Shown here: positions 1 to 64,000 of the stretch, one piece after another
Layout: every line of letters begins with the position of its first letter
How positions within the stretch are numbered: the stretch's first letter is position 1
Source: a bacterium
GTDB taxonomy: Bacteria; Omnitrophota; Gorgyraeia; Zapsychrales; Zapsychraceae
Assembly (NCBI GenBank): GCA_030429765.1
Contig: JAUIER010000001.1
Location: forward strand, 129,302 to 193,301
Reading direction: 5' to 3'
DNA length: 64,000 nucleotides
Program-made: the position numbers and the translations under genes
Notes under the pieces: model-generated
Seen by the model: only the letters and a program-made list of their open reading frames with translations
The model's database searches: none
What the model was told of the DNA's origin: nothing

Positions 1-73
1 ACGGGAATCGGAGGATGCTGAGCGAGAACCTGATCGGCAATGGATCACGCGGGCCCGGGTTGAAGGGGTAGAT

Positions 74-301
74 GTGAGAACCGGTCGGCGATTCAACGAG
101 ACGGTTAAGGTAGTGCGAACTTGTTATTCAGTTTGGTGTGGCACCCTGGACAATTTGAGTGATGTTATGATTATTCTGACGAAATCGGAAGGCGAACTAG
201 TTCTGTCTTTGAATCCCTGCGGTGGCCGCATTTTTGGATCTTACTACGAGGATGACTATAAAAGTGTCGAGCAGTGCCTCAGAGAAGGGCAGTGTGAGTA
301 A
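74..301 (+). CDS. hypothetical small protein (75 aa)
   Basis: ORF only; Cys-containing, no recognisable motif; at window edge. Confidence 0.2.
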   Translation: MRTGRRFNETVKVVRTCYSVWCGTLDNLSDVMIILTKSEGELVLSLNPCGGRIFGSYYEDDYKSVEQCLREGQCE

Positions 302-505
302 AATTATCAAACGGAAGTGTGTTGGAAGAGCCCTCCGGTAAGATTTAGCCTAGTGGTTGGTCCAAATCTTGTTCTTGAGTACCAAGAATATTCATATTTA
401 TGTTGTGAAAGTAGGACTTTACTGGATAGAATGGTGTTGTGGGACATTCGTCAATTTGATGGTAATCCGCACTTTTTTCAAAACGGATCATTCTAGGAGA
501 CTTTT

Positions 506-1702
506 ATGCACAAGATCATGAAATTTCAATTCGCTCTGTGGTTCGCTTTAGCAGTTCTACCGGTGGCGAATGCCGCGGCACAAATTTCATTCACCATTCA
601 GGATTTGGGTATATTGGGAGGTGATAAAAGTTTGAGTAAAGGAATCAATGACGACGGGTTCGTGGTAGCTATTTCGGAGATGGACGGACAAGGTAATTTA
701 CTTTTTCCTGTCTATTGGGAGAATTCGACGGATGGATTTCAAGCGATAGGTAGCACACCCGGAGATCCGAAAGATATTAATAATAGCAGGATCACCGTGG
801 GAGATCGGACCGTACAGGATGGCAGCAGTACGTATGGCGCACCGTTTCGTTATGATATCAACACCGATACACAGACTATTTTGCGATTGGGAGATGGTAC
901 CGCTCAGGAAGGCGGAGCACTCGGGATCAATGAAAGCGGCACGATCGTCGGGTTTGCGCGGAATGTTGGTCTGGGGGGATCCAGTAATCAGGGATTCTAT
1001 TGGCAAAATCCCACCGAAGGTATCGTGAGGATTGGCACCCAGGCTGGTTCCGGCTTTAGCAGTCTGGAGGATATTAATGAAAGCGGCTTAGCGGTGGGGC
1101 AGTCGACGGTGTCCGTCAACGGCGGAACCGCACCGCATGCGATCATTCATGATCGTGCCGCAGCCGATCCATTTACGGATTTGGGAACGCTTAACGCTGA
1201 CAACTCGGGATTTAGCCTCGCCCGCGCGATTAATGATTCAAATCGGATTGTCGGCCTTTCTGATTTTGGATTCACCCAAACAGCTTTTGTTTATGCCGGA
1301 GGAATGATGAACCCGTTAGCCGGTATTGCCGGAGGCTTAACTGACGCATTGGACATCAATAACAATAATTGGATCGTCGGTAACGCAGTTGATGGTAACG
1401 ATGAATCATTCGCGGCCTTGTGGGTGGAAGAAGGCGGCGTGTATGAATTCAAGAATCTGAACTCACTCTTTAGCATGGATCAGCAATCTCTGTATGAGCT
1501 TGATTTGGCCGTCGCCATCAATAGTCAGAATCAAATCGTGGCCAACGGATACCTGCTGGAAAACGGTAACCGAACCGGTGCTCGCCGGGTATTTCTGTTG
1601 ACCCCGGAGATGACCAATTCAACGGTGCCGGAGCCGGTATCGGTGCTCTTACTCGGCTCAGGTCTGGCCGGGATGATGCTTCGACGACGGAAAAAGTCGT
1701 AG
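506..1702 (+). CDS. HAF-family extracellular repeat protein with C-terminal PEP-CTERM sorting signal
   Basis: N-terminal signal peptide; repeated ~40-aa units ending in N-x-x-G-x-I/V-V-G (INESGTIVGF, INESGLAVGQ, INDSNRIVGL, INNNNWIVGN); C-terminus PEPVSVLLLGSGLAGMMLRRRKKS = PEP motif + TM helix + Arg/Lys cluster. Confidence 0.7.
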   Translation: MHKIMKFQFALWFALAVLPVANAAAQISFTIQDLGILGGDKSLSKGINDDGFVVAISEMDGQGNLLFPVYWENSTDGFQAIGSTPGDPKDINNSRITVGDRTVQDGSSTYGAPFRYDINTDTQTILRLGDGTAQEGGALGINESGTIVGFARNVGLGGSSNQGFYWQNPTEGIVRIGTQAGSGFSSLEDINESGLAVGQSTVSVNGGTAPHAIIHDRAAADPFTDLGTLNADNSGFSLARAINDSNRIVGLSDFGFTQTAFVYAGGMMNPLAGIAGGLTDALDINNNNWIVGNAVDGNDESFAALWVEEGGVYEFKNLNSLFSMDQQSLYELDLAVAINSQNQIVANGYLLENGNRTGARRVFLLTPEMTNSTVPEPVSVLLLGSGLAGMMLRRRKKS

Positions 1703-1721
1703 CGTGAGTCAAAATCTTAAA

Positions 1722-1756
1722 AAGGCGCTTCACGATGGTGAGGCGCCTTTTTTTAT
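1722..1756 (+). terminator. Rho-independent terminator hairpin downstream of the HAF/PEP-CTERM gene
   Basis: GGCGCTTCAC-GATG-GTGAGGCGCC followed by TTTTTTT. Confidence 0.5.
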
Positions 1757-1789
1757 GACCATTTCGATCTCAGCATGTATAATCGATGA

Positions 1790-3304
1790 ATGAGGTTCAT
1801 CAACATCGCCATCGTCATTTGCATTTTCCTTCTGCTTCGGCCCTACCAGTTACAGAATACCGGATTGAGTTACCGCGGCGATGATTTGTCGTATTTCGCC
1901 CATGCCACCGCGATCGCCTATGGCGAATTTCCCGCGTACGATAAGGAGTATTTCGAACATGGCACCGATCAACCGATGCACAGTATCGGGCCGGGACTGA
2001 TGGCGGCGCCGTTTGTCTTAGTTTTTTCTTTTATTGACCGCCTGACAGACGCCGATATCGTGGAGCGACGGACGGAGTCCAATATTGTTCATAGCTGGTC
2101 GATGTTCGGATTTGTCGTCGCCAGCAGTGTCTACTTTTGGGCAGGCTGTTGGATGCTCTATGTGGTGACCCGTCGCTATTTTAGTGAACGTCATACCGTC
2201 TGGGCGATACTGCTGATGGTCCTGGTCCAGGGGATCCCGATCTATGTATTTCGACGCCCGATCTTTTCTCACGCCTACGAGTTTTTTCTGCAGGCGGCCA
2301 TGATTTATCTTTATTTCAAACCCATCGTCGATCAAAAATTTGGTCTTGGTTATTGGATCCGGGTCGGAACGGTTCTGGGACTGATGCCGTTGGTTCGCTA
2401 CAATAATCTGGTGGCCGCCGTATTCTGGTGGATGATCATGTACATGCGGCATTGCCGGGGGCTACGGCCGGTCTCTCGACGGAATGTATGGGGCGCGTTG
2501 GCCGTTTGCCTGACGCTGATCGGCGGTTTTTATGTCTGGCCGCATCTGCATCAATTGTCGGGGGGCTATCAGGGAAAGCTTGCCTATTTTTTTAAACCGT
2601 GGTGGTTGCTGGAGTACCCGTATCGATTTGTGTATGTTTTGGTCAATCAAGGCTGGGGATTGATTTTCACCGCGCCATTTATTTTGGTAGGACTGTGGCG
2701 CTGGTGTTTTAGTCCGCAGTTGGAAAAGTCGACATTATGGTGGGCGATGATCCCGATGGCGGTTAATTTTCATCTGATCGTGACGTCGGACGGGCAGGGA
2801 GGTTATTATGGTTATCGTTATTTTATTTGTTCGATGATTCCGTTGCTGGTGCTGCCGCTGGCCGGATGGCTGCGGGACATGGAACAACGCTTCGGACGAA
2901 AATTCTATGCCGGTATTATCACGCTCGCGATATGGCCGCTGTTGAGCATGATCAGTTTTCAGGGGAATAATTCGTCGCTGACGCTGGATGTCGTTCAGCT
3001 GCATAAAGGATGGGGATTTTCCAATCCGACGTATCAGTGGGAGATCTGGAAACTCCTGTTAACTAAACCGGTAGATTGGTTGGTTGCCGTGTTGAAAGGC
3101 GGGCTTTTATATCTGGTGTATTTGACGGCGCATCTAACCCAGTTGCAGCAGCTGTTGCCGGATATCGTTACTCGGAAATACCCGGTATTTCGATGGGATG
3201 TTTTGATCAAAGTCGTGGTACTGTGGATGATACCAGTTTGTCTTAATTTGATGTTCACCCCAGAACAGGAAGGTAAAAGTTCAAGGCAAAAACACAAGCC
3301 ATAA
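1790..3304 (+). CDS. polytopic membrane protein, possible GT39/ArnT-like glycosyltransferase
   Basis: 504 aa, roughly 12 predicted hydrophobic helices, Trp/Tyr-rich loops; family assignment by overall architecture only. Confidence 0.4.
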   Translation: MRFINIAIVICIFLLLRPYQLQNTGLSYRGDDLSYFAHATAIAYGEFPAYDKEYFEHGTDQPMHSIGPGLMAAPFVLVFSFIDRLTDADIVERRTESNIVHSWSMFGFVVASSVYFWAGCWMLYVVTRRYFSERHTVWAILLMVLVQGIPIYVFRRPIFSHAYEFFLQAAMIYLYFKPIVDQKFGLGYWIRVGTVLGLMPLVRYNNLVAAVFWWMIMYMRHCRGLRPVSRRNVWGALAVCLTLIGGFYVWPHLHQLSGGYQGKLAYFFKPWWLLEYPYRFVYVLVNQGWGLIFTAPFILVGLWRWCFSPQLEKSTLWWAMIPMAVNFHLIVTSDGQGGYYGYRYFICSMIPLLVLPLAGWLRDMEQRFGRKFYAGIITLAIWPLLSMISFQGNNSSLTLDVVQLHKGWGFSNPTYQWEIWKLLLTKPVDWLVAVLKGGLLYLVYLTAHLTQLQQLLPDIVTRKYPVFRWDVLIKVVVLWMIPVCLNLMFTPEQEGKSSRQKHKP

Positions 3305-3351
3305 ATAATTCTAATGCTTTAGCCAACATATCTGGAAATTTAGTGGCCGAT

Positions 3352-3738
3352 CTATTTTGGGAGGTGATTAATTGAGAGGACAGCAAAGGTTTCGTAATCT
3401 GTTTCACTGATCGTGGTTTGGTAGCCGAACACCTGAACCAATCCCATTCCTTTCTGCGTTTTATCCCCCAGCCGATGTTCGAGTAAAATACCTACCCCCG
3501 ACCAAACACACATAACTCCCTCTGGGCAGGGTTCATTGAAAAAATCCAGGATGCGTATGGAATAGCGGGTGTTTTCAAGCTTCACGCATTCTTCTTTCCC
3601 CAAAGAGACGGGTTCATTCAGGTGGACTTCAATACATGCGACGTCCGATCGGATTTCTGTGGCCAGTCCCGTAGTTGTGAATAGCCATCCAAAGATTAGC
3701 GTTGTGGATACGACTTTTTTGATAGTAGCGAATGTCAT
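3352..3738 (-). CDS. secreted hypothetical protein (128 aa, several Cys)
   Basis: N-terminal signal-like hydrophobic segment (TLIFGWLFTTTGLA); ORF fills the gap between flanking genes. Confidence 0.4.
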   Translation of the reverse strand: MTFATIKKVVSTTLIFGWLFTTTGLATEIRSDVACIEVHLNEPVSLGKEECVKLENTRYSIRILDFFNEPCPEGVMCVWSGVGILLEHRLGDKTQKGMGLVQVFGYQTTISETDYETFAVLSINHLPK

Positions 3739-3827
3739 TTCTTCTTCCTATTAATGGTTCTGCACCTTTATCATACCACACATGATGTGAGGACTTCAAA
3801 AAAGGATATGATCTGTCAAATAGTGAC

Positions 3828-4769
3828 TTAGAATTCGGATAGAATTTCAAGAAATTTCTGTCTGTGTAGTAGTTTCATACCATCAAGAAACATCAACTTT
3901 CTTGATCCGTCATTCACATAGTGATGCATGGCGGTTTGGGGACGGACTTTGCGGTTGGAGATCTGATAGTCGGGGCTTAAGCGCGCGCCGTGAAGCCGGG
4001 ACACGATCATCATATTTAATGTCTGCTCATGGCGATTGGGATCGCCATTGTGATTAAGCCGCTGACACTCCCGAAAATATTCCTCGATAAACCGCATATG
4101 TTCGAAGTGGTCTTTCACCCTCATGTAAAATAAACCAGCGTTGGCATGCTCGTTCATCGTCGGACAAAATTTATCACGCAGAAATTTCAGGTCGTAGCTG
4201 TAGGCGTTTTGATAGTCAGACATAAAAAAAGGCTTGCCGGATTCCATGTATCGTATCATTTCTTCCGGATGCTGAAAAAACAGCATGTCGGTATCCAGGT
4301 GAAGGATATATTCACTTTCACAAAAATGAAAACTGTCGAACAATTTGAGGCTGCAGTAAAACCGTGGATTGCGGCGCATCAATTGGCATTCCGGAAAATG
4401 TTTGAGCTGCCCGATGATGTCGGGATCGGCCTGGGCGCGTTCAACGATTTCACATCCAGTAAAATGACGCCGATAGATATCCTTACTCTCCGCGCTCAGG
4501 CTGCCGTCATCATGAACGACCAGTTTCGGAGTTGTCCGGCTGTAATGATAGAACGTCTTTAGGGCCCACAGCGACATATCGAAATCTTCTTCACACGAGA
4601 TGATATGCAGGCCGAAGAGGCCGGGACCGCCGGCCTGGACCGGAGCGGATTGCAGGATCGCCTGATGCGACTCGGTCTTGATCCGGGCAACCTTGCGATC
4701 CTCGATATCCTGATAGGCCCGACGAAGGGGACGGTAAACGCGTTTGAGTGTATTGATCACGGGTTTCAT
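3828..4769 (-). CDS. putative nucleotide-sugar glycosyltransferase (DxD-type)
   Basis: 313 aa, cytoplasmic; HLDTDMLFF resembles the DxD motif of GT-A fold transferases; no precise family recognised. Confidence 0.35.
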   Translation of the reverse strand: MKPVINTLKRVYRPLRRAYQDIEDRKVARIKTESHQAILQSAPVQAGGPGLFGLHIISCEEDFDMSLWALKTFYHYSRTTPKLVVHDDGSLSAESKDIYRRHFTGCEIVERAQADPDIIGQLKHFPECQLMRRNPRFYCSLKLFDSFHFCESEYILHLDTDMLFFQHPEEMIRYMESGKPFFMSDYQNAYSYDLKFLRDKFCPTMNEHANAGLFYMRVKDHFEHMRFIEEYFRECQRLNHNGDPNRHEQTLNMMIVSRLHGARLSPDYQISNRKVRPQTAMHHYVNDGSRKLMFLDGMKLLHRQKFLEILSEF

Positions 4770-4982
4770 GTGCTAATTCCAGATATTGTTCGTATCATGT
4801 CAGATGCGCGGTTGACTGTCAATGTCCAAGCGTGAATTAGGAGTTCAGAATAGTCAGACAGTGAGGGACTTACTGGGACAGGCCCGGACATAGAATTATT
4901 ACGGATGTTCCCGAGAAGCTATTGACGGATTTCGGGGCAGCCCTTATACTTACTATTATAAATCTTACGATTTATAAATCAC

Positions 4983-5020
4983 ATTCCCCAATCACATCAT
5001 TTCAATTCATAACTTTAGTT
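4983..5020 (+). promoter_or_regulatory. conserved upstream element ATTCCCCAATC-N19-CTTTAGTT, 58 nt before the paralog A start
   Basis: same bipartite motif with near-identical spacing and distance to the start codon as upstream of paralog B at 17813-17849. Confidence 0.4.
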
Positions 5021-5077
5021 CAGTTGAAATCTATCTCAACAGGCTGTAAAGTAGTCTGTTTTAATTTGGCTGAAGTT

Positions 5078-8000
5078 ATGACAATAACTCCTTATAACAA
5101 AACTATTCAATTGATTCGCCAAACAATCGCGGGATTAACGGCGTTGTGTTTGATCAGTGTATCATTGTATCCGGGCGTGGCGTATGCCGGGGATCCTGAC
5201 CGTTTCACATTACCCGGTCCCGGTCAAATGGTCCGCACAACATCTGCGTTCGCGCCGGCGATGATCCGCGGGGTGAGTATTCATGCCGATAATCCGTTAA
5301 GATTTGATTTTATTATCGACCGCGGTGACAAACCTCTATCGGGTCAGCTTCAACAATCTGAATATCAAAAACTTGTAAAATATTTCCTGACATCGCTGAC
5401 AGTTCCGGAAAAAGACCTGTGGGTCAATCTTTCCCCGAATGAAAAAGACCGAATCATTCCGGAGAAATTTGGTTTAACCGAAATGGGACGCGATCTTCTG
5501 GGCCAGGACTATCTGCTTAAACAACTCACGGCGTCACTCATGTATCCCGAAGAAGAATTGGGTGAACAATTCTGGCAGCGTGTCCGTCAGCAAACGTTTG
5601 AGAGGTATGGTCATACGGATATTCCGTTAAACGCGTTTCGCAAGGTTTGGATTGTTCCGGAACGCGCGGTGGTGTTTGAGGACAACAACACAGCCTACGT
5701 GGCGGATTCGTTTTTAAAGGTGATGCTCGAGGAAGATTATGCTGAACTGCCTCATTCATCAATCACCGACGATTCAGATGAACAATTTTCAATGTCAGAT
5801 GTTGTCCGTGAGATTATTGTTCCTGAGTTGGAACATGAGGTGAATTTTGGAGAACATTTCGCTCAATTGAGGCAAATTTACAGCGCTTTGATCCTGGCGA
5901 CCTGGTACAAACAAACACTTCGTGAGAGTTTGTTGGGACAGGTTTATGTGAACAAGAATAGAGTACGAGGGGTAGATGTTCAGGACAGTTCAGCGAAGGA
6001 AAAGATTTACGCGCAGTATCTCAAGGCGTTTGAGATCGGTGTTTATAACTACATCAAGGAAGAGTACGATCCGGAGTCTCAATCCGTGATTCCACGTCAG
6101 TATGTTTCGGGCGGAGCGGGTTTGCAGTTGTCCGGAGTGCTGAGTCGGTATCAGCGACTGACAAGTTTACCACGGCGGGCTTACAGCAATATGCGCGCGT
6201 TAGCGCGAAAAGCATTAGGTTCGACTGGGCTGGACCGGATCGTGGTGGATTTGAGGGAGGTTCCCGCGTCGGAACAATTGATCGTTGACGCGGCCATGTT
6301 GACTGACCCTGCGGCGTTTGTTTTTGCGGATGAGTCGGAACAGATCCTGGATTTGACGCGTCAGTTGCGTCATCTGCCATCGCTGAATGATTTGGCCGGC
6401 ATCGTTGAGACCAATCAGAAATATTACGAACAGACCATTGCATGGCTGGTCCATCAGTTTATGCTGGGCGCATTTGACCGTCCGCTCATGGCCGATCTGG
6501 CCGAAAGCATTCGCTCATTACGTGTATCCAAGGCCCGGGTGTTTGATCGGATCCTGAAAGGTCGAGTTCAGCTGGATGGGATCGACATGGTGAAATATTT
6601 TCTTAAGGGAGATCTCGAGACCATGGTTGATGATGTTCAGCGGTCGCTGGCAGCTCGGCGGACCATTTTGGCAACGGAGATCGAATCAGCCCAACAATTA
6701 GCCGCTTCCGTTCAATCAATTACCATAAATGAAACCAGTCCGCTGGTGCTATGGCATACCGTGCGGGCGATGGGAGAGATCGCGAACAATCCTGCAGCTC
6801 GACCGGAACTGCGACGGTACGTGCTCGGACAGATCATCGGTTTTTATCTGACATTTAACCGGATAGGTTTTGCGGCGCCGATTCGAACACAAGCCGTTCA
6901 AATTTTGCGGCAAACTGGGATTGTTCAAATCAGCCGATTTCTATTGCCTCGTTTGGATCCGTTTTCGCGGACATCCACGACCGATACGTCCAATTTCGAG
7001 AAAAATTCCACAATCCGCGCGCGGATTGTCGACACATTGTTCGAGATGATCGACGCACCGAATCTCGATGATGAAATTCGGCAGTCGATTTTGCTCAGGA
7101 TGTTGGCCGTCAGTCATTACGATCCGGACCGCAACATTCGTCGACAGGCCAAACGCGAATTACGCCGTCGTAACATTTCGGAAGCGTCACTTCAGACCGT
7201 CGTCTCAAAAGAGGCGGATTCAGCTGTTCTGTCTGAACAACCGGATTTACTATCGGCCGAATGGCGCTATGGCCGGATCGCAGAGGATTTGTTAATCTTG
7301 TTAGAGGCAAACGGATGGGACGGTTACGGGATTGATTTTGAAACGGCATACAACGAAGGCGCATCGGTTTGGTCGTCGGTATCATGGGGGAAAGAAGGAT
7401 TGTGGATCCATGTGCATTTACATCATCCGGATAAACTACGTGCCAATCAGCCATTTTTGAATAACGGTTTGATGTTCCGGATAGAGAGCTACAACGATGA
7501 CCGTATCAAATTGACGGATCCATGGATTGAAGCAAATCCCGACGGAGTTCAGGCCTTTCAGCATGGCTTTGTCTCATTGCAAAGTATCGTCGATCGTGAG
7601 TCAAGTTTGGGTCAGGATGTGATTGAGCGAATGATCACATTGGCCGAAGAATCGGCAAACCGGGAAAGAGATGATATCCTGGCGGGAATTCGTCGAGGAA
7701 AGAAAATCCAGATGCTGATCGCGGATGCGGTTGAGCCGGACCAGGCCGTAGGTGTGCGGGATATGCTGGCCTATGTTGAATTCGGCCGTGCGATTCGCAG
7801 CGAGGCGCAGCAGGCCTATGGATTTAAATTTGCCCCAATGAATTTCAGTTCAGACGGTTTAACGGTCCTGGAAGATGGATCCATCCAAACCGATGCCGCC
7901 GTTTTGTCGTCGCCCGGCGGGATTACGATTATTCAGGATGCGATTACCCGTCTGGATGGAACAACTCTACGAGAGCGTCTGTATGCTTTATTGGAAGAGC

Positions 8001-8686
8001 GGGCGATTGATCTTGAAGAGTTCCCACCGCAGATCGGCAAGACCGAATCAAACTTTAAACAGATGATGGCCGGCGGCGGATTCCGCATTACACCGGAAGT
8101 TCTAGTCAGGAGCGCCCAGATTCTCGACGTGAATGTCGTTGAATTGTATACCGGTCTGCCGTTGGAATCTGCGCTTCAGCAGATTGATACGCCCGGCGGT
8201 CGATTGATGCTGCTTCGTATGACGCGAGGATTGACGCGAGTCGATGTTAAAAATAAAGTCGAGGCCCGCACGGCCCGCAAATTTAACGCCAATCAACTGA
8301 CCAAGTGGGAGACCTCCGAGACGATTGAGGACGATACTGATCTTGATGTCGTGGCGGATGTCATCGGCACGGATGTCAGCACAATTATGGATGGCGTAGC
8401 GTCAGTGTCGACGGATGATCAAGCTATGTCATCAATGGAAAAAACCGATGCCGTCGGGGGGATCGATTTGAACCCCGTTAACATGAACCTTCAAATCAAG
8501 CGCGATTCCCAAGGGGTTCCGCTGCCACTAAATGTTCAGCCGATTGATTCCATGCAGATTGATGGCTTTAGTCCCGTGATCATTCAAATCCTTCCCATTC
8601 ATCAATTGCCGCTGTTATCTGATTTGCTCGACGATACCGAGCAACCTGTCATCGGTTCTCTTCAAATTGATCCCAACAAAGGGTAA
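5078..8686 (+). CDS. large secreted protein of unrecognised family, paralog A (about 1200 aa)
   Basis: Start chosen at the internal ATG giving signal peptide MTITPYNKTIQLIRQTIAGLTALCLISVSLYPGVAYA. N-terminal ~400 aa collinear with the 17904 protein (NPL+F.F..D.G, WVNLSP, GQDYLLKQLT, VWIVPE, ILATWYK..L..SLLGQ.Y...NRV). Conserved C-terminal GGID-N block. Confidence 0.65.
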   Translation: MTITPYNKTIQLIRQTIAGLTALCLISVSLYPGVAYAGDPDRFTLPGPGQMVRTTSAFAPAMIRGVSIHADNPLRFDFIIDRGDKPLSGQLQQSEYQKLVKYFLTSLTVPEKDLWVNLSPNEKDRIIPEKFGLTEMGRDLLGQDYLLKQLTASLMYPEEELGEQFWQRVRQQTFERYGHTDIPLNAFRKVWIVPERAVVFEDNNTAYVADSFLKVMLEEDYAELPHSSITDDSDEQFSMSDVVREIIVPELEHEVNFGEHFAQLRQIYSALILATWYKQTLRESLLGQVYVNKNRVRGVDVQDSSAKEKIYAQYLKAFEIGVYNYIKEEYDPESQSVIPRQYVSGGAGLQLSGVLSRYQRLTSLPRRAYSNMRALARKALGSTGLDRIVVDLREVPASEQLIVDAAMLTDPAAFVFADESEQILDLTRQLRHLPSLNDLAGIVETNQKYYEQTIAWLVHQFMLGAFDRPLMADLAESIRSLRVSKARVFDRILKGRVQLDGIDMVKYFLKGDLETMVDDVQRSLAARRTILATEIESAQQLAASVQSITINETSPLVLWHTVRAMGEIANNPAARPELRRYVLGQIIGFYLTFNRIGFAAPIRTQAVQILRQTGIVQISRFLLPRLDPFSRTSTTDTSNFEKNSTIRARIVDTLFEMIDAPNLDDEIRQSILLRMLAVSHYDPDRNIRRQAKRELRRRNISEASLQTVVSKEADSAVLSEQPDLLSAEWRYGRIAEDLLILLEANGWDGYGIDFETAYNEGASVWSSVSWGKEGLWIHVHLHHPDKLRANQPFLNNGLMFRIESYNDDRIKLTDPWIEANPDGVQAFQHGFVSLQSIVDRESSLGQDVIERMITLAEESANRERDDILAGIRRGKKIQMLIADAVEPDQAVGVRDMLAYVEFGRAIRSEAQQAYGFKFAPMNFSSDGLTVLEDGSIQTDAAVLSSPGGITIIQDAITRLDGTTLRERLYALLEERAIDLEEFPPQIGKTESNFKQMMAGGGFRITPEVLVRSAQILDVNVVELYTGLPLESALQQIDTPGGRLMLLRMTRGLTRVDVKNKVEARTARKFNANQLTKWETSETIEDDTDLDVVADVIGTDVSTIMDGVASVSTDDQAMSSMEKTDAVGGIDLNPVNMNLQIKRDSQGVPLPLNVQPIDSMQIDGFSPVIIQILPIHQLPLLSDLLDDTEQPVIGSLQIDPNKG

Positions 8687-8799
8687 GATGTCTTGATTTG
8701 AGACATTTTAGGTCCGAATATTTATCATGTATTCCTTTATCCGGGTTCACGATGTTGTTAGACTACACTAGTGTTTAACTCGTCTAACCGGAGGTCGGA

Positions 8800-9414
8800 A
8801 TGAAAAAATTGATGCTGACACTGTTGTTTGCCGTTTGGATTGCCGGTATACCGGCGAACGCCCAGGCGCTATTGCTGTACAAGGATACATTCCTCAACGC
8901 GACACGCGAGCAAATCGATCCGGTCGTCGGGGTGCAGGGATTTTATGTGAATGATTTTGCGACGGAATTCTTTAACGGCTATACGATTGATTTATCTGAT
9001 CCGCTAACTGTGGGATCGATCTTCACGTCTTCCGCCGGTGATGTGGGCTTCGGGACATTTGCCGCTTATCTGACTGATGGTATCGAGCAAAGCTGGCAGG
9101 CGCGGTTTGTATTGAGCAACGGCATTCAGGCGTTGCAGCGGTCCGAGCCGTTGAGTTTCGGAACGAGTCTCTTTAGTGCCAACAATATCGATCTGGCCGG
9201 CTACCGTATAGATCAACTACAATTTTCGGTCGATTCGGTGGAGGCCCTGGCTGCGGCTTCCGGCTTTAGATGGACAACCAGTATCTCGGTCTTCGGCGAT
9301 TTGGATTCAACGCCCAATGCCATTCCTGAACCGTCAACACTCCTGCTCCTGGGCATGGGGATGACTGGAATGATTATACGTCGACGTCGTGACAGCGATC
9401 GTGCTGCGGTGTAA
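8800..9414 (+). CDS. PEP-CTERM sorting domain protein (204 aa)
   Basis: signal peptide; C-terminus IPEPSTLLLLGMGMTGMIIRRRRD = PEP + TM + Arg cluster. Confidence 0.65.
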   Translation: MKKLMLTLLFAVWIAGIPANAQALLLYKDTFLNATREQIDPVVGVQGFYVNDFATEFFNGYTIDLSDPLTVGSIFTSSAGDVGFGTFAAYLTDGIEQSWQARFVLSNGIQALQRSEPLSFGTSLFSANNIDLAGYRIDQLQFSVDSVEALAAASGFRWTTSISVFGDLDSTPNAIPEPSTLLLLGMGMTGMIIRRRRDSDRAAV

Positions 9415-9450
9415 GATTGACCCCGCGGGAGTTCTCCCTATAATAGAAGA

Positions 9451-10878
9451 ATGTTATCCAACCGGTATCAATATACCATCCGGCGTCTGATTTATTCATG
9501 CGCCATCGTGTTTCTATCCCTATTTTCAAATGTGATCTATGCGCCGGCGATGGATCGGTCACCCCAGTCCGAGTCACATGACCGTGAGTGGGTCGTGATT
9601 TGGCATGACGAATTTGACGGTGATCGTGTCAATCCTGCCAAATGGCGCATTGAAGACGCCGCGCTGATCAAAAACAACGAACAGCAATACTACACGCCGG
9701 AAGATGTGTATCTGGAAGACGGACATCTGGTACTCCGCAGTCAGCAGCGTCCGATGGGCGGACGTGATTACACATCCGGATTGGTCGAGACCAAGGGGTT
9801 GTTTACATTCACCTACGGGCGGGTGGAGGTGCGCGCGCGATTACCCAAGGGTAAAGGCATTTGGCCGGCGCACTGGATGATGAACGCCGTCGGAACCTGG
9901 CCGCCCGAGATCGACATCATGGAGATGTTGGGGCATCGGCCAACCAAGATTCATATGACCAATCACTTTGGTGTTCATCCACGCAACTCCCGGCACGGCG
10001 GGTATTATGAAGGGCCGGACTATTCAGCAGACTTTCACACCTATGCGATTGAGTGGACACCGGACGAAATAAAATGGTTTATCGACGGTGTTGAACGGTT
10101 TAGCACGCGAAAGTATGTTCATGATGTCCCGTTTTACATTATTCTCAACACGGCGGTCGGCGGCAATTGGCCGGGCTACCCGGATGAGACTACGGAGTTT
10201 CCGCAGTATCACCACATTGACTACGTTCGCGTTTACAAAAAGAATGTGCCGGGGACGGGATTTGTGTATCTGACAGCTGAACATGGACAGGTGAGCCAGC
10301 AGCCGAACGAACACCGTTATGCCTTGGGTACGACGATTCAGTTGGCGGCCAAGCCCGATATCGGATATAAATTTTCGCATTGGACAGGTGATTTGGAAGG
10401 GACCCAGAATCCGTTGGATCTGACCATCGCCGGCAATGTTCGGGCGGCAGCAGTTTTTGCTGAAGATCCGGACGCCCCCGGATTAATTTCGTCCCGGGCG
10501 GCGGTGCTGTCATCCTCGCAGGAAAGCGATCAATTGGGGCCGGCCAACGTGGTGGATGGAAATCTGGGAACGCGTTGGTCCTCAGAGTTTTCAGATCCGC
10601 AATGGATCCAGATTGATTTGGGGGAAGCTCGTTTGATTGAGGCGATGCGGCTGAATTGGGAGAATGCGTTTGCCCGGAGTTATGCGATCGCGGTATCCGA
10701 TGATGCCCTCACATGGAGTACGGTCTATGCCAAGGCCGATTCTAACGGAGGGGTTCATAACATACGGCTGGTCCAATCCGTCTCGGCCCGCTACATCCGG
10801 CTTACGGGAACGGAGCGGGGCACTCAATGGGGCTATTCACTCTGGGAATTTGAGGTATTCGGTCAATCGCAGGAGTAG
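9451..10878 (+). CDS. glycoside hydrolase family 16 (beta-glucanase/laminarinase-like) with C-terminal F5/8 type C (discoidin) domain
   Basis: GH16 catalytic motif EIDIMEM; WHDEFDG; C-terminal RWSSEFSDPQWIQIDLG typical of discoidin domains; N-terminal signal/TM. Confidence 0.75.
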   Translation: MLSNRYQYTIRRLIYSCAIVFLSLFSNVIYAPAMDRSPQSESHDREWVVIWHDEFDGDRVNPAKWRIEDAALIKNNEQQYYTPEDVYLEDGHLVLRSQQRPMGGRDYTSGLVETKGLFTFTYGRVEVRARLPKGKGIWPAHWMMNAVGTWPPEIDIMEMLGHRPTKIHMTNHFGVHPRNSRHGGYYEGPDYSADFHTYAIEWTPDEIKWFIDGVERFSTRKYVHDVPFYIILNTAVGGNWPGYPDETTEFPQYHHIDYVRVYKKNVPGTGFVYLTAEHGQVSQQPNEHRYALGTTIQLAAKPDIGYKFSHWTGDLEGTQNPLDLTIAGNVRAAAVFAEDPDAPGLISSRAAVLSSSQESDQLGPANVVDGNLGTRWSSEFSDPQWIQIDLGEARLIEAMRLNWENAFARSYAIAVSDDALTWSTVYAKADSNGGVHNIRLVQSVSARYIRLTGTERGTQWGYSLWEFEVFGQSQE

Positions 10879-10933
10879 CAAAGACAGTCGATATTTGCTT
10901 TGTCAGGGCCTTGGATTAACGGTACAATTAATT

Positions 10934-11338
10934 ATGCAAAAAGGTTTCACGCTTCTTGAACTGATCATTGTGATCATCATCGTCGGTGTGTTGGCGTCGC
11001 TGGCCTTGCCACGGTTCTTCAGTATGGTGGAATTCGCCCGATCAGCCGAGGCCATGTCATCATTGATGACCGTACGGCAGTCGATACTTCGCTGCGGTCA
11101 ATATAACAATAACTATATGGGCTGCGATACCTTCGCCGATATCGATATTGATGATCCGGGCTCTGAGCCGGGCGCGCATTTTTCCTATGCCTGGACGGTT
11201 ACCAGCGCCGACGCCTTCACCGTAACCGCTACTCGTAATACCATCAACGGCGGCTCCGCGGGAGACACCGTTGTCGTGTCTGTCGCCCCGGCCGGCATCA
11301 GCCGCTCGGGCACTTCCGCCTTTGCCGGAATCAAGTAA
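10934..11338 (+). CDS. type IV pilin-like / pseudopilin protein with prepilin N-terminal methylation motif
   Basis: MQKGFTLLELIIVIIIVGVLASLALP = class III signal (G|FTLLE) ; ORF-track start at 10664 overlaps upstream gene, internal ATG used. Confidence 0.7.
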   Translation: MQKGFTLLELIIVIIIVGVLASLALPRFFSMVEFARSAEAMSSLMTVRQSILRCGQYNNNYMGCDTFADIDIDDPGSEPGAHFSYAWTVTSADAFTVTATRNTINGGSAGDTVVVSVAPAGISRSGTSAFAGIK

Positions 11339-11433
11339 AATTCCCTCACGAACCTACCCAGCCGTCCTCGCATTTATCTTTATCGACCGGGATGATATAA
11401 TACTTTATATTTAATCTACGGAGAATTGAACAT

Positions 11434-11766
11434 ATGGACGACAAACGACTGAAACTATTGTCTCAGGTGCGGATGAAGATCGCGCTGTGCAGCGCGCTGT
11501 TTTTGTTTATTTCGATCTCCATTTGTACCCGAAAGCTGCTGGGATGGTCGGTATTCGGGGAGGCCTTTGAATTTATTTTTTTCTGTCTGGGATTTGTGAC
11601 ATGTATGGCGGCCTATCAAAAATGTGAAGATGTGATGGACAGCGAATACAAGCAGATACGGACCGGGATTATGCAATGGTATTTTATCGTATCGATGACC
11701 ATGTTTGCGGCCTTCGCGGCGCTGGAGTTATTGTTATTATTGAAATCTCTAAAAGAGCCGTTTTAG
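11434..11766 (+). CDS. small membrane protein (110 aa)
   Basis: three hydrophobic helices; no motif. Confidence 0.3.
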   Translation: MDDKRLKLLSQVRMKIALCSALFLFISISICTRKLLGWSVFGEAFEFIFFCLGFVTCMAAYQKCEDVMDSEYKQIRTGIMQWYFIVSMTMFAAFAALELLLLLKSLKEPF

Positions 11767-11772
11767 TCAAAA

Positions 11773-12102
11773 ATGAAGATGCATAAATGTCCCAGTTGTG
11801 GAGAGGATGGAATTACAGCGGATGGATTTCTGAATTCTTCTCGAGAACATGAAGCCCAGTGTACTAGCTGCGGAATTTATTACTTCTCAGAAGTTCAAGT
11901 GACTTGGGCCGAAGGCACTTTTCTGATTTTTGATTTCATATTCATAGGCGGCGGGCTCATTACCTTGATTTTGGCTTTTGTATATCCTATATTCGGGATT
12001 CTACTTGTTACATTAATTATAGTTCGACTAGTTTATGCGTATTTGATAGAGCGTAGGGGGAAGATTCGTAGAATCCTTATTCGAGGAAAGGATTATATGT
12101 GA
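11773..12102 (+). CDS. zinc-ribbon membrane protein (109 aa)
   Basis: CPSCG...CTSCG double CxxC followed by two TM helices. Confidence 0.4.
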   Translation: MKMHKCPSCGEDGITADGFLNSSREHEAQCTSCGIYYFSEVQVTWAEGTFLIFDFIFIGGGLITLILAFVYPIFGILLVTLIIVRLVYAYLIERRGKIRRILIRGKDYM

Positions 12103-12127
12103 TGGATACGTTAGAGAGTAAGACGGA

Positions 12128-12328
12128 CTATCGATACTTACTCTTATAATAATAATACCCCGACATCACGAGGCAGTGGGCGGCATATAGGTAGAGCATG
12201 ATCTTCCAATGGCGTCCTCTGGAGATCAGGGCCACGAGAATGGCCACACAAATAAATCCAATAAGCACATTGCGTTCACGCTGAAGGATTTTGTTGAATT
12301 TGAGTTTCATACATAAACATTCTAGCAC
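12128..12328 (-). CDS. small membrane protein (66 aa)
   Basis: single hydrophobic helix; only clear minus-strand ORF in this block. Confidence 0.25.
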   Translation of the reverse strand: MLECLCMKLKFNKILQRERNVLIGFICVAILVALISRGRHWKIMLYLYAAHCLVMSGYYYYKSKYR

Positions 12329-12337
12329 ACAGAGAAT

Positions 12338-12721
12338 ATGAATCGAATCGTTAAAAGATGGGCCGGAATTTATTTTCTGTTTCAGGGGATATCCGGTCTA
12401 GTTTGGTGGAGTGTACTGTTGATCGTGCCGGAAAGTCGGTCTGTATTTTTTCCGGTTATCCCCGAGATTGCATTATTGGGGTTTTGGCTGGCCGACTTTG
12501 TGTTTTTTATTTTGGGATCATTGTTGTTGGGTTTTACTCTGATAGCAGGATTTTCGATGAATCGGCTTTTGTTTGGTGCTGTCGCAGGCGGGATTGTTTA
12601 TGCCGGACTTTATTGTTTGGGGTTGAGTATTCTGTCAATGTCCGGGTGGATGTGGACTATACTAATGATCGGTGCATCTGCTATAACGATTTATTTGGTT
12701 TGGGTGTGCGTAAATGAATAG
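12338..12721 (+). CDS. membrane protein (127 aa, 4 TM)
   Basis: hydrophobic profile; its stop overlaps the next gene start (translational coupling). Confidence 0.4.
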   Translation: MNRIVKRWAGIYFLFQGISGLVWWSVLLIVPESRSVFFPVIPEIALLGFWLADFVFFILGSLLLGFTLIAGFSMNRLLFGAVAGGIVYAGLYCLGLSILSMSGWMWTILMIGASAITIYLVWVCVNE

Positions 12722-13262
12722 ATTTTTGAATCAATTCAAAGTTTCACGCTCTGATCGCACCAGTTGGAATGTCATGAAGACCATGCTGCAAACTTCAGTG
12801 TTTTGGAGCATTTTTTTGTGGATTCTACCCGTCGGGATTCAACATATAGAATCTGGGATGGGGCTTAATCCGTTTGAGTTTGCAGGGCAGAAGCACGTGG
12901 CTGTTGTGATTTTTGTTTGCGCCAGCGTTTTAGGTCTCGCGAGTGGGCTGACCATGTCGGCCAGAGGCGTCGGGACACCTTTGCCGTTAGATTGTCCTCA
13001 AAAATTAGTCGTGACTGGACCCTACCGATATGTACGCAATCCAATGGCCATTGCCGGCCTGTCTCAGGGATTTGCTGTTGGTCTGGGCTTGGGATCAATA
13101 GGTGTGATCCTTTATGTCGTGATTGGCATGTTTGTTTGGAATCAGTGGGTCCGACCGATTGAGGAATTGGACCTGTTAAACAGGTTTCAGCAGGCTTACA
13201 CCGAATATTGCGGACAGGTCCGATGCTGGATTCCAAATTTCGATGGATATCAGCCAAAATAG
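12714..13262 (+). CDS. isoprenylcysteine carboxyl methyltransferase (ICMT)/phospholipid methyltransferase family membrane protein
   Basis: LVVTGPYRYVRNPMAIAGL matches the ICMT/PEMT family signature (G.Y...RNP.Y.G); multiple TM. Confidence 0.6.
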   Translation: MNRFLNQFKVSRSDRTSWNVMKTMLQTSVFWSIFLWILPVGIQHIESGMGLNPFEFAGQKHVAVVIFVCASVLGLASGLTMSARGVGTPLPLDCPQKLVVTGPYRYVRNPMAIAGLSQGFAVGLGLGSIGVILYVVIGMFVWNQWVRPIEELDLLNRFQQAYTEYCGQVRCWIPNFDGYQPK

Positions 13263-13357
13263 TCACGGCTCAGGTTGTCGGTTTCCATCTTGAGGTCTGT
13301 CGGCTCAAGGGGTAAAATGAAGCCAATAGTTGAGATTGATCCGTAAATAAACGAAAG

Positions 13358-16096
13358 GTGGGGATGGAATTTTATCCGTTAATTTGGATGGCCAGTTTGA
13401 TCGGGTCAGCCGTGATCTGCAGTCAAAAGGGTGTCAGTCGATGGTATATCTTCTGGACGCTGTTTTTGGGGCCACTGGGATTGTTGATCACCTGGCTGGC
13501 CACGCCAAGTACCGGGCCCCGGGAGTCGCAGCAGATCATTGATCTCAAGGAAGAGATTACACATCTCAAGCTGAATGTGGCCGATCTACAACGTCGGATG
13601 CGTGAGGTGGAGTCCTCTAAAGCTCCGGTGCAGCCGGCCCCACCAATAGAGGCGGATGTCCCCTCCGAACCGGTCACCGAAGCGAAGGGATCAGAACCCG
13701 AGGCGCGGCCGGTTGAGATTGATGAAACTCCCTCGGAACCTGAAGTGGTTCTTCCGCCATCAGATTTTGACAGTCTAGTTGAATCCTCACCACTGCGTTC
13801 CAAACCTCAATGTTCGCCAAGCGCCATGCAGGCCGCTACTCAAAAGGTTACGCAATCACGCGAGCCGTCCAAGGCGGAAATCAATTTCGGTCAGTTTTGG
13901 CTGAACAAGATCGGGATTGTCATCTTCACGCTGGGGATCGGATTTTTTATCAGCTATTCATTTAAATATTTTCCGCCGATCGTTAAAAACGCGTTTGGTT
14001 ACGCGATTGCCGGCGGCTTGTTTTATCTCGGTCGTCGTTTTGAAAAAGACCGGCAGATGCGCCATTACGGGTTGGCCTTGATGGGCGCCGGCTGGGCGCT
14101 GACCTATTTTGTCACGTACGCCCTGCATCACTTTGACGCGTCGCGTGTGATTGACAATCAAATCGTCGACATGTGTCTGCTGTTCGTGGTGGCGGCGGGG
14201 ATGATGTGGCATTCGATGAAGGTCAAGTCCGAGACGATGATGATGGTCAGTCTGGGTACGGCCTATGTCACATCGCTGGTCGGGACGGTGACGGCTTTTA
14301 CCTTTGTCAGCTCGATGATTTTGGGATGTGTCGCGGTGTTTTTACTCTATCGGTTTCAGTGGGTCAAGACGTTGTTCCTGGGCATCGGTATGACATACGG
14401 GATCCATCAGTTTTTTATTGCGCCGTCGTGGGGGATTTTTGATGCTTTGATAGATCACGGTTCACGGCCGGAACCCCGATTAAACCTGATGTTTCTGTCG
14501 GCCTATTGGGCGCTGTTTTTTATAGGAACGCATGTGGTGCGCGGGACGGATGATTGGCAAAAAAATTGTGTATCGGCCGCAAACTTTATGAACTTCACAT
14601 TATTCTTTGTGATGAGCGGTGGGCTGTTTCAGACGTATTATCCGGACTATCGTGTGATCACGTTGGTCCTGATGGCCGTCGTCTATGCCGCGGCCGGAGT
14701 ATACGGACGGGTTCGCGGGCAGCGGATTTTGTACGCCGGTGACTGCGTCGTGGCCGTGTTCGCGTTGACCCTGGCGACGTCCATTCAATACTTGCCGCAG
14801 ACCAGTCTGATGATCGCTTTGATTCAAACGCCGTTCCTGTATTTTATGGGAACGCGGTTTAAGGACCGTGTCCTCAAATATCTCAGTTTCGGATTGAGCG
14901 GATACGCGTTGATCCGATTTGTGATCGCGCTCACGGATGTCCTGCGGCCGTACCATGCCTATGGAGCGGAGCCAGTTTATGAGTGGACGGCGTTGGTGGG
15001 CACACTGGCGATGGGGGCCTGTTTTTGGTTGGCTCGACCCGCATCGACCGAGCGGACCGACACACTCCTGGACATCAAAGATGCCTTTGTTGTCCTGACA
15101 TCATTTTATCTCAACGCGTTTCTTTGGCTGAAATTTGACGGACCATGGCTGCCTTTGGTTGTTTTCCTAGAGGTCCCGTTGATGATATGGGCGGCCCGCC
15201 GAATCCGTGAGGATATGTTACACATCGTCGCGCAGGTCTTGACCTGGTTGGCCGTGTGTTTGCTGTTCATTGATTTTCCGACGAGTAACAAGACGGTTGG
15301 AGTTGGATTTTTGGGGCTATCCTGGACGAACGTGGAGTGGACATTCCTTTTAGGGAGCGTTTGTTTGTGGATCAGTTGGGCGTTGAGTCGGTATACGCGT
15401 GTGTCGGATCAAGAGGACGTGATCGGCGGATTGACGGAGCAGGCGTACTCCGCGTTGGCCGCCTTTTTAATGACGTGTTGGGTTTTGTCAGTATTCGAGC
15501 GACACTGGATGACCGTTGCTTTGACGGTGGAAGCCCTGGCCCTGTTTGGATTATCCCGCGGGTTCAATCTCAAACGGTTACGGATTTACGCGTATATTGT
15601 TTTGGGAATTGTGCTTGCTCGGTTTATTGGTGTGGATCGGTACGCATCGCTGGGCGGCGGACAATGGCTGATGATCGCTTTCGAATTAGTGAGTGTTTTT
15701 GGGCTGTACGTTGTCTCCACTCTCGAACGGGAAGACAGCGCGAATGATGAGACCATTGAAGTTGAATCCGGCGGAATATTTTTCGGGTTTATCCTCATGA
15801 CGCTGTGGAGTATTTTCAAATATGCCGCATGGGGGTGGCGGTCGCTGTGTCTCGGGGTGGGAGGGGTATTGCTGATCCTCTTTGGACTGGTCCGGCAGGA
15901 CAAGGTGTCGCGAATCGGCGGTTTTGGACTGTTGGCGTTGTCATTAGTCAGGATCATTCTCGTCGATCTGGCCCGCCTGCCGACGATTTTTAAGATCATC
16001 AGTTTTATTATCATCGGAGGTCTTTTGCTGGGCTTGTCTTTCATGTATAATAAAAGCTTTTCCGGAGACAAATCTGATTCTCCATCCGATTCCTGA
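13358..16096 (+). CDS. large polytopic membrane protein (912 aa), DUF2339-like architecture
   Basis: N-terminal TM pair, coiled-coil (IIDLKEEITHLKLNVADLQRRMREVE), Pro/Glu-rich linker, then more than 20 hydrophobic helices. Confidence 0.5.
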   Translation: MGMEFYPLIWMASLIGSAVICSQKGVSRWYIFWTLFLGPLGLLITWLATPSTGPRESQQIIDLKEEITHLKLNVADLQRRMREVESSKAPVQPAPPIEADVPSEPVTEAKGSEPEARPVEIDETPSEPEVVLPPSDFDSLVESSPLRSKPQCSPSAMQAATQKVTQSREPSKAEINFGQFWLNKIGIVIFTLGIGFFISYSFKYFPPIVKNAFGYAIAGGLFYLGRRFEKDRQMRHYGLALMGAGWALTYFVTYALHHFDASRVIDNQIVDMCLLFVVAAGMMWHSMKVKSETMMMVSLGTAYVTSLVGTVTAFTFVSSMILGCVAVFLLYRFQWVKTLFLGIGMTYGIHQFFIAPSWGIFDALIDHGSRPEPRLNLMFLSAYWALFFIGTHVVRGTDDWQKNCVSAANFMNFTLFFVMSGGLFQTYYPDYRVITLVLMAVVYAAAGVYGRVRGQRILYAGDCVVAVFALTLATSIQYLPQTSLMIALIQTPFLYFMGTRFKDRVLKYLSFGLSGYALIRFVIALTDVLRPYHAYGAEPVYEWTALVGTLAMGACFWLARPASTERTDTLLDIKDAFVVLTSFYLNAFLWLKFDGPWLPLVVFLEVPLMIWAARRIREDMLHIVAQVLTWLAVCLLFIDFPTSNKTVGVGFLGLSWTNVEWTFLLGSVCLWISWALSRYTRVSDQEDVIGGLTEQAYSALAAFLMTCWVLSVFERHWMTVALTVEALALFGLSRGFNLKRLRIYAYIVLGIVLARFIGVDRYASLGGGQWLMIAFELVSVFGLYVVSTLEREDSANDETIEVESGGIFFGFILMTLWSIFKYAAWGWRSLCLGVGGVLLILFGLVRQDKVSRIGGFGLLALSLVRIILVDLARLPTIFKIISFIIIGGLLLGLSFMYNKSFSGDKSDSPSDS

Positions 16097-16843
16097 TTGT
16101 TTATGCCGATTTATATCATTACAATTTGCCTTCAAGTGGCCTGCGCCGTGCACTGTATCAAGACACAGCGGAATTTCATGTGGTTGTGGCTGATCCTGCT
16201 GTTTCCCATCGTCGGCGTGCTGGTGTATTTGATTGTCGAGGTTGTCCCCGAGGTGCAGGGAGAGGCGGCCCGTATTCCCAAGAAAAAAATCCCGCGAAAT
16301 CCCGAGAAGCACATTCAAATGCTCAAGGATCAGATTGAGTTCAGTGATAGTATCGAGAACCGAGTTAATCTGGCCGAGGCGTACATGTCGCTCAAACGCT
16401 ATCCCGAAGCGATCGGTGTGTATCAGGAATGTCTAAAAGGTATGTACAGCGATGATTTCTATCTGCTGTTGGGATTGGCCTACGCCTATTTTAAAAACAA
16501 GGACTATGAACAGACGATTATGACGCTGGAAACCATTGAGGCGCAGGATACGTCCGAGAAGCTCAGGGAACGAAAGCTCCTCGAAGCGCAGAGCTATGAA
16601 CAATTGCAGAAGTATGATCAGGCCTTGAGCCTGTATCAGAGCATTATCAATTCTATTGGTGAGGAAGCGCGCTGTCGCTGCGCGTTGCTGCTATGGAAAA
16701 TGGAGCGCAAAGAAGAGGCGGCCAAACTGTTTAAGGAAATTCAGGTCAATGCCAAACACTCGGACGCTAAATACCGACGGGAACAGAAGGCCTGGATCGA
16801 TGCCGCCCGAAAAATGCTCGATCAAATGAATAAAACATCGTGA
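16097..16843 (+). CDS. membrane-anchored TPR-repeat protein
   Basis: two N-terminal TM helices followed by TPR-like Ala/Tyr/Leu helical repeats (AEAYMSLKRYPEAIGVYQECL, LGLAYAYFKNKDYEQT). Confidence 0.55.
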   Translation: MFMPIYIITICLQVACAVHCIKTQRNFMWLWLILLFPIVGVLVYLIVEVVPEVQGEAARIPKKKIPRNPEKHIQMLKDQIEFSDSIENRVNLAEAYMSLKRYPEAIGVYQECLKGMYSDDFYLLLGLAYAYFKNKDYEQTIMTLETIEAQDTSEKLRERKLLEAQSYEQLQKYDQALSLYQSIINSIGEEARCRCALLLWKMERKEEAAKLFKEIQVNAKHSDAKYRREQKAWIDAARKMLDQMNKTS

Positions 16844-16876
16844 TCGATTTTAAAGAACTACAAAGGAGTCAGGATT

Positions 16877-17716
16877 ATGGATTTAGAAGCAACCCTTAAG
16901 TCATTGGATATTAACACGATTATCGCCGTGGGCGGACCGATCTTGTTCAATCTGGTTTATGCGATCGTTATATTCGTCGTCGGAAAATGGTTGGCCAAGA
17001 GTCTGGCTAATGTCACGCATAAATTGATGAACCGCGCCAAGGTGGATGTGGCGTTGATTGGTTTTGTGACGGCGATTGTCCGCACGGGGATTACGGTTTT
17101 CGCGATTGTCGCGGCGATTGAAAAATTGGGAATTAAAACAACGGGATTTTTGGCGATCCTGGGGGCGGCCGGTTTGGCGATCGGAATGGCGTTACAGGGA
17201 ACCCTCTCTAATTTTGCGGCCGGTGTGATGTTGATTCTCTTTAAACCGTTTAGTGTCGGTGATTTTATTGAAGGTGGCGGCGTAACCGGGACTGTCAAGG
17301 AGATCCAGATCTTCAATACCGTGTTGAACACGGGAGATAACCGCAAGATCATCGTTCCCAATTCAAAAATTGGAGGTGATACCATTACCAATTATTCGGC
17401 GATCAGCCGACGCCGAGTGGATCTGGTTATCGGGGTCAGCTACGATGACGATCTCAAGCAGGCCAAATCCATCCTGATGAATATCCTGACCTCGGATGAA
17501 CGTGTTCTCAAAGATCCGGCCCCGGTGGTGGCCATCTCTGAGCTGGGTGACAGCAGTGTCAACATCATCGTCCGTCCTTGGGTGAAGCCTTCGGATTACT
17601 GGGCGGTCTACTGGGATACCTTGGAGAAGTCCAAATTTGAGCTCGAGGCGGCCGGATTATCGATTCCATATCCGCAACGGGATATCCATATGATTCCAGC
17701 GGAATCAAATGCCTAA
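16877..17716 (+). CDS. small-conductance mechanosensitive channel, MscS family
   Basis: 3 TM + conserved pore helix/beta-domain LAILGAAGLAIGMALQGTLSNFAAGVMLILFKPFSVGDFIE...TGTVKEIQIFNTVLNTGDNRKIIVPNSKI. Confidence 0.8.
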   Translation: MDLEATLKSLDINTIIAVGGPILFNLVYAIVIFVVGKWLAKSLANVTHKLMNRAKVDVALIGFVTAIVRTGITVFAIVAAIEKLGIKTTGFLAILGAAGLAIGMALQGTLSNFAAGVMLILFKPFSVGDFIEGGGVTGTVKEIQIFNTVLNTGDNRKIIVPNSKIGGDTITNYSAISRRRVDLVIGVSYDDDLKQAKSILMNILTSDERVLKDPAPVVAISELGDSSVNIIVRPWVKPSDYWAVYWDTLEKSKFELEAAGLSIPYPQRDIHMIPAESNA

Positions 17717-17812
17717 AAACGCGGATTCCGGGGGTGAAAGAATTTGTGCTTGGCGGGTGCGAATCTGTATGGTATCCTTATATATACGTTAAAAACGTGT
17801 TTTTCACACCAT

Positions 17813-17849
17813 ATTCCCCAATCCCGCAGTGAAACGTCTGTCTTTAGTT
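17813..17849 (+). promoter_or_regulatory. conserved upstream element ATTCCCCAATC-N18-CTTTAGTT, 55 nt before the paralog B start
   Basis: matches the element at 4983-5020. Confidence 0.4.
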
Positions 17850-17903
17850 TCTCAAACATAGAATTGTATCTTAAGTATAAAGCTTACAGGTGAGGGATTA
17901 TCT

Positions 17904-20900
17904 ATGGACAGGAAACAAGGATTTATTTCGGGGCTGGAACGGCTGATCGGCATCACATTGTCGGTGATATTTTTGATGACATCTGTCGCTGTTCCGGTAA
18001 CGTCTGGTCATGATCATGAACTTCCCAAACTGGGAACACTTGTCAATCCAACGCCCGCGCATCGTCCGATGCTGTTTCAGGGAATTGAGATCCATCCCAA
18101 CAATCCACTCAAAATAAGTTTTCTATTCGATCCCGGTGAAGAACGGGATTCATCTAATTTTAAAGATCAGGCTGACCGGTTGATCCGGTACTTCCTTGCG
18201 GCGTTGACCGTTCCCAAGTCTGAAATGTGGGTCAATCTTTCGCCATTTGAACAGAACCGGATCATGAGCGAGAATCTCGGTGCCACGGCCATGGGACAGG
18301 ACCTGCTGGCGCAGGATTACCTGCTCAAACAACTCACGTCATCATTACTCCATCCGGATTCTGAATATGGACGTAAGTTTTGGTCCAAAGTTCACGCATT
18401 GGTCTATGAAAAATATGGATCCGTGGACATGCCCGTCGACACCTACAACAAGGTATGGATTGTCCCGGAATCGGCCGACGTGGTCGAACACGAGACCGGG
18501 GCCCGTATCCGCGACGGACAACTGAACGTGATGTTGGAGCGGGATTACATTGCGATGACACGCGGACAAACGACTGTTTCAAATGTGACCGAGGAGCAGC
18601 TGGAGTCGGGACATAACATTCAGCAGGAAGCCCTGCGTGAGATCATCATTCCGGCTATTAAACGCGAGGTCAATGAAGGGCAGACCTTCGCGCCGCTGCG
18701 GCAAATGTTTCATGCGATGATCCTGGCGACGTGGTACAAACGATCATTGTCCCGGAGTTTGTTGGGACAGCAATACGCGGACCAAAACAGAGTGGCTGAT
18801 TTGTCCAGCGGTACGTCCAATCAAACCCGGCAGATCTACGAGCAATATGTCGCGTCCTACCGTCGCGGGGTGTACAACTTTGTGCGTGAGGACTATCACA
18901 CGTCAACCGATTCGACCGTCACACGTCAGTACTTTTCCGGCGGCATTTCCACGGATAAACTTGAGCTAAAGGTCGCCGCGGATCGGCAGCGTTATGTCGA
19001 GACCGATCTGGCGATGGTGAGTGTATATCTGAACGATGGATCACCGTTCAGTCAGGCCATGCTGTCCCGTGAAGATCGACTGGCTGAGTCATTACGGCTC
19101 CGGCACGAATCGATGGGTGAGCTCAAAGAGGCCTTTGGTCGTTTTTTCCCGCATATTGACTTTGGTTCAATGGGAATTTTTCAGGGATTTGTGGAATCAT
19201 TTTTTATCCCTTGGTCGGAAGGATATCGTCAGGCTGAACGTCAGATTCGGGACAGCCTGGTCGCGCCCTATCTCTCCCAGATCGAGGCAATGGGAGAGGT
19301 CAGTTCGGCCATGGCCTTTATGAACCCGATGTGGGGGATGCAGCAACAGATCTGGCGGCCGATCACCGAGCAGGCCCGCAAGATGCGTAAGACGATTGAC
19401 TACGTCAAGTCCATCGAAAACGAGACGCCGGAGTCATTCTCGCCGGGGACAACGATCTTGAGGGTGCCGGGACTTTTCTATCTAACAAAGATCGAATCCC
19501 TGGAAGGGCAGACGGTTAATCCCGATTTACCGCCCGCGCTGATCATCACACCGCATTCCGGTCATGACGGTCGGTCATTGGCCGATTACACCAATAAGGA
19601 CCGGACCGGTTCCAACAGTCTGGCCCAGACATTCAAAAATAGAGGGTATGAAACGTATATTCTGGTGTGGGAAAGTTCACGTGAGCTGCTCGACATTGGA
19701 GACTTACAGGAAGCTGTGCATCTGAGCGTCCGGACGATCGGTCAGAAGGTTGTGATTGGCGGATTATGCCACGGAGGGGCCGTCGGCGCCCATTATATGG
19801 GTGTGATGCCGGACAATGTGGCGGGATTGATCCTCGCCGGGGCGCCGGTCAATACGCATGTCGGGGACAACGATGTCACACAGGCCGCGCAGATGGATAT
19901 GTCGATATACAACTGGTTGCAGTTTGGTCATGGCGTGCCGGATGTGTATCCCGGCCTGGCGCAATTGCATGCCTTTAAGCATCTGGGCTTCAACGGCGGA
20001 TATGATAAACGCGTGACGGCGTGGAAGCGCTTGGTGGAAAATATCGATGACATTGATTATGTGGAGCGTGACCGGATTTTCCGCATCTGGTTTGAAAATG
20101 TCAACAATATCGGTTATTTCGTTGACTGGATTGACCAGGTCTTTAAACGCAATCGATTTGTCTTTGGAGATTTAACATTCCGTTTGGGGCAGAAAAAGTT
20201 TCGTTCGAGTCCGGCTAATTTCCGGCCGGATGTCCCGATCGCCACGATCGAAGGGGCCGCGGATGATATCACGCCGCCGCCGACGATCACCATTGACGAA
20301 ATGGCTGAAGTGTCCGATGATCCGCAAGGTCTTTGGGCGTTTCTGACGCATGGTATTGTCAGCCGCGAACGTCTGGGGGATCAGGAACTCGATGGACAAC
20401 CGCTATTTGATTATCTGTCCGACAATGGATATATCGATATCCGCCAGACCGGTGATGTTAATTACGGCTATGTGAACCAGTCCCGGCTGGTGCCGGCGCT
20501 CAATGAGTACGCGAAAAAGCTCAATGCCTTTCGGTTTGCCGTCGGTGATTTTCAAGACCGGGATGATACGGCCGAGTCAGTTCTGCCGAAGATTCAGCTT
20601 TTAATTGACGCGGTCGCGGCACAATCCGGCCTTCCGGAATTCAGCGCCACACACTATGCCGAGGCACTGCGTTGGCTCAACGCGGATATTTCCTTGTATG
20701 GAGTGCTGGATCGAGATGAGCTGCGGAATTTGGACGGGCAACTGGTTGAGGCTATCGAGTCTGAATTATCCGCGCCGTTGGACCAATTGGATAACGAGCA
20801 GTTGACGGCGTTGAATCAGACTTTCGAGGGTATCAAACTCAAACGGCTGATCGCGATGCAGGTGTTTCCCGAGGCGGCTCCGGATACCGTTCGCCGCGCG

Positions 20901-21626
20901 GATGCGGAGTATGTCCTGGATATTGGCTACAAGAATTTGAAAATGTTAGAGCGGGCCTGGCATCATCGCCTGTTCTCGGATTCGGATGAAAAGAGCGTCA
21001 ACAGCACACCGGGACAGCTGGCGGTGATGCGGCAACCGTTTGCCGACATGGCCTTTGAGCGTGATTTTGAGCGTTTCCGGTCGATCGACGCTCCGTTTAT
21101 TCGTTATGCAGATCCGGACAAATTGCGTGACTCGTTTGAAAAATTATCGGCGTTGCGCGGACAGAGCTCGGATGTGTTTTCGATTGTTCCCACGGATAAG
21201 GATCTGCAGCAATTGAAATTGGTTCATGGCGGCCACATCGGGATCTACAACGGAAGCCGTTCCCAGCGGGCCTGGCGGGATATCCTCGCGATCTTTGAGC
21301 GGCAATGGAAGGATCAGGGGCGCAGCGGATTTAAGCTGCCGGAAGACGACGATCTGATTTTGGCCGTCGAGGACAAGGTGGTCTATTTTGACGAGGCCAT
21401 GCTAACAGAGCGGGATAGGCCGGCGGAGGTTTCCTCGGAAAAGGTAGGGGGGATCGACTTCAATTCAGATTTTATGCAGATGAATATCAGTCGCGAAGAC
21501 TCCGGTGTCATCATCCCGCGCTTCAACGGTCCCACACCGGCCATCGACTTCGATCATTTGTCACCTGTCATCCTCAATTTGACCGCTGCCGAAATGCCGC
21601 TCTCAAATCCGACAAATCGTCCATAG
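17904..21626 (+). CDS. large secreted protein of unrecognised family, paralog B (1240 aa), with internal alpha/beta-hydrolase-like segment
   Basis: Signal/TM at N-terminus; N-terminal 400 aa collinear with paralog A; central segment YILVWESS...VIGGLCHGGAVGAHYMG...AGAPVNTH resembles an alpha/beta-hydrolase nucleophile elbow (G-x-C-x-G); C-terminal GGIDFN block shared with paralog A. Confidence 0.65.
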   Translation: MDRKQGFISGLERLIGITLSVIFLMTSVAVPVTSGHDHELPKLGTLVNPTPAHRPMLFQGIEIHPNNPLKISFLFDPGEERDSSNFKDQADRLIRYFLAALTVPKSEMWVNLSPFEQNRIMSENLGATAMGQDLLAQDYLLKQLTSSLLHPDSEYGRKFWSKVHALVYEKYGSVDMPVDTYNKVWIVPESADVVEHETGARIRDGQLNVMLERDYIAMTRGQTTVSNVTEEQLESGHNIQQEALREIIIPAIKREVNEGQTFAPLRQMFHAMILATWYKRSLSRSLLGQQYADQNRVADLSSGTSNQTRQIYEQYVASYRRGVYNFVREDYHTSTDSTVTRQYFSGGISTDKLELKVAADRQRYVETDLAMVSVYLNDGSPFSQAMLSREDRLAESLRLRHESMGELKEAFGRFFPHIDFGSMGIFQGFVESFFIPWSEGYRQAERQIRDSLVAPYLSQIEAMGEVSSAMAFMNPMWGMQQQIWRPITEQARKMRKTIDYVKSIENETPESFSPGTTILRVPGLFYLTKIESLEGQTVNPDLPPALIITPHSGHDGRSLADYTNKDRTGSNSLAQTFKNRGYETYILVWESSRELLDIGDLQEAVHLSVRTIGQKVVIGGLCHGGAVGAHYMGVMPDNVAGLILAGAPVNTHVGDNDVTQAAQMDMSIYNWLQFGHGVPDVYPGLAQLHAFKHLGFNGGYDKRVTAWKRLVENIDDIDYVERDRIFRIWFENVNNIGYFVDWIDQVFKRNRFVFGDLTFRLGQKKFRSSPANFRPDVPIATIEGAADDITPPPTITIDEMAEVSDDPQGLWAFLTHGIVSRERLGDQELDGQPLFDYLSDNGYIDIRQTGDVNYGYVNQSRLVPALNEYAKKLNAFRFAVGDFQDRDDTAESVLPKIQLLIDAVAAQSGLPEFSATHYAEALRWLNADISLYGVLDRDELRNLDGQLVEAIESELSAPLDQLDNEQLTALNQTFEGIKLKRLIAMQVFPEAAPDTVRRADAEYVLDIGYKNLKMLERAWHHRLFSDSDEKSVNSTPGQLAVMRQPFADMAFERDFERFRSIDAPFIRYADPDKLRDSFEKLSALRGQSSDVFSIVPTDKDLQQLKLVHGGHIGIYNGSRSQRAWRDILAIFERQWKDQGRSGFKLPEDDDLILAVEDKVVYFDEAMLTERDRPAEVSSEKVGGIDFNSDFMQMNISREDSGVIIPRFNGPTPAIDFDHLSPVILNLTAAEMPLSNPTNRP

Positions 21627-21692
21627 CGTCGGGCTCAATTCGACAATCCTCATTTTATAGTTTATACTAGAAGTACGTTTAAAAATTCTAAA

Positions 21693-22295
21693 ATGAGGTT
21701 GCGTATGGAGCTGAGATCACAAATAGCGTTTGTCGTCATGATCGTTTGTGGTAGCTCTTTATCTCCGGCCGAAGCCAACCCGATTTCCAGACATTTTAAA
21801 TTTCCCTCCACCGCGGTAGTTCACAAACAATTCAATTTTCATGTCGTTGCGCCGGGCGTGTGGCGTTCGGGGGCCACGAACAAACGGACCATCAAACGCA
21901 TGCAGCAGCATGGTCTGAAGACGATTGTCAATTTTAAGCGCAATGAGTTTTATCACCGCAAAGAGCGCCGCACGGCGCAGAAATTGGGGATTCAGTACTA
22001 CCATTATCCGATGGATCCCAAAGCTGAGCCGAATGAACAAGTGCTTAACGAAATCCTAGATGTGATCAGCAATCCCGCCAACCAACCGGTGCTCATCCAC
22101 TGTCAATCCGGGAAAGACCGGACAGGATTGATCGCGGCGCTGTACAAACTCAAATATACCGATGTGGCATTTGAGGCCGCTTATCAGGAAATGCTGATGT
22201 ACGGCTACAATGAAAAGCGGTATCCGCAAATCGTTCGGACATTACGCTCCTGGGCTGAAAGTCGTATTGTTGAAACAGCCATGATTTTTGAGTAG
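21693..22295 (+). CDS. secreted protein-tyrosine/dual-specificity phosphatase-like protein
   Basis: signal peptide; P-loop HCQSGKDRTG (CX5R) with upstream general-acid region. Confidence 0.7.
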   Translation: MRLRMELRSQIAFVVMIVCGSSLSPAEANPISRHFKFPSTAVVHKQFNFHVVAPGVWRSGATNKRTIKRMQQHGLKTIVNFKRNEFYHRKERRTAQKLGIQYYHYPMDPKAEPNEQVLNEILDVISNPANQPVLIHCQSGKDRTGLIAALYKLKYTDVAFEAAYQEMLMYGYNEKRYPQIVRTLRSWAESRIVETAMIFE

Positions 22296-22466
22296 ATTGC
22301 CCTCCAAATTCCGTATTTAAGGTCCAAAATTATCTCTCAACAGCGACGATCTCCCTATTCTATCCCAGTCCTGGACAGTCCAATTGTGTCATGTTGACGA
22401 AAAATGTATCTGATCCATAATGGATGTACTGACATCAATGCATAATACATCTACAGGAGAAGAACA

Positions 22467-22769
22467 TTGCGTACACAAGACAAACTATTCCGGATAAGGC
22501 TCAGAAACTTTGTATTTACGATGATTTTGTTCAGCAGTATTTTTTTATTTCCCGTGTATATGACCTACGCGCGTATGGTGTGCACGACATACAACGGCAC
22601 CCGAACATGCGAATCACAGGACAACCGAACATTGAAGTTTAAAATGCTCAAGTGTATGGACGAGGGCTATTCCCGTTCTGAATGTATTGAACGGGCCAAG
22701 TCGGAGGCCTTTGAGTTGTCCAAAAAACTTGAAGAGGTTGTCACGATTACCTTCGTTGAAGAAGAATAA
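22467..22769 (+). CDS. small hypothetical secreted/membrane protein (TTG start)
   Basis: GGAGAAG Shine-Dalgarno 6 nt upstream of TTG; hydrophobic N-terminus, 6 Cys. Confidence 0.3.
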   Translation: MRTQDKLFRIRLRNFVFTMILFSSIFLFPVYMTYARMVCTTYNGTRTCESQDNRTLKFKMLKCMDEGYSRSECIERAKSEAFELSKKLEEVVTITFVEEE

Positions 22770-22796
22770 TCACGGGATTAGATCATACACAAAATT

Positions 22797-22831
22797 CAAA
22801 AGGCGTTTCACTTTGGTGAAGCGCCTTTTTT
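22797..22831 (+). terminator. Rho-independent terminator, near-identical to the one at 1722-1756
   Basis: AAAAGGCGTTTCAC-TTTG-GTGAAGCGCC + TTTTTTT. Confidence 0.5.
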
Positions 22832-22846
22832 TGATTTAATTGTCCA

Positions 22847-23674
22847 ATGCGGACCGATGGGGATATAATAGGGATCATGAGAAGATTAGGATTTTTTTTA
22901 TTTTGTTTGTGTGTCGCGATGCCGGTCACGGCCGAGACTACCACCGAGCGCGAAGCATTTCTCAAGCATGATCACGTGCTATGGTTTGATGGGTTGGACG
23001 ACGTCGTCACCGTTGGTAAATTTAAACCTATTTATGAGAACTCGGTTGAGTTATGGGTCCGGCCGGAGATCGAAAAATCCGGATCTTTATTTGCAAATGG
23101 CGGGGGGCCAAGAGCGGTTTGTGGGTCCGGGGTTCATTTTGCCGTCGGAGGGAAAAAAAGTTGTTATGATGTAAATCCGGATAAGTGCGGTACGGATAAC
23201 AAGGTCTGCTATTTTGGTAATTTAGCGGGCGAATGGGTGCATATTGCGGGAACCTACAACGGGTACACGTCCAGTATTTATGTGAACGGCGAATTCGTAA
23301 ATGCTGTCGAGGGAGTTAAGTTTGACACCCGCGATTGGTTAACGATAGGAAATTTGCGCTTCTACAACGGACACAATCATCCCTTTGGCGGTCAAATACT
23401 GGAAATTCGTGTATGGGATTTCGCATTACCGGCGGAACGTCTGAAAAAAGATATGTACAAACGACCCGATCCGAAAAGTGATGGGCTGGTGGCCTATTGG
23501 CGATTTGATCAAGGGGAAGGTCAGACGATTCTGAATCAAGTGAATAACAAGTACGCCGCTGTTTTGGGTATGACCGCCGATCAGGAATTTATCGATCCGA
23601 CCTGGATCAAGGTCACAGATCCTGCTGTCGAGCAATCCCAATTTAATGCCGATAGCCAATACCTGGAGTATTGA
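22847..23674 (+). CDS. secreted LamG / concanavalin A-like lectin domain protein
   Basis: signal peptide; LamG-3-like pattern (WVHIAGTYNG...SIYVNGEFV...LTIGN, W-rich beta-sandwich). Confidence 0.55.
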   Translation: MRTDGDIIGIMRRLGFFLFCLCVAMPVTAETTTEREAFLKHDHVLWFDGLDDVVTVGKFKPIYENSVELWVRPEIEKSGSLFANGGGPRAVCGSGVHFAVGGKKSCYDVNPDKCGTDNKVCYFGNLAGEWVHIAGTYNGYTSSIYVNGEFVNAVEGVKFDTRDWLTIGNLRFYNGHNHPFGGQILEIRVWDFALPAERLKKDMYKRPDPKSDGLVAYWRFDQGEGQTILNQVNNKYAAVLGMTADQEFIDPTWIKVTDPAVEQSQFNADSQYLEY

Positions 23675-23724
23675 GAACAGACTCCCAAAATAAAACACGT
23701 ATTACTTGGAATTAAAATTGATTT

Positions 23725-24666
23725 ATGGCAAAACGGGTTATTCAGGTCAAAAAACAAATACAGCGTGAGTCGTCGAACCAGACGCTCAGAATCCTGCGGC
23801 TGGCCTTTCGGGTGATTCCCCGCTGGATAATCTACCCGATCATGCATGTCCTATTTTTTATTGCCTCACACACCACTGAGAAGTTGCAGAGAATTTGCCG
23901 CAATAATCTGCGATTTGTGTATGGTTCGGCCAAGTCTGACGGGGAGTACAAACAGATGGGGAGGACCTGTCTGAAGAATATCGGCTACAGTATGCTCGAC
24001 CTGCTGTATTACGTTGAGCGTCCCCGGAAACTGGAAAAAAAAGTGGTGATGCATGGAGAAACTCATCTGCAGGATGTACTGGAGAACGGACGCGGGGCGC
24101 TCTGTATATCCGGACATCTCGGTAATTTTCCACTTTTATTCGTGGCGCTGATCTTACGGGGGTACAAGGTTAATGTGATTATCCGGCCGATGCGTAATCG
24201 AGGGTTCAGCCGCTTTATGTTCTCGCTTTGCGACGTGTGGGGGATCAATATGATTCAGACACAACCACGTAAAAATTTTCTGCGTGAAACCCTTCGCAGT
24301 CTTAAGCGCAATGAGTTGCTGTTCATTCTCTTTGACGAGATTCCAAATGATGAGGGTGTTGATGTCGAGTTTTTCGGCCAGACTGTTCAACGGGCGCGGG
24401 GACCGGTGATGTTTCACGAAAGGACCGGAGCGGCTATGGTGAATGTCTTTACGCACAAAGATACCCAGGGTATGTTTCACATCAATATCGAGCCGGCCAT
24501 CAAATCCGCTCTGGCTCCCGGCACAGCTGAATTTGAATCTGACATTATTCGTCAATTGACCCGATCGATTGAAGATCAGATCCGCCGTCATCCCGAACAA
24601 TGGGGCGGATGGTTCAACAAACGCTGGCAGACCCGCCAGGCAGATCCCGCCCAAGCTTCCCGATAA
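23725..24666 (+). CDS. lipid A biosynthesis (Kdo)-lipid IVA acyltransferase family (LpxL/HtrB-like lysophospholipid acyltransferase)
   Basis: 313 aa; acyltransferase H(X)4-type motif ISGHLGNFPL; overall size and order match LPLAT/LpxL family. Confidence 0.6.
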   Translation: MAKRVIQVKKQIQRESSNQTLRILRLAFRVIPRWIIYPIMHVLFFIASHTTEKLQRICRNNLRFVYGSAKSDGEYKQMGRTCLKNIGYSMLDLLYYVERPRKLEKKVVMHGETHLQDVLENGRGALCISGHLGNFPLLFVALILRGYKVNVIIRPMRNRGFSRFMFSLCDVWGINMIQTQPRKNFLRETLRSLKRNELLFILFDEIPNDEGVDVEFFGQTVQRARGPVMFHERTGAAMVNVFTHKDTQGMFHINIEPAIKSALAPGTAEFESDIIRQLTRSIEDQIRRHPEQWGGWFNKRWQTRQADPAQASR

Positions 24667-24841
24667 GAGTCCATTCAAAAATCTTGAGTCTTTATTGTAT
24701 TGCCCTGTAATCAATGCTAAGCTGTCATCAACTGCATTAAATTTCAGGCGCGTTTATCAATACTTGTGCACATCCGTGTTCCGACTGACTTGCGATAAGT
24801 CCTAGATCCAATCGAATTCTCTACCGAAATGGGAGGAAGTT

Positions 24842-27280
24842 ATGAAGAAATTATTGATGGCCATGTTGATTGTCGCCGTGAGTTCGACGACTGTCCTGGC
24901 TTCCAGTCACCGGGAGGCTCCGGAAATAACCAAGAGACCTCAGATTGACGGAACAGATTTTTATATGTTTCGCAGCTATGAGCCCGGTCGCGACAACTAC
25001 ATCACATTAATCGCGAACTATAATCCGCTGCAGGATCCCTACGGCGGTCCAAACTATTTTCCGCTGGATGAAGAGGCCGTATATGACATTCACATCAGCA
25101 ATGATGGCGATGCCAAGGAGGACATCACCTTCAGGTTTCGCTTTGATCAGGAATTCAAGAACATCGGATTGGATGTCGGTGACGGATCCGGCGCAATCAA
25201 CGTTCCAATTCCGCTGATGAACGCGGGAATCATCGGTCCGGATAATGAAAGCGCGCTGAATGTGGTTCGACAATACCAAGTCCAATATATCGAAGGCGAT
25301 TCGACGCGCGGCATTCACTACGAAGTCCGCCGAAGCAGTCAATTGCTGAAGAACGCGTTTGATCACGATACCGTGTTCAAGATGCCGTTCGATAATATCG
25401 GGAATAAATCAATTCCAGATTATGAAACTTACGCCAATTCTTTCATTCATGACGTGGAGATTCCGGAGTGCGGTATGCCCGGGCGCGTATTTGTTGGGCA
25501 ACGCAAGGAATCCTTCGCTGTCAATCTAGGCGAAATCTTTGATTTGGTTAATGTGTCCAATCCGTTAGGCGCAACGGATGCTGAAGAATCAGATACGGCG
25601 GACAAGAACATTACAACCATCGCGCTGGAAGTTCCCATCGCCTGTTTAACGCAGGACAGCGGTGAAGTCATCGCGGGATGGACCACGGCGAGCAAGCAGA
25701 AGATCCGGACGTTCCGGACATTGCCCCGCGATCTCGGGCTAGACCATGAATTGGGACCGTTGGTTCAGGTGTCCCGTTTGGGAAATCCGCTGGTCAATGA
25801 AGTCGTGATCGGGTTGCCGGATAAAGACAAGTTTAACGCCAGTCATCCGACGGAGGATGATCAGTTTGCCTACTATGTCACGCACCCGACGTTGCCGGAA
25901 CTGCTGGAAATTTTATTCGGGGATGCCGGTGTGCAGGCGCCTAATTTTTTCCCACGGGCTGATTTGGTTCAGATCTTTCTAACCGGAGTCTCCGGATTAA
26001 ATCAGGACGGCTCTTACGCCGAGATTATGCGATTGAATACAACCATTCCGCCGGTAGCGAAATCACAGCAGAATAGCCTGGGCGTGCTTGGCGGTGATAA
26101 TGCGGGATATCCCAATGGTCGACGACCTGGAGATGATGTTGTAGATATTTCGCTCCGGGCTGTGATGGGGGTGCTGTTGGATCCGATGGTGGCCCCGTCA
26201 AGCCAATTACCGTTTACGGACGGGACGGCTCAGTCGGCGGAGATGTTTGACGATACATTTCCGTACCTGCTGGCACCGATACCGGGATCGCCCAATGACA
26301 CGCCGCAGGCTGGAGGGCAGCAGGCGCAAAGTCCGGTTCAAGAGGAGGGCAATCAATCCGACGCCCCGTCGGCTCCAATCGTTGATGACGTCGAGGACGA
26401 TCTGATTGAGGATGAACAATCCGACGATGAATTAGTCGAAGAAGATTCCGCGATCGAGGAAGAAGATGCGGAAGACAATTCGGCTGACGATACATCGGAA
26501 GCCACCGAGGAAGAGTCTGAAGGTTCTGAGCAAAATTCAGAGGAAGACGAGGAATCAGAGGGTACATCCGATGAAGATGTCCTGCTGAGCGATGATGCAG
26601 AGGAATCGGTGGACGAGGAAGACGTGACGGAGGAGTCATCGGAAGATCAAGCGGAGGAAACGGATTCTGAAGACGTCACGGACGAATCGGATGGGATGAC
26701 TGCCCCGACGCAAGAGGATGAGCCTGTTGAGGGTGGCGACGATCAACCCGATTCTATCCTGGTTTCAGATGATTCGGAAGAATTAGAGGAATCTGAAGAG
26801 GAAATTAACCCGGTTCAAGGAGAGGAAGATGCTTCAAATGATGATGACGGTTCATTCGATTCTGGAGCGGCGGATCAGCCTGATTTGGAGTTGGATGACG
26901 AAGAAGTCACCGAAGAATCAAATGAAGAAGGTCTAATCGATGAACAGTCCGATGAAGAGCAGGCCGAATCCGGTGAAGAATCCTCAGATGACGAAAATCA
27001 AGCAGGATCGGATGATGAATCCATCGAGTTAGAGTCGGAAAGCGAAGAAGATCTGTCTGAAGGCGAGGAACTCGAGCCGACAGATGAAGTCCTGGATAGC
27101 GGAAACACCGAGCCGGTGCAGCCATCGTCGGGTTCCGTATTGGTCTCCGACGATAACAGTGAATCTGAGGAAGAGCAAATGGAATCAGATGAGCCGCTGG
27201 ATACGGGTTCTCCTGAAGGCGAGGACGATGTCTCGGTGCCTGGATCGATTCTTGTTCCAGATGCTCCATTCGATGAATAA
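24842..27280 (+). CDS. DUF4331-family secreted protein fused to a roughly 330-aa poly-acidic C-terminal tail
   Basis: signal peptide then SSHREAPEITKRPQIDGTDFYMF, the characteristic DUF4331 N-terminus; C-terminal third is almost only D/E/S/G/T. Confidence 0.6.
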   Translation: MKKLLMAMLIVAVSSTTVLASSHREAPEITKRPQIDGTDFYMFRSYEPGRDNYITLIANYNPLQDPYGGPNYFPLDEEAVYDIHISNDGDAKEDITFRFRFDQEFKNIGLDVGDGSGAINVPIPLMNAGIIGPDNESALNVVRQYQVQYIEGDSTRGIHYEVRRSSQLLKNAFDHDTVFKMPFDNIGNKSIPDYETYANSFIHDVEIPECGMPGRVFVGQRKESFAVNLGEIFDLVNVSNPLGATDAEESDTADKNITTIALEVPIACLTQDSGEVIAGWTTASKQKIRTFRTLPRDLGLDHELGPLVQVSRLGNPLVNEVVIGLPDKDKFNASHPTEDDQFAYYVTHPTLPELLEILFGDAGVQAPNFFPRADLVQIFLTGVSGLNQDGSYAEIMRLNTTIPPVAKSQQNSLGVLGGDNAGYPNGRRPGDDVVDISLRAVMGVLLDPMVAPSSQLPFTDGTAQSAEMFDDTFPYLLAPIPGSPNDTPQAGGQQAQSPVQEEGNQSDAPSAPIVDDVEDDLIEDEQSDDELVEEDSAIEEEDAEDNSADDTSEATEEESEGSEQNSEEDEESEGTSDEDVLLSDDAEESVDEEDVTEESSEDQAEETDSEDVTDESDGMTAPTQEDEPVEGGDDQPDSILVSDDSEELEESEEEINPVQGEEDASNDDDGSFDSGAADQPDLELDDEEVTEESNEEGLIDEQSDEEQAESGEESSDDENQAGSDDESIELESESEEDLSEGEELEPTDEVLDSGNTEPVQPSSGSVLVSDDNSESEEEQMESDEPLDTGSPEGEDDVSVPGSILVPDAPFDE
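26294..27277 (+). repeat. low-complexity coding region: degenerate GAA/GAT/GAC/GAG-rich tract encoding the D/E/S-rich tail
   Basis: continuous runs such as EESEGSEQNSEEDEESEGTSDEDVLLSDDAEESVDEEDVTEESSEDQAEETDSEDVTDESDG. Confidence 0.7.
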
Positions 27281-27306
27281 TCAGTCTTAAGCTGTACAAT
27301 TTGAAC

Positions 27307-27341
27307 GGCAGACGGATACGCGTATCTGTCTGCCGTTTTTT
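27307..27341 (+). terminator. Rho-independent terminator after the DUF4331 gene
   Basis: GGCAGACGGATACG/CGTATCTGTCTGCC stem followed by GTTTTTT. Confidence 0.5.
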
Positions 27342-27346
27342 CGTTG

Positions 27347-28150
27347 ATGGCCATGTATAAGTTTTTATCTCAATTTCCGATTTTATGTCTGGTCTTGACC
27401 TGGACGACCGCGGCGCAGGCACATGATTTTTGGGTTCAACCCGAGTCTTATCATCCGGCCCAGACGTCACGTCTCAAGGTTACAGCGTATGTGGGAGAAT
27501 CTTTTCGGGGAGAAGCCCTGGCCCGGGATCCATCCCATATTGATGCATTCCGTCTGCATTGTGCTGATCATACGTCCGATATCGTCGGCTTGGACGGACA
27601 GGTTCCCACCGGATACGTCGCATTATCGCAGCCAGGGCTGTGCGCTCTTCAATATGTAAGCCGTCCGGTCTATCATGAGATGTCCTACTCACAGTTCGTG
27701 CGCTATCTCGACGAAGTTAATCAATTGGATCTGCTCGATACAGACAGTTTTGTCGTCGAGGATCAAACCGTCAGTGAAATTTTTATTCGTTGCGCCAAGT
27801 CTATCATCCATGTGGGTGAGGTAAGCGGCCCACAGGACCGGCCTGTTGAGGTCGGGATGCCTCTGGAATTGACGTGGGTGGCTCCGCCGGAAACGACGCA
27901 ATCCATGTCCGGTTATCGGGTTCAATTAAAGTATCAAAACACGCCCCTGGCGGGGATAATGGTCAAAGCGAGGGGGCGGTCGAACCCTGAGGAAGTCTTG
28001 CAGAGTCAAACGGACAAGGATGGTTTGGCTGTGTTTGAATTGGGCTCTTCGGATGAATGGATTTTTACAGCGGTGTACATCACACCGTCGAGCGATTATC
28101 AAATCAGCGATTGGATTAGCTATTGGGCGTCGCTCACGCTAAAAAATTGA
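27347..28150 (+). CDS. periplasmic DUF4198-like protein
   Basis: signal peptide ending AAQA followed by HDFWVQP, which I recall as the typical DUF4198 N-terminus; first ORF-track codon is TTG, ATG at 27347 used. Confidence 0.45.
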   Translation: MAMYKFLSQFPILCLVLTWTTAAQAHDFWVQPESYHPAQTSRLKVTAYVGESFRGEALARDPSHIDAFRLHCADHTSDIVGLDGQVPTGYVALSQPGLCALQYVSRPVYHEMSYSQFVRYLDEVNQLDLLDTDSFVVEDQTVSEIFIRCAKSIIHVGEVSGPQDRPVEVGMPLELTWVAPPETTQSMSGYRVQLKYQNTPLAGIMVKARGRSNPEEVLQSQTDKDGLAVFELGSSDEWIFTAVYITPSSDYQISDWISYWASLTLKN

Positions 28151-28329
28151 CCGGTGCATATAGAAGTAGGCTTACGTGTAAATGACAATTTGTTCGGCGA
28201 ACGGTTCAAAATATTTCTTGTTTTTCGCCGGCAATGTTGTACACTTTACCTAGATGTTTCGGGAGTAAAGGTAAACCATTCGTAAGGGTGGGGCCCCTGA
28301 TATTCAGGGATTTGCGGTTTTCTCACACA

Positions 28330-28347
28330 GTTCACATCCATGTGAAC
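28330..28347. promoter_or_regulatory. perfect 18-bp palindrome GTTCACAT-CC-ATGTGAAC in the 500-nt leader of the 28652 gene
   Basis: exact inverted repeat seen directly; operator-like. Confidence 0.4.
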
Positions 28348-28651
28348 GCTGAACCGTAGATACAAAACTAAAGGGTCCAGCAGCGAGCTGGATAGCCAGT
28401 TGCCTCTTGAGCAGCATCAGCAGATGCCTGTTCCACTTATTGATGGGGCAGGTTTTTTTGTGCCTGCCGATTCAATTCAATATCTTTTCTGGAGTGATTC
28501 AACTCAAAATTCAAGGGGAAAACAGCACGTGACGTGTTGTTGCAGGGTGTTCAGGGAGTTTTTTCAATTTTGCGATCAAGGGGAACCCGTCGTTGTGCAG
28601 GACTGTCGGGGAGTGAAAATTTAGCGTACTACGACCAAATAGGAGAGTCAG

Positions 28652-31600
28652 ATGAAAAAGCTTATTCTTGGATTATGCCTCATGTTCTGTGCAATCCCTA
28701 TCAATGTCAGCGCCGCTGAAGTTCGGGTGAACTTTGGTCCGGCCAATTCAACAAGTCCCCAGGATTATATCCTCGATGACGGAACCGCCTACACGGTCGA
28801 ACGCGGATATGGATGGGATGGAGAGGTGTTTGTCGAAGAATGGGTCGTCAATGCGGATCCCCGTCTCAACACGATGGCGTGGGAATGGTCATGGGAAAGT
28901 TCGACGTGGATGTATGATCTTCCCAATGGAAACTACAAGGTTTCGCTTGAAGCGGGTAATTCAAATTTTACACACGGTCCCCACACCATCGAAGTCGAGG
29001 GGGTAAAAGTCATCGATGGGCAGGGCGGTCCGCCGAATCAGTTTTTCAAAGTGACGGAACATCCGGTCACAATTACCGACGGACAGCTCAACATAAAGAT
29101 TGGACCGTCAGGAGGGCACTCGGCGATCAACTACGTGATCATCGAAGATGCGGTGGGTGGAGATCCGGTAAATCAGGCGCCTTCGGTTGAAGCGGGCGCG
29201 GATCAAACTATCACCTTACCGGGGATGGTCGTCTTGACGGCAGAGGTTAGTGATGATGGATTGCCTTCGAATCAACTGATATCTGAATGGAAGCAGATCA
29301 GCGGTCCGGCGGGAGCTACCATCAATAACGCCCAGCAAACTCGGACCAGCGTCGATTTTGTCCAGGCGGGAACATATGTTTTTGAGATTGTGGTCAGTGA
29401 TGGTGAATTGAGCGCAGCGGACAGAGTATCGGTTGTGGTGAATGAGCTGGGGTCGTTTTCGGATGTATACATAAATTTTCAACCGGCCAATGATGACGTT
29501 CCATCCGGCTATGTCAAAGATGATGGTTCCGCCTATTCAGTATCGAGAGGATATGGATGGATGGGAGAGGTGCATGTGGAAACCTGGCCGAACAATGCTG
29601 ATTCGCGTTTGAATTCTATGGCATGGGAATGGTCCTGGGAGTCGTCTACCTGGAATTATGATCTTCCCAATGGTAATTATTTAATCGCCTTACAGTCGGG
29701 AAATTCAAACTTTACCCATGGTCCACACAAAATTGCTGTGGAGGGTGAGCTGGTGATTAATGGGCAAGGTGGCGCGCCGAATACGTTCGTTCTGGTTGAA
29801 AATCATCCCGTCACCGTCGCCGATGGACAATTGAATATCAAGCTAGGTCCTTCGGGCGGTAACAGCACGATTAACTACGTCATTATCAAAGCGGCTAATG
29901 GTTCCGGACAGGTGAATCAAATGCCGGTTGTTGACGCCGGGGCGGATCAGCAGATCATGATGGATACCGCTGCACAGCTGGATGGGGCGGTGAGTGATGA
30001 CGGATTACCGTTGGTTCCGGGTAATGTCGAAATTTCATGGAATCAAATGAGCGGTCCGGGAACGGCCATGTTCGAGGACGTGCGCGTGGAAGATCCCCGT
30101 GTGACTTTTACCAAGGCCGGTGAATATCATTTACAGCTGGTGGCCAGTGATGGTGAACTATCGGCCAGCGATGAGGTTATGGTGAAGGTGACAGATGGTG
30201 TGCCGGATCCTGTCGATGATATACGTGTCAATTTTCAACCGGCTACAAGTCACGTTCCCGTGGGTTATCTGGTCGATGATGGAAGTGCATATGATAACGC
30301 CCGTGGTTATGGCTGGCTGGGAGATGTCCGGGCCGAAGAGTGGCCCAATAACACAGATCAGCGTCTGAATACCATGGTGTGGGAGTGGTCATGGGAAACG
30401 TCAACGTGGGTCATGGATCTGCCCAACGGGGAGTACATGATTAGTCTCGAGGCGGGTAATACGAACTTTTCACACGGTCCGCACGTGATCGAAGTTGAAG
30501 GTCAGAAGGTGGTGGACGGATTTGCCTCATCGGCCAACAATTTTGCAAAGGTGGTTAATCATCCGGTAACGGTCACCGATGGAAAGTTGCATGTCAAGTT
30601 GGGGCCGTCCGGTGGAAATAGTACGATCAACTACATTATCATCAGCCAATCAGGTATCACGCCGACAAATGAGCCGCCAGTCGTATCGGCCGGTACAGAT
30701 CAGAATATTGTGTTGCCCGATTCGGCGACATTAACAGCGCAGGTGTCGGATGATGGATTGCCGTCCCCGAGTCAATTGAGTACGATGTGGTCATTCCAAA
30801 GTGGACCTGCCCCGGTGACCATTGAAAGCGAGCAAAGTCTTCAAACGCAGGTGAATTTCACAGCAGGCGGGACATACATATTCAGGATGACGGCTAGCGA
30901 CGGCGTCTTGTCGATGACCGACGATGTCACCGTGATGGTTGGTGATGATCCGGTGAACAATTCAGTGGGATTAGTTGCACATTGGCCGATGGATGAATCC
31001 GGCGGGAATATAATCGTTGACCGAATGGGAAGCGGATCCGACGGGATGTTGATCAATATGGAAGACGGTGATTTCATGCCCGGACAATTACGTAATGGTC
31101 TTGAGTTTGACGGCGTCGATGAATATGCCAATATCGGTGCCACGCCCGGGATTGTCATCAGCAATGAAATCACAGTATCGGCCTGGGTTCGAAGTTACTC
31201 GGATGGCTATGGCGTGATTATCAGTCGTCACATGTCGGGTGATCACGGATGGATGCTGTCGCGAACACCGAACAATGACAGCTTTGAGTGGAGAATATCA
31301 ACGGATGGTAATAATTGGTTCGGCGGAACCACTTCAGACAATAGTTTCGAAACCAATCAATGGTATCACGTGTCAGCCTCTTACGATGGCGATGTGATGC
31401 GGGTTTTTATCGACGGTGTTGAAGACACCGGTGGGATGTTTCCATTCAATGTTTCCGGTGTGATGCACAAATCAGACGCGCCCCTGCAGATTGCGCGTGA
31501 TGAATTCAATGGAGATAACTTCAGCTTCCACGGGATGCTGGATGATATTCGGATGTACGATATCGCCTTGTCGGCAACGGAAGCGCAGAATCTCTATAAT

Positions 31601-33397
31601 AGTGTTCGTCCCGTCGTCGATGATGGCAGCGATCAGGAAGTGACGTTTGATCTCAACGGTATCCCCAACATATGGGATCAGAATCTCTTGCATGATGATG
31701 CGTTCGCGGCGGTGCGGATGGAACCATCGCAGGTCGGCAACACCTGTTTTGTCGACGGGACGTTGGGTATTAATCCCGACGACCGTCTGGCCAGTGGAAA
31801 TATTCGGCAAATCGAGGAGATGAAGTACACACTCAATGAAGTGCCGCGTCTGGCCAATGGCGAATATGATATTGCGCAGATTAAGTTCTACAAGACCTTA
31901 AAAGCGGCTACAAACCGCTACAGCGGTTGTAACGCGATGGGGGACCGCGTGCTGGTCCGCAAGGGTGTTTATCATGAGCATTTGTTTCTCGTTGAGTTTC
32001 AAAACTACGGCGGGGGTGATGTGGCGGATGGATACGGCATCGGTCCTATGGATGAACCGTTTGTGATTGACGCCAGTGATACCACTAAGATGGAAGGTCC
32101 ATGGGAGGCGTATGATCAGGAGATATATCGTGCCAAATGGGGGCTGAATGTCTTTCCTAGTTGGGTCGTAATGGATGGCAATTTCCGATCATCGCGTCCG
32201 GAGTATACGCTCAATGCCATTGTTGGTAAAGACGGTAGGTTCTTTTATGATACATCGACGGACTATCTGTACGTGAATACCAGCGGTGTGCATCCGGATG
32301 ACAGGAGTCTAATCGTATCCCGTCATGATGACTCCAATGGATTAATGGCGATCATTAGTCCGGTCGAAAATATCGAGTTGACGGGATTTATCCTGCGGGG
32401 GGCTCCAAGTACCGGGTTGTGGCAAACCGGAGATGGAGCGCATGTGCATCATGTCAAGTTTGAATTCTGTGGACGATCATGCGCCAATTTGACGGATGCC
32501 CAAAATTCCTTGATTGAAAAAAACATCATTACCGCGCCAGTAATGCAGTGGTGGCCGCGCGGTCGAACCAGTGTGCGCGGATTATGGCCATCGGGAACAC
32601 AGGTTGGTAATGGCAGCACGTTCCGATATAATCTCGTTTCCAATAGTGGAGGTGAGGGTGTTGGAACGAATGGGCATGATATTTTGGTATTCCAGAACGT
32701 CATTCGTGATTCTTGGTCGGTAAACCTGTATCCGTCAGGTAGTCGAAATGTTACAATCGAAGAGAATCTAATCTACAACACCAAAGTTGACTATGCCGAT
32801 GGGACGGATGCTGATCGTGTGCCGGAGGGGGCTGATGAGCCTTACATGCGTCGACGGATGCGTCCTATTGGTATTCTTATGGGATCAGAGGAAGATACCG
32901 ATCCACTCTCCATTAACTACGTCCTGCGAAAAAACGTGTTAGTCAATAACAGGTACGCCATAAGTTTATACGCCCTGGCCCAAGGCAGCGGCTGGAAGCA
33001 GATTACGATGGAGAACAATGTGATCATCCTGCCGGCGTATGATCCGGCTGAAATATTCGACACGTTCTATGGCCTGCACGCGCATGGCACGGTCTACGAC
33101 TTCGAAAATTACTTTACTGACAATATTGTGATCAATCCTGCGGAGACCGGACGGATTATCGGTCGAATTTGGGATTCGGTCATCACTAATGAAGCCTTCA
33201 CGATCTCGGGCAATATGTGGTACACGTCGGCCGGGACGCGGCAGTTCGAATACCGTCAAACCCTGTATGATTATCAGCAATGGTTATCCGTTACGCCATA
33301 CGGAGCGGGAAGTTCTCACGGAACCATTCCGGCGGAAACTCCGTGGGAGATCAACGGGCAGAAGATTCCGGTGCCTGATTATATCCCGGTAAAATAA
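28652..33397 (+). CDS. giant secreted multidomain carbohydrate-active protein: 3x candidate carbohydrate-binding module (malectin-like), Ig-like (PKD/Big-type) spacers, LamG domain, C-terminal right-handed beta-helix
   Basis: signal peptide; three ~145-aa repeats (VNFQPA..P.GY..DDG.AY...RGYGW.GEV..E.W.NAD.RLN.M.WEWSWE.STW.YDLPNG.Y...LE.GN.NF.HGPH.I.VEG...DG); SDDGLP Ig-like spacers; LamG pattern WYHVSASYDG...VFIDG; C-terminal repetitive N/G/V-rich beta-helix region. Confidence 0.7.
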   Translation: MKKLILGLCLMFCAIPINVSAAEVRVNFGPANSTSPQDYILDDGTAYTVERGYGWDGEVFVEEWVVNADPRLNTMAWEWSWESSTWMYDLPNGNYKVSLEAGNSNFTHGPHTIEVEGVKVIDGQGGPPNQFFKVTEHPVTITDGQLNIKIGPSGGHSAINYVIIEDAVGGDPVNQAPSVEAGADQTITLPGMVVLTAEVSDDGLPSNQLISEWKQISGPAGATINNAQQTRTSVDFVQAGTYVFEIVVSDGELSAADRVSVVVNELGSFSDVYINFQPANDDVPSGYVKDDGSAYSVSRGYGWMGEVHVETWPNNADSRLNSMAWEWSWESSTWNYDLPNGNYLIALQSGNSNFTHGPHKIAVEGELVINGQGGAPNTFVLVENHPVTVADGQLNIKLGPSGGNSTINYVIIKAANGSGQVNQMPVVDAGADQQIMMDTAAQLDGAVSDDGLPLVPGNVEISWNQMSGPGTAMFEDVRVEDPRVTFTKAGEYHLQLVASDGELSASDEVMVKVTDGVPDPVDDIRVNFQPATSHVPVGYLVDDGSAYDNARGYGWLGDVRAEEWPNNTDQRLNTMVWEWSWETSTWVMDLPNGEYMISLEAGNTNFSHGPHVIEVEGQKVVDGFASSANNFAKVVNHPVTVTDGKLHVKLGPSGGNSTINYIIISQSGITPTNEPPVVSAGTDQNIVLPDSATLTAQVSDDGLPSPSQLSTMWSFQSGPAPVTIESEQSLQTQVNFTAGGTYIFRMTASDGVLSMTDDVTVMVGDDPVNNSVGLVAHWPMDESGGNIIVDRMGSGSDGMLINMEDGDFMPGQLRNGLEFDGVDEYANIGATPGIVISNEITVSAWVRSYSDGYGVIISRHMSGDHGWMLSRTPNNDSFEWRISTDGNNWFGGTTSDNSFETNQWYHVSASYDGDVMRVFIDGVEDTGGMFPFNVSGVMHKSDAPLQIARDEFNGDNFSFHGMLDDIRMYDIALSATEAQNLYNSVRPVVDDGSDQEVTFDLNGIPNIWDQNLLHDDAFAAVRMEPSQVGNTCFVDGTLGINPDDRLASGNIRQIEEMKYTLNEVPRLANGEYDIAQIKFYKTLKAATNRYSGCNAMGDRVLVRKGVYHEHLFLVEFQNYGGGDVADGYGIGPMDEPFVIDASDTTKMEGPWEAYDQEIYRAKWGLNVFPSWVVMDGNFRSSRPEYTLNAIVGKDGRFFYDTSTDYLYVNTSGVHPDDRSLIVSRHDDSNGLMAIISPVENIELTGFILRGAPSTGLWQTGDGAHVHHVKFEFCGRSCANLTDAQNSLIEKNIITAPVMQWWPRGRTSVRGLWPSGTQVGNGSTFRYNLVSNSGGEGVGTNGHDILVFQNVIRDSWSVNLYPSGSRNVTIEENLIYNTKVDYADGTDADRVPEGADEPYMRRRMRPIGILMGSEEDTDPLSINYVLRKNVLVNNRYAISLYALAQGSGWKQITMENNVIILPAYDPAEIFDTFYGLHAHGTVYDFENYFTDNIVINPAETGRIIGRIWDSVITNEAFTISGNMWYTSAGTRQFEYRQTLYDYQQWLSVTPYGAGSSHGTIPAETPWEINGQKIPVPDYIPVK
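28718..30650 (+). repeat. three tandem diverged copies (about 60% aa identity) of the ~430-nt malectin-like domain module (approx. 28718-29153, 29467-29890, 30222-30650)
   Basis: protein-level repeat read directly from the translation. Confidence 0.7.
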
Positions 33398-33466
33398 GCC
33401 GGACAGTCAACGGCGGCTATGTTAAAATATTGGATCATATTGATTTTATGACCCACGGAAGCCCTA

Positions 33467-34420
33467 ATGTTGACTGCGCACAAACGGCCCCGCCGTTCGA
33501 TATATTTTATTTGTTTCATGTTGACCCTGAGCCTGGGCTGCAGCACGGTCCAAAGTCGAGAGGACCTTCTGCAACAGGCTCAGGCCATTCGACAATCCAG
33601 AATGCCGGCCGAAGCGCCGGTGCTCATCGATTCATCTACCCCCATCAAAACTCCGTTGTCCTCCGAAACAATTATCACGACATCTGTTGAAGTTCAGGGT
33701 TCACCAAAACCCGTACTAAATCTGCCGTTCGCCGGTGAAAGGCTGGTCTATCAAGTCAAGTTTCTGGGGATGATGATCGGTCAAATGGAAAATTCATTCA
33801 TCGGGCATCAACGGTATCGCGGAAAGGATGTGTTGGTCTTTGAGTCCACCGCGCGAACGGCCTCTTTTTTTGCCAAGGTGTTTCCGATTGAGAATCGGCT
33901 GGTTTCCTACATGGAATTAGATCCGCCGCGGGTGGTGTATTTTGAAGAGTCCCGCAAAGAAGGAAAATATCGCAAAGAAGCGGTGGTCGAATTTGATTAC
34001 GATAAGGGCGAGGCCTATTTTTATAATGACGTGGATAAAAGCCGAAAGACCATTGTGATTCCGCACCAAGTTCATGATATTCTGACAGCCAATTATTATG
34101 CGCGGATGATACCCTGGCGTGTGGGGGATACGCACGAGTTTAAGATCTACAATTCAGAAAAGATCTATGATTATATCGGACTCATTGAAAAGCAAAAGAC
34201 GATCAATGCCCGAAAATATGGACAAAGATCGAGTTTTGTACTGCAGCCGTATGCATTTGTCGACGGAGAAAAGGTCAAGAAAGGCAAGATCACGGCCTAT
34301 TTTGACTCCGGTATGACAAGGATTCCGCTTCAAGGTTTAGTGAAGACGCCGATATTTGGGAAGGCGGCGTTTTTCTTGGATGAGGTCAATAATGAAAAGT
34401 TTGACGGTCAACTCAACTAG
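33467..34420 (+). CDS. hypothetical lipoprotein (317 aa)
   Basis: signal + lipobox-like LSLGCST; beta-rich; no firm family. Confidence 0.45.
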   Translation: MLTAHKRPRRSIYFICFMLTLSLGCSTVQSREDLLQQAQAIRQSRMPAEAPVLIDSSTPIKTPLSSETIITTSVEVQGSPKPVLNLPFAGERLVYQVKFLGMMIGQMENSFIGHQRYRGKDVLVFESTARTASFFAKVFPIENRLVSYMELDPPRVVYFEESRKEGKYRKEAVVEFDYDKGEAYFYNDVDKSRKTIVIPHQVHDILTANYYARMIPWRVGDTHEFKIYNSEKIYDYIGLIEKQKTINARKYGQRSSFVLQPYAFVDGEKVKKGKITAYFDSGMTRIPLQGLVKTPIFGKAAFFLDEVNNEKFDGQLN

Positions 34421-34920
34421 TCGGAAGCGGAAGGGTCCAGATCGCGTCGTAATTCAAACATGCGCGGATGTAATCGGTCGGGATGGGCGTGGTCGAGAAA
34501 CGCATTGACCACCCGTTTAATGTGACCGGTGGTTTTCTGAATATTCCAGGGTTTGTTTTCAGCGGCCACGTCGAGCCGGCTGTAGGTTAAATGCACAACT
34601 TCCCTGGAGCGGCGGCGGTTGAATTTTCGAAAATAGCGGTCGTAGGAGGGGATGTTCTTTTTCCATAGGCCGATGTCTTTCACGAAGTGAATGGCCTTGG
34701 CGTCATCGGCTTTCATCTGAGGGATGTAAAAAAAGTCCAAAATAATTTGAGTGTGGATCACAAATGATTCGATAAGGGCGTCGATGATGATATCGGTTTC
34801 GAACTTGGGTTTGGTTTTTAGCAAATCAACCACGCCGTAGAGCATGTAGATTTCGTAGTACAGATGTTCGCCCGAAAATTGCCTGAGTTGTTCATCCGTG
34901 ATGTTTTTGTATTGTCCCAT
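34417..34920 (-). CDS. hypothetical cytoplasmic protein (167 aa)
   Basis: clean minus-strand ORF convergent with the upstream gene; no motif. Confidence 0.4.
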   Translation of the reverse strand: MGQYKNITDEQLRQFSGEHLYYEIYMLYGVVDLLKTKPKFETDIIIDALIESFVIHTQIILDFFYIPQMKADDAKAIHFVKDIGLWKKNIPSYDRYFRKFNRRRSREVVHLTYSRLDVAAENKPWNIQKTTGHIKRVVNAFLDHAHPDRLHPRMFELRRDLDPSASD

Positions 34921-34991
34921 AGAGATATTCTACGAATGAAACACAGGTTCGCCAACGATTATTTTGAGTCTATGAACGGGAGTGACAGGAA

Positions 34992-35726
34992 ATGCGAATG
35001 AAAGCATTAATAGGGACCCTGTGTCTGAGCGGTTTCATGATCGCGGCAGCTCAAGCAGAGCAGACGGTATCCGTGGAATATCTTCCAAGCACGGAAAAAC
35101 GCTACCCAGCGAAGAAAAAATTCTTTCGGCTGCTGGAAGATCATGATCTTCAGGAGCATCAGCGGCCTTACGAGATAATCGGTCGCATCAAGGCGGAAGG
35201 GACCCAGAGCGCGGAGCTGGATTGGCGGAAGCTCGAGGATGTGGCTGGGGCGGAAATCAAGTCGTGGGGGGCTGATGCGGTGATCAACCTCAAGATGACC
35301 CAGATAAATCCTGAGACCGGGGAGCCCTGGGCTGAGGAGCCGGACGCCGAGGCGGACACCCTTTTGCGTCTGGAATGCGATCTTATTGTCTATCAGGACA
35401 AGGATACATACGGTCATATGGGTTTTTGGTACAACAACCGGCTGCAGGGGATAGGCGGGATCCGTATTGAGCAGATTATCCGTGGATCTCCGGCTCATAA
35501 GGCCGGTATTCAGCAAGGGGATATCCTGATGGGTATGGCCGGGGAGAATATCGGGCGGGTTAATATTGAGGAAAAACTGGATTACCGCCGGGTTCAATAC
35601 AAATTGCGGCCCGGTGAAGAGTATCAGCTGTTGATCGATCGGAAATCCCGGCCCAAGGTCATCACGGTCATACCGCGGACGGAAGAAGAGGTGTTTGACT
35701 GGTCCAAGAATCTCGGGGGGATTTAG
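34992..35726 (+). CDS. PDZ-domain lipoprotein
   Basis: signal peptide; PDZ core GIGGIRIEQIIRGSPAHKAGIQQGDILMGMAGENIG. Confidence 0.6.
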   Translation: MRMKALIGTLCLSGFMIAAAQAEQTVSVEYLPSTEKRYPAKKKFFRLLEDHDLQEHQRPYEIIGRIKAEGTQSAELDWRKLEDVAGAEIKSWGADAVINLKMTQINPETGEPWAEEPDAEADTLLRLECDLIVYQDKDTYGHMGFWYNNRLQGIGGIRIEQIIRGSPAHKAGIQQGDILMGMAGENIGRVNIEEKLDYRRVQYKLRPGEEYQLLIDRKSRPKVITVIPRTEEEVFDWSKNLGGI

Positions 35727-35811
35727 GCGGCCAGGTTTGAGGAGATTCAGAAGAAATCGGTTGGGTTTTGGGCGAAACCTTGTTATAGTGATCAATAAAT
35801 AAAGGAGAAAA

Positions 35812-36045
35812 ATGTCAGAAAATTCATCAAATTCTTCTATACGTACGATCGTCCTCTTTGTGGTCTTTGTGCCGGTAATTGTGTACCTGTTGTATTTTGC
35901 CTACAAGAAGAAAACAGAGTCCGAAGATCGTGCCAATCAATGTGCGGCCGAATGTACCGCTCAGGGATATCAGGGGCATGAATTTCAGTGGGCCATTTTC
36001 ACAGGGCCGCAATGTTCATGCATCGGTGATATTGTTCTAGAGTAG
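35812..36045 (+). CDS. small membrane protein (77 aa) with CAAEC...C...CSC cysteine pattern
   Basis: SD-like AAGGAGAAAAA before ATG; one TM. Confidence 0.3.
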   Translation: MSENSSNSSIRTIVLFVVFVPVIVYLLYFAYKKKTESEDRANQCAAECTAQGYQGHEFQWAIFTGPQCSCIGDIVLE

Positions 36046-36181
36046 CACGTCGAACTCGCGAGGCTTACAGTCTTGCCATACGGTTGTAAGAAGTGAATCC
36101 GTATGAAGCTCGGTAATAGTTTTTGCATTCATAAGTATCGGTCTGATCAGTCAAAGACTAATTTGCGATAGATAGGGTGTA

Positions 36182-38095
36182 ATGGGGAAAAAATTCATTG
36201 TCAGAGTGCAAAATCAGTTTATAGTTTGTCTATGCCTTTCGCTGTTTTTTGTCAGCCGTCCCGCAGATGTTCTCGCCGAAAGTAATCCCGCCTCGGCCAA
36301 TTCAATAAAAAAAATACAACTGGATCCAATCATCGTCACAGCCCGACGTGTTTTCTCGGAAAGCGACAGCATTGCCGAAGATGTGGTGATCTATACAGCG
36401 GACGATCTTCACAAGATCGGGGCCCGCGATCTCGGCCAGGCGCTGCAGCATATTCCCGGCGTGGATGTCAGCGTGCGAACACAATTCGGTCAGGCCACCT
36501 CCGTATCGATCCAGGGTTCCGCCTCGCGTCAGGTGTTGGTCATGGTCGACGGAGTTCCTTTCAATACGCAGCTATCCGGTCAGGCCAATCCGACTCGCAT
36601 TCCCGTCGAGCACATCAAACAAATCGAGGTAATCAAAGGCGCGTCCTCCAGTGTCTGGGGATCCAGCCTCGGCGGAGTGATTAATGTCATCACCAAAAAT
36701 ACCGGTGAGACGGAAATTCCTCAGGGGACATTCACTACAAGTTTTGCCGAGTATCGAACGTTCAAGAACAGTTTAAGTCTGAGCGGAAAGATCGGTCAGC
36801 TCGGATATTTTGTATCCGGCAGCTATCTGGATACCGACGGGCCGATGTCTCATACAGATGTCGAAGAGCTCAAGACATACGCCAAGGTTTCCTATCCGCT
36901 GGGGGATTTAGCGGAGGTGATTGCGTCTTTTGGGTACAGCGGGGCGGATGTCCGTTTCGGTGTCAATCCCAACAACCGGATCATCGGACAGCCATACATT
37001 TCGCGTTACGGACAGATGACATTTCAAAGTGAAGATGAGTATGTGCGTTTTAGGATGTCGTTTAAATACAACGATCAGGACGTCATTACAGACATTTACA
37101 ACGCGTCGACCGGCGCGAATGTATCTTCAACCGTTAGCCGAAATCTGTATAAGGGGTTGAGTTTGAGTTCTGAGTTTGATCTGTTCGATGACGACTTACT
37201 TGTCGTCGGCGCGGATTTTGAATGGCAGCGACTCAAGTCCAATAATTTTCTATCTGAGTCCAAGAGTGTTCATGCTCAGGCGCCGTATATCAATTACCGG
37301 TTGCGTTGGGGGCGCTGGGATTTTATTCCGGGCGTACGGTATGATCACAATCAGCAGTTCGGCGAGCAGACAAGTCCGAGTATCGGGATTGTTCACCGGT
37401 TTAATGACCGTCGGAATACCCGGATCCGGCTGAAGGCGTCGCGCGGGTTTAACGCGCCGCCGCTTTTATGGATCTACAATAATGATCCGGGATTATTTGT
37501 CGGTCCCAATCCGGATTTGAAGCCTGAGCGTTCCGACTCTTATCAGATCGGCGTGACATCCGAGCTGACCGAAAATTTGGATTTGGAATTTAATGTCTTT
37601 CGTGCCGATATCCGGGACGCGATTGATCTGATATTTGATTCAACTAATTTTGTATTTGTTCAGCAAAATTTTGAAAAATTTCGTCGTCAAGGCGCGGAAC
37701 TGCTGGTGGATTATTCTATCAGTCCTGAACTATCCGTATATGCCAGCGGGGCATTTACAGACGTGGAAAACCGCGTGACAGGCAAGACGGTTCGCAGTTC
37801 ATCCGCGGCCCGTCAGCGGTACACGTTCGGTATCCGCTACCTGAACCGACGTCATCTGGGAGTCTATTTGTCCGGTTACTACAAACGATGGAGCTCCTCA
37901 GCAAGTTCACAGCCGAATGATCGTAAACCAATATTTGATCTAAAGCTCACCAAGGAATTCAAAGAGATCAAGGATAAAGTCGATCTAGAAGCGTTTCTCA
38001 TCATTCACAATCTCACCAACAGCAAGTATTGGTCTGTCGTGGATTTTCCATTGCCCAGACGCTATTTTGAGGGGGGAATCTCTCTTAGTTTCTAG
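36182..38095 (+). CDS. TonB-dependent outer-membrane receptor
   Basis: plug-domain signatures (IVTARR, TAxDLxKIGARDLGQAL, IEVIKGASSSVWGSSLGGVINVITK), beta-barrel, C-terminal F. Confidence 0.75.
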   Translation: MGKKFIVRVQNQFIVCLCLSLFFVSRPADVLAESNPASANSIKKIQLDPIIVTARRVFSESDSIAEDVVIYTADDLHKIGARDLGQALQHIPGVDVSVRTQFGQATSVSIQGSASRQVLVMVDGVPFNTQLSGQANPTRIPVEHIKQIEVIKGASSSVWGSSLGGVINVITKNTGETEIPQGTFTTSFAEYRTFKNSLSLSGKIGQLGYFVSGSYLDTDGPMSHTDVEELKTYAKVSYPLGDLAEVIASFGYSGADVRFGVNPNNRIIGQPYISRYGQMTFQSEDEYVRFRMSFKYNDQDVITDIYNASTGANVSSTVSRNLYKGLSLSSEFDLFDDDLLVVGADFEWQRLKSNNFLSESKSVHAQAPYINYRLRWGRWDFIPGVRYDHNQQFGEQTSPSIGIVHRFNDRRNTRIRLKASRGFNAPPLLWIYNNDPGLFVGPNPDLKPERSDSYQIGVTSELTENLDLEFNVFRADIRDAIDLIFDSTNFVFVQQNFEKFRRQGAELLVDYSISPELSVYASGAFTDVENRVTGKTVRSSSAARQRYTFGIRYLNRRHLGVYLSGYYKRWSSSASSQPNDRKPIFDLKLTKEFKEIKDKVDLEAFLIIHNLTNSKYWSVVDFPLPRRYFEGGISLSF

Positions 38096-38267
38096 ATACT
38101 CAGATTTTTAATTTGAGTATTTTGAATGACTTTGAACGCTTTTACATTAGTAGGTAGAAAAAAGTCAGTTATTGACCCATTGAAACCATTACAAAAAGAA
38201 ACAAACAAGGCTAGAGTATGATTAAGCTAGTCAGATCAGCCGGTTAACACACCGAAAATATAAATCG

Positions 38268-39920
38268 ATGTCAAAAGCAGGAATCAGAGTAATGATTATT
38301 TGCAGCCTCCTAGTCATGACAGGTTTGGATCCGGAACACGTCGAGGCCACGGATCGAAGACACTTGGCGACGGCAGAATCCTACCATAAGTCAGGGATGG
38401 GCCAGCCTGTGCCCGGTGGGACTTTAGCATGGGGGACGGTGAATGCCCCATCGATTATCAATCCTGTATTGACTGTCACCAGCGTGTCTTCCTCCTTGCT
38501 GGAGTTGCTTTTTGATTCACTGATAAGACTGGATTATCAGGGAAAGTTGGTTCCGGGCTTGGCCAAGTCGTGGACGGTCTCACCGGACAAGTTGGAGTAT
38601 ACCTTTTATTTGCACGAAAATATCTTTTTTCATGACGGACATCCTCTGACCGCGGAGGATGTCAAATTCACCTTTGAGTTAGTGGAAGATCCGGCGGTGA
38701 GATCTCCGAAGAAGTCCAAGCAGGATGATATCGTTTCCTGGACGATTATAGATCCCTACACATTCAAAATCCGGCTGAGTAAGCCGGCGGAAACAGTTCT
38801 CTATAAATTTACCATCGAAATTTTGCCGAAACATATTTTTGAAACGGAGGATATTCGGCTGTCTCGCTACAACTACGCGCCAATAGGTTCGGGGCCTTAC
38901 AAGTTTAACTCCTGGGATCACGACACCAATCAGATCGAACTGGATGCAAATGAACAATATTTTGAAGGACGGCCTAATATCGACAAAATCATTGTCAAAA
39001 CCTATCAGGACAACACTCAGCTATGGACGGCCTTGATGCGAAATGATGTCGATTTGGTGCTATATCTTAATCCGAATGATTTTGAAATTCTGCGTAAGGA
39101 TGGGGCCTTTAAAACCTATGAAATTGCGTGGGAAATGTATCTCGGAATTGCTTATAACCTGAATGATCCCATCTTAAGTGATCAAAGGATCCGCCGGGCT
39201 ATTGCCAAGAGTGTGGATCGGCGTGCGATTTTAGACCAGGTGGGGATGCCGGGACGAATTGCCAATGGTCCGTTCCATCCGTTGTCCATTGGTTTTAATC
39301 GGGATGTCAAGCCGATAGAATATGATCCAGTTGAGGCGATAAGAAGTCTGGAAGAATTGGGCTGGTCGTCCATGGATTATGACGGGATCAGAATGCGGGG
39401 CGATGAAAAGTTTGTCTTACGTTTGCTTGTTGACGCCAGTGATCGAAATTATATGCGGGTAGCTCAAGTCCTTCGTCAACAGTTGTCAGCGGTGGGCATT
39501 CGTCTGGAGGTTGTCCTCTATGAAGATGAGTCTGAGCTGACGGAAGATTTTCTCTCGATGCATCGACCGCAGGCCTGGCTGCGATTCTTTGACGGAACGG
39601 GCCACGACTACAGCGGTAATGGTCCATTGATGAACTGGTTCGTCGATGAGGGGTCCCTGAATCGTTTGTGGGCCTATTCAGATGACCGAGTGCAGGAAAT
39701 TTATGACCAGGGACGGAACACGACGGACATGATCGTCCGTGACAGATTATACAAGCAAGTACATCAGATTATCTATGACGGTCAGCCGGTGCTCTTTATG
39801 TATTTCCCGACGAGTTATCACGCGGTGTCGAGCCGCATCCACAATACGGACTATTTATTCAATATAAATATGCCTGTAAATGTTATAAAAGATTGGCATA
39901 TTCCGGTAAATTCAAATTAA
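38268..39920 (+). CDS. extracellular solute-binding protein, family 5 (Opp/Dpp/Nik-type peptide/nickel binding)
   Basis: 550 aa, signal peptide, family-5 SBP pattern (GTLAWGTVNAPSIINPVL...LIRLDYQGKLVPGLAKSW); no cognate permease/ATPase genes adjacent. Confidence 0.7.
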   Translation: MSKAGIRVMIICSLLVMTGLDPEHVEATDRRHLATAESYHKSGMGQPVPGGTLAWGTVNAPSIINPVLTVTSVSSSLLELLFDSLIRLDYQGKLVPGLAKSWTVSPDKLEYTFYLHENIFFHDGHPLTAEDVKFTFELVEDPAVRSPKKSKQDDIVSWTIIDPYTFKIRLSKPAETVLYKFTIEILPKHIFETEDIRLSRYNYAPIGSGPYKFNSWDHDTNQIELDANEQYFEGRPNIDKIIVKTYQDNTQLWTALMRNDVDLVLYLNPNDFEILRKDGAFKTYEIAWEMYLGIAYNLNDPILSDQRIRRAIAKSVDRRAILDQVGMPGRIANGPFHPLSIGFNRDVKPIEYDPVEAIRSLEELGWSSMDYDGIRMRGDEKFVLRLLVDASDRNYMRVAQVLRQQLSAVGIRLEVVLYEDESELTEDFLSMHRPQAWLRFFDGTGHDYSGNGPLMNWFVDEGSLNRLWAYSDDRVQEIYDQGRNTTDMIVRDRLYKQVHQIIYDGQPVLFMYFPTSYHAVSSRIHNTDYLFNINMPVNVIKDWHIPVNSN

Positions 39921-39944
39921 TTGGCGAAGGGGGTGAATAAATCA

Positions 39945-40067
39945 ATGGGAGAAATCAAAATTATCAATAAAGGCACCGATGATGTTAATCAAATGGCCGC
40001 CTTAGGCTGCTGTTGGCCGCCGGGCACCGAAACGATGGTGCGACCGAACGAAGAGGAAGCCAAGTAG
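39945..40067 (+). CDS. candidate RiPP precursor peptide (40 aa) MGEIKIINKGTDDVNQMAALGCCWPPGTETMVRPNEEEAK
   Basis: Not in the ORF track (below length cutoff). Strong RBS AAGGGGGTG 9 nt upstream of ATG. Sits 34 nt upstream of the radical-SAM/SPASM gene. Charged leader-like N-half and a Cys-Cys-Trp-Pro-Pro core. Confidence 0.45.
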   Translation: MGEIKIINKGTDDVNQMAALGCCWPPGTETMVRPNEEEAK

Positions 40068-40101
40068 TATTCCATAGATATGCTGGGGCACGATTCTTTT
40101 A

Positions 40102-41550
40102 GTGATCCCGCATAGGCCGACCTCAAAAGAATTTTGCTCCAGCATGTTTACAAATTCTTTATCAAGGAAAGATATGCAATTTTCCAGTCATACTATTATT
40201 GTTGAACAGTATCCTCAGCCCGACGAGCACCTGCTGTACAACACACGGACCCAGGCCCTGGTCAAGATACCGGCCGCTGTTAAGACGGCGATTGAGACAT
40301 ATGACTCGTCGGAAGTCAGCGCGGTATCGCGCTATCAAGAAGATCTGGATGTTCTTTACCGGATGGGTCTGATCGTAAACAACTTGGAGGAAGATCTACA
40401 GAGAATCAAAGATCACATGCGGCAACTGAAATCTTCCGTGGATCGCAAATCATTTCCGGTGACACTGCTGACAACATACGCCTGCAACTTAAAGTGCAGT
40501 TATTGCTTTGAAGAGTCATCGAGGACCAACGAAAAAATGCCGCCGGATACTCAGCAGCAGGCCATGACATGGCTCAAGAGCAAGCTCATCGAACAGCGTT
40601 ATCAGAAACTATATTTGACGTTTTATGGTGGTGAACCATTGGCTAACAAGCCGGCGATTAAAACAATAGCCACTCATATGCAGCAATGGTGCCGCGACAG
40701 GGGAATCGAGTTTAATTTCATGCTGCAGACCAACGGATATCTGATGACGCCTGATTTGATCCGTCAATATCTCAAGCTGGGACTTAATCAAGTCCGAATT
40801 TCCGTTGATGGAGTGGGGCAGGAGCATGATAAGTACCGACCGCTTCGAAAAGGTGGTGGATCATTTGATGTCATCATGAAGAATATCCTTGATTGCTGCG
40901 ACCTGGTCCTCATTGGGATTTCCGTCAGCTATGAAAAAGGCCAGGTTGAAAAGATAGATCGCCTGTTCGATTATCTTGATGATCTAGGTATATTACACAA
41001 GCTCGGGCGGTTTTTATTTTCGCCGATCCACGCGACACTTGGTCCGGAAGGCCATCCGGAGTACATTCAGAATTCCAGCTGTATGTGCAATTATGACGAT
41101 CAGATGCTGGTCGAATCGCAGCGGAAAATAAATCGTTATATGCAGCAACGCGGTTTGCCGATGCGAAGCGGTATGTCCACATCTGTTTGCCCGGTAACGC
41201 GTGATGAAGCAGGAATAACCATCGACCAGAAGGGATATCTTTATAAGTGTAATTCCATGCTTGGTCACAAAGAATTTTCGACAGGACACGTATCGGAAGC
41301 CGAGTACAACGAGCGTCATCAGGAATTCTTGGGGCTGGATGTCTGGAAGCAGTGTCCGGTCGATTGCACGTACATGCCGATGTGCAGCGGCGGCTGCCGG
41401 CTGTCTTCATTTTTGAATAATCAGCATTTTAATCGGCCCACATGCCATAAGCCTTATTTAAATCGTATGGCGAGGGAATTTATCATTAAAGACTATGAAA
41501 GGATTATGACTCAACAAAAGGAGATTCAGCAGGAGCAGATAGTCAGATAA
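40102..41550 (+). CDS. radical SAM / SPASM-domain peptide-modifying enzyme with N-terminal RRE-like extension
   Basis: CNLKCSYCFEE (CX3CX2C); C-terminal auxiliary-cluster cysteines CPVDCTYMPMCSGGCR (SPASM); about 115-aa N-terminal region before the rSAM core. Confidence 0.8.
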   Translation: MIPHRPTSKEFCSSMFTNSLSRKDMQFSSHTIIVEQYPQPDEHLLYNTRTQALVKIPAAVKTAIETYDSSEVSAVSRYQEDLDVLYRMGLIVNNLEEDLQRIKDHMRQLKSSVDRKSFPVTLLTTYACNLKCSYCFEESSRTNEKMPPDTQQQAMTWLKSKLIEQRYQKLYLTFYGGEPLANKPAIKTIATHMQQWCRDRGIEFNFMLQTNGYLMTPDLIRQYLKLGLNQVRISVDGVGQEHDKYRPLRKGGGSFDVIMKNILDCCDLVLIGISVSYEKGQVEKIDRLFDYLDDLGILHKLGRFLFSPIHATLGPEGHPEYIQNSSCMCNYDDQMLVESQRKINRYMQQRGLPMRSGMSTSVCPVTRDEAGITIDQKGYLYKCNSMLGHKEFSTGHVSEAEYNERHQEFLGLDVWKQCPVDCTYMPMCSGGCRLSSFLNNQHFNRPTCHKPYLNRMAREFIIKDYERIMTQQKEIQQEQIVR

Positions 41551-41565
41551 TCGTCAGGTTGACGT

Positions 41566-43296
41566 ATGTCCTTTACCCGGATCCTGAGGCCCTTTAGCGC
41601 CCGGATACAATGCATTATATTGTGCATTTTTTTCTCAAACGCGATGGTCATGGTGATGCCCTGGGGTATCAAAATGATCGTCGACGGTCTGCAGGCGCGC
41701 GGAGGGATTGAGGTTATCAATTGGGTCGTTGGGGTCATACTCGCGGCTACTATTATCAGGGGTATTCTGAACTATCTGAAAAATGTTTTCAGCCATAGCG
41801 TAGGGGAGCAATTGATATGTCGTATGCGTGAAGAGATTTATGATCACGTCCATCAATTGCCGCTGGCGGAGCTGCAACGGATCACACCGTCGAGGATCCT
41901 GACCCGTCTGACGGGGGACCTGGACAATCTGCGACGATTTTTGTTCTGTGATATTGTCGAGTTTATTTACGGGGCGTTGAGTATCCTCTTGATATTTTCA
42001 ATCCTGATGATTATCAACGCACGTCTGACGTTGGCGGCCTTGCTGTTCTATCCGGTTTTTCTGGTCATGTATTTCCGAAGGATGCCGCTATTAAAACAGC
42101 ATTATCGTGGAATCAGAGAGCATTGGGGAGAAATTTCGTCCCGGATTAACGAAGTCATTCAGGGGATGCCGACCGTCAGAAGTTGCGGGGCCTATCGGCA
42201 CGAAATGGCACGCTTATCGGAACGGCACGGTAATCTCATCGAAGATTCGATGCAGGCGCATCGTCTGAACATTCGGCTGGGCGGACTGGCCGAATTTGCG
42301 TCCACCTTGGGAATTCTGACGGTGCTTTGGCTAGGCTCACGGGATGTACTGGCCCAACGGATGACGGTGGGAGAATTGATTGCGTTCTATTCGTATATCG
42401 GGATGCTGTTCGCGCCGTTGATTCGCATGGTGATGATTAACACGTCATATCAGGAAGCATCGGCGGCGTTGGATCGAATCAATCACATTTTGGAATGTGA
42501 TCGACTGGCTGACGCGGCCAAGCCTCTGGAAGATGATTACCGGTCGGGGGGACGTGTTGTCTTTGACAGTGTCTCATTCGGGTATGATCCGCCGGTGAAT
42601 GTGGTTGAGAATCTGAATTTTTGTATTCAGCCGGGGGAAAATGTGGGTATCGTCGGCGTCAGCGGTGCGGGAAAGAGTACGCTGATCAATTTGCTGCTCG
42701 GGTTTTACCGGCCGCAATCAGGAAAAATCCTGCTGGATGGTCGTACCATCGAAGACATGGGAGCGGCGACGTATCGTCAGCAAATGGCTGTGGTTTTGCA
42801 GGACTCGTATATGTTCAGCGGAACCATCCGTGAGAATATCGCGTACGGACGTCCTGAGGCTGATTTTTTGGAAATCCAGATGGTGGCCGAGATCGCGCAA
42901 ATCGATGACTACATTCGGTCGTTACCTCAGGGGTACGAAACGAAAGTCGGTGAACGCGGCCTGAATCTGTCAGGAGGACAGCGGCAGCGGATGGCTATCG
43001 CGCGGGCATTGCTGCGTAACCCAACGGTGTTGATTCTCGATGAGGCCACGTCCGCGTTGGATGCCATGACCGAAAATCGGGTGCAGCAGGCTCTCAGCCG
43101 CTATATGCGCGGCAAGACCATGATCACGGTGGCGCACCGTTATTCGACGATCATAGAGACGGATCGGATTATGGTGATTGATCGGGGACAAATCGTAGAG
43201 AATGGTACACACGATCAGTTGTTCGGTCTCAAGGGAATATATTACAAGATATACTCGGAACAGTTTAAGGATAACGATATACCAGTACCTTCATAA
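41566..43296 (+). CDS. ABC transporter, fused permease/ATP-binding exporter (no peptidase domain)
   Basis: 6 TM + Walker A GVSGAGKST, signature LSGGQRQR, Walker B LILDEATS. Confidence 0.85.
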   Translation: MSFTRILRPFSARIQCIILCIFFSNAMVMVMPWGIKMIVDGLQARGGIEVINWVVGVILAATIIRGILNYLKNVFSHSVGEQLICRMREEIYDHVHQLPLAELQRITPSRILTRLTGDLDNLRRFLFCDIVEFIYGALSILLIFSILMIINARLTLAALLFYPVFLVMYFRRMPLLKQHYRGIREHWGEISSRINEVIQGMPTVRSCGAYRHEMARLSERHGNLIEDSMQAHRLNIRLGGLAEFASTLGILTVLWLGSRDVLAQRMTVGELIAFYSYIGMLFAPLIRMVMINTSYQEASAALDRINHILECDRLADAAKPLEDDYRSGGRVVFDSVSFGYDPPVNVVENLNFCIQPGENVGIVGVSGAGKSTLINLLLGFYRPQSGKILLDGRTIEDMGAATYRQQMAVVLQDSYMFSGTIRENIAYGRPEADFLEIQMVAEIAQIDDYIRSLPQGYETKVGERGLNLSGGQRQRMAIARALLRNPTVLILDEATSALDAMTENRVQQALSRYMRGKTMITVAHRYSTIIETDRIMVIDRGQIVENGTHDQLFGLKGIYYKIYSEQFKDNDIPVPS

Positions 43297-43298
43297 AA

Positions 43299-45041
43299 AT
43301 GAAAAAGATACAGAACGTAATCAATAAATTATTTCCACGTGAAATTTCACTGCAGATTTTCGTGGTGCTGGCCCTACTGGTTGTTGTTCCATTGGTGCTC
43401 CTGGGTTTACTGTTGATTAACACGAGTCAGAACGCAATTCAGACAACCGTGTTGCGGGATCACCAGGAAGTGGCCACGCACGCGACAGGCGCGGTCAAGG
43501 AGCATGTGCGTGCCGCCCAGGGCACGATGAAATTGACGGCCTCCATACTTGGTGCATTGCATGCGGATCCTTGGCGGCAGGAGACCGTCCTCGTCGAACT
43601 CGCCATGCGAAATTCGTCATTTGAGCGGGTGTCCACCATCGATTTAAACGGGAGAGAGCTGGCGACGTCTTTCCTGGGCTCGCCATTAAGGGATATCTCG
43701 GACAGAGAGGGATTCAAAGCGGCGGCACGGGGTGAAGCGTATATCGCTAAGGTGCGTATTTCGCCTGAACATGAGCCGTTCGTCGAACTTTACGAACCCA
43801 TTCTTCAGTTTGGACGCGTTTCAGGGGTTCTCTCAGCAAGGTTTAATCTGCGAAGTGTCTGGAATATTGTCGACGGGATACATTTTGGTGAAACCGGACA
43901 TGCCTACTTGATCGACGGGGAACGCCGGATTATCGCCCATCCGGACAAGAAGCGGGTACTTCAAACCGTCGGAATGGACTTTTCGGAGCCCACCAGGGGA
44001 GAGTCGCAGCATGAAAACCTGTTTAATCCCAATGACTGGCTGTTGTCCCGGGCATCGATTCCCGAACTAAACTGGACCCTGGTGATCCTTCAGCCTAAAC
44101 GGGAAGCATACACATTTATATCAACGATGCGCGATCAATCATTGATTCTGATCTTATTGGCGATTGTCGCGACGATTGTTATCAGCCGGTTACTCTCCAA
44201 ATTCATGAGCCGTCCACTTCGGACATTAATCGAAGCGACCGAACATGTTGCTAACGAAGATTTTGATTATCGATTGCGAATTCCCCGTCGGGATGAGTTT
44301 GGTAAATTATTTTACGCCTTTAACAAGATGATCGCTCGTATTGATGAAGGGCGGCGGATGCAAAAGCTGTCTACCATCGGTAGTGCCGCGACCGCCATTG
44401 CCTATGAGCTGAAAAATTCATTAGTCGCCGTGGATACGTACATCCAGTTACTGCCCGAAAGGCATAAAGATAGACAGTTTATCGAAGATTTTTCGCGGAC
44501 AGTCCCGCAGGAATTAAATTCCTGGAAGAATATGCTTGTGAATATTACCGACTACGCGAAGTTTTTGCAGTTTAGCAAACACGATGTGGATATCAATGCG
44601 TTGGTCCGGGATGTGGCCACTTTGGCGAAACAGCGGGCCAAACAAAAAGGGGTTGATTTTGAGATGCATATGGATCAGTCATTGCCGTGCATCAACGGAA
44701 ATGAGGCCAAGCTTAAGCAGGTGTTTTTGAACCTGATCAATAACGCCTTGGCCGCCACGCCGGAGGGAGGCAAAATTTGCTTTTCCACAGACCTGGTGGG
44801 AGCGTCGGATGATCCCAATTGTTCGCACGTCCGCGTGACGGTTAAGGATACGGGTGAGGGGCTGTCATCGGATGAGTTAAAGAAAGTTTTTGAACCATTT
44901 TATACCACTAAACATGATGGATTAGGATTAGGACTCTCCATTAGCAATGAGATCGTGATGGCCCATGGAGGCCGCATGGATGTGGAGAGCCAAAAACAAA
45001 AAGGGGCGGCATTTACCGTACAAATACCAACAGCAGTTTAA
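43299..45041 (+). CDS. membrane sensor kinase of NtrB-like type with periplasmic sensor domain and HAMP; phospho-acceptor His replaced by Tyr
   Basis: 2 TM flanking a ~230-aa periplasmic domain; HAMP; DHp box reads AIAYELKNSL instead of AHEIRNPL; intact N box (NLINNALAAT), G1 (DTGEGL), F (FEPFYTTK), G2 (GLGLGLSIS). Confidence 0.7.
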   Translation: MKKIQNVINKLFPREISLQIFVVLALLVVVPLVLLGLLLINTSQNAIQTTVLRDHQEVATHATGAVKEHVRAAQGTMKLTASILGALHADPWRQETVLVELAMRNSSFERVSTIDLNGRELATSFLGSPLRDISDREGFKAAARGEAYIAKVRISPEHEPFVELYEPILQFGRVSGVLSARFNLRSVWNIVDGIHFGETGHAYLIDGERRIIAHPDKKRVLQTVGMDFSEPTRGESQHENLFNPNDWLLSRASIPELNWTLVILQPKREAYTFISTMRDQSLILILLAIVATIVISRLLSKFMSRPLRTLIEATEHVANEDFDYRLRIPRRDEFGKLFYAFNKMIARIDEGRRMQKLSTIGSAATAIAYELKNSLVAVDTYIQLLPERHKDRQFIEDFSRTVPQELNSWKNMLVNITDYAKFLQFSKHDVDINALVRDVATLAKQRAKQKGVDFEMHMDQSLPCINGNEAKLKQVFLNLINNALAATPEGGKICFSTDLVGASDDPNCSHVRVTVKDTGEGLSSDELKKVFEPFYTTKHDGLGLGLSISNEIVMAHGGRMDVESQKQKGAAFTVQIPTAV

Positions 45042-45059
45042 TCCAGACGGGGAAATAAT

Positions 45060-45785
45060 ATGTTATGTGACAAGATCATGGTGGTCGACGACGACCCGCG
45101 AATTATCGCCGGTATCAAACTGGTCCTTAACGAGTACGAGATTGTCGGGTTTCGGGATGGCCGAAGCGCGCTTGAATATTTATCCAAGCCCAACGAAATC
45201 CGCTTTGTATGCCTGGACGTGTATCTCAACAATGAAAATGGTTTGGACATCCTCAAAGAGATGAAGCGCATCAATCCGAATCTGATTGTCCTGGTGATGA
45301 CGGCCTTCGGATCGATGGATGTGGCGGTTCAGGCCTTGCGGTATCACGCCGATGACTTTATAGAAAAACCGTTCGATGTCGAGGATCTCAGACAGAAAGT
45401 TAAAAATCACATCAAGAACACATCGTTTCTGGACACCATGGCCAATGACCAGGATCATCGTATTGAGCGGATCCGGACGTTTGTGGAACGAAACTACACG
45501 AATGTGTCGTTAGAAACAATTGCCAACGAAATGTGTTTGAGTGAAAAATATGTCAGCCGGATGTTCAAAAAGAAAAATAAGACCAGTTTCCGTACATACA
45601 AACTGGACTTGAAGATTGAACGGGCCAAAAAGTTGCTGGAAGAGACATCCTATAACGTGACCCAAATATCCGAACAATTGGGATATCAGAATCCGGAATC
45701 ATTTATGCGCATCTTCCGCAAACTAGCAGGGATGACACCGACGCAGTACCGTAAGTCCGTCAAGAATCAAAAGGCGGGGTCCTGA
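45060..45785 (+). CDS. response regulator with CheY-like receiver and C-terminal AraC-family HTH
   Basis: VVDDD, FVCLDVYL (phospho-Asp), VMTAFG, FIEKPF; AraC HTH region (LSEKYVSRMFKK...GYQNPESFMRIFRKLAGMTPTQYRK). Confidence 0.8.
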   Translation: MLCDKIMVVDDDPRIIAGIKLVLNEYEIVGFRDGRSALEYLSKPNEIRFVCLDVYLNNENGLDILKEMKRINPNLIVLVMTAFGSMDVAVQALRYHADDFIEKPFDVEDLRQKVKNHIKNTSFLDTMANDQDHRIERIRTFVERNYTNVSLETIANEMCLSEKYVSRMFKKKNKTSFRTYKLDLKIERAKKLLEETSYNVTQISEQLGYQNPESFMRIFRKLAGMTPTQYRKSVKNQKAGS

Positions 45786-45786
45786 T

Positions 45787-46170
45787 ATGGAAGACAAGAT
45801 TTTGGTGATCGACGCTCATCCGGTATACATCCAAAAGTTGGACGCCTTCGTGCGCGGTTTGACATTTCAACATATCCGTTTGGCGGCTTCGGCCCATGAA
45901 GGGTTGAGCCTGGCCGAATCCTTTCAGCCCGATATTGTCCTGATGAGCGGGATTTATCCGGACCGGGACAGCCGCGAGACGCTGCGTGAACTCAAGCGGA
46001 TCTGTCCGCAGGCGCGGGTCATCGTGCAGGTAGGGTTGCTCACCGAGCACGACGCCATCGAAGCGTTCAAAGACGCAGGCGCCATGGCCGTCTTAATCCG
46101 CCTGGAAAAAAATCTAGCACCTCTCCAGGATGCCCTGGAGCAGGCCCGCCTGCAGAATTCTCCTAAATAA
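45787..46170 (+). CDS. receiver-like single-domain protein with degenerate phosphorylation site
   Basis: CheY-like fold by spacing (KILVIDAHP, DIVLMSGIYP) but the Asp57-equivalent aligns with Ser and the second acidic-pocket Asp is Ala. Confidence 0.5.
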   Translation: MEDKILVIDAHPVYIQKLDAFVRGLTFQHIRLAASAHEGLSLAESFQPDIVLMSGIYPDRDSRETLRELKRICPQARVIVQVGLLTEHDAIEAFKDAGAMAVLIRLEKNLAPLQDALEQARLQNSPK

Positions 46171-46410
46171 CGATATCCGAAACACTTGCCAAAAACTGGC
46201 TGCATGGGCTGTTGGCAGCCGGAATGACCGTATTGGTCCCTCTGTGTCCCGGACAACTCACCTGTGTCGTCTTGACGATCGCGAAATATATTGCATACTT
46301 TATCTAACGATGCGGTGCAAGGCAGCAGCGAGAACCGCACAACGAATATAGACTTATTCAGGCATACCGTATTCTCAGCTTATGTCGACTCAGCTTGCCT
46401 GAATATTTGA

Positions 46411-46458
46411 GGGATCGTTCCTGATTTTGCACAAAAAAAGGAACGGTCCCTTTTTTTA
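46411..46458 (+). terminator. strong Rho-independent terminator in intergenic region, not adjacent to any annotated CDS end
   Basis: GGGATCGTTCC-N18-GGAACGGTCCC followed by TTTTTTTATTT. Confidence 0.5.
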
Positions 46459-46555
46459 TTTGCTATACTATACCCCGTCAGGAAGCGTTTTATTTGAGAG
46501 AAGGGATACAGGATAGTATCCGCTATATTTAATCGACTAGTCAGAAAGATGTAAT

Positions 46556-47062
46556 ATGCCAAAGAAAGATAAGACTATTTGGGTTACGGTTGAAATTCCT
46601 AAAGGAAGCCGTAACAAGTATGAATTTGATAAGCTCCGCAAGGTCATTAAGTTTGACCGCATGTTGTTTTCAGCGGTTCATTACCCGAGTGATTACGGAT
46701 TTATCCCCGACACGCTCGCGTTGGACGGAGATCCGCTGGACGTTCTCGTTTTGGTCACGGAACCCACGTTTCCCGGGTGTATTATCGAAGCCCGGCCGAT
46801 CGGGTTATTTAAAATGACGGATGAAAAAGGGCCAGATGAAAAAATATTGTGTGTCCCCGTGAGCGATCCGCTCTGGAATCACATTCGCGAGCTGGACAAA
46901 GTTCCGCCGCATTTACTACGCGAGATTGAACATTTCTTCAATGTTTATAAGGATCTGGAAGACAAGAAAGTCAGCGTCGAAGGTTGGGCTGACCGAAGTG
47001 CCGCGTACACCATTATAGATGAGGCGCTTGAGCGTTATCAGGATTCGTTGAGCTCCCATTAG
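46556..47062 (+). CDS. ppa: inorganic pyrophosphatase (family I)
   Basis: 168 aa; family I PPase signature region DGDPLDVLVL and overall collinearity with soluble PPases. Confidence 0.9.
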   Translation: MPKKDKTIWVTVEIPKGSRNKYEFDKLRKVIKFDRMLFSAVHYPSDYGFIPDTLALDGDPLDVLVLVTEPTFPGCIIEARPIGLFKMTDEKGPDEKILCVPVSDPLWNHIRELDKVPPHLLREIEHFFNVYKDLEDKKVSVEGWADRSAAYTIIDEALERYQDSLSSH

Positions 47063-47073
47063 TTTTAAATTTT

Positions 47074-49155
47074 ATGCCGCAAAAATTTCTCATTCCAAGC
47101 TTGATAGCCGTTCTGTTGCTGAGCGGCTGTTCAACCTTACCGACATTCTCTCCCCGAGTTCAAAAGCGAACAGCCGCTTTTTGGCTGCAGCAATCCGTGA
47201 ACACTGAAATTGTCGACGCCCGCGTGGCAGACGAGAAAGTCTGGTTGACTTATCACGTTTTTACGGCTGATAGTGATACGGCACAGTTGTTTTATGCACG
47301 CAGTGATCGGATTCAGGCGAATGATGATCCCAATCACGGGCTTGTCATTAGGGATCGTCCTATGAAGTTTCTCTCACCGCAGGATTGGACTGCGGGTAGC
47401 GAAGACGGCGTGCCGGTGGCGATATGGTCGTCGTCGCGCTGGGCTGAATTTATCGGTGAATTTGCCGATGCGATGGCTCCAAGCGATATCAATCATGGCG
47501 TCGTCGTCCGTGACGGGTTACATGAACTGATTTTCTTTCGCGATGTGGACGGACAGACTTCAATTACGGATATCAAAAACAAGCCTGGCCATGTCGCAAT
47601 TGATCAGGTGCTCAGTCAGTCGCAGTATGCTGAAAAGATATCGGCTTCCCTACAGCAGTTTGTGAGTGCCAGATCCATTGCCGATCGTCGATTTATCGTC
47701 GTGGCCGATGACCGGCGTTCGGACGGCCGGATGTTTACCTATATTGATATGGATCGCGGTGCGGGACTGGGGTTGACCGTCCCGGCAGCCAAACAATCCA
47801 AGGGTATCGGCGGCTCGGTCGCCGGAGGGGTCAAGACCGCGGATCAGCTGATTCTCGACGGACAGATGGTTGGAATTGCGACCCGGCCGGTCTCATCAAT
47901 GTTCCGTCTGTATTCGTGGGCGAAGGACACCACGCTGCATACCATTAAACCGCGTCGGATGGTCCAGCAAATCGTGCCGAGCGGACCCCCGCCGCCGATC
48001 GCTCAGCGTGAGGGAATGGATCTCGATGAATTTGACCGCGAACTGGATCGTCTGATCGGGCGTCCGGCAACGAAGGGAACGGTGAAATTTTATATCGGTG
48101 GCGATCAGTATTTTCCCCGCCAGATCGAGGCATTTCAAAATGCCCGCGAATCCATCGATGTACGGATCTTTATTTTCGACAATGATGATTACGCGGTGAA
48201 GATCGCGGACGTCCTCAAACAACGCTCGCGCGATGGCGTTCGGGTCCGGGTGTTGATCGACGGCATCGGGCGGATTATGGGCGAGGGTTCAGTTCCCGAG
48301 GGAATGCCGGCCGGATTTAAACCGCCGGCGTCGATGGTCAAATACCTGAAGAAAGGATCCAATATCGAGGTCCGTGTCCGTCCCAACGCGTGGTTCAAGG
48401 CCGATCATACCAAGGCCATTACGATTGACGGCAAGCTCGCTTATACCGGCGGGATGAATATCGGCCGGGAATACCGTTATGACTGGCATGATCTGATGAT
48501 GCGGGTGGAGGGCTCGATTGTCGACGAGATTCAGCATGAATTTAATATCGCCTGGGCACATGCCGGGCATCTAGGGGATATCGCGTATCTGGCACAGAAA
48601 GTTAACGGCGTCAAGCGGCATGACAGCGTGAATGAAGGGATCAGGATCCGTCCGTTGTACACGCGGGCGGATAATCCGCAAATCTTTAACGCGCAAATGG
48701 CCGCGATTCGCAAGGCCAGGAACTATATCTACGCGGCCAATGCCTATTTCTCCGATCCGAATATCATCAGCGAGCTCATCAAGGCGCGCCGGCGCGGTGT
48801 CGATGTCAGGGTTATCCTGCCGGTCAACGGGAATCATGAGATCATGAACAAGAATAATATCGTGATTGCGAACCGGCTTTTTGCGAACGGCGTGAAGGTT
48901 TATTTTTATCCCGGCATGAGCCATGTTAAGGCGGCGGTTTACGACGGATGGTTATGCACCGGTTCAGCCAATTTTGACAAGCTCAGTTTTATTGACAATC
49001 TGGAATTCAATCTCGCCATATCCGATCCCGCCACTGTTGATCAAATCGTCGAGGATTTATTCGAAGCCGACTTTAAAAAATCCGCGTTGATGACGGCGCC
49101 TTTAAAGAGCAATATCCGAAATCTGCTGGCCACGGTGCTGGCCGGTCAGCTCTAG
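47074..49155 (+). CDS. phospholipase D / cardiolipin synthase-family lipoprotein with ~330-aa N-terminal extension
   Basis: lipobox LLSGCS; two HKD motifs HTKAITIDGKLAYTGGMNIG and HVKAAVYDGWLCTGSANFD. Confidence 0.75.
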   Translation: MPQKFLIPSLIAVLLLSGCSTLPTFSPRVQKRTAAFWLQQSVNTEIVDARVADEKVWLTYHVFTADSDTAQLFYARSDRIQANDDPNHGLVIRDRPMKFLSPQDWTAGSEDGVPVAIWSSSRWAEFIGEFADAMAPSDINHGVVVRDGLHELIFFRDVDGQTSITDIKNKPGHVAIDQVLSQSQYAEKISASLQQFVSARSIADRRFIVVADDRRSDGRMFTYIDMDRGAGLGLTVPAAKQSKGIGGSVAGGVKTADQLILDGQMVGIATRPVSSMFRLYSWAKDTTLHTIKPRRMVQQIVPSGPPPPIAQREGMDLDEFDRELDRLIGRPATKGTVKFYIGGDQYFPRQIEAFQNARESIDVRIFIFDNDDYAVKIADVLKQRSRDGVRVRVLIDGIGRIMGEGSVPEGMPAGFKPPASMVKYLKKGSNIEVRVRPNAWFKADHTKAITIDGKLAYTGGMNIGREYRYDWHDLMMRVEGSIVDEIQHEFNIAWAHAGHLGDIAYLAQKVNGVKRHDSVNEGIRIRPLYTRADNPQIFNAQMAAIRKARNYIYAANAYFSDPNIISELIKARRRGVDVRVILPVNGNHEIMNKNNIVIANRLFANGVKVYFYPGMSHVKAAVYDGWLCTGSANFDKLSFIDNLEFNLAISDPATVDQIVEDLFEADFKKSALMTAPLKSNIRNLLATVLAGQL

Positions 49156-49222
49156 CCCGAAATCCGCCAATCCACGCCTGATTGCCGTTGAAATCACTCA
49201 TCACTTTTGATAATATTGAGGT

Positions 49223-50518
49223 ATGAAATTCTGCGCAGATGTTCATGTCCATTCCTATTATTCCCGCGCGACCAGCAAAAATCTCAATCTTGAATATCTG
49301 AATTTATGGGGACAGATCAAAGGGGTCGATGTCATCGGAACCGGAGATTTTACCCATCCGGCATGGTTTGCCGAGATCCGGGACAAACTCGAACCCGCCG
49401 AGGAAGGGCTGTTCCGTCTGAAGCCGGAATTTGCCGCGGTGACCCGTGATCAAGTTCCCCGTGCCTGCCAGCGTGATATACGGTTTATGCTCACCGTTGA
49501 GATTTCCAACATTTACAAACGTCTGGATCGTGTTCGAAAAGTTCACAACTGTGTATTCGCCCCAAGTTTTGACGCCGCCGGTCGTATTCGTCAGTCCCTG
49601 GATAAGATCGGTAATCTTAAATCCGATGGTCGTCCGATTTTGGGATTGGATTCGAGAGATCTATTGGAGATTGTTTTGGAATCTGATCCATTGAGCTATT
49701 TGATCCCGGCGCATATCTGGACGCCATGGTTTTCTGCGATGGGATCCAAGAGTGGTTTTGATCGGATGACGGACTGTTTTGGCGATCTATCCGATCATAT
49801 TTTTGCGGTGGAAACTGGTCTGTCTTCGGACCCGCCGATGAATTGGCGGCTCTCGCAACTCGATCCATATGTGCTTGTCTCGAATGGCGACGCGCATTCT
49901 CCCGGTAAACTGGGACGTGAAGCGACGCTGTATGATACCGAACTGTCTTACCCGGCAATCTATGACGCTCTGAAAAATCATAACACCAATCCCGGTCTGA
50001 TCGGCACGATCGAGTTTTTCCCCGAGGAAGGCAAATATCATTATGACGGACATCGGGCGTGCCAAACGCGCATGCATCCGCGCGATACAAACAAGCACGA
50101 CGGCAAGTGTCCGGTCTGTCAGAAGCCGGTCACCGTCGGTGTGATGGCGCGGGTCGAAGAGTTGGCGGATCAGCCGGAGGGACGTAAGTCGCCGAACTGG
50201 CGGCCGTTTTTCAGTTTGATCCCTTTACCGGAGATCATCTCCGAGGTCGTCGGGGTCGGTCCGAACAGCAAGCGTGTTCAAAAGATCTATTTTGAAATGC
50301 TCAACGCCTTGGGCAGTGAGATGTTTATCCTGATGGACTGTCCGATTGATCAGATTCGGCGTCATTCCGAAGGGCTGATTGCGGAGGCGATTCAGCGCAT
50401 GCGAACCGGTGATGTTAATATCGCCTCAGGATACGATGGAGAGTTTGGAACGATTCATATATTTTCAGACCAAGATCGGGAGGCGCATGCCGCGGCCGAA
50501 CAGCTTACCTTGTTTTAA
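49223..50518 (+). CDS. PHP-domain protein, endonuclease Q-like
   Basis: N-terminal ADVHVHSYYSRATS (PHP metal-binding His motif), later H/D ligands, and a CPVCQKP zinc-finger-like element, as in EndoQ/TIGR00375-type proteins (from memory). Confidence 0.5.
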   Translation: MKFCADVHVHSYYSRATSKNLNLEYLNLWGQIKGVDVIGTGDFTHPAWFAEIRDKLEPAEEGLFRLKPEFAAVTRDQVPRACQRDIRFMLTVEISNIYKRLDRVRKVHNCVFAPSFDAAGRIRQSLDKIGNLKSDGRPILGLDSRDLLEIVLESDPLSYLIPAHIWTPWFSAMGSKSGFDRMTDCFGDLSDHIFAVETGLSSDPPMNWRLSQLDPYVLVSNGDAHSPGKLGREATLYDTELSYPAIYDALKNHNTNPGLIGTIEFFPEEGKYHYDGHRACQTRMHPRDTNKHDGKCPVCQKPVTVGVMARVEELADQPEGRKSPNWRPFFSLIPLPEIISEVVGVGPNSKRVQKIYFEMLNALGSEMFILMDCPIDQIRRHSEGLIAEAIQRMRTGDVNIASGYDGEFGTIHIFSDQDREAHAAAEQLTLF

Positions 50519-51029
50519 TAAACTTTTCGGATGCGGACTTGTTTTGATGCTGATAAGTTTGACGGGATGTGGGCGGACGGTCTTGAAGTCACATGAATGG
50601 CACACGTCGCCGGAGCACTGGCCTCAATCCAGGATTTATCACACACCTTTTCAATCGGAATTTGCATCACGCATTAAATTGGATCAGGCTCCGTGGCCCG
50701 GTAATCAGGCCGGCATTCGTTCGCCTAATCAGGCCTACCGGTTTTGGACAGGGCCGGTCCATCAATCAGTGAATGGATGGTGGTCGACGACGATCTATGT
50801 TGATCATGAGCGCGATCACGCATTGACAATACAAATCATCGACCACAATCAATGGAATGTTCAGGCCGCATGGATCAATGAAAAATTATTGTATGTGTCG
50901 GTCTGGTGGGGAAGGATTGTCGGCAGTTATTTTATCGTCGATGTTGAACGTGAAAAGATCATATTCAAGGAAATGATGCATGACGGACACATTGCCTATC
51001 AACAATTCCGTAACGCCGCAGCTCAATGA
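50487..51029 (+). CDS. hypothetical lipoprotein (start uncertain)
   Basis: ORF overlaps ends of both neighbours; lipobox-like LISLTGCG; Trp/His-rich. Confidence 0.35.
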   Translation: MPRPNSLPCFNKLFGCGLVLMLISLTGCGRTVLKSHEWHTSPEHWPQSRIYHTPFQSEFASRIKLDQAPWPGNQAGIRSPNQAYRFWTGPVHQSVNGWWSTTIYVDHERDHALTIQIIDHNQWNVQAAWINEKLLYVSVWWGRIVGSYFIVDVEREKIIFKEMMHDGHIAYQQFRNAAAQ

Positions 51030-52515
51030 GGCACAGCGGACTGCCGTTGATTATGACGGTGGTCATTTGCTGATCGTCGCGGGGCCCGGCACGGGGAAAA
51101 CGCATACGCTGACACACCGCATCCGTCGCTGTCTCGATGATATGGATCCGGGGCAGCATATCCTTGCCATTACCTTTACCAAAAAAGCGGCGCAGGAAAT
51201 GCGCGACCGCCTGCAGGAGGCCGATGCCGGAGAACGATTGAACGTCGGGACATTCCATCAGTTTGGCTTGGAGGTGCTCAAACAGTATTCTGTTGAACTG
51301 GCGGATATCGACGTGGCGGATCCTGAACAGATTGATCTGCGGCTCGCTCAAGAATGTCCGGACCTATCGGCGCGTGATCGTAAACATTGGATCCAGCGCG
51401 TCACTCGGTTTAAGTCGGATTTTGAAATTTCAGACATCCCGACGGAAATTTTGCAGTATAATAAGATCCTGCGGGAAGCGGGATGGATGGACTTTGACGA
51501 TGTCCTGATCGAAACGGTCAGGCTTCTGCGGGAAGATCAATCCGTACGGCAGGCCCTACAGGCTCGCTACCGGGCGGTTTTTGTCGATGAATATCAGGAT
51601 GTCAATGCCGTTCAGCGGGAATTGCTGCGGTTATTGATCGGGCCTGATAACCGTTTGACCGCGATCGGCGATCCCAATCAGGCCATTTATGGATTTCGTG
51701 GATCGAGTGTGACATATTTCTATGCGTTCAGCAAAGATTTTCCCGGTGCGGTGACGATGAACTTATCGGAGAACTACCGCAGCGCCGCCAATATCCTTTC
51801 AGCGTCGACGCAGGTCATCGCGTCGCGCTCGGATCCGGCTATTCAGGGATTAACGGCCCACATCCTCAAGCACGGCCGGCTTTTTATCGAACAATCGGCC
51901 ACGCCGAAGGCTGAGGCTGAATATGTGGTCCATCAGATTGAAAAACTCATCGGCGGGACGTCGATGTATTCATCCGACACCGGACGCGTCGGATATGACG
52001 ACGACGCCCTGATCAGTTTTGGAGATATTGCCGTTTTGTTCCGGCTGAACTATCAGCGTCACGCGCTGATCCAGGCTTTTGATCGAATGGGGATTCCGTA
52101 CCATGTTCCGATGAAGATCGGCGCAGCGGACGACGATCTCCCGGGGCCGCTGGGCGATGTTGAAAAAGAGTATCAACACGAACGGGTGACCTTGATGTCG
52201 CTGCACGCGTCCAAGGGGTTGGAATTCCCGGCGGTATTCATCGTGGGATGCGAGCAGAGGTTGATCCCGCTGGATATCGAGGGCTTGTCGAGTGATCCGG
52301 ACGATGAACGGCGGTTGTTTTATGTCGGGATGACGCGGGCCAAGCAATGGCTGTACTTGTCACACTGCGCGCGGCGCAGTTTGTTCGGCCGTTCGTATGA
52401 TCCTCTGCCGTCACCGTATTTATCCGATATCGAGGACCGGCTTAAGGAGTATCACGAACGTCGGCAGGCTCACAGCCGGCGAAAGAAGAACGAAAAACAA
52501 ATCGAACTGTTTTAA
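50980..52515 (+). CDS. UvrD/PcrA-family superfamily-1 DNA helicase, short form (511 aa)
   Basis: Walker A AGPGTGKTHTL, motif II FVDEYQD, motif V/VI region (TLMSLHASKGLEFPAVFIVG, YVGMTRAK). Confidence 0.8.
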   Translation: MTDTLPINNSVTPQLNEAQRTAVDYDGGHLLIVAGPGTGKTHTLTHRIRRCLDDMDPGQHILAITFTKKAAQEMRDRLQEADAGERLNVGTFHQFGLEVLKQYSVELADIDVADPEQIDLRLAQECPDLSARDRKHWIQRVTRFKSDFEISDIPTEILQYNKILREAGWMDFDDVLIETVRLLREDQSVRQALQARYRAVFVDEYQDVNAVQRELLRLLIGPDNRLTAIGDPNQAIYGFRGSSVTYFYAFSKDFPGAVTMNLSENYRSAANILSASTQVIASRSDPAIQGLTAHILKHGRLFIEQSATPKAEAEYVVHQIEKLIGGTSMYSSDTGRVGYDDDALISFGDIAVLFRLNYQRHALIQAFDRMGIPYHVPMKIGAADDDLPGPLGDVEKEYQHERVTLMSLHASKGLEFPAVFIVGCEQRLIPLDIEGLSSDPDDERRLFYVGMTRAKQWLYLSHCARRSLFGRSYDPLPSPYLSDIEDRLKEYHERRQAHSRRKKNEKQIELF

Positions 52516-52529
52516 ATAAGGAGTTTATT

Positions 52530-53027
52530 ATGCGGACATTTTCATTCACCACGGTTATCATCACCGCTGTCGTTTTATGTGGCGTGAGTTTGGACCAGGC
52601 GTATGCACAGAGTAATTACCGGGGCCGGGCTTCACGAAGTTCATCAAGCCTGCTCAAAGAAAAGTTTTCCAGCAAGCAGCGGATGCTGATCAAGAACAAG
52701 GAGAAGTTGGGACTGTCGGATGATCAAGTGGCGCGACTGGAGCAGCTCAAGGCCAACCTGGAAAAGGGTAATGTCATGAAAGAGGCCCAGATTCAGGTGA
52801 TCGATATTGATCTGCGGTCGATGCTGGCAGCGGACGTCGTGGATCTGAACAAGGTCAATCAACTGATCGACGCCAAGTTTGAATTTGAAAAAGCGCGTGT
52901 CAAGGAAGAGGCTCAGGCCTATGCCGAACTCAAGTCTATTCTGGACCCGCAGCAGCGTCGGGCAATGAAGAATCATCGCGAGATCTACCGCGGGCCGTAC
53001 AATCGCGGTGCTGAGGACGACGAGTAG
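52530..53027 (+). CDS. periplasmic Spy/CpxP-like (LTxxQ-motif) stress protein
   Basis: signal peptide; helical, repeated L..(D/E)Q motifs (LSDDQVARLEQL, LDPQQRRAMK). Confidence 0.5.
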   Translation: MRTFSFTTVIITAVVLCGVSLDQAYAQSNYRGRASRSSSSLLKEKFSSKQRMLIKNKEKLGLSDDQVARLEQLKANLEKGNVMKEAQIQVIDIDLRSMLAADVVDLNKVNQLIDAKFEFEKARVKEEAQAYAELKSILDPQQRRAMKNHREIYRGPYNRGAEDDE

Positions 53028-53037
53028 GGCCGGCTAA

Positions 53038-53601
53038 ATGCGGATCGTCCGGCAGGTATTTATGGAACCCGCGCGCCGCTGGGCGCGGGGACGGATCCCC
53101 TGGATTCGGTTACCATTATTGCTGTGGTTCGCGTGGGTGTTGTTTCAGCATTTGATCAATCCTGACTACCAGAGTATTCTGGACCCATTGAATCTGGGGA
53201 TACATGAATTCGGTCATCTGGTGTTTTCCATCGGCGGCGAATTTTTGGGGTTTCTCGGCGGGACGCTGATGCAGTTGATCGCGCCGGCGTACGGGATCTA
53301 CAACTTTTTCCGTCAGGAAGATTATTTCTCGATCACGCTGTGCTTCGGGTGGCTGTCCACCAACCTGTTTGACATCGCGGTTTATGTCGCGGACGCCCGC
53401 GCGCAGGCCCTGCAGTTGGTCACGCCGTTTGGCGGTCATCCTATTCACGATTGGCATTATATTCTCGGCCGGTTGAACTGGCTCGAATACGATCAGACGT
53501 TGGCGATGATGTTGCGGGGGCTGGCCGTTGTGTCGATGATCATCGGTTTATGGTCCGGCGGATGGGTGTTGTGGCAGATGGTTCGGCAAAAATCGGCCTG
53601 A
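53038..53601 (+). CDS. membrane protein (187 aa)
   Basis: 4-5 hydrophobic helices; HEFGH motif (possible metal site) but no family call. Confidence 0.4.
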   Translation: MRIVRQVFMEPARRWARGRIPWIRLPLLLWFAWVLFQHLINPDYQSILDPLNLGIHEFGHLVFSIGGEFLGFLGGTLMQLIAPAYGIYNFFRQEDYFSITLCFGWLSTNLFDIAVYVADARAQALQLVTPFGGHPIHDWHYILGRLNWLEYDQTLAMMLRGLAVVSMIIGLWSGGWVLWQMVRQKSA

Positions 53602-53628
53602 GTGTTATAAAGCTAAAACGGAGGATAT

Positions 53629-53991
53629 ATGGCGACACACATTAAACAACCGACACAGGTTGAAGCAGCCGGCAATAAGCCTAAAATCATTAAGGAATTT
53701 ATAGGACGGGTCAATTCAGACACCGAGCGGGCCAGTGTGGCGCATATGAATAGTCCAGCCGGGTGGGTGGAACCGGGACAGACGCCGGATTTTGATGAAT
53801 ACACGGTGGTTCTCAATGGTCGACTGCATGTCAAAACGGCCAAAGAAGAATTTGATGTCGCGGCAGGCGAAGCCGTTATCGCGCATAAAGGTGAATGGAT
53901 TCAATACAGCACACCCACCGAGGGGGCGGAATATATCGCGGTGTGTGTGCCGGCGTTTTCGATGGATACCGTCCATCGGGATGAAGAATAA
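53629..53991 (+). CDS. cupin-domain protein (120 aa)
   Basis: small beta-barrel pattern with AGEAVIAHKGEWIQYS; GGAG-type RBS. Confidence 0.5.
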   Translation: MATHIKQPTQVEAAGNKPKIIKEFIGRVNSDTERASVAHMNSPAGWVEPGQTPDFDEYTVVLNGRLHVKTAKEEFDVAAGEAVIAHKGEWIQYSTPTEGAEYIAVCVPAFSMDTVHRDEE

Positions 53992-53993
53992 AT

Positions 53994-54314
53994 ATGAAGG
54001 CCCTGACAAAAAAACAAATTGTATTTTTACTAGGGTATCCGTTTGTGCATTGCGTGCTGGGGGTGGTGGCCGTGCTGATGGCGCTGCAGGCCGGATTTGA
54101 TCAGATCGAACAGCCGGCGACGCAATGGGAGACATTGATCGCGGCGTTTGGGACGGGATTATTTCATATCCTGATCGCGCCGATTTTGCTGCTCAAATGG
54201 ATGGGGTTGACGTTGCCCTCGGAAGGATATATCGACTATTTTTGGCTGTATCTGACCGGGGTCCTGTATTCGTTTGCGATCGTCTATTATCATAAATGGA
54301 GGACCGGGCGCTAG
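53994..54314 (+). CDS. small membrane protein (106 aa)
   Basis: 3 TM helices. Confidence 0.4.
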   Translation: MKALTKKQIVFLLGYPFVHCVLGVVAVLMALQAGFDQIEQPATQWETLIAAFGTGLFHILIAPILLLKWMGLTLPSEGYIDYFWLYLTGVLYSFAIVYYHKWRTGR

Positions 54315-54371
54315 ATTTGAAGGGGGATCTCGACGGTGAGGCGGGCCTGCAGCACGGGATAAATATTTCTG

Positions 54372-54400
54372 TTGACAAAGCGGAGGAGTTCGGGCATACT
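54372..54400 (+). promoter_or_regulatory. sigma70-type promoter (TTGACA-N17-CATACT) with a long 5' UTR upstream of the cold-shock gene
   Basis: consensus -35 and near-consensus -10 at 17-nt spacing, ~130 nt before ATG. Confidence 0.4.
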
Positions 54401-54530
54401 TGTGCATGAGTAAATCAGTAGAGAAGAACACCGTTATCCGTGAGTTCGAAGTTCCTGATCTCGCGGATTTTTTTGTAGTTCCATCTGTCATTGTTTACTC
54501 GAAGTTTTTGTTGAAAGGAGGTAGTAAATT

Positions 54531-54731
54531 ATGGCAACAGGAACAGTAAAATGGTTTAACGACCAAAAAGGTTTTGGTTTTATCACATCGGAATCAGGTG
54601 GTGACGTTTTCGTTCATCATTCAGAAATCCAAGGTGAAGGTTACAAAACTCTGAAGGAAGGTCAAGCGGTTGAATTTGATATCGTTGACGGACCTAAAGG
54701 GGACCAAGCCAAGAACGTTGTGAAATCATAA
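54531..54731 (+). CDS. cspA: cold-shock protein, CspA family
   Basis: 66 aa; [18 protein letters not shown] (RNP1) and VFVHHS (RNP2). Confidence 0.9.
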
Positions 54732-54750
54732 CGTAATTTGAATCAAAATC

Positions 54751-54786
54751 GGCCCGGTTTACATATGTAAGCCGGGCCTTTTTTGT
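54751..54786 (+). terminator. Rho-independent terminator of the csp gene
   Basis: GGCCCGG-loop-CCGGGCC followed by TTTTTTGTG. Confidence 0.6.
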
Positions 54787-54850
54787 GTCTGCTATCCTCA
54801 TGTTGAAGTCTGGCGCCACTTGCACTATAATAGGTAGAAAAGGGGGGAGC

Positions 54851-55279
54851 ATGCGAAACTTTATTATGTTGTGTTTGATGTCCGGGTTGTGCCTGAGCGC
54901 CGGACCCGCCAATGCCGCGCTCATACGGACTACCGAACTCGAAGCATCCGCACCGGAGGCCCGTGATATTATCCGGATCGCCAAATTCAAGAAAGACAAG
55001 AAACGGACATCATCGTTTTCCAAATCCAAAAACCGCAAAAAACTCAAGAAACGAAATCAAGCAAGCCACAAGAAAAAAGCCAAGACCCGGGCGAGGGACA
55101 AGAGAAATACAGCCACAGGTCTGCTTGACGATTCGTCCCATCGCGATCGAAGATTAAAGCGGAAGCCCAGATCGTTCAGCCGAAAGGACAAGCTTGATTT
55201 GATTGACGGACGCCGATATTACCAGTTGGACGGTTATCATCGAAAGAAAAGGTCCCAAGAATCTTTTAAAAAGAACTAA
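54851..55279 (+). CDS. secreted poly-basic (Lys/Arg-rich) protein 1
   Basis: SD AAAGGGGGGAG; signal peptide MRNFIMLCLMSGLCLSAGPANA; remainder about 40% K/R. Confidence 0.45.
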   Translation: MRNFIMLCLMSGLCLSAGPANAALIRTTELEASAPEARDIIRIAKFKKDKKRTSSFSKSKNRKKLKKRNQASHKKKAKTRARDKRNTATGLLDDSSHRDRRLKRKPRSFSRKDKLDLIDGRRYYQLDGYHRKKRSQESFKKN

Positions 55280-55344
55280 TTCGGGGCTATTTTCCCGAGA
55301 GATGTTTAGCTGCCATGAAGAACCAGTGTAGGGAGGGAATACGA

Positions 55345-55812
55345 ATGTCCATGAATCGGATCGGGCATATTCCGATAACAATCGGGGTATGTCTATTACT
55401 AACGCTGCTGGCTGACACTGTCGGTGCGGCGATGATTAAGTTTACCTCTGGAAAGACAGAGAATTGTAAGATAGTCAAACGGGGTCAAGACCGCTTGTTA
55501 CTGCTCACACCGCAGGGACATAAAATCATACCTTATGATGATATACGCAGTATTCAAAAAGGCTTGGACGAGCAAAGTAGCGTCATTGGTCCGATAATAG
55601 CCGATTTCAAAAGATACAAGCGGGCGCAAAGAAAGGCAGGTACATCGCCCGAAGCCATACGTCGACAAAAGAAAAAACAATTGGCCGAAAACAAGCGACG
55701 GCGACGAGGTCGGTTTACCGGAAGATACGGAGAGGATGCCAGAAAACATATGAGGTATCAAAGACAGAATCGAAAATATGAGGATGCCAAGAAGAATGGA
55801 AAGTTGTACTAG
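55345..55812 (+). CDS. secreted poly-basic protein 2 (paralog)
   Basis: SD GGAGGGAA; signal peptide; globular ~45-aa segment (KFTSGKTENCKIVKRGQDRLLLLTPQGHKIIPYDDIRSIQKGL) then K/R-rich tail. Confidence 0.45.
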   Translation: MSMNRIGHIPITIGVCLLLTLLADTVGAAMIKFTSGKTENCKIVKRGQDRLLLLTPQGHKIIPYDDIRSIQKGLDEQSSVIGPIIADFKRYKRAQRKAGTSPEAIRRQKKKQLAENKRRRRGRFTGRYGEDARKHMRYQRQNRKYEDAKKNGKLY

Positions 55813-56281
55813 TAAACAGGTGTCTGCAATTTCGGTGCTCAAGTTGACGGTTGCTTTTATGGTTGTCGTGTGTATGGTTGTATCGAGAGCCGAAGCCGTA
55901 ACGGTAAGATTAACGTCCGGCAAGGTCGTTCGAGGACCGGTTGTGGGTATCGACACCGGTTTGGGAAATTTCACACTTCGGACCGATCAAGGACTTTTCC
56001 ACATTAAGTATGAACATGTCGGTTCGATTAGCAAAGGCCTTGGCGAAAATGATAAGATCACCAACAGACTTATCAAAAGCGTTGAAGAACGGCAGAGGTC
56101 CATAAAGAACTTCAGACGGAATCCGCGGAAGGAGTCCCGACGCCGGGCCCGGAAGATCGATAATGCAATTCGAGAGTCCCAACGAAGATCTGGTGTCGGT
56201 CTAAGAAATTCAAGGAATCAAAACTCACCTATCTCCAAGCAGCTGCAGAAACGGCTTAAGGAGAGGGATCGGCTTCGATAG
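55796..56281 (+). CDS. secreted poly-basic protein 3 (paralog)
   Basis: signal peptide; segment VRLTSGKVVRGPVVGIDTGLGNFTLRTDQGLFHIKYEHVGSISKGL homologous to protein 2; R-rich tail. Confidence 0.45.
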   Translation: MESCTSKQVSAISVLKLTVAFMVVVCMVVSRAEAVTVRLTSGKVVRGPVVGIDTGLGNFTLRTDQGLFHIKYEHVGSISKGLGENDKITNRLIKSVEERQRSIKNFRRNPRKESRRRARKIDNAIRESQRRSGVGLRNSRNQNSPISKQLQKRLKERDRLR

Positions 56282-56476
56282 GCCGATGTTGCTACGTATC
56301 TGACAATTTCACGAGTTGGCAACAAGACGCCAAGGCTTTTTTCTGCTCTCATCAATATCCCAAAACCGCAAGCGCTACAACATGAGCGGCTATCACCAAA
56401 AGAAACGGTCGGGGGATTCGTATATTAAAGATTAAGATACAGTGGATTAGTTACAGTCAATAGGAGTTGTAATCAC

Positions 56477-56872
56477 GTGAATCAGGCGCTGAAGTGTATA
56501 TTAGCACTTATTCCACTTATTATTCTTTCATTTATGTTGCCCATGGTAACAAATATCCCTGGCGACGATACGGTTATTCATAATCACAATTATTTCTTGA
56601 GCGCTATAAATTTGATATTTTATTCGGGTGTATTTAGCTATCCGGCATACCTATACGTTCTATTGCTCGATACGGACAAACCATTGAAAAAATCACTTAT
56701 TAGAGATTTCTGGGTACGGTTAAGTTTTTTGATGGCAGGGTTGGATTGCATTCTTGGAATCTATTTTAGTGCATATATGATGGTTATATTTGCAATGTTC
56801 GGACTAATAGCCTTAATCGTAATTATTCGTTTACTATTCAAGTACGAAAAATTGTCGACTCAAGGAGTTTAA
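56477..56872 (+). CDS. AT-rich membrane protein (131 aa, GTG start)
   Basis: 4 TM; local GC clearly lower than flanks. Confidence 0.35.
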   Translation: MNQALKCILALIPLIILSFMLPMVTNIPGDDTVIHNHNYFLSAINLIFYSGVFSYPAYLYVLLLDTDKPLKKSLIRDFWVRLSFLMAGLDCILGIYFSAYMMVIFAMFGLIALIVIIRLLFKYEKLSTQGV

Positions 56873-56935
56873 TCTTTACGATGTGTAGTGCAGAGGAGAT
56901 TACTTTTTGATAGATTTTAAGAGGGTATAACCCGT

Positions 56936-57313
56936 ATGTCGAACATGAGCAGGTCTGAATTAAAAAACAAAATAAACAGACAACAAAAAATTTTAAAAGT
57001 CGTTATTTTGGTTTTCATCATGATAACTTTTTTGGCGGGAGTATTTATTTACAATAGTCTCAACGAGGTGCAGAGATATTTTGAAACGAGTCAGGTGAGT
57101 TTTATTCAGAATATAGAGGCAAAGACAGACACTGAGATTTTGTTAAAAAATCGAGGTTTAATAATGGCCAACCATATCGTCCAAACATCGAAATCTCTTG
57201 GGATAATTTTGTCTGGATTGGTTGTTTTTGTGGGAATGCACAGCGCATTGATGTTATATCTGCTGCGAAAGAATAACAGTAAATTATTGGAGTTACTTGA
57301 ATCAAAGGAATAA
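56936..57313 (+). CDS. AT-rich membrane protein (125 aa)
   Basis: 2 TM; low GC. Confidence 0.35.
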   Translation: MSNMSRSELKNKINRQQKILKVVILVFIMITFLAGVFIYNSLNEVQRYFETSQVSFIQNIEAKTDTEILLKNRGLIMANHIVQTSKSLGIILSGLVVFVGMHSALMLYLLRKNNSKLLELLESKE

Positions 57314-57569
57314 TTCACTATAAAATCCAACAGATCGCCAAAGACAGATGTCCTCAGTAATGAAGTATCACTCCGTTTATTTTACACAATCGTCACATAA
57401 TCTTCACTTAAAAGCGACATGGAATGGATAGTCTACTCACAGACAGTCAGGTCAGATGGGGGGCACGGTCCATTCATTTTTCTCCTCCAATGAAAAATGG
57501 CCCCCCATTTATTACAATCGGCATGCCTTTACACCCCGGGATTCCAGTAATAGAATAGTTGAGATCATT

Positions 57570-58265
57570 ATGTCAGGCGAAAGTATACTATTAGTTGAAG
57601 ACGACAAGCATATCTCCAAACTCGTCAAATACAATCTCGAGAAGGCGGGTTACCGTTGTTTGGCCGTGGTAACCGGGGAGGATGGATTTGAGTATTTGGG
57701 CCGCGAACGGGTGGATCTGATCATCCTGGATGTGATGCTGCCCAAGATGGACGGGTTTGAGGTCTGCCGGGCGATCAAGCAGGACGGCCGGTTTGCGTCG
57801 ATTCCGATCATTATGCTGACGGCAAGGGCCGAGGAGGTGGATCGTATTGTCGGGCTGGAACTTGGGGCAGACGATTATATGGCCAAACCATTCAGTCCCC
57901 GGGAATTGATCCTTCGCGTCAAGGCCATCCTCAAACGAAGCGCTCCCCAAGCCGAGAAAAAGGTCGAGGAGATCCTGAGCTTTGACAAGCTCAAGGTCGA
58001 CATGCCGCGTCATCGGGTCACGGTCAGCGGCAAGGAGGTCAAGCTGACGGCGATGGAATTTGATCTACTAGCCACATTGCTTAAACGCAAAGGTCGCGTC
58101 CAGAGCCGCGACCGATTGCTGACCGACGTGTGGAGCATCGAAGCGGATGTCACCACCCGCACCGTGGACACCCATGTCAAACGTCTGCGGCAGAAGCTCG
58201 GGCCTTACGGCAAGTATATCGAGACCGTCCGCGGGTACGGCTACCGGTTTTTTGAACAGGAGTAA
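57570..58265 (+). CDS. phoB: OmpR/PhoB-family response regulator
   Basis: receiver (LLVEDD, ILDVMLP, IIMLTA, MAKPF) + winged-helix (TVDTHVKRLRQKL, GYGYRF); context with phoR and pst genes. Confidence 0.8.
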   Translation: MSGESILLVEDDKHISKLVKYNLEKAGYRCLAVVTGEDGFEYLGRERVDLIILDVMLPKMDGFEVCRAIKQDGRFASIPIIMLTARAEEVDRIVGLELGADDYMAKPFSPRELILRVKAILKRSAPQAEKKVEEILSFDKLKVDMPRHRVTVSGKEVKLTAMEFDLLATLLKRKGRVQSRDRLLTDVWSIEADVTTRTVDTHVKRLRQKLGPYGKYIETVRGYGYRFFEQE

Positions 58266-58270
58266 TACGT

Positions 58271-60064
58271 TTGCGTATCAGCATTCAATACAAAATCACC
58301 TTCATCTTCGCTGTCGTCGTCGCCGCCATTCTCGCCAGCGTTTTTATTTATCTGCATAACAATATAAAGGATCAGGCCTTTCAGAGCATCAAGCGTGAGC
58401 TCAACAAAGAGACGCGGCTGTCGATGCGTTATCTTCAGACGAACATGCCGGCACGTTCGGACATCCGTTCGATTGACGCGATTGCCGATACAATCGGCGA
58501 GTCGTTGGGGGTGCGGGTGACGGTCATCGCCCTGGACGGCAAGGTGTTGGGCGATTCAGAGTTGTCGGTCCAACAGGTCCGCACCATCGACAATCATCTC
58601 TACCGTCCGGAGATTCAGCGCGCGCTGCAGTCCGGAATGGGTGAGGTCCGGCGTTTTAGCCGGACCGTTAATCAGGAACTGCTCTATCACGCCCGGATAT
58701 TTACCGGGTCGGACAATCAGCCCCAGGGATTTATCCGTCTGGCGGTTCCGCTGTCCGATATTCGGAGCTTTACCGACGGTCTCAAGCGGCTGATCCTGTT
58801 TTCATTGGGATTCGCGTTTGTGTTGGCGCTGGTGTTCGGATGGCTGGCGACCAATCTGATTTCGCGGCCGATTAAATCGGTGTCGTCGGTGGCCAAGGGG
58901 ATTTCCAGAGGCGATTTTTCGGAACGCGCGGGTGTTTATTCCAATGATGAGCTGGGTGACCTGTCCACGTCGATCAATCACATGTCCAAGCAGATCAAGG
59001 AGCGTATTGATGAGGTGACCACCAGCCGGCTTCGGCTTGAGGCGGTGCTGCTGAGTATGTTTGACGGGGTGATCGTTGTGGGCGCGGACGGGAAGATTGT
59101 ATTGATGAACCAAACCCTGCGGGAATTGCTTCAGGTGACCGAGGAGGTGGTCGGGAAAAAGCCGATCGAGGTGATCCGGAATGTTGAGGTGCAGGAGATC
59201 ATCAGTCAGGTGATGAAAAAACAAAAGTCGGTGTCCTCGCGGGAAATCTCGGTGCTGTTTCCCAAGAAACGTGAGCTGATCATTCACGCCGCGCCGGTGG
59301 TCATGAAGGACACGATCGACGGGGTAGTGATGGTGTTTCACGATATCTCCGATCTCAAACGCCTGGAGGCCGTCCGTAAGGACTTTGTCGCCAATGTCTC
59401 ACACGAATTGCGCACGCCGATTACCAATATCAAAGGTTATGCCGAGACCCTGCTTGAGGGCGCTTTGACCGACAAGGCCAACGCGGAAGACTTCACGCGG
59501 ATTATTTATAACGAGTCCGAACGCCTGGCCAAATTGGTGGAGGACGTCCTGGATCTGTCCAAGATTGAATCCGGGAAGATCAAATATGATTTTCAACCGC
59601 AGGACATCGGCTTGCTGGTTGACCGCGTGGAAAAAGGTCTACGTAAGCAGATGCAAAAAAAACGCATCACCTTCCGCCGGGACATTCCCGCTGATTTTCC
59701 GCCTGTCCAATGTGACGGGCCAAGCATCGCCCAGGTGCTCCTGAACCTGATGGAGAATGCCCTCAAATACAATAACGAAGGCGGATACATTGCCGTGTCC
59801 GCCCGGGTGGACGCCGACAAGGCCGTGATCGCCGTGTCCGATAACGGCCTCGGTATTCCCGAGGAAGATATCCCCCGGATTTTTGAGCGGTTTTTCCGGG
59901 TGGATAAGGCCCATTCCCGCGAGATCGGGGGAACCGGTCTGGGGCTGTCCATCGTCAAACACCTGATCCAGTCCCATCAGGGTGAAGTTCAGGTGACGAG
60001 CCAGCTAGGGTTGGGCTCTACCTTCAGTTTCAGCCTGCCGATTGCCTCCAAAAATGTCACATAA
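58271..60064 (+). CDS. phoR: phosphate-regulon sensor histidine kinase (PhoR-like)
   Basis: 2 TM + periplasmic domain, HAMP, PAS, H box SHELRTPITNIKGYAETL, N/G boxes; adjacent to phoB and pstSCA. Confidence 0.75.
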   Translation: MRISIQYKITFIFAVVVAAILASVFIYLHNNIKDQAFQSIKRELNKETRLSMRYLQTNMPARSDIRSIDAIADTIGESLGVRVTVIALDGKVLGDSELSVQQVRTIDNHLYRPEIQRALQSGMGEVRRFSRTVNQELLYHARIFTGSDNQPQGFIRLAVPLSDIRSFTDGLKRLILFSLGFAFVLALVFGWLATNLISRPIKSVSSVAKGISRGDFSERAGVYSNDELGDLSTSINHMSKQIKERIDEVTTSRLRLEAVLLSMFDGVIVVGADGKIVLMNQTLRELLQVTEEVVGKKPIEVIRNVEVQEIISQVMKKQKSVSSREISVLFPKKRELIIHAAPVVMKDTIDGVVMVFHDISDLKRLEAVRKDFVANVSHELRTPITNIKGYAETLLEGALTDKANAEDFTRIIYNESERLAKLVEDVLDLSKIESGKIKYDFQPQDIGLLVDRVEKGLRKQMQKKRITFRRDIPADFPPVQCDGPSIAQVLLNLMENALKYNNEGGYIAVSARVDADKAVIAVSDNGLGIPEEDIPRIFERFFRVDKAHSREIGGTGLGLSIVKHLIQSHQGEVQVTSQLGLGSTFSFSLPIASKNVT

Positions 60065-60153
60065 AGTTCACATTCATGCCAAATAGAGTTCACCCGCGAT
60101 TTATACAATAAAGAAAAAAATGCGATAAATATTGTTAATGAGGAGATGAACAA

Positions 60154-60348
60154 GTGAACCGATTTGAACAGGCGAACAGTCCACATATCGACCAGGTCGC
60201 GAGTAACCTTAGAACACAGATCATCAGTCTGCACAATGTGCTGGAAACCATCGAACGCACTCACCGATACGAGGATAGTTTTATCACGGAATCTCTCAGG
60301 GATTCGGAGCTTGAGCTGCGACGTTTAAGAAAATTTATAAACAGCTAG
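60154..60348 (+). CDS. small hypothetical protein (64 aa, GTG start)
   Basis: AGGAG 8 nt upstream of GTG; helical, charged. Confidence 0.3.
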   Translation: MNRFEQANSPHIDQVASNLRTQIISLHNVLETIERTHRYEDSFITESLRDSELELRRLRKFINS

Positions 60349-60403
60349 GCCGCAACCGGGTTTGGCGTCATTTAATCAGCAAGTTAATCAGGAGGAATCA
60401 TCA

Positions 60404-61672
60404 ATGAAGCGAGCTTTACTAGTCTTCGGCATCTTACTCTGCTCGGTATTGGTTGCAAAAGTACCAGCCGTTCACGCCGGCGAATTGGACATCTTATTAG
60501 AGAAGTTGGTCGACAAGGGAGTGCTGACTCCGATCGAAGCCACCATCATCAAGGATGAAACCAAGCAAGCCGTGGCCGGAGAAGTTTCACAGGGAAAATC
60601 TTACGCCGTCCCCAGCTGGGCGCAGAAACTGAAAATCAAACAAGACCTGCGTCTGAGATACCAGAATGAAGTCAGGGACAGCGATGTCAAACACCGCAAC
60701 CGGATGCGCGTGCGCTACCGTTTAGGTGTCATATCAAACCCATTCAAGGATATTGAGATCGGAGCGGGGTTAGCGACGGGATCCAGTGATCCACGGTCAA
60801 CCAATCAGACCCTCGGCGACAATTTCTCTTCCAAGGGAATAAATCTCGACTATGCCTACGCCCAATGGAAGGCGACAAAAAACCTTAAAGTGATCGCCGG
60901 TAAGTTTAAGCGTAAGGCGTATCTTTGGCAACCCACGGACCTTTTGTGGGACGGAGATATCAACCCGGAAGGGGTCTCGGTTAATTACGAAAAAAGTCTG
61001 ACCAAGAACTCAAAGGTGTATGTCAACACCGGTTGGTGGAACATTGACGAACGTGACCAGCGGCAAGGGGATCTGGGTAACGCGTTTATGTACTATGGTC
61101 AGGTCGGAAATAAATGGAAGAAGGGTGATGTTGACGCCCAGGTGGCCGCCATGGTCTACAAGTTTTCCGGCGTAAAAGGCAACGAGCTGGGGGACAATAA
61201 AGTGGTTGGAGATGACGGCGGGTCCGATACAAATACGGAAATCGGAAACCTGTTGGCCTTCGACTATGACTCAAAGGGATTGGCCGGGGAGATCGGGATC
61301 AAGAATCCGTTCGGATTTGAAAGTATCGAACGATTTGCGGTTTTTGGTCAGTATGTCCGCAACTTCACCATCAGCAAGGACAATCAAGGCTGGTCAAGCG
61401 GGTTTAAATTCGGGCACAAGAAAGTCGCCAAGCCGGGAAACTGGCAGTTTAAATACATCTATGCCGAACTTCAACGTGACGCGTGGCTGGATATATTCCC
61501 GGATTCAGACCGTTATGGCGGTAAGACCGATATCAAGGCTCACGAGCTTGTGTTCCAATACGCGCTTCGAAAGGACCTCGTTTTGGGCATCGATCTGTAC
61601 AAGGCCCAGCGGTTGGACCAGGGAAAGAACAAGGAAATTCTGGGCCAATTTGACCTGGTTTTCAAGTTCTAG
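60404..61672 (+). CDS. outer-membrane porin, likely phosphate-selective (OprO/OprP-like)
   Basis: GGAGGAA SD; signal peptide; beta-strand-rich, ends in F (LVFKF); sits between phoR and pstS. Confidence 0.5.
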   Translation: MKRALLVFGILLCSVLVAKVPAVHAGELDILLEKLVDKGVLTPIEATIIKDETKQAVAGEVSQGKSYAVPSWAQKLKIKQDLRLRYQNEVRDSDVKHRNRMRVRYRLGVISNPFKDIEIGAGLATGSSDPRSTNQTLGDNFSSKGINLDYAYAQWKATKNLKVIAGKFKRKAYLWQPTDLLWDGDINPEGVSVNYEKSLTKNSKVYVNTGWWNIDERDQRQGDLGNAFMYYGQVGNKWKKGDVDAQVAAMVYKFSGVKGNELGDNKVVGDDGGSDTNTEIGNLLAFDYDSKGLAGEIGIKNPFGFESIERFAVFGQYVRNFTISKDNQGWSSGFKFGHKKVAKPGNWQFKYIYAELQRDAWLDIFPDSDRYGGKTDIKAHELVFQYALRKDLVLGIDLYKAQRLDQGKNKEILGQFDLVFKF

Positions 61673-61740
61673 GTTGAACGACACAATTCGTTGACACTAC
61701 ATAAATTAGCATTATAATTAGGACATCCATACAAGCAAAA

Positions 61741-62628
61741 ATGGAGGAACACATGAAAAAAATTCTAGCCTTCGCAGCCATCGGAATCTGTTTCGCGCTG
61801 CAGACCGCCACGGCGGATGCGGCTAAGATGCTGCAGATCAAAGGTTCAGATACGCTGATCAATCTCGTCCAGCGGCTGGCCGAAGTATACATGGAAGAAA
61901 ATCCGGGCAAATACATCGCCGTCACCGGTGGTGGATCCGGTACCGGTGTCGCAGCCATGATCAACAACAAATGCGACATCGCCAACTCATCACGATTAAT
62001 GAAACCCAAAGAGCTGAAATTGGCCGCTGACAACGGAGTCACCGCCCACCGCGTGGTTATTGCCATGGACGGATTAAGTGTGATCACCAATCCTTCTCTG
62101 GGAGTTGATAAGTTGACCGTTGATCAAATCGGCGCTTTGTTCCGTGGCGAGATCACTAATTGGAAAGACATCGGCGGACCGGATCGTAAAGTGACACTTT
62201 ACGGGCGTCAATCCAATTCCGGAACATACGTATACTTTCAGGATTACATCCTGAAGGGAGATTATTCTCAGAAAATGAACCGGATGAATGGAAACGCCCA
62301 GATTGTTGAAGGGGTGAAGGCGGATCCAGGCGGTATCGGATATGTCGGTGTGGGTTATGTGAAAGAGGCCAACGGTTTGACCGTTGTTTCTGTCGCGGCC
62401 AAGGCCGGGGCGGAATATGCCAGTCCATTAAACTCAGCGGACGTAAAGAGCGGAAAATATCCCATCGCGCGACCGTTAAATCAATACATCAACGGAAATC
62501 CGACGGGTGCCGTTCGAGAATTTCTGGAATACGAATTGAGCCCGGCCGGACAGCGGGTTGTTGAGGAAGAAGGATTTTTTCCAATCCCTCAGGAATATAA
62601 AGAGTACAATAAGAAGGCTGGACTTTAA
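61741..62628 (+). CDS. pstS: phosphate ABC transporter substrate-binding protein
   Basis: signal peptide; GSDTLINL...TGGGSGTG PstS-family pattern. Confidence 0.85.
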   Translation: MEEHMKKILAFAAIGICFALQTATADAAKMLQIKGSDTLINLVQRLAEVYMEENPGKYIAVTGGGSGTGVAAMINNKCDIANSSRLMKPKELKLAADNGVTAHRVVIAMDGLSVITNPSLGVDKLTVDQIGALFRGEITNWKDIGGPDRKVTLYGRQSNSGTYVYFQDYILKGDYSQKMNRMNGNAQIVEGVKADPGGIGYVGVGYVKEANGLTVVSVAAKAGAEYASPLNSADVKSGKYPIARPLNQYINGNPTGAVREFLEYELSPAGQRVVEEEGFFPIPQEYKEYNKKAGL

Positions 62629-62692
62629 TCCAGGCATGACGCTAAGGGCGGCAGTCACGAGCTGTCGTCCTTAGCCTACTTTCGGGGAAGAT

Positions 62693-63625
62693 ATGAGCCA
62701 AACGGCAACAATAAACAGAGAATTTACTCGACCCAAAAAGATTTTATCCACAGCCATGACCGATAAGTTGGTGCATGGCTTTTTCTTTGTCAACGGCATG
62801 ATTTCCGTGGTGGTGCTCCTTGGAATTTTCGCGCTGTTGGTCTACACGTCATTTCCCGCCTTTCAGGAAGTGAACATTTGGGAATTCTTGACCGGCAAGA
62901 CCTGGAACCCGACGTCATATTACAAGGCGGTCTACGGGATTGTTCCGATGTTGGTCAGTACATTTATGGTGACCATCGGGGCCTTGGTGATTGCCATTCC
63001 CTTGGGGATAGGCACGGCGGCCTACTTATCAGATGTCGCGTCACCGCGTAAACGTGAGATCATCAAGCCCATCGTCGAGATTCTCGCCGGGATTCCATCG
63101 GTTGTTGTTGGATTTTTGGGTATTGTGGTCGTGGGGCCGGTCATTGCCAAGGTGTTCGGATTGCCCAATGGACTGAATGCCTTAAATGGTTCGGTGCTTT
63201 TAGCGGTGATGGCCCTGCCGACGATTATCAGCATTTCTGAAGATGCCTTAAACAATGTCCCGAAATCTTATGATCACGCGTCACTAGCATTGGGTGCATC
63301 CAAATGGCAGACGGTGGTCAAGGTCAAACTGCCGGCGGCGATGTCGGGGATTATCGCGGCCTGTATGTTGGGAATGGGACGGGCGATTGGTGAAACCATG
63401 ACGGTTTTGATGGCCACAGGTTGCGCGCCGGCCATGCCGGACAGCATTATGGGGTCGGTCCGCACGTTGACCTCCTCGATCGCGATTGAGCTGGGAGAGG
63501 TCGCTTACAATACGACGCATTACTACGCGTTGTTCGCGCTGGGTCTGGTGTTGTTTATTTTGACGTTTGTTATCAATCTGATTTCTGATTTAGTGCTCCA
63601 TAAGTATGAAAAGGTGAATCGCTGA
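62693..63625 (+). CDS. pstC: phosphate ABC transporter permease
   Basis: 6 TM; EAA-like loop region (ASLALGASKWQTVVKVKLPAA); follows pstS. Confidence 0.85.
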   Translation: MSQTATINREFTRPKKILSTAMTDKLVHGFFFVNGMISVVVLLGIFALLVYTSFPAFQEVNIWEFLTGKTWNPTSYYKAVYGIVPMLVSTFMVTIGALVIAIPLGIGTAAYLSDVASPRKREIIKPIVEILAGIPSVVVGFLGIVVVGPVIAKVFGLPNGLNALNGSVLLAVMALPTIISISEDALNNVPKSYDHASLALGASKWQTVVKVKLPAAMSGIIAACMLGMGRAIGETMTVLMATGCAPAMPDSIMGSVRTLTSSIAIELGEVAYNTTHYYALFALGLVLFILTFVINLISDLVLHKYEKVNR

Positions 63626-63626
63626 T

Positions 63627-64000
63627 ATGAACATCAAAAAAGTTCACGAGTTTATCGGTTTTGGAATCCTTCGGATGTGTCTGTTTTTTGTGCTGCTGGC
63701 CTTATCGGTGATCCTGTGGGACATCATTTCCAAAGGTCATTCAGTGATCAGCTGGGAGTTTTTGACGTCGATGCCCCGTAAAGGGATGACCGAAGGTGGG
63801 ATCTGGCCGGCCATTGTCGGGACGTTTTTTGTGACGATCATCACTGCGATATTTTCGATTCCGCTGGGTATGGGCTGCGCGATTTACCTAAATGAATATG
63901 CCAAGGGCGGAAAAATCACCCGATTGATCCGGATGTCGATCCGGAATTTGTCGGGAGTACCGTCGATCGTATACGGACTGTTTGGAGTGGTTCTCTTTGT
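63627..64000 (+). CDS. pstA: phosphate ABC transporter permease (5' partial, runs off window)
   Basis: starts 2 nt after the pstC stop; TM-rich N-terminus. Confidence 0.75.
   Translation, partial: MNIKKVHEFIGFGILRMCLFFVLLALSVILWDIISKGHSVISWEFLTSMPRKGMTEGGIWPAIVGTFFVTIITAIFSIPLGMGCAIYLNEYAKGGKITRLIRMSIRNLSGVPSIVYGLFGVVLF

Follow-up and report, generated by a model that had tools for sequence, protein, structure and literature searches.

A conserved two-part motif in the probable leaders of an Omnitrophota gene family lies downstream of an ordinary promoter

Comparable control systems

Among described control elements, the ops/JUMPStart element of RfaH and the sites of the NusG paralogs LoaP and UpxY are short, invariant, strand-specific leader boxes found at variable distances from their promoters. 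The ops consensus is GGCGGTAGCGTG, and RfaH targets often lack a good Shine-Dalgarno sequence. Other points of comparison are translational-repression leaders, where a pyrimidine-rich segment 5′ of the gene covers the Shine-Dalgarno sequence or AUG (examples are RNA thermometers, ribosomal-protein operators, and the C-rich regions of RsaE/RoxS-type small RNAs), and the cis-regulatory RNAs collected in Rfam, such as riboswitches and leaders. Promoters of ECF-type sigma factors (group 4) form a further class, with AAC in the -35 element, CGT in the -10 element, and a fixed spacer of about 16-17 nt, plus or minus 1. The Omnitrophota are uncultivated, and almost nothing is known of their gene regulation.

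The elements described here precede two paralogous genes in a 64,000-nucleotide stretch of an Omnitrophota genome (the window). They resemble ops/JUMPStart in being short, oriented leader boxes before long genes for surface or secreted products, at several loci per genome, with terminator-like hairpins downstream in most leaders; unlike ops/JUMPStart, they are bipartite with a flexible linker, and the sequences are unrelated. As in translational-repression leaders, a C-rich stretch predicted to be unpaired (UUCCCC) complements purine-rich ribosome-binding sites, and the box 2 region is complementary to the sequence around the AUG of the same gene (14-22 bp in W1, the leader of paralog 1), but here the core is invariant rather than covarying, the register varies, and no Rfam family matches. 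The location in a 5′ leader, the conservation across species, and the association with one gene family are shared with Rfam cis-regulatory RNAs, in contrast to which no gathering-score match and no conserved multi-helix fold were found. ECF promoters are likewise bipartite motifs 5′ of genes for exported proteins, and the gaps of 18-19 nt in the window come close to their geometry; the wider gap range of 2-25 nt, the missing AAC/CGT elements, and a housekeeping promoter upstream set the present elements apart.

The motif and the paralogs in the window

Identical half-sites upstream of two paralogs, with spacing within 1 nt and 55-58 nt from the ATGs, had been noted in a first-pass annotation of the window, and an exact search bore this out. 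The sequence ATTCCCCAATC-N19-CTTTAGTT occurs at 4983-5020 on the plus strand, 5′ of paralog 1, and ATTCCCCAATC-N18-CTTTAGTT at 17813-17849, also on the plus strand, 5′ of paralog 2. From the end of CTTTAGTT to the ATG there are 58 nt for the first gene, whose ATG is at 5078 rather than 5079, and 55 nt for the second (ATG at 17904). The parts of the motif and the genes are as follows.

4983-4993, plus strand: box 1 of leader 1, ATTCCCCAATC, exact match, predicted unpaired probability 0.99
5013-5020, plus strand: box 2 of leader 1, CTTTAGTT, exact match (with flank, AACTTTAGTT at 5011-5020)
5078-8686, plus strand: paralog 1, 1202 aa, Omnitrophota-specific family with a conserved N-terminal domain of ~310 aa
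17813-17823, plus strand: box 1 of leader 2, ATTCCCCAATC, exact match, predicted unpaired probability 0.92
17842-17849, plus strand: box 2 of leader 2, CTTTAGTT, exact match
17904-21626, plus strand: paralog 2, 1240 aa, same family as paralog 1 with a different middle region

The exact pattern TTCCCCAATC-N15-22-CTTTAGTT matched the window only at 4984-5020 and 17814-17849, both on the plus strand, and was absent from all 100 dinucleotide-preserving shuffles of the window. Taken singly, the half-sites are unremarkable in the window; it is their combination, orientation, and position that stand out. Alignment of the two upstream regions revealed further common blocks, namely CCTTATA in the -10 region, GAAnTnTATCTnAA, and TAAAG.

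The paralogy of the two genes also held, with 44% identity over ~310 N-terminal residues and a further common C-terminal segment of ~57 residues. Paralog 1 had no match in Pfam or NCBIfam, and the middle region of paralog 2 has weak similarity to alpha/beta-hydrolases (PHA synthase/depolymerase-like). The N-terminal domain of the family is without a recognizable structural relative. Family genes behind the boxes are long (3.6-4.9 kb) and encode signal-peptide-bearing proteins. This hypervariable family has many copies per genome and is probably secreted or surface-exposed. The source genome is absent from the GTDB representatives, where the best match is 61% identical, and in Logan it is represented only by the 5.6-kb contig SRR24442552.

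Conservation across Omnitrophota

Both boxes, always in the sense orientation, also lie 5′ of seven homologous genes in four other Omnitrophota genomes (L001, L022, L029, L042, L043, L059, and L073) and one metagenome contig (L097). Together with the leaders of paralog 1 (W1) and paralog 2 (W2), these make ten instances, which include two pairs of close orthologs. The box 1 sequence TTCCCCAATC and the TTAGT core of box 2 are invariant in all ten, and the boxes are identical in at least six different genomes, with unrelated sequence between and around them. The gaps between box 1 and box 2 are 2, 2, 16, 18, 18, 19, 22, 24, 25, and 25 nt, and the distance from box 2 to the ATG ranges from ~55 to 400 nt. 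The near-equal distance to the ATG is a feature of the window pair only, homologous leaders elsewhere having ~95-400 nt.

An 8-mer of the motif was the top recurrent non-AT-rich 8-mer upstream of 83 family genes, occurring in the sense direction at 10 loci and in the antisense direction at 0-2. A sequence model scan of 714 kb returned the known instances only, every one 5′ of a family gene. A metagenome scan with a 19-base pattern gave listed matches that were nearly all due to chance, inside coding DNA of unrelated organisms, and tblastn detected no family gene beside the matches listed, except at the one true instance, L097. The same pattern had seven chance matches in viral contigs. Such matches do not refute the motif because chance alone should produce them when a pattern of 19 bases is searched in so large a collection.

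No further instance was present at four extra homolog loci and three viral-contig loci. Of three of the extra homolog loci that were inspected directly, L192 and L193 have short, simple leaders. Other family members carry a palindromic operator-like site, GAAAGCGCTTTC, where the boxes would sit, and in other genomes a YGCCACGG box occurs in family leaders. A literature search on the motif sequence and on Omnitrophota paralog families found nothing relevant.

An ordinary promoter upstream of the boxes

Both window leaders have a match to a housekeeping-type promoter a short distance before box 1.

4922-4950, plus strand: sigma-70-type promoter of paralog 1, TTGACG-N17-TATACT, 10/12 in the consensus scan
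17750-17778, plus strand: probable promoter of paralog 2, TTGGCG-N17-TATCCT, with TG extended -10 TGGTATCCT, 8/12

The paralog 2 promoter is the weaker of the two and fell under the threshold of the consensus scan, its 8/12 coming from a scripted match. Across the instances, the 75 nt upstream of box 1 contained a sigma-70-like site (hexamers of the TTGACA-N16-18-TATAAT type) matching at 10/12 positions or better in seven of ten cases, against 0.84% of 5000 random positions. The promoter of L043 is ambiguous. A -10 element of the type TGnTAT(A/C)CT is enriched 5′ of family genes. The motif is real and conserved, and it lies downstream of an ordinary promoter.

The end of the -10 element lies 26-44 nt before box 1, so box 1 would be situated at about +20 to +38 of the transcript, with the start placed from consensus matches only. 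A further conserved promoter lies nearer the gene in L042 and L059, and for this reason the module in these two leaders could be a separate short transcript.

Predicted structure of the leader RNA

Folding of the leaders yielded a 5′ hairpin in each window leader and a terminator-like hairpin in leader 1.

4956-4977, plus strand: 5′ hairpin of leader 1, UUAUAAAUC-uuac-GAUUUAUAA, MFE z = -8.0 against 500 shuffles, also in the whole-leader fold
17784-17800, plus strand: 5′ hairpin of leader 2, MFE z = -2.2, p = 0.046, also in the leader fold
5038-5060, plus strand: terminator-like hairpin followed by UUUUAAUUU, at the tip of the long leader helix, from the terminator scan and fold

The hairpin of leader 1 is predicted to begin at or near the presumed 5′ end of the transcript. 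A 5′ hairpin was significant (p < 0.05) in 7/10 instances, with a different sequence each time. The box region is poor in G, with 2-6 G per 35-57 nt, and box 1 has a predicted unpaired probability of 0.71-0.99, compared with ~0.5 across the leader as a whole. Behind box 2, W1, L001, L022/L029, L042, and L059 have a terminator-like hairpin with a U-tract, and there is no clear terminator after the boxes in W2 and L073. In W1, which is without a good Shine-Dalgarno sequence, this hairpin ends 18 nt 5′ of the ATG.

No conserved covarying structure across the boxes and no common multi-helix architecture were found among the ten instances, which comprise few independent sequences. Rfam 15 had no family at the gathering score in the window, and the two leaders gave chance-level matches only (E up to 10). 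A leader peptide was rejected because no ATG is present in the leader of W1 and the lengths of the gaps do not keep to multiples of three. Pairing between box 1 and box 2 was ruled out by inspection, there being no complement of box 1 nearby.

Predicted pairing with the translation start

In both window leaders, the region of box 2 is predicted to pair with the start of translation.

5007-5029, plus strand: anti-start strand of leader 1, containing box 2; partner 5058-5082, including the AUG at 5078; duplex -21.1 kcal/mol
17836-17855, plus strand: anti-start strand of leader 2, containing box 2; partner 17890-17913; duplex -16.5 kcal/mol

The W1 duplex was the best or near-best of 73 leader windows, and the fold of the whole leader (MFE -31.9 kcal/mol, z = -6.3) places the AUG in a predicted 14-bp helix with box 2. 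The W2 duplex was the best of 71 leader windows, and its partner comprises the Shine-Dalgarno sequence GUGAGGGA, the AUG, and the next codons; the whole-leader fold of W2 was not significant (z = -0.9). In all five short leaders, the strongest internal pairing predicted for the ribosome-binding site and start codon is with a segment overlapping a box, namely box 2 in W1 and W2 and box 1 in L001, L022, and L073. In the long leaders L042, L059, and L043, the start region has a better partner than the boxes.

The box 2 region pairs more strongly with its own start region than with those of the other instances (-11.8 vs. -7.8 kcal/mol; permutation p = 0.0003, a value that shared base composition within a locus could inflate). 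The box 1 region, used as a control, showed no preference for its own gene (p = 0.19). For box 1 (UUCCCC), the predicted pairing with purine-rich ribosome-binding sites is generic and extends to all family genes, with a mean of ~-9 kcal/mol. Pairing does not explain the invariance of the cores because the register between box 2 and the start region differs between instances.

A probable leader control element and competing explanations

The motif is probably a post-initiation control element in the untranslated leader and not an alternative-sigma promoter. A flexible, single-stranded element is favored over a promoter or a rigid DNA site because the two boxes are 2-25 nt apart and the ATG follows box 2 at anything between ~55 and 400 nt. 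The element would most likely be recognized in the leader RNA, or else in the non-template strand while RNA polymerase elongates, and not as a promoter.

In the proposed model, an ordinary promoter of sigma-70 type, ~30-40 nt 5′ of box 1, would initiate transcription. The RNA would usually open with a hairpin, continue into a G-poor single-stranded stretch with box 1 (UUCCCCAAUC), and after a linker of 2-25 nt reach box 2, (A)CUUUAGUU. The invariant boxes would be read by a trans-acting factor, for which candidates are an RNA-binding protein, a small RNA, or an elongation factor acting on the non-template strand. A second role of the box region may be to mask the ribosome-binding site and start codon by pairing, and binding of the factor could switch translation, or read-through of the leader hairpin, on or off. 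Paralogs with common boxes would then be controlled together. A regulator site and co-regulation of the paralogs, both suggested by the first-pass annotation, are plausible because an invariant box is common to diverged paralogs within and across genomes. The model as a whole, in which a factor reads the boxes and is coupled to masking of the translation start, is held with moderate confidence.

The strongest competitor, itself unlikely, is a DNA operator consisting of box 1, with or without box 2, at which a transcription factor blocks or modulates RNA polymerase downstream of the promoter. Such a site would be well matched by an invariant box of 10-11 bp lying a few helical turns past the -10 element, and the palindromic GAAAGCGCTTTC at the same position in other family members suggests that DNA-level control exists in the family. 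Box 1, however, is neither a palindrome nor a direct repeat, all ten instances are strictly sense, and its distance varies by 18 nt to the -10 element and by 23 nt to box 2. A role at the RNA level also agrees better with the 5′ hairpins, with a context that is poor in G and predicted to be unpaired, and with the complementarity to the translation start.

Somewhat less probable is a pause-and-load site of ops/JUMPStart type, at which a specialized NusG paralog would secure terminator read-through and full-length transcripts of long genes. The boxes have the expected character, being short, invariant, and oriented, at a variable distance from a housekeeping promoter and ahead of 3.6-4.9 kb signal-peptide genes. 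The terminator-like hairpins with U-tracts in W1, L001, L022/L029, L042, and L059 and the poor Shine-Dalgarno sequence of W1 also agree with it. Against this reading, the sequence is unlike ops, W2 and L073 are without a clear terminator, and the 38 larger window ORFs that were scanned include no NusG paralog or KOW protein.

It is improbable that promoter, hairpin, boxes, and terminator form an independent small RNA gene that is merely located upstream of family genes, its C-rich seed pairing with Shine-Dalgarno sequences in trans. L042 and L059 speak for it, with a U-rich tail on the hairpin behind the boxes and another conserved promoter at a shorter distance from the gene, and so does the UUCCCC of box 1, which is predicted to be unpaired and pairs generically with family ribosome-binding sites. 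Yet the module always adjoins a co-oriented family gene, the W1 hairpin ends only 18 nt before an ATG with which box 2 pairs, W2 and L073 have no terminator, and no Rfam small RNA matches.

The first-pass annotation had read the boxes as the -35 and -10 elements of an alternative (ECF-type) sigma promoter, with transcription starting 7-10 nt after CTTTAGTT. This reading did not stand and is now very improbable. The window gaps of 19 and 18 nt with a similar ATG distance had suggested it, further instances with gaps of 16-18 nt agree with it, and tandem promoters are common. Six instances, however, have gaps of 2, 2, 22, 24, 25, and 25 nt with both boxes conserved, a range that no sigma factor is known to tolerate. 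Neither TTCCCCAATC nor CTTTAGTT bears a signature of AAC or CGT type, the spacing to the ATG varies among instances, and immediately upstream there is a strong promoter of housekeeping type. A Pfam scan of the 38 larger ORFs in the window revealed no sigma or anti-sigma gene.

That the common blocks are functionless leftovers of paralog duplication or gene conversion is scarcely credible. The genes are paralogous, and their upstream regions have several common blocks in a shared order, but at a protein identity of only 44% any neutral DNA should have reached saturation, and the boxes are identical in at least six genomes amid unrelated sequence.

Implications for the gene family

Three gains come from the analysis. 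The first is a promoter consensus for the family genes, TTGACA-N17-TATACT, often with a TG extended -10. The second is a leader motif, conserved and strand-specific, by which part of a very large, uncharacterized, and probably exported family is set apart, and the third is a testable model in which translation or read-through would be controlled via the leader. If the boxes are read by a dedicated factor, a regulon of variable proteins, secreted or on the surface, would thereby be defined in Omnitrophota. There is also a caution for annotation, as a well-spaced bipartite motif near a start codon resembled a promoter in two copies and only comparison across genomes showed otherwise.

A broader and doubtful proposal is that short, lineage-specific "address" boxes in mRNA leaders assign subsets of this hypervariable protein family in Omnitrophota to post-initiation regulators of their own. 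If true, an uncultivated phylum would possess an undescribed system by which variable surface proteins are expressed in coordination or to the exclusion of one another, and the reader in this system could be either a new RNA-binding protein or a factor resembling ops/RfaH. The boxes seen so far are TTCCCCAATC...TTAGTT here and YGCCACGG in other genomes, with the palindromic GAAAGCGCTTTC operator in others.

A two-box motif upstream of the paralogs

Paralogs 1 and 2, members of a large uncharacterised Omnitrophota protein family, match at 44% identity over ∼310 N-terminal residues and again in a ∼57-residue C-terminal segment; their middle parts are unrelated. The family architecture seems to be one of variable middle modules between a constant N-terminal domain and a short constant C-terminus. 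The bipartite motif reported upstream of both genes in the first-pass annotation was recovered by pattern search exactly as described, and the best-supported reading is that its half-sites, box 1 and box 2, are part of a transcribed leader element. The leaders of paralogs 1 and 2 are termed W1 and W2.

Features of the paralogs and their leaders in the window
4922-4950: promoter of paralog 1, TTGACG-N17-TATACT
4956-4977: 5′ hairpin of W1, z = -8.0
4983-5020, + strand: motif copy 1, ATTCCCCAATC-N19-CTTTAGTT
5038-5060: terminator-like hairpin and U-tract of W1
5078-8686: paralog 1, 1202 aa, ATG at 5078
17750-17778: weaker, probable promoter of paralog 2, TTGGCG-N17-TATCCT (8/12, extended -10 TG)
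17784-17800: 5′ hairpin of W2, z = -2.2
17813-17849, + strand: motif copy 2, ATTCCCCAATC-N18-CTTTAGTT
17904-21626: paralog 2, 1240 aa

Pattern searches recovered no further copy of the combined motif in the window and none in 100 dinucleotide-preserving shuffles, and the window occurrences of either box alone were unremarkable. Additional common blocks in conserved order emerged when the two upstream regions were aligned: CCTTATA precedes box 1, and both GAAnTnTATCTnAA and TAAAG follow box 2. Homolog alignments begin at ATG 5078; the frame of paralog 1 is open for a further 52 codons (4922-5077), back to a TTG at 4922 that is also part of the -35 hexamer, so gene callers may stretch the ORF across the entire leader and conceal the motif.

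Conservation across the family

Upstream regions were compared for 83 family genes, 81 from 80 homolog loci (L001-L080) along with paralogs 1 and 2 of the window. Seven of the loci, from four genomes (L001, L022, L029, L042, L043, L059, and L073), carry TTCCCCAATC and then (C)TTTAGT or TTAGTT, in sense orientation without exception, and a metagenome contig (L097) supplied one more instance, giving ten in total with two close-ortholog pairs among them. Among 8-mers upstream of family genes that are not AT-rich, TTCCCCAA/TCCCCAAT recurred most often, sense in 10 loci versus antisense in 0-2. A sequence-only model built from nine instances, scanned against both strands of 714 kb (the window and L001-L080), returned the known instances only, save one weak match (L033, E = 0.17); the matches listed from a metagenome pattern scan were overwhelmingly by chance. 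Because the motif-bearing proteins are only ∼50-60% identical and the inter-box DNA is unrelated, the boxes are, on sequence comparison, under selection and not a remnant of duplication, and a neutral origin is disfavoured.

Carriers make up 3/5 of the sampled paralogs in HKST-UBA13, 2/4 in Gw_Eff_bin_307, and 2/2 in the window, and other genomes, OFTM38 among them (0/10), have none. The first-pass proposal of co-regulation is reasonable for paralogs with a common element, which are probably co-regulated.

An extra TTCCCCAATC copy lies in L042 (8805-8870), ∼50 nt past the family gene's stop codon (gene at 3866-8752); a TATAAT stands 14 nt ahead of this copy, and a strong terminator hairpin with a U-tract follows closely. 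The locus stops short of the next gene, and this copy could be chance, a 3′-UTR element, or a small RNA.

Promoters upstream of box 1

The half-sites had been likened to the -35/-10 pair of an alternative (ECF-type) sigma factor, a reading disfavoured by a variable inter-box gap (2, 2, 16, 18, 18, 19, 22, 24, 25, and 25 nt) and by a canonical sigma-70-type promoter upstream of box 1. Box 2 lies ∼55 nt from the start codon in the window versus ∼95-400 nt elsewhere, and a Pfam scan of the 38 larger window ORFs revealed no sigma-factor gene.

Promoters upstream of box 1 in other loci
L001, L042, L097: TTGACA-N17-TATACT
L022, L029: TTGACA-N17-TATATT
L059: TTGACT-N17-TATACT

Sigma-70-like matches of at least 10/12 occurred within 75 nt upstream of box 1 in 7/10 instances; the corresponding rate at 5000 random positions in the same loci was 0.84%. 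The -10 element ends 26-44 nt before box 1, and on this geometry box 1 would be at about +20 to +38 of a transcript from an ordinary promoter. TGnTATACT-type sequences are enriched upstream of family genes, and the recurrence there of GTTATACT, GCATACTT, TGTTATAC, and TGGCATAC, among the most recurrent 8-mers (L001-L080), points to TATACT, often with an extended TGn, as the -10 consensus of these genes. L042 and L059 have a second conserved promoter closer to the gene.

Leader anatomy and pairing with the translation start

A hairpin between the -10 and box 1 was stabler than shuffled controls (p < 0.05) in 7/10 instances, with a different sequence each time (L073, z = -5.4). From box 1 through box 2 the leader contains little G (2-6 G in 35-57 nt); box 1 has a predicted unpaired probability of 0.71-0.99 versus ∼0.5 across the leader, and box 2 is variable. 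The boxes are nearly adjacent in L042 and L059, and some of the long linkers have an insert that forms a small hairpin of its own, e.g., AGGAU-auucu-AUCCU in L022. In W1, L001, L022/L029, L042, and L059, box 2 is followed by a terminator-like hairpin with a U-tract, which is absent in W2 and L073.

The W1 leader folds at -31.9 kcal/mol (z = -6.3 versus shuffles), with a predicted 14-bp helix between UCAUAACUUUAGUU (box 2) and GGCUGAAGUUAUGA (start codon). The whole-leader fold of W2 was not significant; its box 2 region is predicted to pair with the Shine-Dalgarno, AUG, and next codons (-16.5 kcal/mol). In a test of eight independent instances, box 2 regions paired more strongly with the start region of the same leader than with start regions taken from the others (-11.8 versus -7.8 kcal/mol, permutation p = 0.0003), and the box 1 region, a composition control, showed no such preference (p = 0.19). 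When a 23-nt window was slid along each leader, the best start-region partner overlapped box 2 in W1 and W2, overlapped box 1 and its 5′ flank in L001, L022, and L073 (UUCCCC against the purine-rich ribosome-binding site), and fell outside the boxes in the three long leaders. The pairing register is not constant between instances; cis pairing therefore leaves the invariance of the box cores unexplained.

A proposed leader element

The element would run from a promoter through a 5′ hairpin to two single-stranded boxes of invariant sequence, joined by a flexible linker and followed in most leaders by a hairpin and U-tract; in short leaders the box region may double as a mask of the translation start. 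The boxes are invariant in sequence, variable in spacing, and strictly strand-specific, and together these features point to recognition by a trans-acting factor. Such a factor may be an RNA-binding protein, a small RNA, or else an elongation factor that reads the non-template strand, and its binding would alter start-codon access or read-through. RfaH reads ops on the non-template strand, and the elongation-factor version may be likened to it; C-rich anti-Shine-Dalgarno RNAs and cold-shock-domain binding sites offer further possible parallels. A DNA operator is an unlikely account of boxes that combine invariant sequence with variable spacing and a single orientation. An ops-like antitermination site, ahead of terminator-like hairpins present in most leaders and missing from others, is slightly less likely again, and a separate small RNA formed by the promoter, hairpin, and boxes is improbable for a module placed in sense upstream of family genes.

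The leader element had no match in Rfam 15 families, and full-text literature searches on the box sequence found nothing relevant. It is previously undescribed, belongs to the familiar class of conserved 5′-leader regulatory motifs, and is associated with genes of an expanded, uncharacterised protein family of an uncultivated phylum.

Neighbouring genes and other leader motifs

Residues 569-790 of paralog 2 (19608-20273) show weak similarity, below curated cut-offs, to PHA synthase/depolymerase alpha/beta-hydrolases, which paralog 1 lacks. A C-terminal PEP-CTERM sorting motif occurs in two window proteins (506-1702 and 8800-9414). The second is encoded immediately after paralog 1, and a GH16 / F5/8-type-C glycoside hydrolase (9451-10878) comes next; paralog 2 is followed by a dual-specificity phosphatase (21693-22295). 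Two family genes lie within a few kb in seven loci (L008, L010, L016, L050, L061, L075, and L077), and L042 has another large ORF just upstream (359-3439). Database homologs are often labelled 'partial' at contig ends, a hint that family paralogs break assemblies.

A different box, YGCCACGG (e.g., CCTGCCACGG, CACGCCACGG), recurs on the sense strand ahead of 12 other family genes, against a chance expectation of ∼1.5 occurrences in those regions; wherever a promoter could be recognised, this box follows the -10 by a few tens of nt. It has the appearance of another leader motif of the same gene family, one that is lineage-specific. Some family genes are preceded by GAAAGCGCTTTC, a perfect palindrome of 12 bp that lies just downstream of the -10 in L027 and L055 and looks like a classical dimeric transcription-factor operator.

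Sites of the other upstream motifs (locus:position)
YGCCACGG: L002:3775, L005:3838, L008:3701, L011:3851, L017:3809, L025:2542, L027:3760, L028:177, L030:3818, L031:3963, L036:3850, L062:3887
Palindrome: L027:3638, L041:3785, L055:3707, L079:3104
Palindrome half-sites: L023:3911, L056:3917

Follow-up and report, generated by a model that had tools for sequence, protein, structure and literature searches.

Two genes in the 64-kb stretch of Omnitrophota DNA analyzed here (64,000 nucleotides of contig JAUIER010000001.1; hereafter the window) encode proteins of a family that has expanded greatly, is almost confined to this phylum, and looks undescribed. The family has a constant order of parts: a Sec-type signal peptide, an N domain of ~310 aa with α/β content, a variable middle region that we call the payload, and a C domain of ~56-58 aa. 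Our literature searches returned no description of either end domain and no paper containing WVNLSP, GGIDLN, or GGIDFN; a SpeD-fusion paper and a lipocone paper proved to have no bearing on the family. Omnitrophota are widespread, uncultured, and probably parasitic; their cells are reported to be ultra-small and host-dependent or predatory (PMC10066038) and are thought to live on other cells.

We refer to the two genes as A and B; both, with the features inside them, are on the forward (+) strand. ORF A (5078..8686) encodes 1202 aa. Its frame offers two candidate starts (4922/5078..8686), and the public gene call, P0389, which is 100% identical and 1202 aa long, places the start at 5078. ORF B (17904..21626) encodes a 1240-aa protein, with P0121 as its identical (100%) database entry. 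A database protein search also identified two orthologs of B, P0122 (61% identical) and P0123 (44% identical). The genes are separated by 12.8 kb start to start, with an intergenic gap of 9.2 kb, and a tblastn search of the window recovered these two copies only. A preliminary description of this DNA had proposed two ~1250-aa paralogs 13 kb apart; the pair is real, and the values given here are the exact ones.

Comparison of A and B by BLASTP aligned aa 45-346 of A with aa 40-347 of B (44% identity over 309 aa, E = 2e-82) and the two C-terminal blocks with each other (37% identity over 57 aa, E = 2e-6). Outside these end domains there was no alignment, and the middles are unrelated. The collinear N-terminal region, first estimated at ~400 aa, is thus homologous but shorter, at ~310 aa after the signal peptide, while the conserved ~60-aa block starting at GGID(L/F)N measures ~56 aa. 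Each of the sequence blocks originally quoted was located: WVNLSP, (G/A)QDYLLKQLT, VWIVPE, ILATWYK..L..SLLGQ, GGID(L/F)N, and GLCHGG.

In A, the predicted Sec-type signal peptide (MTITPYNKTIQLIRQTIAGLTALCLISVSLYPGVAYA; 5078..5188, read from the sequence with a break before GD, ...VAYA/GD) is followed by the N domain (LPGPGQMV ... PRQYVSGG; 5210..6118), the payload (6119..8452), and the C domain (VGGIDLN...PVIIQILPIHQLPLLS; 8453..8620, aa 1126-1181 in the domain HMM match), after which comes a 21-aa acidic tail. B opens with a signal-peptide-like N-terminus (17904..18008) that matches the family leader layout, its cleavage site being uncertain. The N domain of B (LPKLGTLV ... TRQYFSGG) lies at 18021..18944, and its C domain (VGGIDFN...SPVILNLTAAEMPLS) at 21444..21605 (aa 1181-1234 in the domain HMM match), with a 6-aa tail. 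In addition to the BLASTP alignments, the N domains of both proteins were matched by family searches and by the N-domain HMM, and the C domains by the family profile.

The two proteins are not an isolated pair: their family extends across the phylum, numbers thousands of proteins, and is present in many copies in each genome. The family searches returned 153 and 640 matches, with E-values down to 1e-100. A C-domain profile matched 5,473 representative proteins (clusters at 50% identity), 1,909 of them at E ≤ 1e-10, and in every match the C domain sits at the extreme C-terminus. A profile scan of species-representative genomes, based on the core alignment of the family, detected the N domain at no fewer than 587 loci, and the best 80 of these at least 587 loci all lie in metagenome-assembled genomes (MAGs) of Omnitrophota. 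Several copies occur per MAG, and 16 of the 80 loci carry tandem copies. Among the matches listed that are ≥900 aa, all but three contain the N domain; the three exceptions have no signal peptide and appear to be truncated at the 5′ end. Conversely, a terminal C domain is present in 52 of the 65 N-domain ORFs that end inside the fetched locus, with no recognizable C domain in the other 13. A viral origin was ruled out, with only 3 matches in 2.9 million viral contigs.

As the preliminary description had suspected, the conserved blocks resemble no known domain. Scans of A, B, and the end domains against Pfam, NCBIfam, and PHROGs found nothing over the N or C domain; phmmer searches with A and B returned 0 matches among PDB sequences, as did the family profile at E ≤ 10, and Foldseek matched the end domains to no PDB fold. 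The N-domain signature (WVNLSP, QDYxLKQLT, NKVWI, LRQ...ILAxWYK, YFSGG) and the C-domain signature (GGID(L/F)N...RDG.GVPLP...G..PVI..I.P, single and terminal) are both present in A and B. The AlphaFold2 (AF2) model of the homolog P0049 has pLDDT 85-97 over the N domain; the B model has mostly 75-93 there and is of low confidence over the C domain.

Payloads range from 71 to 4,370 aa, and the largest family member seen is 4,828 aa. Precomputed Pfam annotations of relatives include PGM, PGI, UGPase, NDK, GAPDH, PGK, PEPCK, and NAD synthase, as well as GGDEF, REC, PP2C, Nudix, methyltransferase, glycosyltransferase, and HEAT domains. A local scan confirmed full-length enzymes for PGI (659 bits), PGK (369), PEPCK (354 + 184), and NAD synthase (219). 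Payloads of extracytoplasmic type also occur, namely GH26 and an M48 peptidase with a 3D domain. At the payload borders, a short motif, D-x-A-M-x, occurs in the family at 9-fold the shuffled rate: it follows the N domain in 36% of proteins (7% expected) and precedes the C domain in 15% (3% expected). A and B each carry the motif at both borders: DAAML (6287..6301) after the N domain and DQAMS (8417..8431) directly ahead of the C domain in A; SQAML (19050..19064) and DEAML (21390..21404) in the corresponding positions in B. A Gly-Gly at the domain borders is invariant.

The reading that we favor, with a probability of about 0.5, is that the ends are shared handles for sorting, anchoring, or delivery after Sec export and that the payload supplies the function. 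We infer that the signal peptide would take the polypeptide across the cytoplasmic membrane, where the N and C domains could serve as common handles for a shared, genomically unlinked machinery. By sorting, anchoring, or delivery, this machinery would bring the protein to one of three destinations: the cell surface, vesicles, or the host cell. The payload would be the working part, and the D-x-A-M-L motifs and border Gly-Gly may be processing sites that free it. One caveat is that an enzyme dependent on ATP, NAD, or UTP could do nothing in a periplasm unless it reached another cell or an energized compartment. A bolder version, which we put forward only tentatively, is that the end domains mark an unrecognized export and assembly route, mostly restricted to Omnitrophota, that places intact glycolytic, gluconeogenic, nucleotide-sugar, NAD, and signaling enzymes beyond the cytoplasm of the cell that makes them, either for delivery into host or prey cells, whose metabolism they would rewire, or for assembly into an extracytoplasmic coat of many enzymes; the family would then be a modular form of the giant proteins with a single payload per gene, and with processing at D-x-A-M-L/Gly-Gly.

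A rather doubtful alternative is that the proteins form a self-assembling enzyme coat. The N and C domains would be docking modules, either cohesin/dockerin-like or head-to-tail, that polymerize on the envelope; the resulting layer of many enzymes would be the non-covalent equivalent of the giant proteins, with payload-free members as plain subunits. Such minimal members, with only a short linker between the N and C domains, do exist (P0110, 474 aa; P0049, 500 aa), the two domains are strictly paired, and the payload repertoire matches what has been reported of Pfam modules in the phylum's giant proteins. In the P0049 model, confidence within the C domain is limited to its first hairpin (pLDDT 78-88), which may pack against something. 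However, the low confidence of the C domain in the B model argues against this alternative, and the end domains were not seen as internal repeats, with only weak partial internal matches.

Could the N domain instead be the functional core, as an enzyme, a pore-forming module, or a lipid-binding module, with the payloads as accessories? We consider this unlikely. Many polar positions of the domain do not vary (N, E, R, D, K, and Q in WVNLSPxExxR, QDYxLKQ, NKVWI, EVNxG..F..LRQ, and WYK), and by this token it could be an enzyme or ligand-binding domain rather than a passive handle. In one form of the proposal, it would be a translocator that inserts into membranes and distantly resembles the ClyA family, or a TULIP-like lipid binder. 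The best-ranked Foldseek entries for two models are indeed ClyA-family components (MakE, NheA, AhlB, and MakA); the structural similarity to MakA, NheA, or AhlB was not significant.

We regard as improbable a third possibility, in which the leader is an uncleaved anchor that tethers the enzymes to the membrane's cytoplasmic face in a metabolon organized by the N and C domains. Most payloads are enzymes of the classic cytoplasmic type and have high Pfam scores, the hydrophobic (h) regions of the leaders are rather long (about 16-20 residues), and a 2026 preprint (10.64898/2026.06.07.730766) raises a cytoplasmic-face location for those giant proteins in which transmembrane helices occur without a signal peptide. 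Against this stands the layout of the leaders. By a simple heuristic, a hydrophobic segment is present in all 245 complete family N-termini; the net-positive n-region in 236 of the 245 predicts an N-in, C-out orientation, and the helix-breaking Pro and small-x-small site past the h-region (239 of 245) are those of a cleavable Sec signal, for which AYA/G is the candidate site in A. The extracytoplasmic-type payloads (GH26, M48 with 3D domain) are likewise at odds with tethering. Read by eye, the leaders show no consistent twin-Arg of a Tat signal and no G-then-FxxxE of a prepilin (class III) signal. A lipoprotein signal was rejected because "LSC" occurs in one subclade only, where a normal AxA site still follows it. 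Since both A and B begin with a signal-peptide-like segment, the earlier term "secreted" can reasonably stand if taken to mean probable export across the inner membrane.

Least probable is a logic like that of type I secretion system (T1SS) adhesins, in which the C domain is an ABC/TolC secretion signal, the N domain is a retention plug or anchor, and a periplasmic protease cuts D-x-A-M-L to free the payload (compare LapG acting on LapA). In its favor, the C domain is a small soluble unit that always stands at the terminus and carries a short acidic tail, an Ala-containing short motif lies directly past the N domain, and peptidase domains of C39/HlyB-like type have been reported in the phylum's giant proteins, but T1SS substrates do not have Sec signal peptides, whereas all family members have a predicted one, RTX repeats are absent from the Pfam scan, ABC/MFP/OMP genes are not linked at the 80 loci, the ABC exporter in the window (41566-43296) has no adjacent membrane-fusion protein, and the C domain is conserved far beyond typical T1SS signals.

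Neighbor clustering across the 80 loci revealed no conserved gene neighbor; the commonest, at 7 of 80 loci apiece, were a gene of Lnt-like type and one for an ABC-F protein. No dedicated secretion, sortase, or protease partner adjoins the family genes at these loci. The C-terminal block had been proposed as a sorting signal distinct from PEP-CTERM. It is indeed unlike PEP-CTERM, having no transmembrane segment and no basic tail, and PF07589 had no match in A or B in the Pfam scan; because no secretion or sortase partner adjoins the genes, a sorting role is what we infer for it. PF07589 does match two other proteins of the window. A T9SS C-terminal domain was also rejected (no NCBIfam or Pfam match at E ≤ 1 over the ~56-58-aa C-terminus), as was a type V autotransporter, whose barrel requires ≥250 aa and for which there was no Pfam match.

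Known systems resemble the family in part. The T9SS cargo proteins of Bacteroidota also combine a Sec signal, diverse payloads, and a small soluble conserved C domain, and are likewise numerous per genome and encoded by scattered genes unlinked to their machinery. In contrast, the family has a C domain of ~56-58 rather than 70-100 aa that matches no CTD model, an additional obligatory ~310-aa N domain, and mostly cytoplasmic-type enzymes, and it occurs in another phylum. LapA-like T1SS adhesins share an N module, a short Ala motif, a variable middle, and a ~60-aa C-terminal element; unlike them, the family has predicted Sec signals and enzymatic payloads rather than adhesive repeats, with no RTX and no linked ABC/MFP/OMP genes. 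Polymorphic toxins and MARTX proteins similarly join conserved trafficking parts to swapped enzymatic modules in many paralogs per genome, and in MARTX the effector domains are flanked by conserved N- and C-terminal regions. The family differs in that its extreme C-terminus is conserved and is not the variable toxin, in the lack of a conserved downstream immunity gene (80 loci), and in that housekeeping-type enzymes (PGI, PGK, PEPCK) are among its payloads; neither sequence nor fold relates it to these proteins.

The bracket family may be related to the phylum's signal-peptide-bearing, multi-enzyme giant proteins. As described in two preprints (West-Roberts et al. 2023, bioRxiv 10.1101/2023.11.21.568195; Nielsen & Lui 2026, 10.64898/2026.06.07.730766), the giants and Archaeovorins come from the same phylum, carry signal peptides, and draw on metabolic Pfam domains of similar types (PGM, glycosyltransferase, starch synthase, Nudix, GGDEF, REC, methyltransferase, PPDK, and HEAT). 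Unlike the family, with its maximum of 4,828 aa, they reach at least 10 and up to 147 kaa and have many transmembrane helices; the sections consulted do not mention the N and C end domains. Discussion of the phylum has centered on the giants, which are very hard to study. The family offers a tractable way into this puzzle: its proteins number in the thousands, are of ordinary size, and share a single chassis around one payload, which is often recognizable. It makes enzyme export, recognition of the end domains, and payload release and host transfer testable. With the two new domain definitions, a large set of "hypothetical proteins" from Omnitrophota MAGs would gain an annotation, and the family yields a list of candidate effectors, such as the PhaZ/PhaC-like hydrolase of B.

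The payload of A is an orphan: a homolog search returned only the protein itself. Read by eye, it contains helical stretches that look HEAT-like and, near 8195-8377, segments resembling XRE-type helix-turn-helix motifs, and would be a helical region with helix-turn-helix-like segments; in the Pfam scan, HTH_31 scored E = 0.006, under the cut-off.

The payload of B contains an α/β-hydrolase-like region (aa 539-790; 19518..20273), identified by Pfam and NCBIfam HMMs and by ortholog alignment. This had been described as a segment inserted in paralog B; the segment is present, but every middle in the family is an exchangeable payload. Weak similarity to PhaC/PhaZ HMMs spans aa 569-790: TIGR01836 (PhaC class III; E = 1.7e-8, 33.9 bits against a curated cut-off of 365.3), TIGR01849 (PhaZ; E = 4.9e-5, 22.3 bits against 300.75), and PF06850 (E = 2.5e-5, 24.3 bits against 27). 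The nucleophile elbow, GLCHGG (aa 620-625; 19761-19778), lines up with the Ser elbow of a lipase; P0123 also has GLCHGG, and P0122 has GLSHGG. Further conserved motifs are GAADDITPPPT (20253-20285), found by ortholog alignment, and, ~310 aa past it, GGHIGIYNGS (21228..21257), a candidate catalytic-His motif invariant in three orthologs. These are candidates for the Asp and His motifs, respectively, of PhaZ/PhaC.

The suggested PHA-synthase-like Cys elbow stands as a PhaC/PhaZ-related motif, and the relationship can be claimed at the superfamily level only, because the scores fall under the cut-offs, one ortholog has Ser for Cys, and the hydrolase region of the AF2 model has pLDDT 22-45. Foldseek on this model returned no hydrolase. 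B resembles PhaC class III synthases and PhaZ intracellular PHB depolymerases in its G-x-C-x-G-G elbow and, putatively, its conserved DDI and GGHIG motifs, and differs from them in the ~310-aa insertion ahead of the putative His and in its position behind a signal peptide and within the N/C bracket. The payload would be a thiol (Ser in one ortholog) α/β-hydrolase, with a polyester or another ester as its most plausible substrate. The gene that follows B (21693-22295) encodes a signal-peptide-bearing dual-specificity phosphatase.

BLASTP of the long open reading frames A (4922/5078..8686, + strand) and B (17904..21626, + strand; 1240 aa) against each other returned exactly two alignments, one at each end. 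The N-terminal alignment pairs aa 45-346 of A with aa 40-347 of B (44% identity over 309 aa, E 2e-82) and the C-terminal alignment spans 57 aa (37% identity, E 2e-6), while the middles are unrelated. The start of A was placed at the ATG at 5078 because the public gene call is 1202 aa long, and B is identical to a database protein from a 295,771-bp NCBI contig. All sequence blocks quoted in the preliminary description were present, including GLCHGG at aa 620-625 of B; given these blocks and the two alignments, the likeness of A and B is real and far beyond chance. The collinear N-terminal unit held up at about 310 aa, not the 400 aa proposed, and the 13 kb said to separate the genes corresponds to 12.8 kb from start to start, the gap itself being 9.2 kb. 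No third copy was found within the window by tblastn.

Although described as two paralogs, A and B are not a private pair; they belong to a phylum-wide family whose members share both ends and swap the variable middle, or payload. The N-terminal 369 aa of B matched 153 proteins (E down to 1e-100, 40-47% identity), nearly all from Candidatus Omnitrophota MAGs and several from one MAG. All are annotated as hypothetical and lack Pfam domains, and the GGID(L/F)N block closes many of them as well. Matches in the homolog listings did not exceed roughly 1.75 times the query length (645 aa for the 369-aa query, 2164 aa for the 1240-aa query), apparently through a length filter that would hide long family members from short queries. 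A 58-position profile of the C-terminal block, searched against 1.84 billion representative proteins, gave 5,473 matches at E<=1e-3 and 1,909 at E<=1e-10, always at the extreme C-terminus. The conserved N-terminal unit (N domain) was present in all but three of the listed matches of at least 900 aa. These three, like the shorter matches without it, lack a signal peptide, and several start with a residue other than Met; they therefore look 5'-truncated.

We then scanned one genome per GTDB species with the N-domain core, which confirmed at least 587 loci. The best 80 of these are all from Omnitrophota MAGs, a few of them bulk-labelled 'Planctomycetales'; within these 80 alone, single MAGs contribute five or six loci, and two or three family genes stand in tandem at 16. 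Among the 65 N-domain ORFs that end inside their locus in this set, 52 carry the terminal C domain. Viral contigs yielded only 3 matches among 2.9 million. The order of parts is constant across the family: behind the signal peptide and the N domain come a middle of variable length (71-4,370 aa), the C domain and a short, acidic tail (median 15 aa) without a transmembrane segment.

Payload domains in relatives were taken from precomputed Pfam annotation. Many belong to energy, carbohydrate or cofactor metabolism (PGM, PGI, UGPase, NDK, GAPDH, PGK, PEPCK, PPDK, NAD synthase, quinolinate phosphoribosyltransferase, ThiG and alanine dehydrogenase). Others modify or transfer sugars (SDR/epimerases, glycosyltransferases, starch synthase), act in signalling or regulation (GGDEF, receiver, PP2C, HD and helix-turn-helix domains) or are of further types (Nudix, methyltransferases, metallophosphoesterase, HEAT repeats). 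A few are extracytoplasmic in type, namely GH26 and an M48 peptidase with a 3D domain. In a local Pfam scan, several were full-length and high-scoring: PGI (659 bits), PGK (369 bits), PEPCK (354 and 184 bits) and NAD synthase (219 bits, accompanied by a cytidylyltransferase). The payload of A returned only A itself in a homolog search and gave a single sub-threshold Pfam signal, HTH_31; on visual inspection, it shows HEAT-like helices and segments resembling XRE-type helix-turn-helix domains.

The best-supported reading, to which we give a probability of about 0.5, is that these are exported proteins. The signal peptide would carry the protein across the inner membrane, and the N and C domains would serve all members as handles in a shared post-Sec step with unlinked machinery, such as surface or vesicle sorting, anchoring or host delivery. 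The payload would be the functional part, possibly freed at motifs on its borders. Export, the function of the handles, processing and the place where the proteins act are our inferences. Because they need nucleotides or cofactors, the payload enzymes and signalling domains make most sense in the cytoplasm of another cell or in an assembled extracytoplasmic structure. This fits the description of Omnitrophota as host-dependent or predatory (PMC10066038), the report of predator RNA inside archaeal prey cells (PMC13153191) and the giant Omnitrophota proteins reported in two preprints to pair signal peptides with the same Pfam modules (bioRxiv 10.1101/2023.11.21.568195; 10.64898/2026.06.07.730766).

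The end domains could alternatively dock, N to C, into a self-assembling enzyme coat, which we consider rather unlikely. In the AlphaFold2 model of P0049, a compact member consisting of an N domain, a 90-aa linker and a C domain, the N domain is confidently predicted (pLDDT 85-97) as an alpha/beta fold that contains three beta-hairpins and some nine helices, each 15-28 residues long. This model leaves the linker disordered, and in the C domain it is confident for the first hairpin alone. Many polar residues of the N domain are invariant, which makes a specific binding partner or a catalytic role probable. That the N domain is itself the effector is less likely still than a coat.

Membrane-tethered cytoplasmic scaffolds appear slightly more doubtful again. 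A hydrophobic segment was found heuristically in all 245 complete family N-termini, with a net-positive n-region in 236 and a small-x-small site, typically ...PP.S.AQ|, in 239; by this heuristic, the layout is that of cleavable Sec signals. The logic of the family resembles that of T9SS cargo, polymorphic or MARTX toxins and LapA-type adhesins, but A and B fell outside each of these systems in all membership tests, and a T1SS/LapA adhesin-like logic is the least probable of the alternatives.

As in the preliminary description, the conserved blocks could not be placed in a known family: neither end domain matched Pfam, NCBIfam or PHROGs, and a 102-sequence family profile found no PDB sequence at E<=10. 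WVNLSP, GGIDLN and GGIDFN were absent from the literature searched, and the available portions of the Omnitrophota literature do not describe the end domains. The end domains thus have no detectable relatives. The family would extend a known kind of architecture, that of modular exported proteins whose conserved ends serve in sorting; should intact metabolic enzymes really be exported, it may be more than that.

The motif D-x-A-M-(L/S/V) occurs 0.089 times per 100 aa in the family compared with 0.010 in shuffled sequences, a 9-fold enrichment. In 36% of proteins it follows the N domain by no more than 100 aa (the interior rate would give 7%), and in 15% it precedes the C domain by no more than 45 aa (3% expected); a looser version reaches 67% and 33% at these two borders. 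Both A and B carry it at both borders, after the N domain as DAAML in A (aa 404, 6287-6301, + strand) and SQAML in B (aa 383, 19050-19064, +), and before the C domain as DQAMS in A (aa 1114, 8417-8431, +) and DEAML in B (aa 1163, 21390-21404, +). A second linker motif, (A/S)SSP(V/M/I), is also recurrent, and the domain edges are invariantly Gly-Gly (..SGG ending the N domain, GG starting the C domain). We speculate that the border motifs and Gly-Gly edges may be processing sites.

The PhaC/PhaZ-like Cys elbow noted in B was recovered. The payload of B gave weak but consistent matches to TIGR01836 (class III PhaC; E 1.7e-8), TIGR01849 (PhaZ; 4.9e-5) and PF06850 (PHB_depo_C; 2.5e-5), all scoring below the curated cut-offs. 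In an alignment with a lipase of solved structure, the elbow falls on the Ser elbow of that enzyme. Two full-length orthologs of B are 61% and 44% identical to it; P0122 has GLSHGG (columns 701-710 of alignment A4) and P0123 has GLCHGG, as in B. Such a Cys/Ser interchange is what one would expect at a nucleophile position. The three orthologs share GAADDITPPP and GGHIGIYNGS without change, and these stretches presumably resemble the Asp and His motifs known from PhaZ and PhaC, which is a lead only. The AlphaFold2 model of B gives no confident fold for the hydrolase-like region (pLDDT 22-45).

Clustering the neighbors of the 80 loci revealed no conserved neighbor; the family genes sit among housekeeping genes. 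The window is ordinary chromosome, with genes for PEP-CTERM proteins, a GH16 protein, a pilin, DUF2339, MscS, an LpxL-like product, a TonB-dependent receptor, ABC and two-component proteins and UvrD. Any machinery recognizing the N and C domains must therefore have its genes elsewhere. Two PEP-CTERM proteins (506-1702, +, with a DUF3466 region; 8800-9414, +) indicate that the genome has an exosortase-type sorting system. The C domain is distinct from it, as the preliminary description had suggested, and its tail has no transmembrane segment.

Directly downstream of B, a 200-aa dual-specificity/tyrosine phosphatase (21693-22295, +) matches Y_phosphatase2 and the polymorphic-toxin DSP-PTPase model Tc-R-P (5e-11). 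With its own predicted signal peptide (MRLRMELRSQIAFVVMIVCGSSLSPAEA|N), it looks like another exported signalling enzyme of cytoplasmic type. The ORF of the GH16 protein (9451-10878, +), which includes a discoidin (F5/8 type C) domain, shares part of its length with an ORF in a different frame (10664-11338, +). The latter has both a type IV pilin N-methylation motif and a domain like ComP, and the pilin gene probably starts further downstream. A DUF4331 protein (24842-27280, +; 472 bits), the DUF4198 protein that follows (27344-28150, +), the TonB-dependent receptor (36182-38095) and a family-5 solute-binding protein (38268-39920) may form an uptake cluster. A 1581-aa protein with PKD/K319L-like, Laminin_G_3, galactose-binding and beta-helix domains (28652-33397, +) is a large protein of an adhesin or glycan-binding type, in keeping with published reports on Omnitrophota surface proteins. 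Every 2-kb bin has a positive GC skew and almost all long ORFs are encoded on the + strand, which suggests that the window lies on one replichore with strong gene co-orientation.

Follow-up and report, generated by a model that had tools for sequence, protein, structure and literature searches.

The stretch of DNA analysed here (hereafter the window) comprises 64,000 nucleotides of a contig assigned to the Omnitrophota. Two genes are considered, both on the forward strand: one for an 812-aa DUF4331 protein that carries a long polyacidic tail, and directly downstream of it one for a 267-aa DUF4198 protein. A terminator-like hairpin lies between them and another closes the two-gene unit. All coordinates are provided in Table 1.

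Table 1. Features of the DUF4331/DUF4198 gene pair and its surroundings, in window coordinates
Feature	Position	Strand	Details and source
GGGAGG, Shine-Dalgarno-like	24831..24836	+	5 nt upstream of the DUF4331 ATG; read from sequence
DUF4331 gene with acidic tail	24842..27280	+	812 aa, stop codon included; ORF list, Pfam
Signal peptide, aa 1-20, MKKLLMAMLIVAVSSTTVLA	24842..24901	+	predicted cut after V-L-A, -3/-1 rule
Ser21-Ser22-His23, predicted mature N-terminus, ATCUN-type NH2-X-X-His	24902..24910	+	SSHREAP start
DUF4331 domain, aa 21-488	24902..26305	+	predicted beta-sandwich core, then helical region
Antisense ORF, 141 aa	26214..26639	-	ORF list; Pro/Arg/Leu-rich
Polyacidic C-terminal tail, aa 489-812	26306..27277	+	predicted disordered; composition, pLDDT
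Motif copy 1, VLLSD, aa 580-584	26579..26593	+	[DS][VI]L[LV][SP]D
Motif copy 2, ILVSD, aa 639-643	26756..26770	+	[DS][VI]L[LV][SP]D
Antisense ORF, 187 aa	26907..27470	-	ORF list; overlaps tail, hairpin and DUF4198 start
Motif copy 3, VLVSD, aa 766-770	27137..27151	+	[DS][VI]L[LV][SP]D
Motif copy 4, ILVPD, aa 803-807	27248..27262	+	5 residues before C-terminus
Intercistronic hairpin and T-run, terminator-like	27303..27344	+	abuts DUF4198 start codon; terminator scan
DUF4198 gene, 267 aa	27347..28150	+	likely ATG 27347; ORF lister start TTG 27344; Pfam
His26 of DUF4198 precursor, predicted mature residue 1, AQA/HDFW	27422..27424	+	alignment; cleavage inferred from sequence
Terminator-like hairpin and T-run, closing the two-gene unit	28426..28453	+	terminator scan

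The N-terminal region of the longer protein had been assigned to DUF4331 in an earlier note made by eye, and a full-length Pfam match bears this out: PF14224 aligned with residues 21-479 over profile positions 1-421 of 421 (E=2.9e-141; 472 bits against a cut-off of 27). The domain (net charge -33) is intact and typical of the family, and the 812-aa gene with its tail is a real gene; the identical protein is on record from an NCBI contig (295,771 bp) and a Logan contig. The family is large (4,963 representative hits, or ~5,000 clusters at 50% identity) and is spread over Acidobacteriota, Proteobacteria, Planctomycetota, Verrucomicrobiota, Cyanobacteria and others. A search of the literature and databases returned no function, no structure and no paper for DUF4331, the fold of which is without a solved counterpart.

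Signal peptide cleavage was predicted after Ala20 (VLA|SSHREAPEITKRP), with V at -3 and A at -1. Directly after the signal peptide, SSHREAP was found in 203 of 270 DUF4331 proteins and in 78 of 80 genome loci; the -1 residue is Ala in 190 of those 203 proteins (94%), the -3 residue is small or aliphatic, and 75 of the 78 loci agree. Residues S21, S22, H23, R24, E25, A26 and P27 were invariant (n=53 sequences), H23 being the only invariant His of the domain, and residues 20-32 of the window protein had low pLDDT. The amino-terminal Cu(II)/Ni(II)-binding (ATCUN) motif, NH2-X-X-His, is found for example in serum albumin and histatin-5. If cut as predicted, the window protein would follow the same sequence rule as these two proteins, starting with a free amine and having a second residue other than Pro and His as the third. 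Given that cleavage at AxA/SSHREAP would expose NH2-Ser-Ser-His, we infer that DUF4331 is a metal-binding protein with an ATCUN-type Cu(II)/Ni(II) site. This prediction is new, the motif being so far undescribed in the family. The conserved stretch (SSHREAPxI/VT..P) is, however, far longer than an ATCUN site needs, and could have an additional role or a different one.

Comparison with the rest of the family was used to place the tail. The closest homologue (P0002; 485 aa, 65% identity, MAG GCA_975109715.1) shares with the window protein the signal peptide, the SSHREAP start, the full domain, the downstream DUF4198 gene and the hairpin between the two genes. Its last residues are ...GSPNDTP*. 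The window protein has ...GSPNDTPQAGGQQ... in this place and goes on for another 324 acidic residues, so that the onset of the tail coincides with the stop position of P0002. The earlier note had supposed that DUF4331 proteins do not normally have such a tail, and indeed nothing comparable was found in 269 other family members or at 80 genome loci. The median length of the 270 homologues is 490 aa, and the usual architecture is a single domain of ~470-530 aa, alone or followed by a folded C-terminal module; the window protein differs from both and is a variant architecture that is still a member of the family. In this one lineage the gene has thus been extended precisely at the ancestral stop codon. 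Shorter acidic C-termini occur sporadically in the family (P0216, net -24; P0252, net -13), and at the same position other members carry an SLH module (P0258), a T9SS C-terminal domain/FlgD_ig (P0261, P0238) or Ca2+-binding RTX repeats (P0246).

The tail (aa 489-812, 324 residues) contains 57 D, 82 E and 46 S and not a single K, R, H, C, W or Y, so that D+E make up 43% and D+E+S 57% of it. Its net charge of -139 (-140 when counted over residues 481-812) is slightly below the -150 or more estimated in the earlier note, and only the whole mature protein, with the domain added, reaches about -173. The description of the tail as almost entirely Asp, Glu, Ser, Gly and Thr also goes somewhat too far, since V, Q, P, A and L each account for ~5%. 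The predicted structure has a pLDDT of 30-39 and no secondary structure in this region, and in a charge-hydropathy plot the tail falls on the disordered side. A short hydrophobic motif, [DS][VI]L[LV][SP]D, is present in four copies, and two or more copies arose in 0 of 20,000 residue shuffles, with the pattern set post hoc from the tail sequence itself. No Pfam or NCBIfam domain was found in the tail, and neither the window nor related loci held a donor sequence for it.

That the tail is coding sequence is indicated by its frame, which is open over 981 nt; none of 5000 shuffles was free of stops (mean 16.9 stops per shuffle). Codon periodicity is strong (60% G at position 1, 51% A at position 2, position 3 flat), D/E codon usage equals that of the rest of the DUF4331 gene and of a neighbouring gene, and synonymous codons are mixed. 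It had been asked whether the tail might be an assembly artefact of a simple repeat, and this is not so: Tandem Repeats Finder reported nothing even at a minimum score of 30, direct repeats are imperfect only (15-29 nt), and a Logan assembly (run ERR3428548) is identical to the window over 15,820 bases. A misassembly, chimera or frameshift that joined a DUF4331 gene to non-coding GA-rich DNA is therefore highly improbable, even though the tail is known from one lineage only and the Logan contig, recovered in 2 samples, may share a read set with the MAG and hence is perhaps not independent at read level. Two different assemblers nonetheless arrived at the same sequence, there is no tandem repeat that could collapse or expand, and the gene ends normally, 22 nt upstream of a hairpin that the relative also has. 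The two long reverse ORFs that the earlier note had pointed out are present; they arise from the purine richness of the coding strand and are not genes; the one of 141 aa is the complement of GAN/GAR codons, and the Pfam-supported gene lies in the sense frame.

The downstream gene belongs to DUF4198, as the earlier note had proposed (PF10670, E=2.8e-22, 80.3 bits against a cut-off of 34, profile 1-208 of 209), and its exact 267-aa product is on record. The gene does not begin with HDFW as stated there; HDFW is the predicted mature N-terminus, following AQA. A link of this family to metals, also raised in that note, is now experimental: in 2025 DUF4198 proteins were shown to bind Ni/Zn in the periplasm through their N-terminal His (PMC12537917, PMC12663993). 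IsDUF4198 (PDB 9GCB) binds Ni2+ with a Kd of 18 nM via His1 and His18, a dicarboxylate (malonate) in its cleft completing the coordination of the ion, and His, a Ni ligand in 9GCB, is the first mature residue in 79% of the family (PMC12537917). Zcp of Neisseria gonorrhoeae (PDB 9MHI-9MHO) captures Zn and also binds Cu, Co and Ni (PMC12663993). Both 9GCB and 9MHI have a three-layer beta-sandwich fold, and the window protein is linked to these chains by sequence profile only. A profile built from the window DUF4198 and 16 partners of DUF4331 genes matched 9MHI (E=3e-15) and 9GCB (E=7.5e-9), the alignment on Zcp covering residues 139-269, its C-terminal half; the His triad of Zcp consists of H29, H31 and H142. 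The window protein thus resembles IsDUF4198 and Zcp in its PF10670 domain, in an N-terminal His after the signal peptide and at profile level. His26 is invariant in 17 of 17 aligned partners and aligns with His1 of 9GCB. In contrast to IsDUF4198, the window protein has no His at the position of the second ligand His18, Glu-Ser following the invariant Gly instead, and the alternative His of its closest relatives ('AVHM') is replaced by Tyr.

Between the two genes a terminator-like hairpin had been noted, and it was recovered by the terminator scan. At 27303-27338 it has a 16-bp stem with 7 GC pairs, a 4-nt loop and a TTTTTT run, the form of an intrinsic (Rho-independent) terminator; its dG is -31.7 kcal/mol (z -5.2), with 0 of 200 shuffles folding as well. 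Locus L082, from the closest relative, has a similar hairpin in the corresponding place (dG -31.2, z -6.4), and downstream of P0002 the DUF4198 gene follows after 84 bp. Among 80 DUF4331 genome loci, 22 contain a DUF4198 homologue, which lies directly downstream on the same strand in ~16; this linkage is enriched among the closest relatives (15 of 30 vs 7 of 50, p=7e-4). TonB-dependent receptors and ECF sigma/anti-sigma pairs recur beside DUF4331 in other genomes. The pair is shown by these data to be a two-gene extracytoplasmic cassette of a Sec-exported DUF4331 protein and a DUF4198 protein, and the DUF4198 neighbour hints, short of proof, at metal handling.

The reading that we tentatively prefer, although we hold it at somewhat less than even, is that the two proteins form an extracytoplasmic cassette for metal capture, the disordered tail serving to collect or buffer cations with low affinity and high capacity. 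A metal link is suggested because the partner family binds Ni2+/Zn2+, the window DUF4198 keeps His1 and DUF4331 shows SSH, and because of the recurrent TonB-dependent receptors and ECF sigma/anti-sigma pairs. That the tail might buffer Ca2+ or other metals, or bind minerals, is an analogy drawn from its composition. The tail would be a flexible polyanion with ~139 carboxylates, able to bind many divalent or trivalent cations weakly; it could concentrate or buffer metal ions near the high-affinity sites at the two N-termini and pass them on to these by ligand exchange, so that the capture protein would in effect carry a cation-exchange "antenna". Because of the hairpin that separates the genes, the two proteins are probably made in unequal amounts, DUF4331 exceeding DUF4198. 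Carboxylates prefer hard cations (Ca2+, Mg2+, Mn2+, Fe3+) and amine/His sites prefer Ni/Cu/Zn, and so hand-over from the tail is not obviously favourable. Further points speak against a collector. The window DUF4198 lacks both alternative second His residues and, being itself acidic (pI 4.7, net -15), offers the tail no overall charge complementarity; the surroundings of the gene pair yielded no metal-responsive regulator, operator or riboswitch; the four hydrophobic motif copies suggest protein docking over plain ion exchange; and with so strong a terminator-like hairpin the genes are perhaps not co-expressed. Given that the tail is present in one genome only, conservation offers no argument for a selected function.

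This last circumstance fits a neutral origin, in which loss of the stop codon or a 3' insertion gave rise to a low-complexity acidic sequence that then drifted and grew. Such a tail might be tolerated, acidic disordered tails being soluble and easily passed through Sec, and would serve at most as an entropic bristle or solubility enhancer. We consider this doubtful though plausible. It agrees with the restriction to a single lineage whose closest relative stops exactly at the junction, with the intact and typical domain and with the sporadic shorter acidic C-termini of P0216 and P0252; no homologue of the tail was detected either, in a search that also missed the 812-aa protein itself. It is harder to reconcile with 324 open codons without K/R/H/C/W/Y, with mixed synonymous codons and no DNA-level repeats: together these features suggest that composition has long been under selection and speak against slippage in the recent past. 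A specific motif is also kept in four copies, and an exported protein pays an appreciable price for an appendage of net -139. Were the tail neutral, it would be a clean case of a stop-codon-proximal low-complexity extension arising on an exported protein.

A further reading, which we regard as unlikely, makes the tail an anchor or tether. Here the polyanion would form cation bridges to the envelope (LPS, S-layer) or to minerals with a positive surface charge (Fe/Mn oxides, carbonates) and so place DUF4331 at a surface, and the four motif copies, which the residue shuffles mark as non-random (at most one copy in any of 20,000), would be short docking elements. Polyacidic sequences such as those of biomineralisation proteins adsorb to oxides and carbonates, and in other lineages the same C-terminal position of DUF4331 is taken by true anchoring or sorting modules (SLH, T9SS C-terminal domain/FlgD_ig) and by the RTX repeats. 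Against this, no PEP-CTERM, T9SS CTD, LPXTG or lipobox was recognised in the window DUF4331 protein, and no partner of the motif was identified. A Sec signal peptide alone would lead to the periplasm in a diderm, with minerals out of reach.

Returning to the metal-collector reading, it can be widened to the family as a whole: DUF4331 proteins might be secreted ATCUN-type Cu(II)/Ni(II) chelators, with a fold unlike solved ones, that partner DUF4198 His1 proteins, the Omnitrophota variant adding an ion-exchange tail (~140 carboxylates) that harvests or buffers cations. We consider this unlikely. It does provide a concrete hypothesis for DUF4331, a family that is widespread yet entirely uncharacterised: the Ser-Ser-His N-terminus, the recurrent pairing with DUF4198, the TonB-dependent receptors and the ECF sigma systems suggest that its members acquire or sense metals. 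Should the tail indeed collect cations, it would provide one of few bacterial cases in which a polyelectrolyte appendage, here on a capture protein, serves the handling of metals outside the cytoplasm.

Several known systems invite comparison. A precedent for disordered metal-binding tails within the DUF4198 system is provided by "cluster 2" proteins, which have disordered His-rich C-terminal tails and a mean length of ~284 residues, against ~270 in cluster 1 (PMC12663993, section 7). The window tail is likewise a disordered, metal-ligand-rich, extracytoplasmic C-terminal extension in the same functional neighbourhood; the cluster 2 tails, however, are short, use His and sit on DUF4198, whereas the window tail has 324 residues rich in Asp/Glu/Ser, has no His and sits on the partner DUF4331. 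The anglerases Ang-1/Ang-2 have folded beta-sandwich domains with His1 and a short linker to HupE/UreJ permeases (PMC12537917). The window protein would share with them the idea that a flexible appendage angles for metal ions on behalf of an acceptor nearby, in secreted proteins whose N-terminal residues chelate metal; its appendage, however, is a long disordered polyanion, and its gene has no permease gene next to it. Calsequestrin, the Asp-rich shell proteins and the acidic magnetosome proteins resemble the tail in Asp/Glu content, in many weak cation sites and in the polyelectrolyte behaviour to be expected, a likeness of composition only, with no sequence or fold relationship, and no mineralisation genes were found in the window. 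Calsequestrin is a folded protein of thioredoxin-like domains, whereas the window tail is predicted to be disordered and is carried by a bacterial exported protein.

The ORF carrying the acidic tail encodes a protein that opens with a typical signal peptide (residues 1-20, closing with V-L-A) and whose residues 21-479 are covered by the entire PF14224 (DUF4331) profile of Pfam (E=2.9e-141). The two gene assignments of the earlier note (DUF4331, and DUF4198 for the downstream gene) were correct, and its terminator-like hairpin between the genes was located as well. NCBIfam contained no model for either window protein, and no mention of DUF4331, PF14224 or SSHREAP was found in the literature searched. 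DUF4331 is a known but uncharacterised family; what is new is the acidic-tailed architecture, set within a conserved cassette (a DUF4331 gene and a downstream DUF4198 gene) with a recently characterised metal-binding family.

Features of the acidic-tailed cassette (window coordinates) and homologues cited for comparison
Feature	Coordinates	Strand or position	Details
DUF4331 gene with acidic tail, 812 residues	24842-27280	+	ORF; preceded by GGGAGG ribosome-binding site
Intercistronic hairpin	27303-27338	between DUF4331 and DUF4198 genes	dG -31.7, z -5.2
DUF4198 gene	27347-28150	+ (downstream)	likely start ATG 27347; PF10670 E=2.8e-22
Homologues with varied C-terminal modules		none in window	P0204, P0246, P0258, P0261, P0238, P0128, P0059

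The tail comprises the 324 residues from 489 to the end (57 Asp, 82 Glu and 46 Ser; net charge -139) and contains no Lys, Arg, His, Cys, Trp or Tyr. Charge is distributed evenly along it: purely acidic runs reach at most 5 residues, and stretches free of acidic residues at most 12. The poly-acidic tail of the earlier note was thus upheld in substance when the composition was counted, although the note had put both the charge and the share of the five named residue types slightly too high. The tail was predicted to be disordered (pLDDT 30-39, without secondary structure), and on the charge-hydropathy plot it falls well inside the disordered region.

A misassembly or sequencing error is a highly improbable source of this tail. 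The Logan assembly of run ERR3428548 matched the window without a difference across 15,820 bases, a span that takes in the entire gene. Tandem Repeats Finder returned no repeats in the tail DNA even at the lowest threshold, and the only direct repeats there were imperfect ones of 15-29 nt; the simple-repeat assembly artefact against which the earlier note had cautioned was rejected on these searches. The tail frame is open for 981 nt, a length over which base shuffles averaged 16.9 stops and in 0 of 5000 cases had none. Each of the remaining five frames is interrupted by 4 to 37 stops, and the two long reverse ORFs, suspected of being antisense artefacts, proved to be by-products. Codon position 1 is 60% G and position 2 is 51% A while position 3 is flat, and the GAA/GAG and GAT/GAC proportions are the same in the tail, the domain and a neighbouring gene. 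This periodicity and native codon usage are the mark of coding DNA whose amino-acid composition has been maintained by selection, and speak against recent slippage. An acid-rich proteome, as in halophiles, was also rejected, given that the other window proteins have ordinary pI and that this is the single acidic stretch in 64 kb.

The closest homologue among 5.8 billion protein clusters (P0002, 485 aa, 65% identity) ends in ...FPYLRTPIAGSPNDTP-stop, where the window protein continues as ...FPYLLAPIPGSPNDTP-QAGGQQAQSPVQEEG...; the tail was therefore added precisely where the ancestral protein ended. A search of the window and of related loci for a donor of this DNA gave none. A tail-only homology search (E<=0.001) gave zero matches and did not recover the source protein itself, so that it is uninformative about occurrence elsewhere. 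The family was surveyed in three sets, namely the 120 closest homologues (452-605 aa), 150 representatives out of 4,963 clusters matched at 50% identity, and 80 genome loci. A long acidic tail was absent from all other DUF4331 members in these sets, and the length comparison proposed in the earlier note placed the extension in one lineage only. The best 60-residue stretch holds 34 acidic residues in the window protein and 21 in the next protein; short acidic stretches occur in two homologues, P0216 (net -24, before a beta-rich module) and P0252 (net -13). The best DUF4331 match among GTDB representatives was 60% identical, the window's own genome being absent among the loci returned, and the window proteins checked were all singletons or near-singletons at 90% identity. 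Across lineages the DUF4331 C-terminus is a hotspot for add-ons, including CHRD, alpha-carbonic anhydrase, RTX Ca2+-binding repeats, SLH and T9SS sorting domain/FlgD_ig. Verrucomicrobial members carry a C-terminal module of ~80 aa with no assigned family. In some Bryobacterales genomes (L002 9782-13270; L061) a tandem DUF4331 pair, one of them CHRD-fused, lies upstream of a DUF4198 gene.

A DUF4198 homologue was present at 22 of the 80 genome loci, directly downstream and on the same strand at ~16 of them (gaps of -3 to ~460 bp), and the linkage was concentrated in the closest relatives (15/30 best loci vs 7/50 others, Fisher p=7e-4). At the other loci, DUF4331 was usually followed by a TPR protein of ~400 aa (at least 33 of 67 scanned). 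Partners were assigned by Pfam scans of selected downstream ORFs; clustering of raw ORFs gave spurious alternative-frame families in GC-rich loci. ECF sigma factors (40 loci), RskA-type or ChrR-cupin anti-sigma factors and TonB-dependent receptors recurred near DUF4331 genes. At the P0002 locus, DUF4198 lies 84 bp downstream of DUF4331 and the genes are separated by a 16-bp hairpin with a U-run (dG -31.2, z -6.4); since both elements are present there, the cassette and its intercistronic hairpin are older than the tail. The two hairpins differ in sequence. The window hairpin reaches right up to the start codon of DUF4198, where a Shine-Dalgarno sequence is not visible, which suggests that expression of this second gene is lower or conditional. 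In the minimum-energy fold of 27291-27351 an outer stem lengthens the hairpin and the TTG/ATG start region (27343-27351) pairs with 27291-27299, which could be chance. No Rfam families or tRNAs were found in the 64-kb window, no sigma-70-like promoter on its + strand, and no convincing operator palindrome upstream.

The DUF4198 signal peptide ends in A-Q-A and is followed by a predicted mature N-terminus of His-Asp-Phe-Trp. Two members of this family were characterised in papers of 2025. IsDUF4198 binds Ni2+ (Kd 18 nM) via its N-terminal His together with His18; the cleft is positively charged, and malonate completed the coordination sphere there (PMC12537917; PDB 9GCB). In Neisseria gonorrhoeae, Zcp forms a dimer that captures Zn in the periplasm and can also take Cu, Co and Ni (PMC12663993; PDB 9MHI-9MHO). 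Some DUF4198 proteins bear His-rich disordered tails (PMC12663993). A profile built from the window DUF4198 and 16 partners of DUF4331 genes matched both solved proteins (E=3e-15 for Zcp and 7.5e-9 for IsDUF4198), and His1, the first mature residue, was invariant across the aligned partners. The second His took one of two mutually exclusive forms: a Gly-His at the His18-equivalent position, after an invariant Gly, in six partners, or an 'AVHM' strand near the C-terminus in nine partners and in that of the closest relative (L082 7542-8351). The window protein has neither, with Glu-Ser at the His18 equivalent and Tyr (AVYITP) at the 'AVHM' site, and its metal preference may differ because both are missing; the partner at locus L059 likewise has neither type.

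In the DUF4331 family, an invariant Ser-Ser-His-Arg-Glu-Ala-Pro stands directly behind the signal peptide in 203 of 270 proteins and at 78 of 80 genome loci. Residue -1 is Ala in 94% and residue -3 is small or aliphatic, and cleavage before SSHREAP (24902-24922 in the window) is the sole site obeying the -3/-1 rule. Cleavage between AxA and SSHREAP would therefore leave a free NH2-Ser-Ser-His end, which we take to be an ATCUN Cu(II)/Ni(II) motif. The sequences thus predict a family-wide ATCUN-type N-terminus for Cu/Ni, which is the most useful by-product of the analysis and directly testable. His23 is the only invariant histidine in the domain, and residues 20-32 were modelled at low confidence, as a flexible arm would be. 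Invariance otherwise falls mostly on Asp, Asn and Gly in loops (DNDGD, PNGRRPGDDVVD), whose likeness to Ca2+ sites is only a resemblance. Both cassette proteins are predicted to present an N-terminal amine-plus-imidazole chelator, as demonstrated for DUF4198 relatives and deduced for DUF4331.

The best explanation of the tail, held tentatively, is a polyanionic cation collector or buffer joined to a metal-capture protein. Metal cations would become locally concentrated on its many weak carboxylates and be passed on by exchange to the high-affinity sites at the N-termini of DUF4331 and DUF4198. By analogy, such a metal buffer is chemically and biologically plausible, because a dicarboxylate sits at the IsDUF4198 Ni site and DUF4198 proteins can have His-rich disordered tails (PMC12663993). 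The collector reading is weakened in that neither regulator nor operator links the locus to metal and the tail occurs in one lineage only. Carboxylates prefer hard cations, which weakens it further, as does the overall acidity of the DUF4198 partner (pI 4.7); electrostatic docking of the tail onto this partner was considered separately and lost ground for the same acidity.

A low-complexity extension without function is a rather unlikely alternative to the collector. That the tail is instead a tether, holding the protein on the envelope or on minerals, is improbable, with two observations in its favour: anchoring modules occupy the same DUF4331 position in other lineages, and the motif [DS][VI]L[LV][SP]D[DA], a pattern defined after the sequence had been seen, has four copies in the tail (residues 580, 639, 766 and 803), two or more being reached in 0 of 20,000 shuffles.

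Other genes of the window encode a Laminin_G_3 protein of 275 aa (22847-23674) and a 1581-aa secreted protein (28652-33397) with three ~250-aa galactose-binding-like repeats and PKD, followed by Laminin_G_3 and a right-handed beta-helix. A 100-aa ORF at 22467-22769, where a gene caller predicted only a 37-aa product, has a hydrophobic N-terminus and several Cys; its sub-threshold late-nodulin domain (18 bits vs a cut-off of 30) is probably a meaningless match. At 36182-43296, four consecutive + strand genes for a TonB-dependent receptor, a family-5 solute-binding protein (NikA/Opp family), a radical SAM protein and an ABC exporter precede those for a dCache histidine kinase and an AraC-type response regulator; the locus may serve uptake or peptide modification. 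A phosphate-regulon-like cluster at 57456-63625 contains a PhoB-type regulator, a PnpS/PhoR-type kinase, a porin, PstS and PstC. Nearly all named relatives of the kinase (63-50% identity) belong to Candidatus Omnitrophota, and by this single gene, the one clue to the taxon, the source is probably an Omnitrophota MAG that lacks close sequenced relatives. Nearly all long ORFs of the window lie on the + strand, and between 20 and 32 kb the cumulative GC skew climbs steadily.
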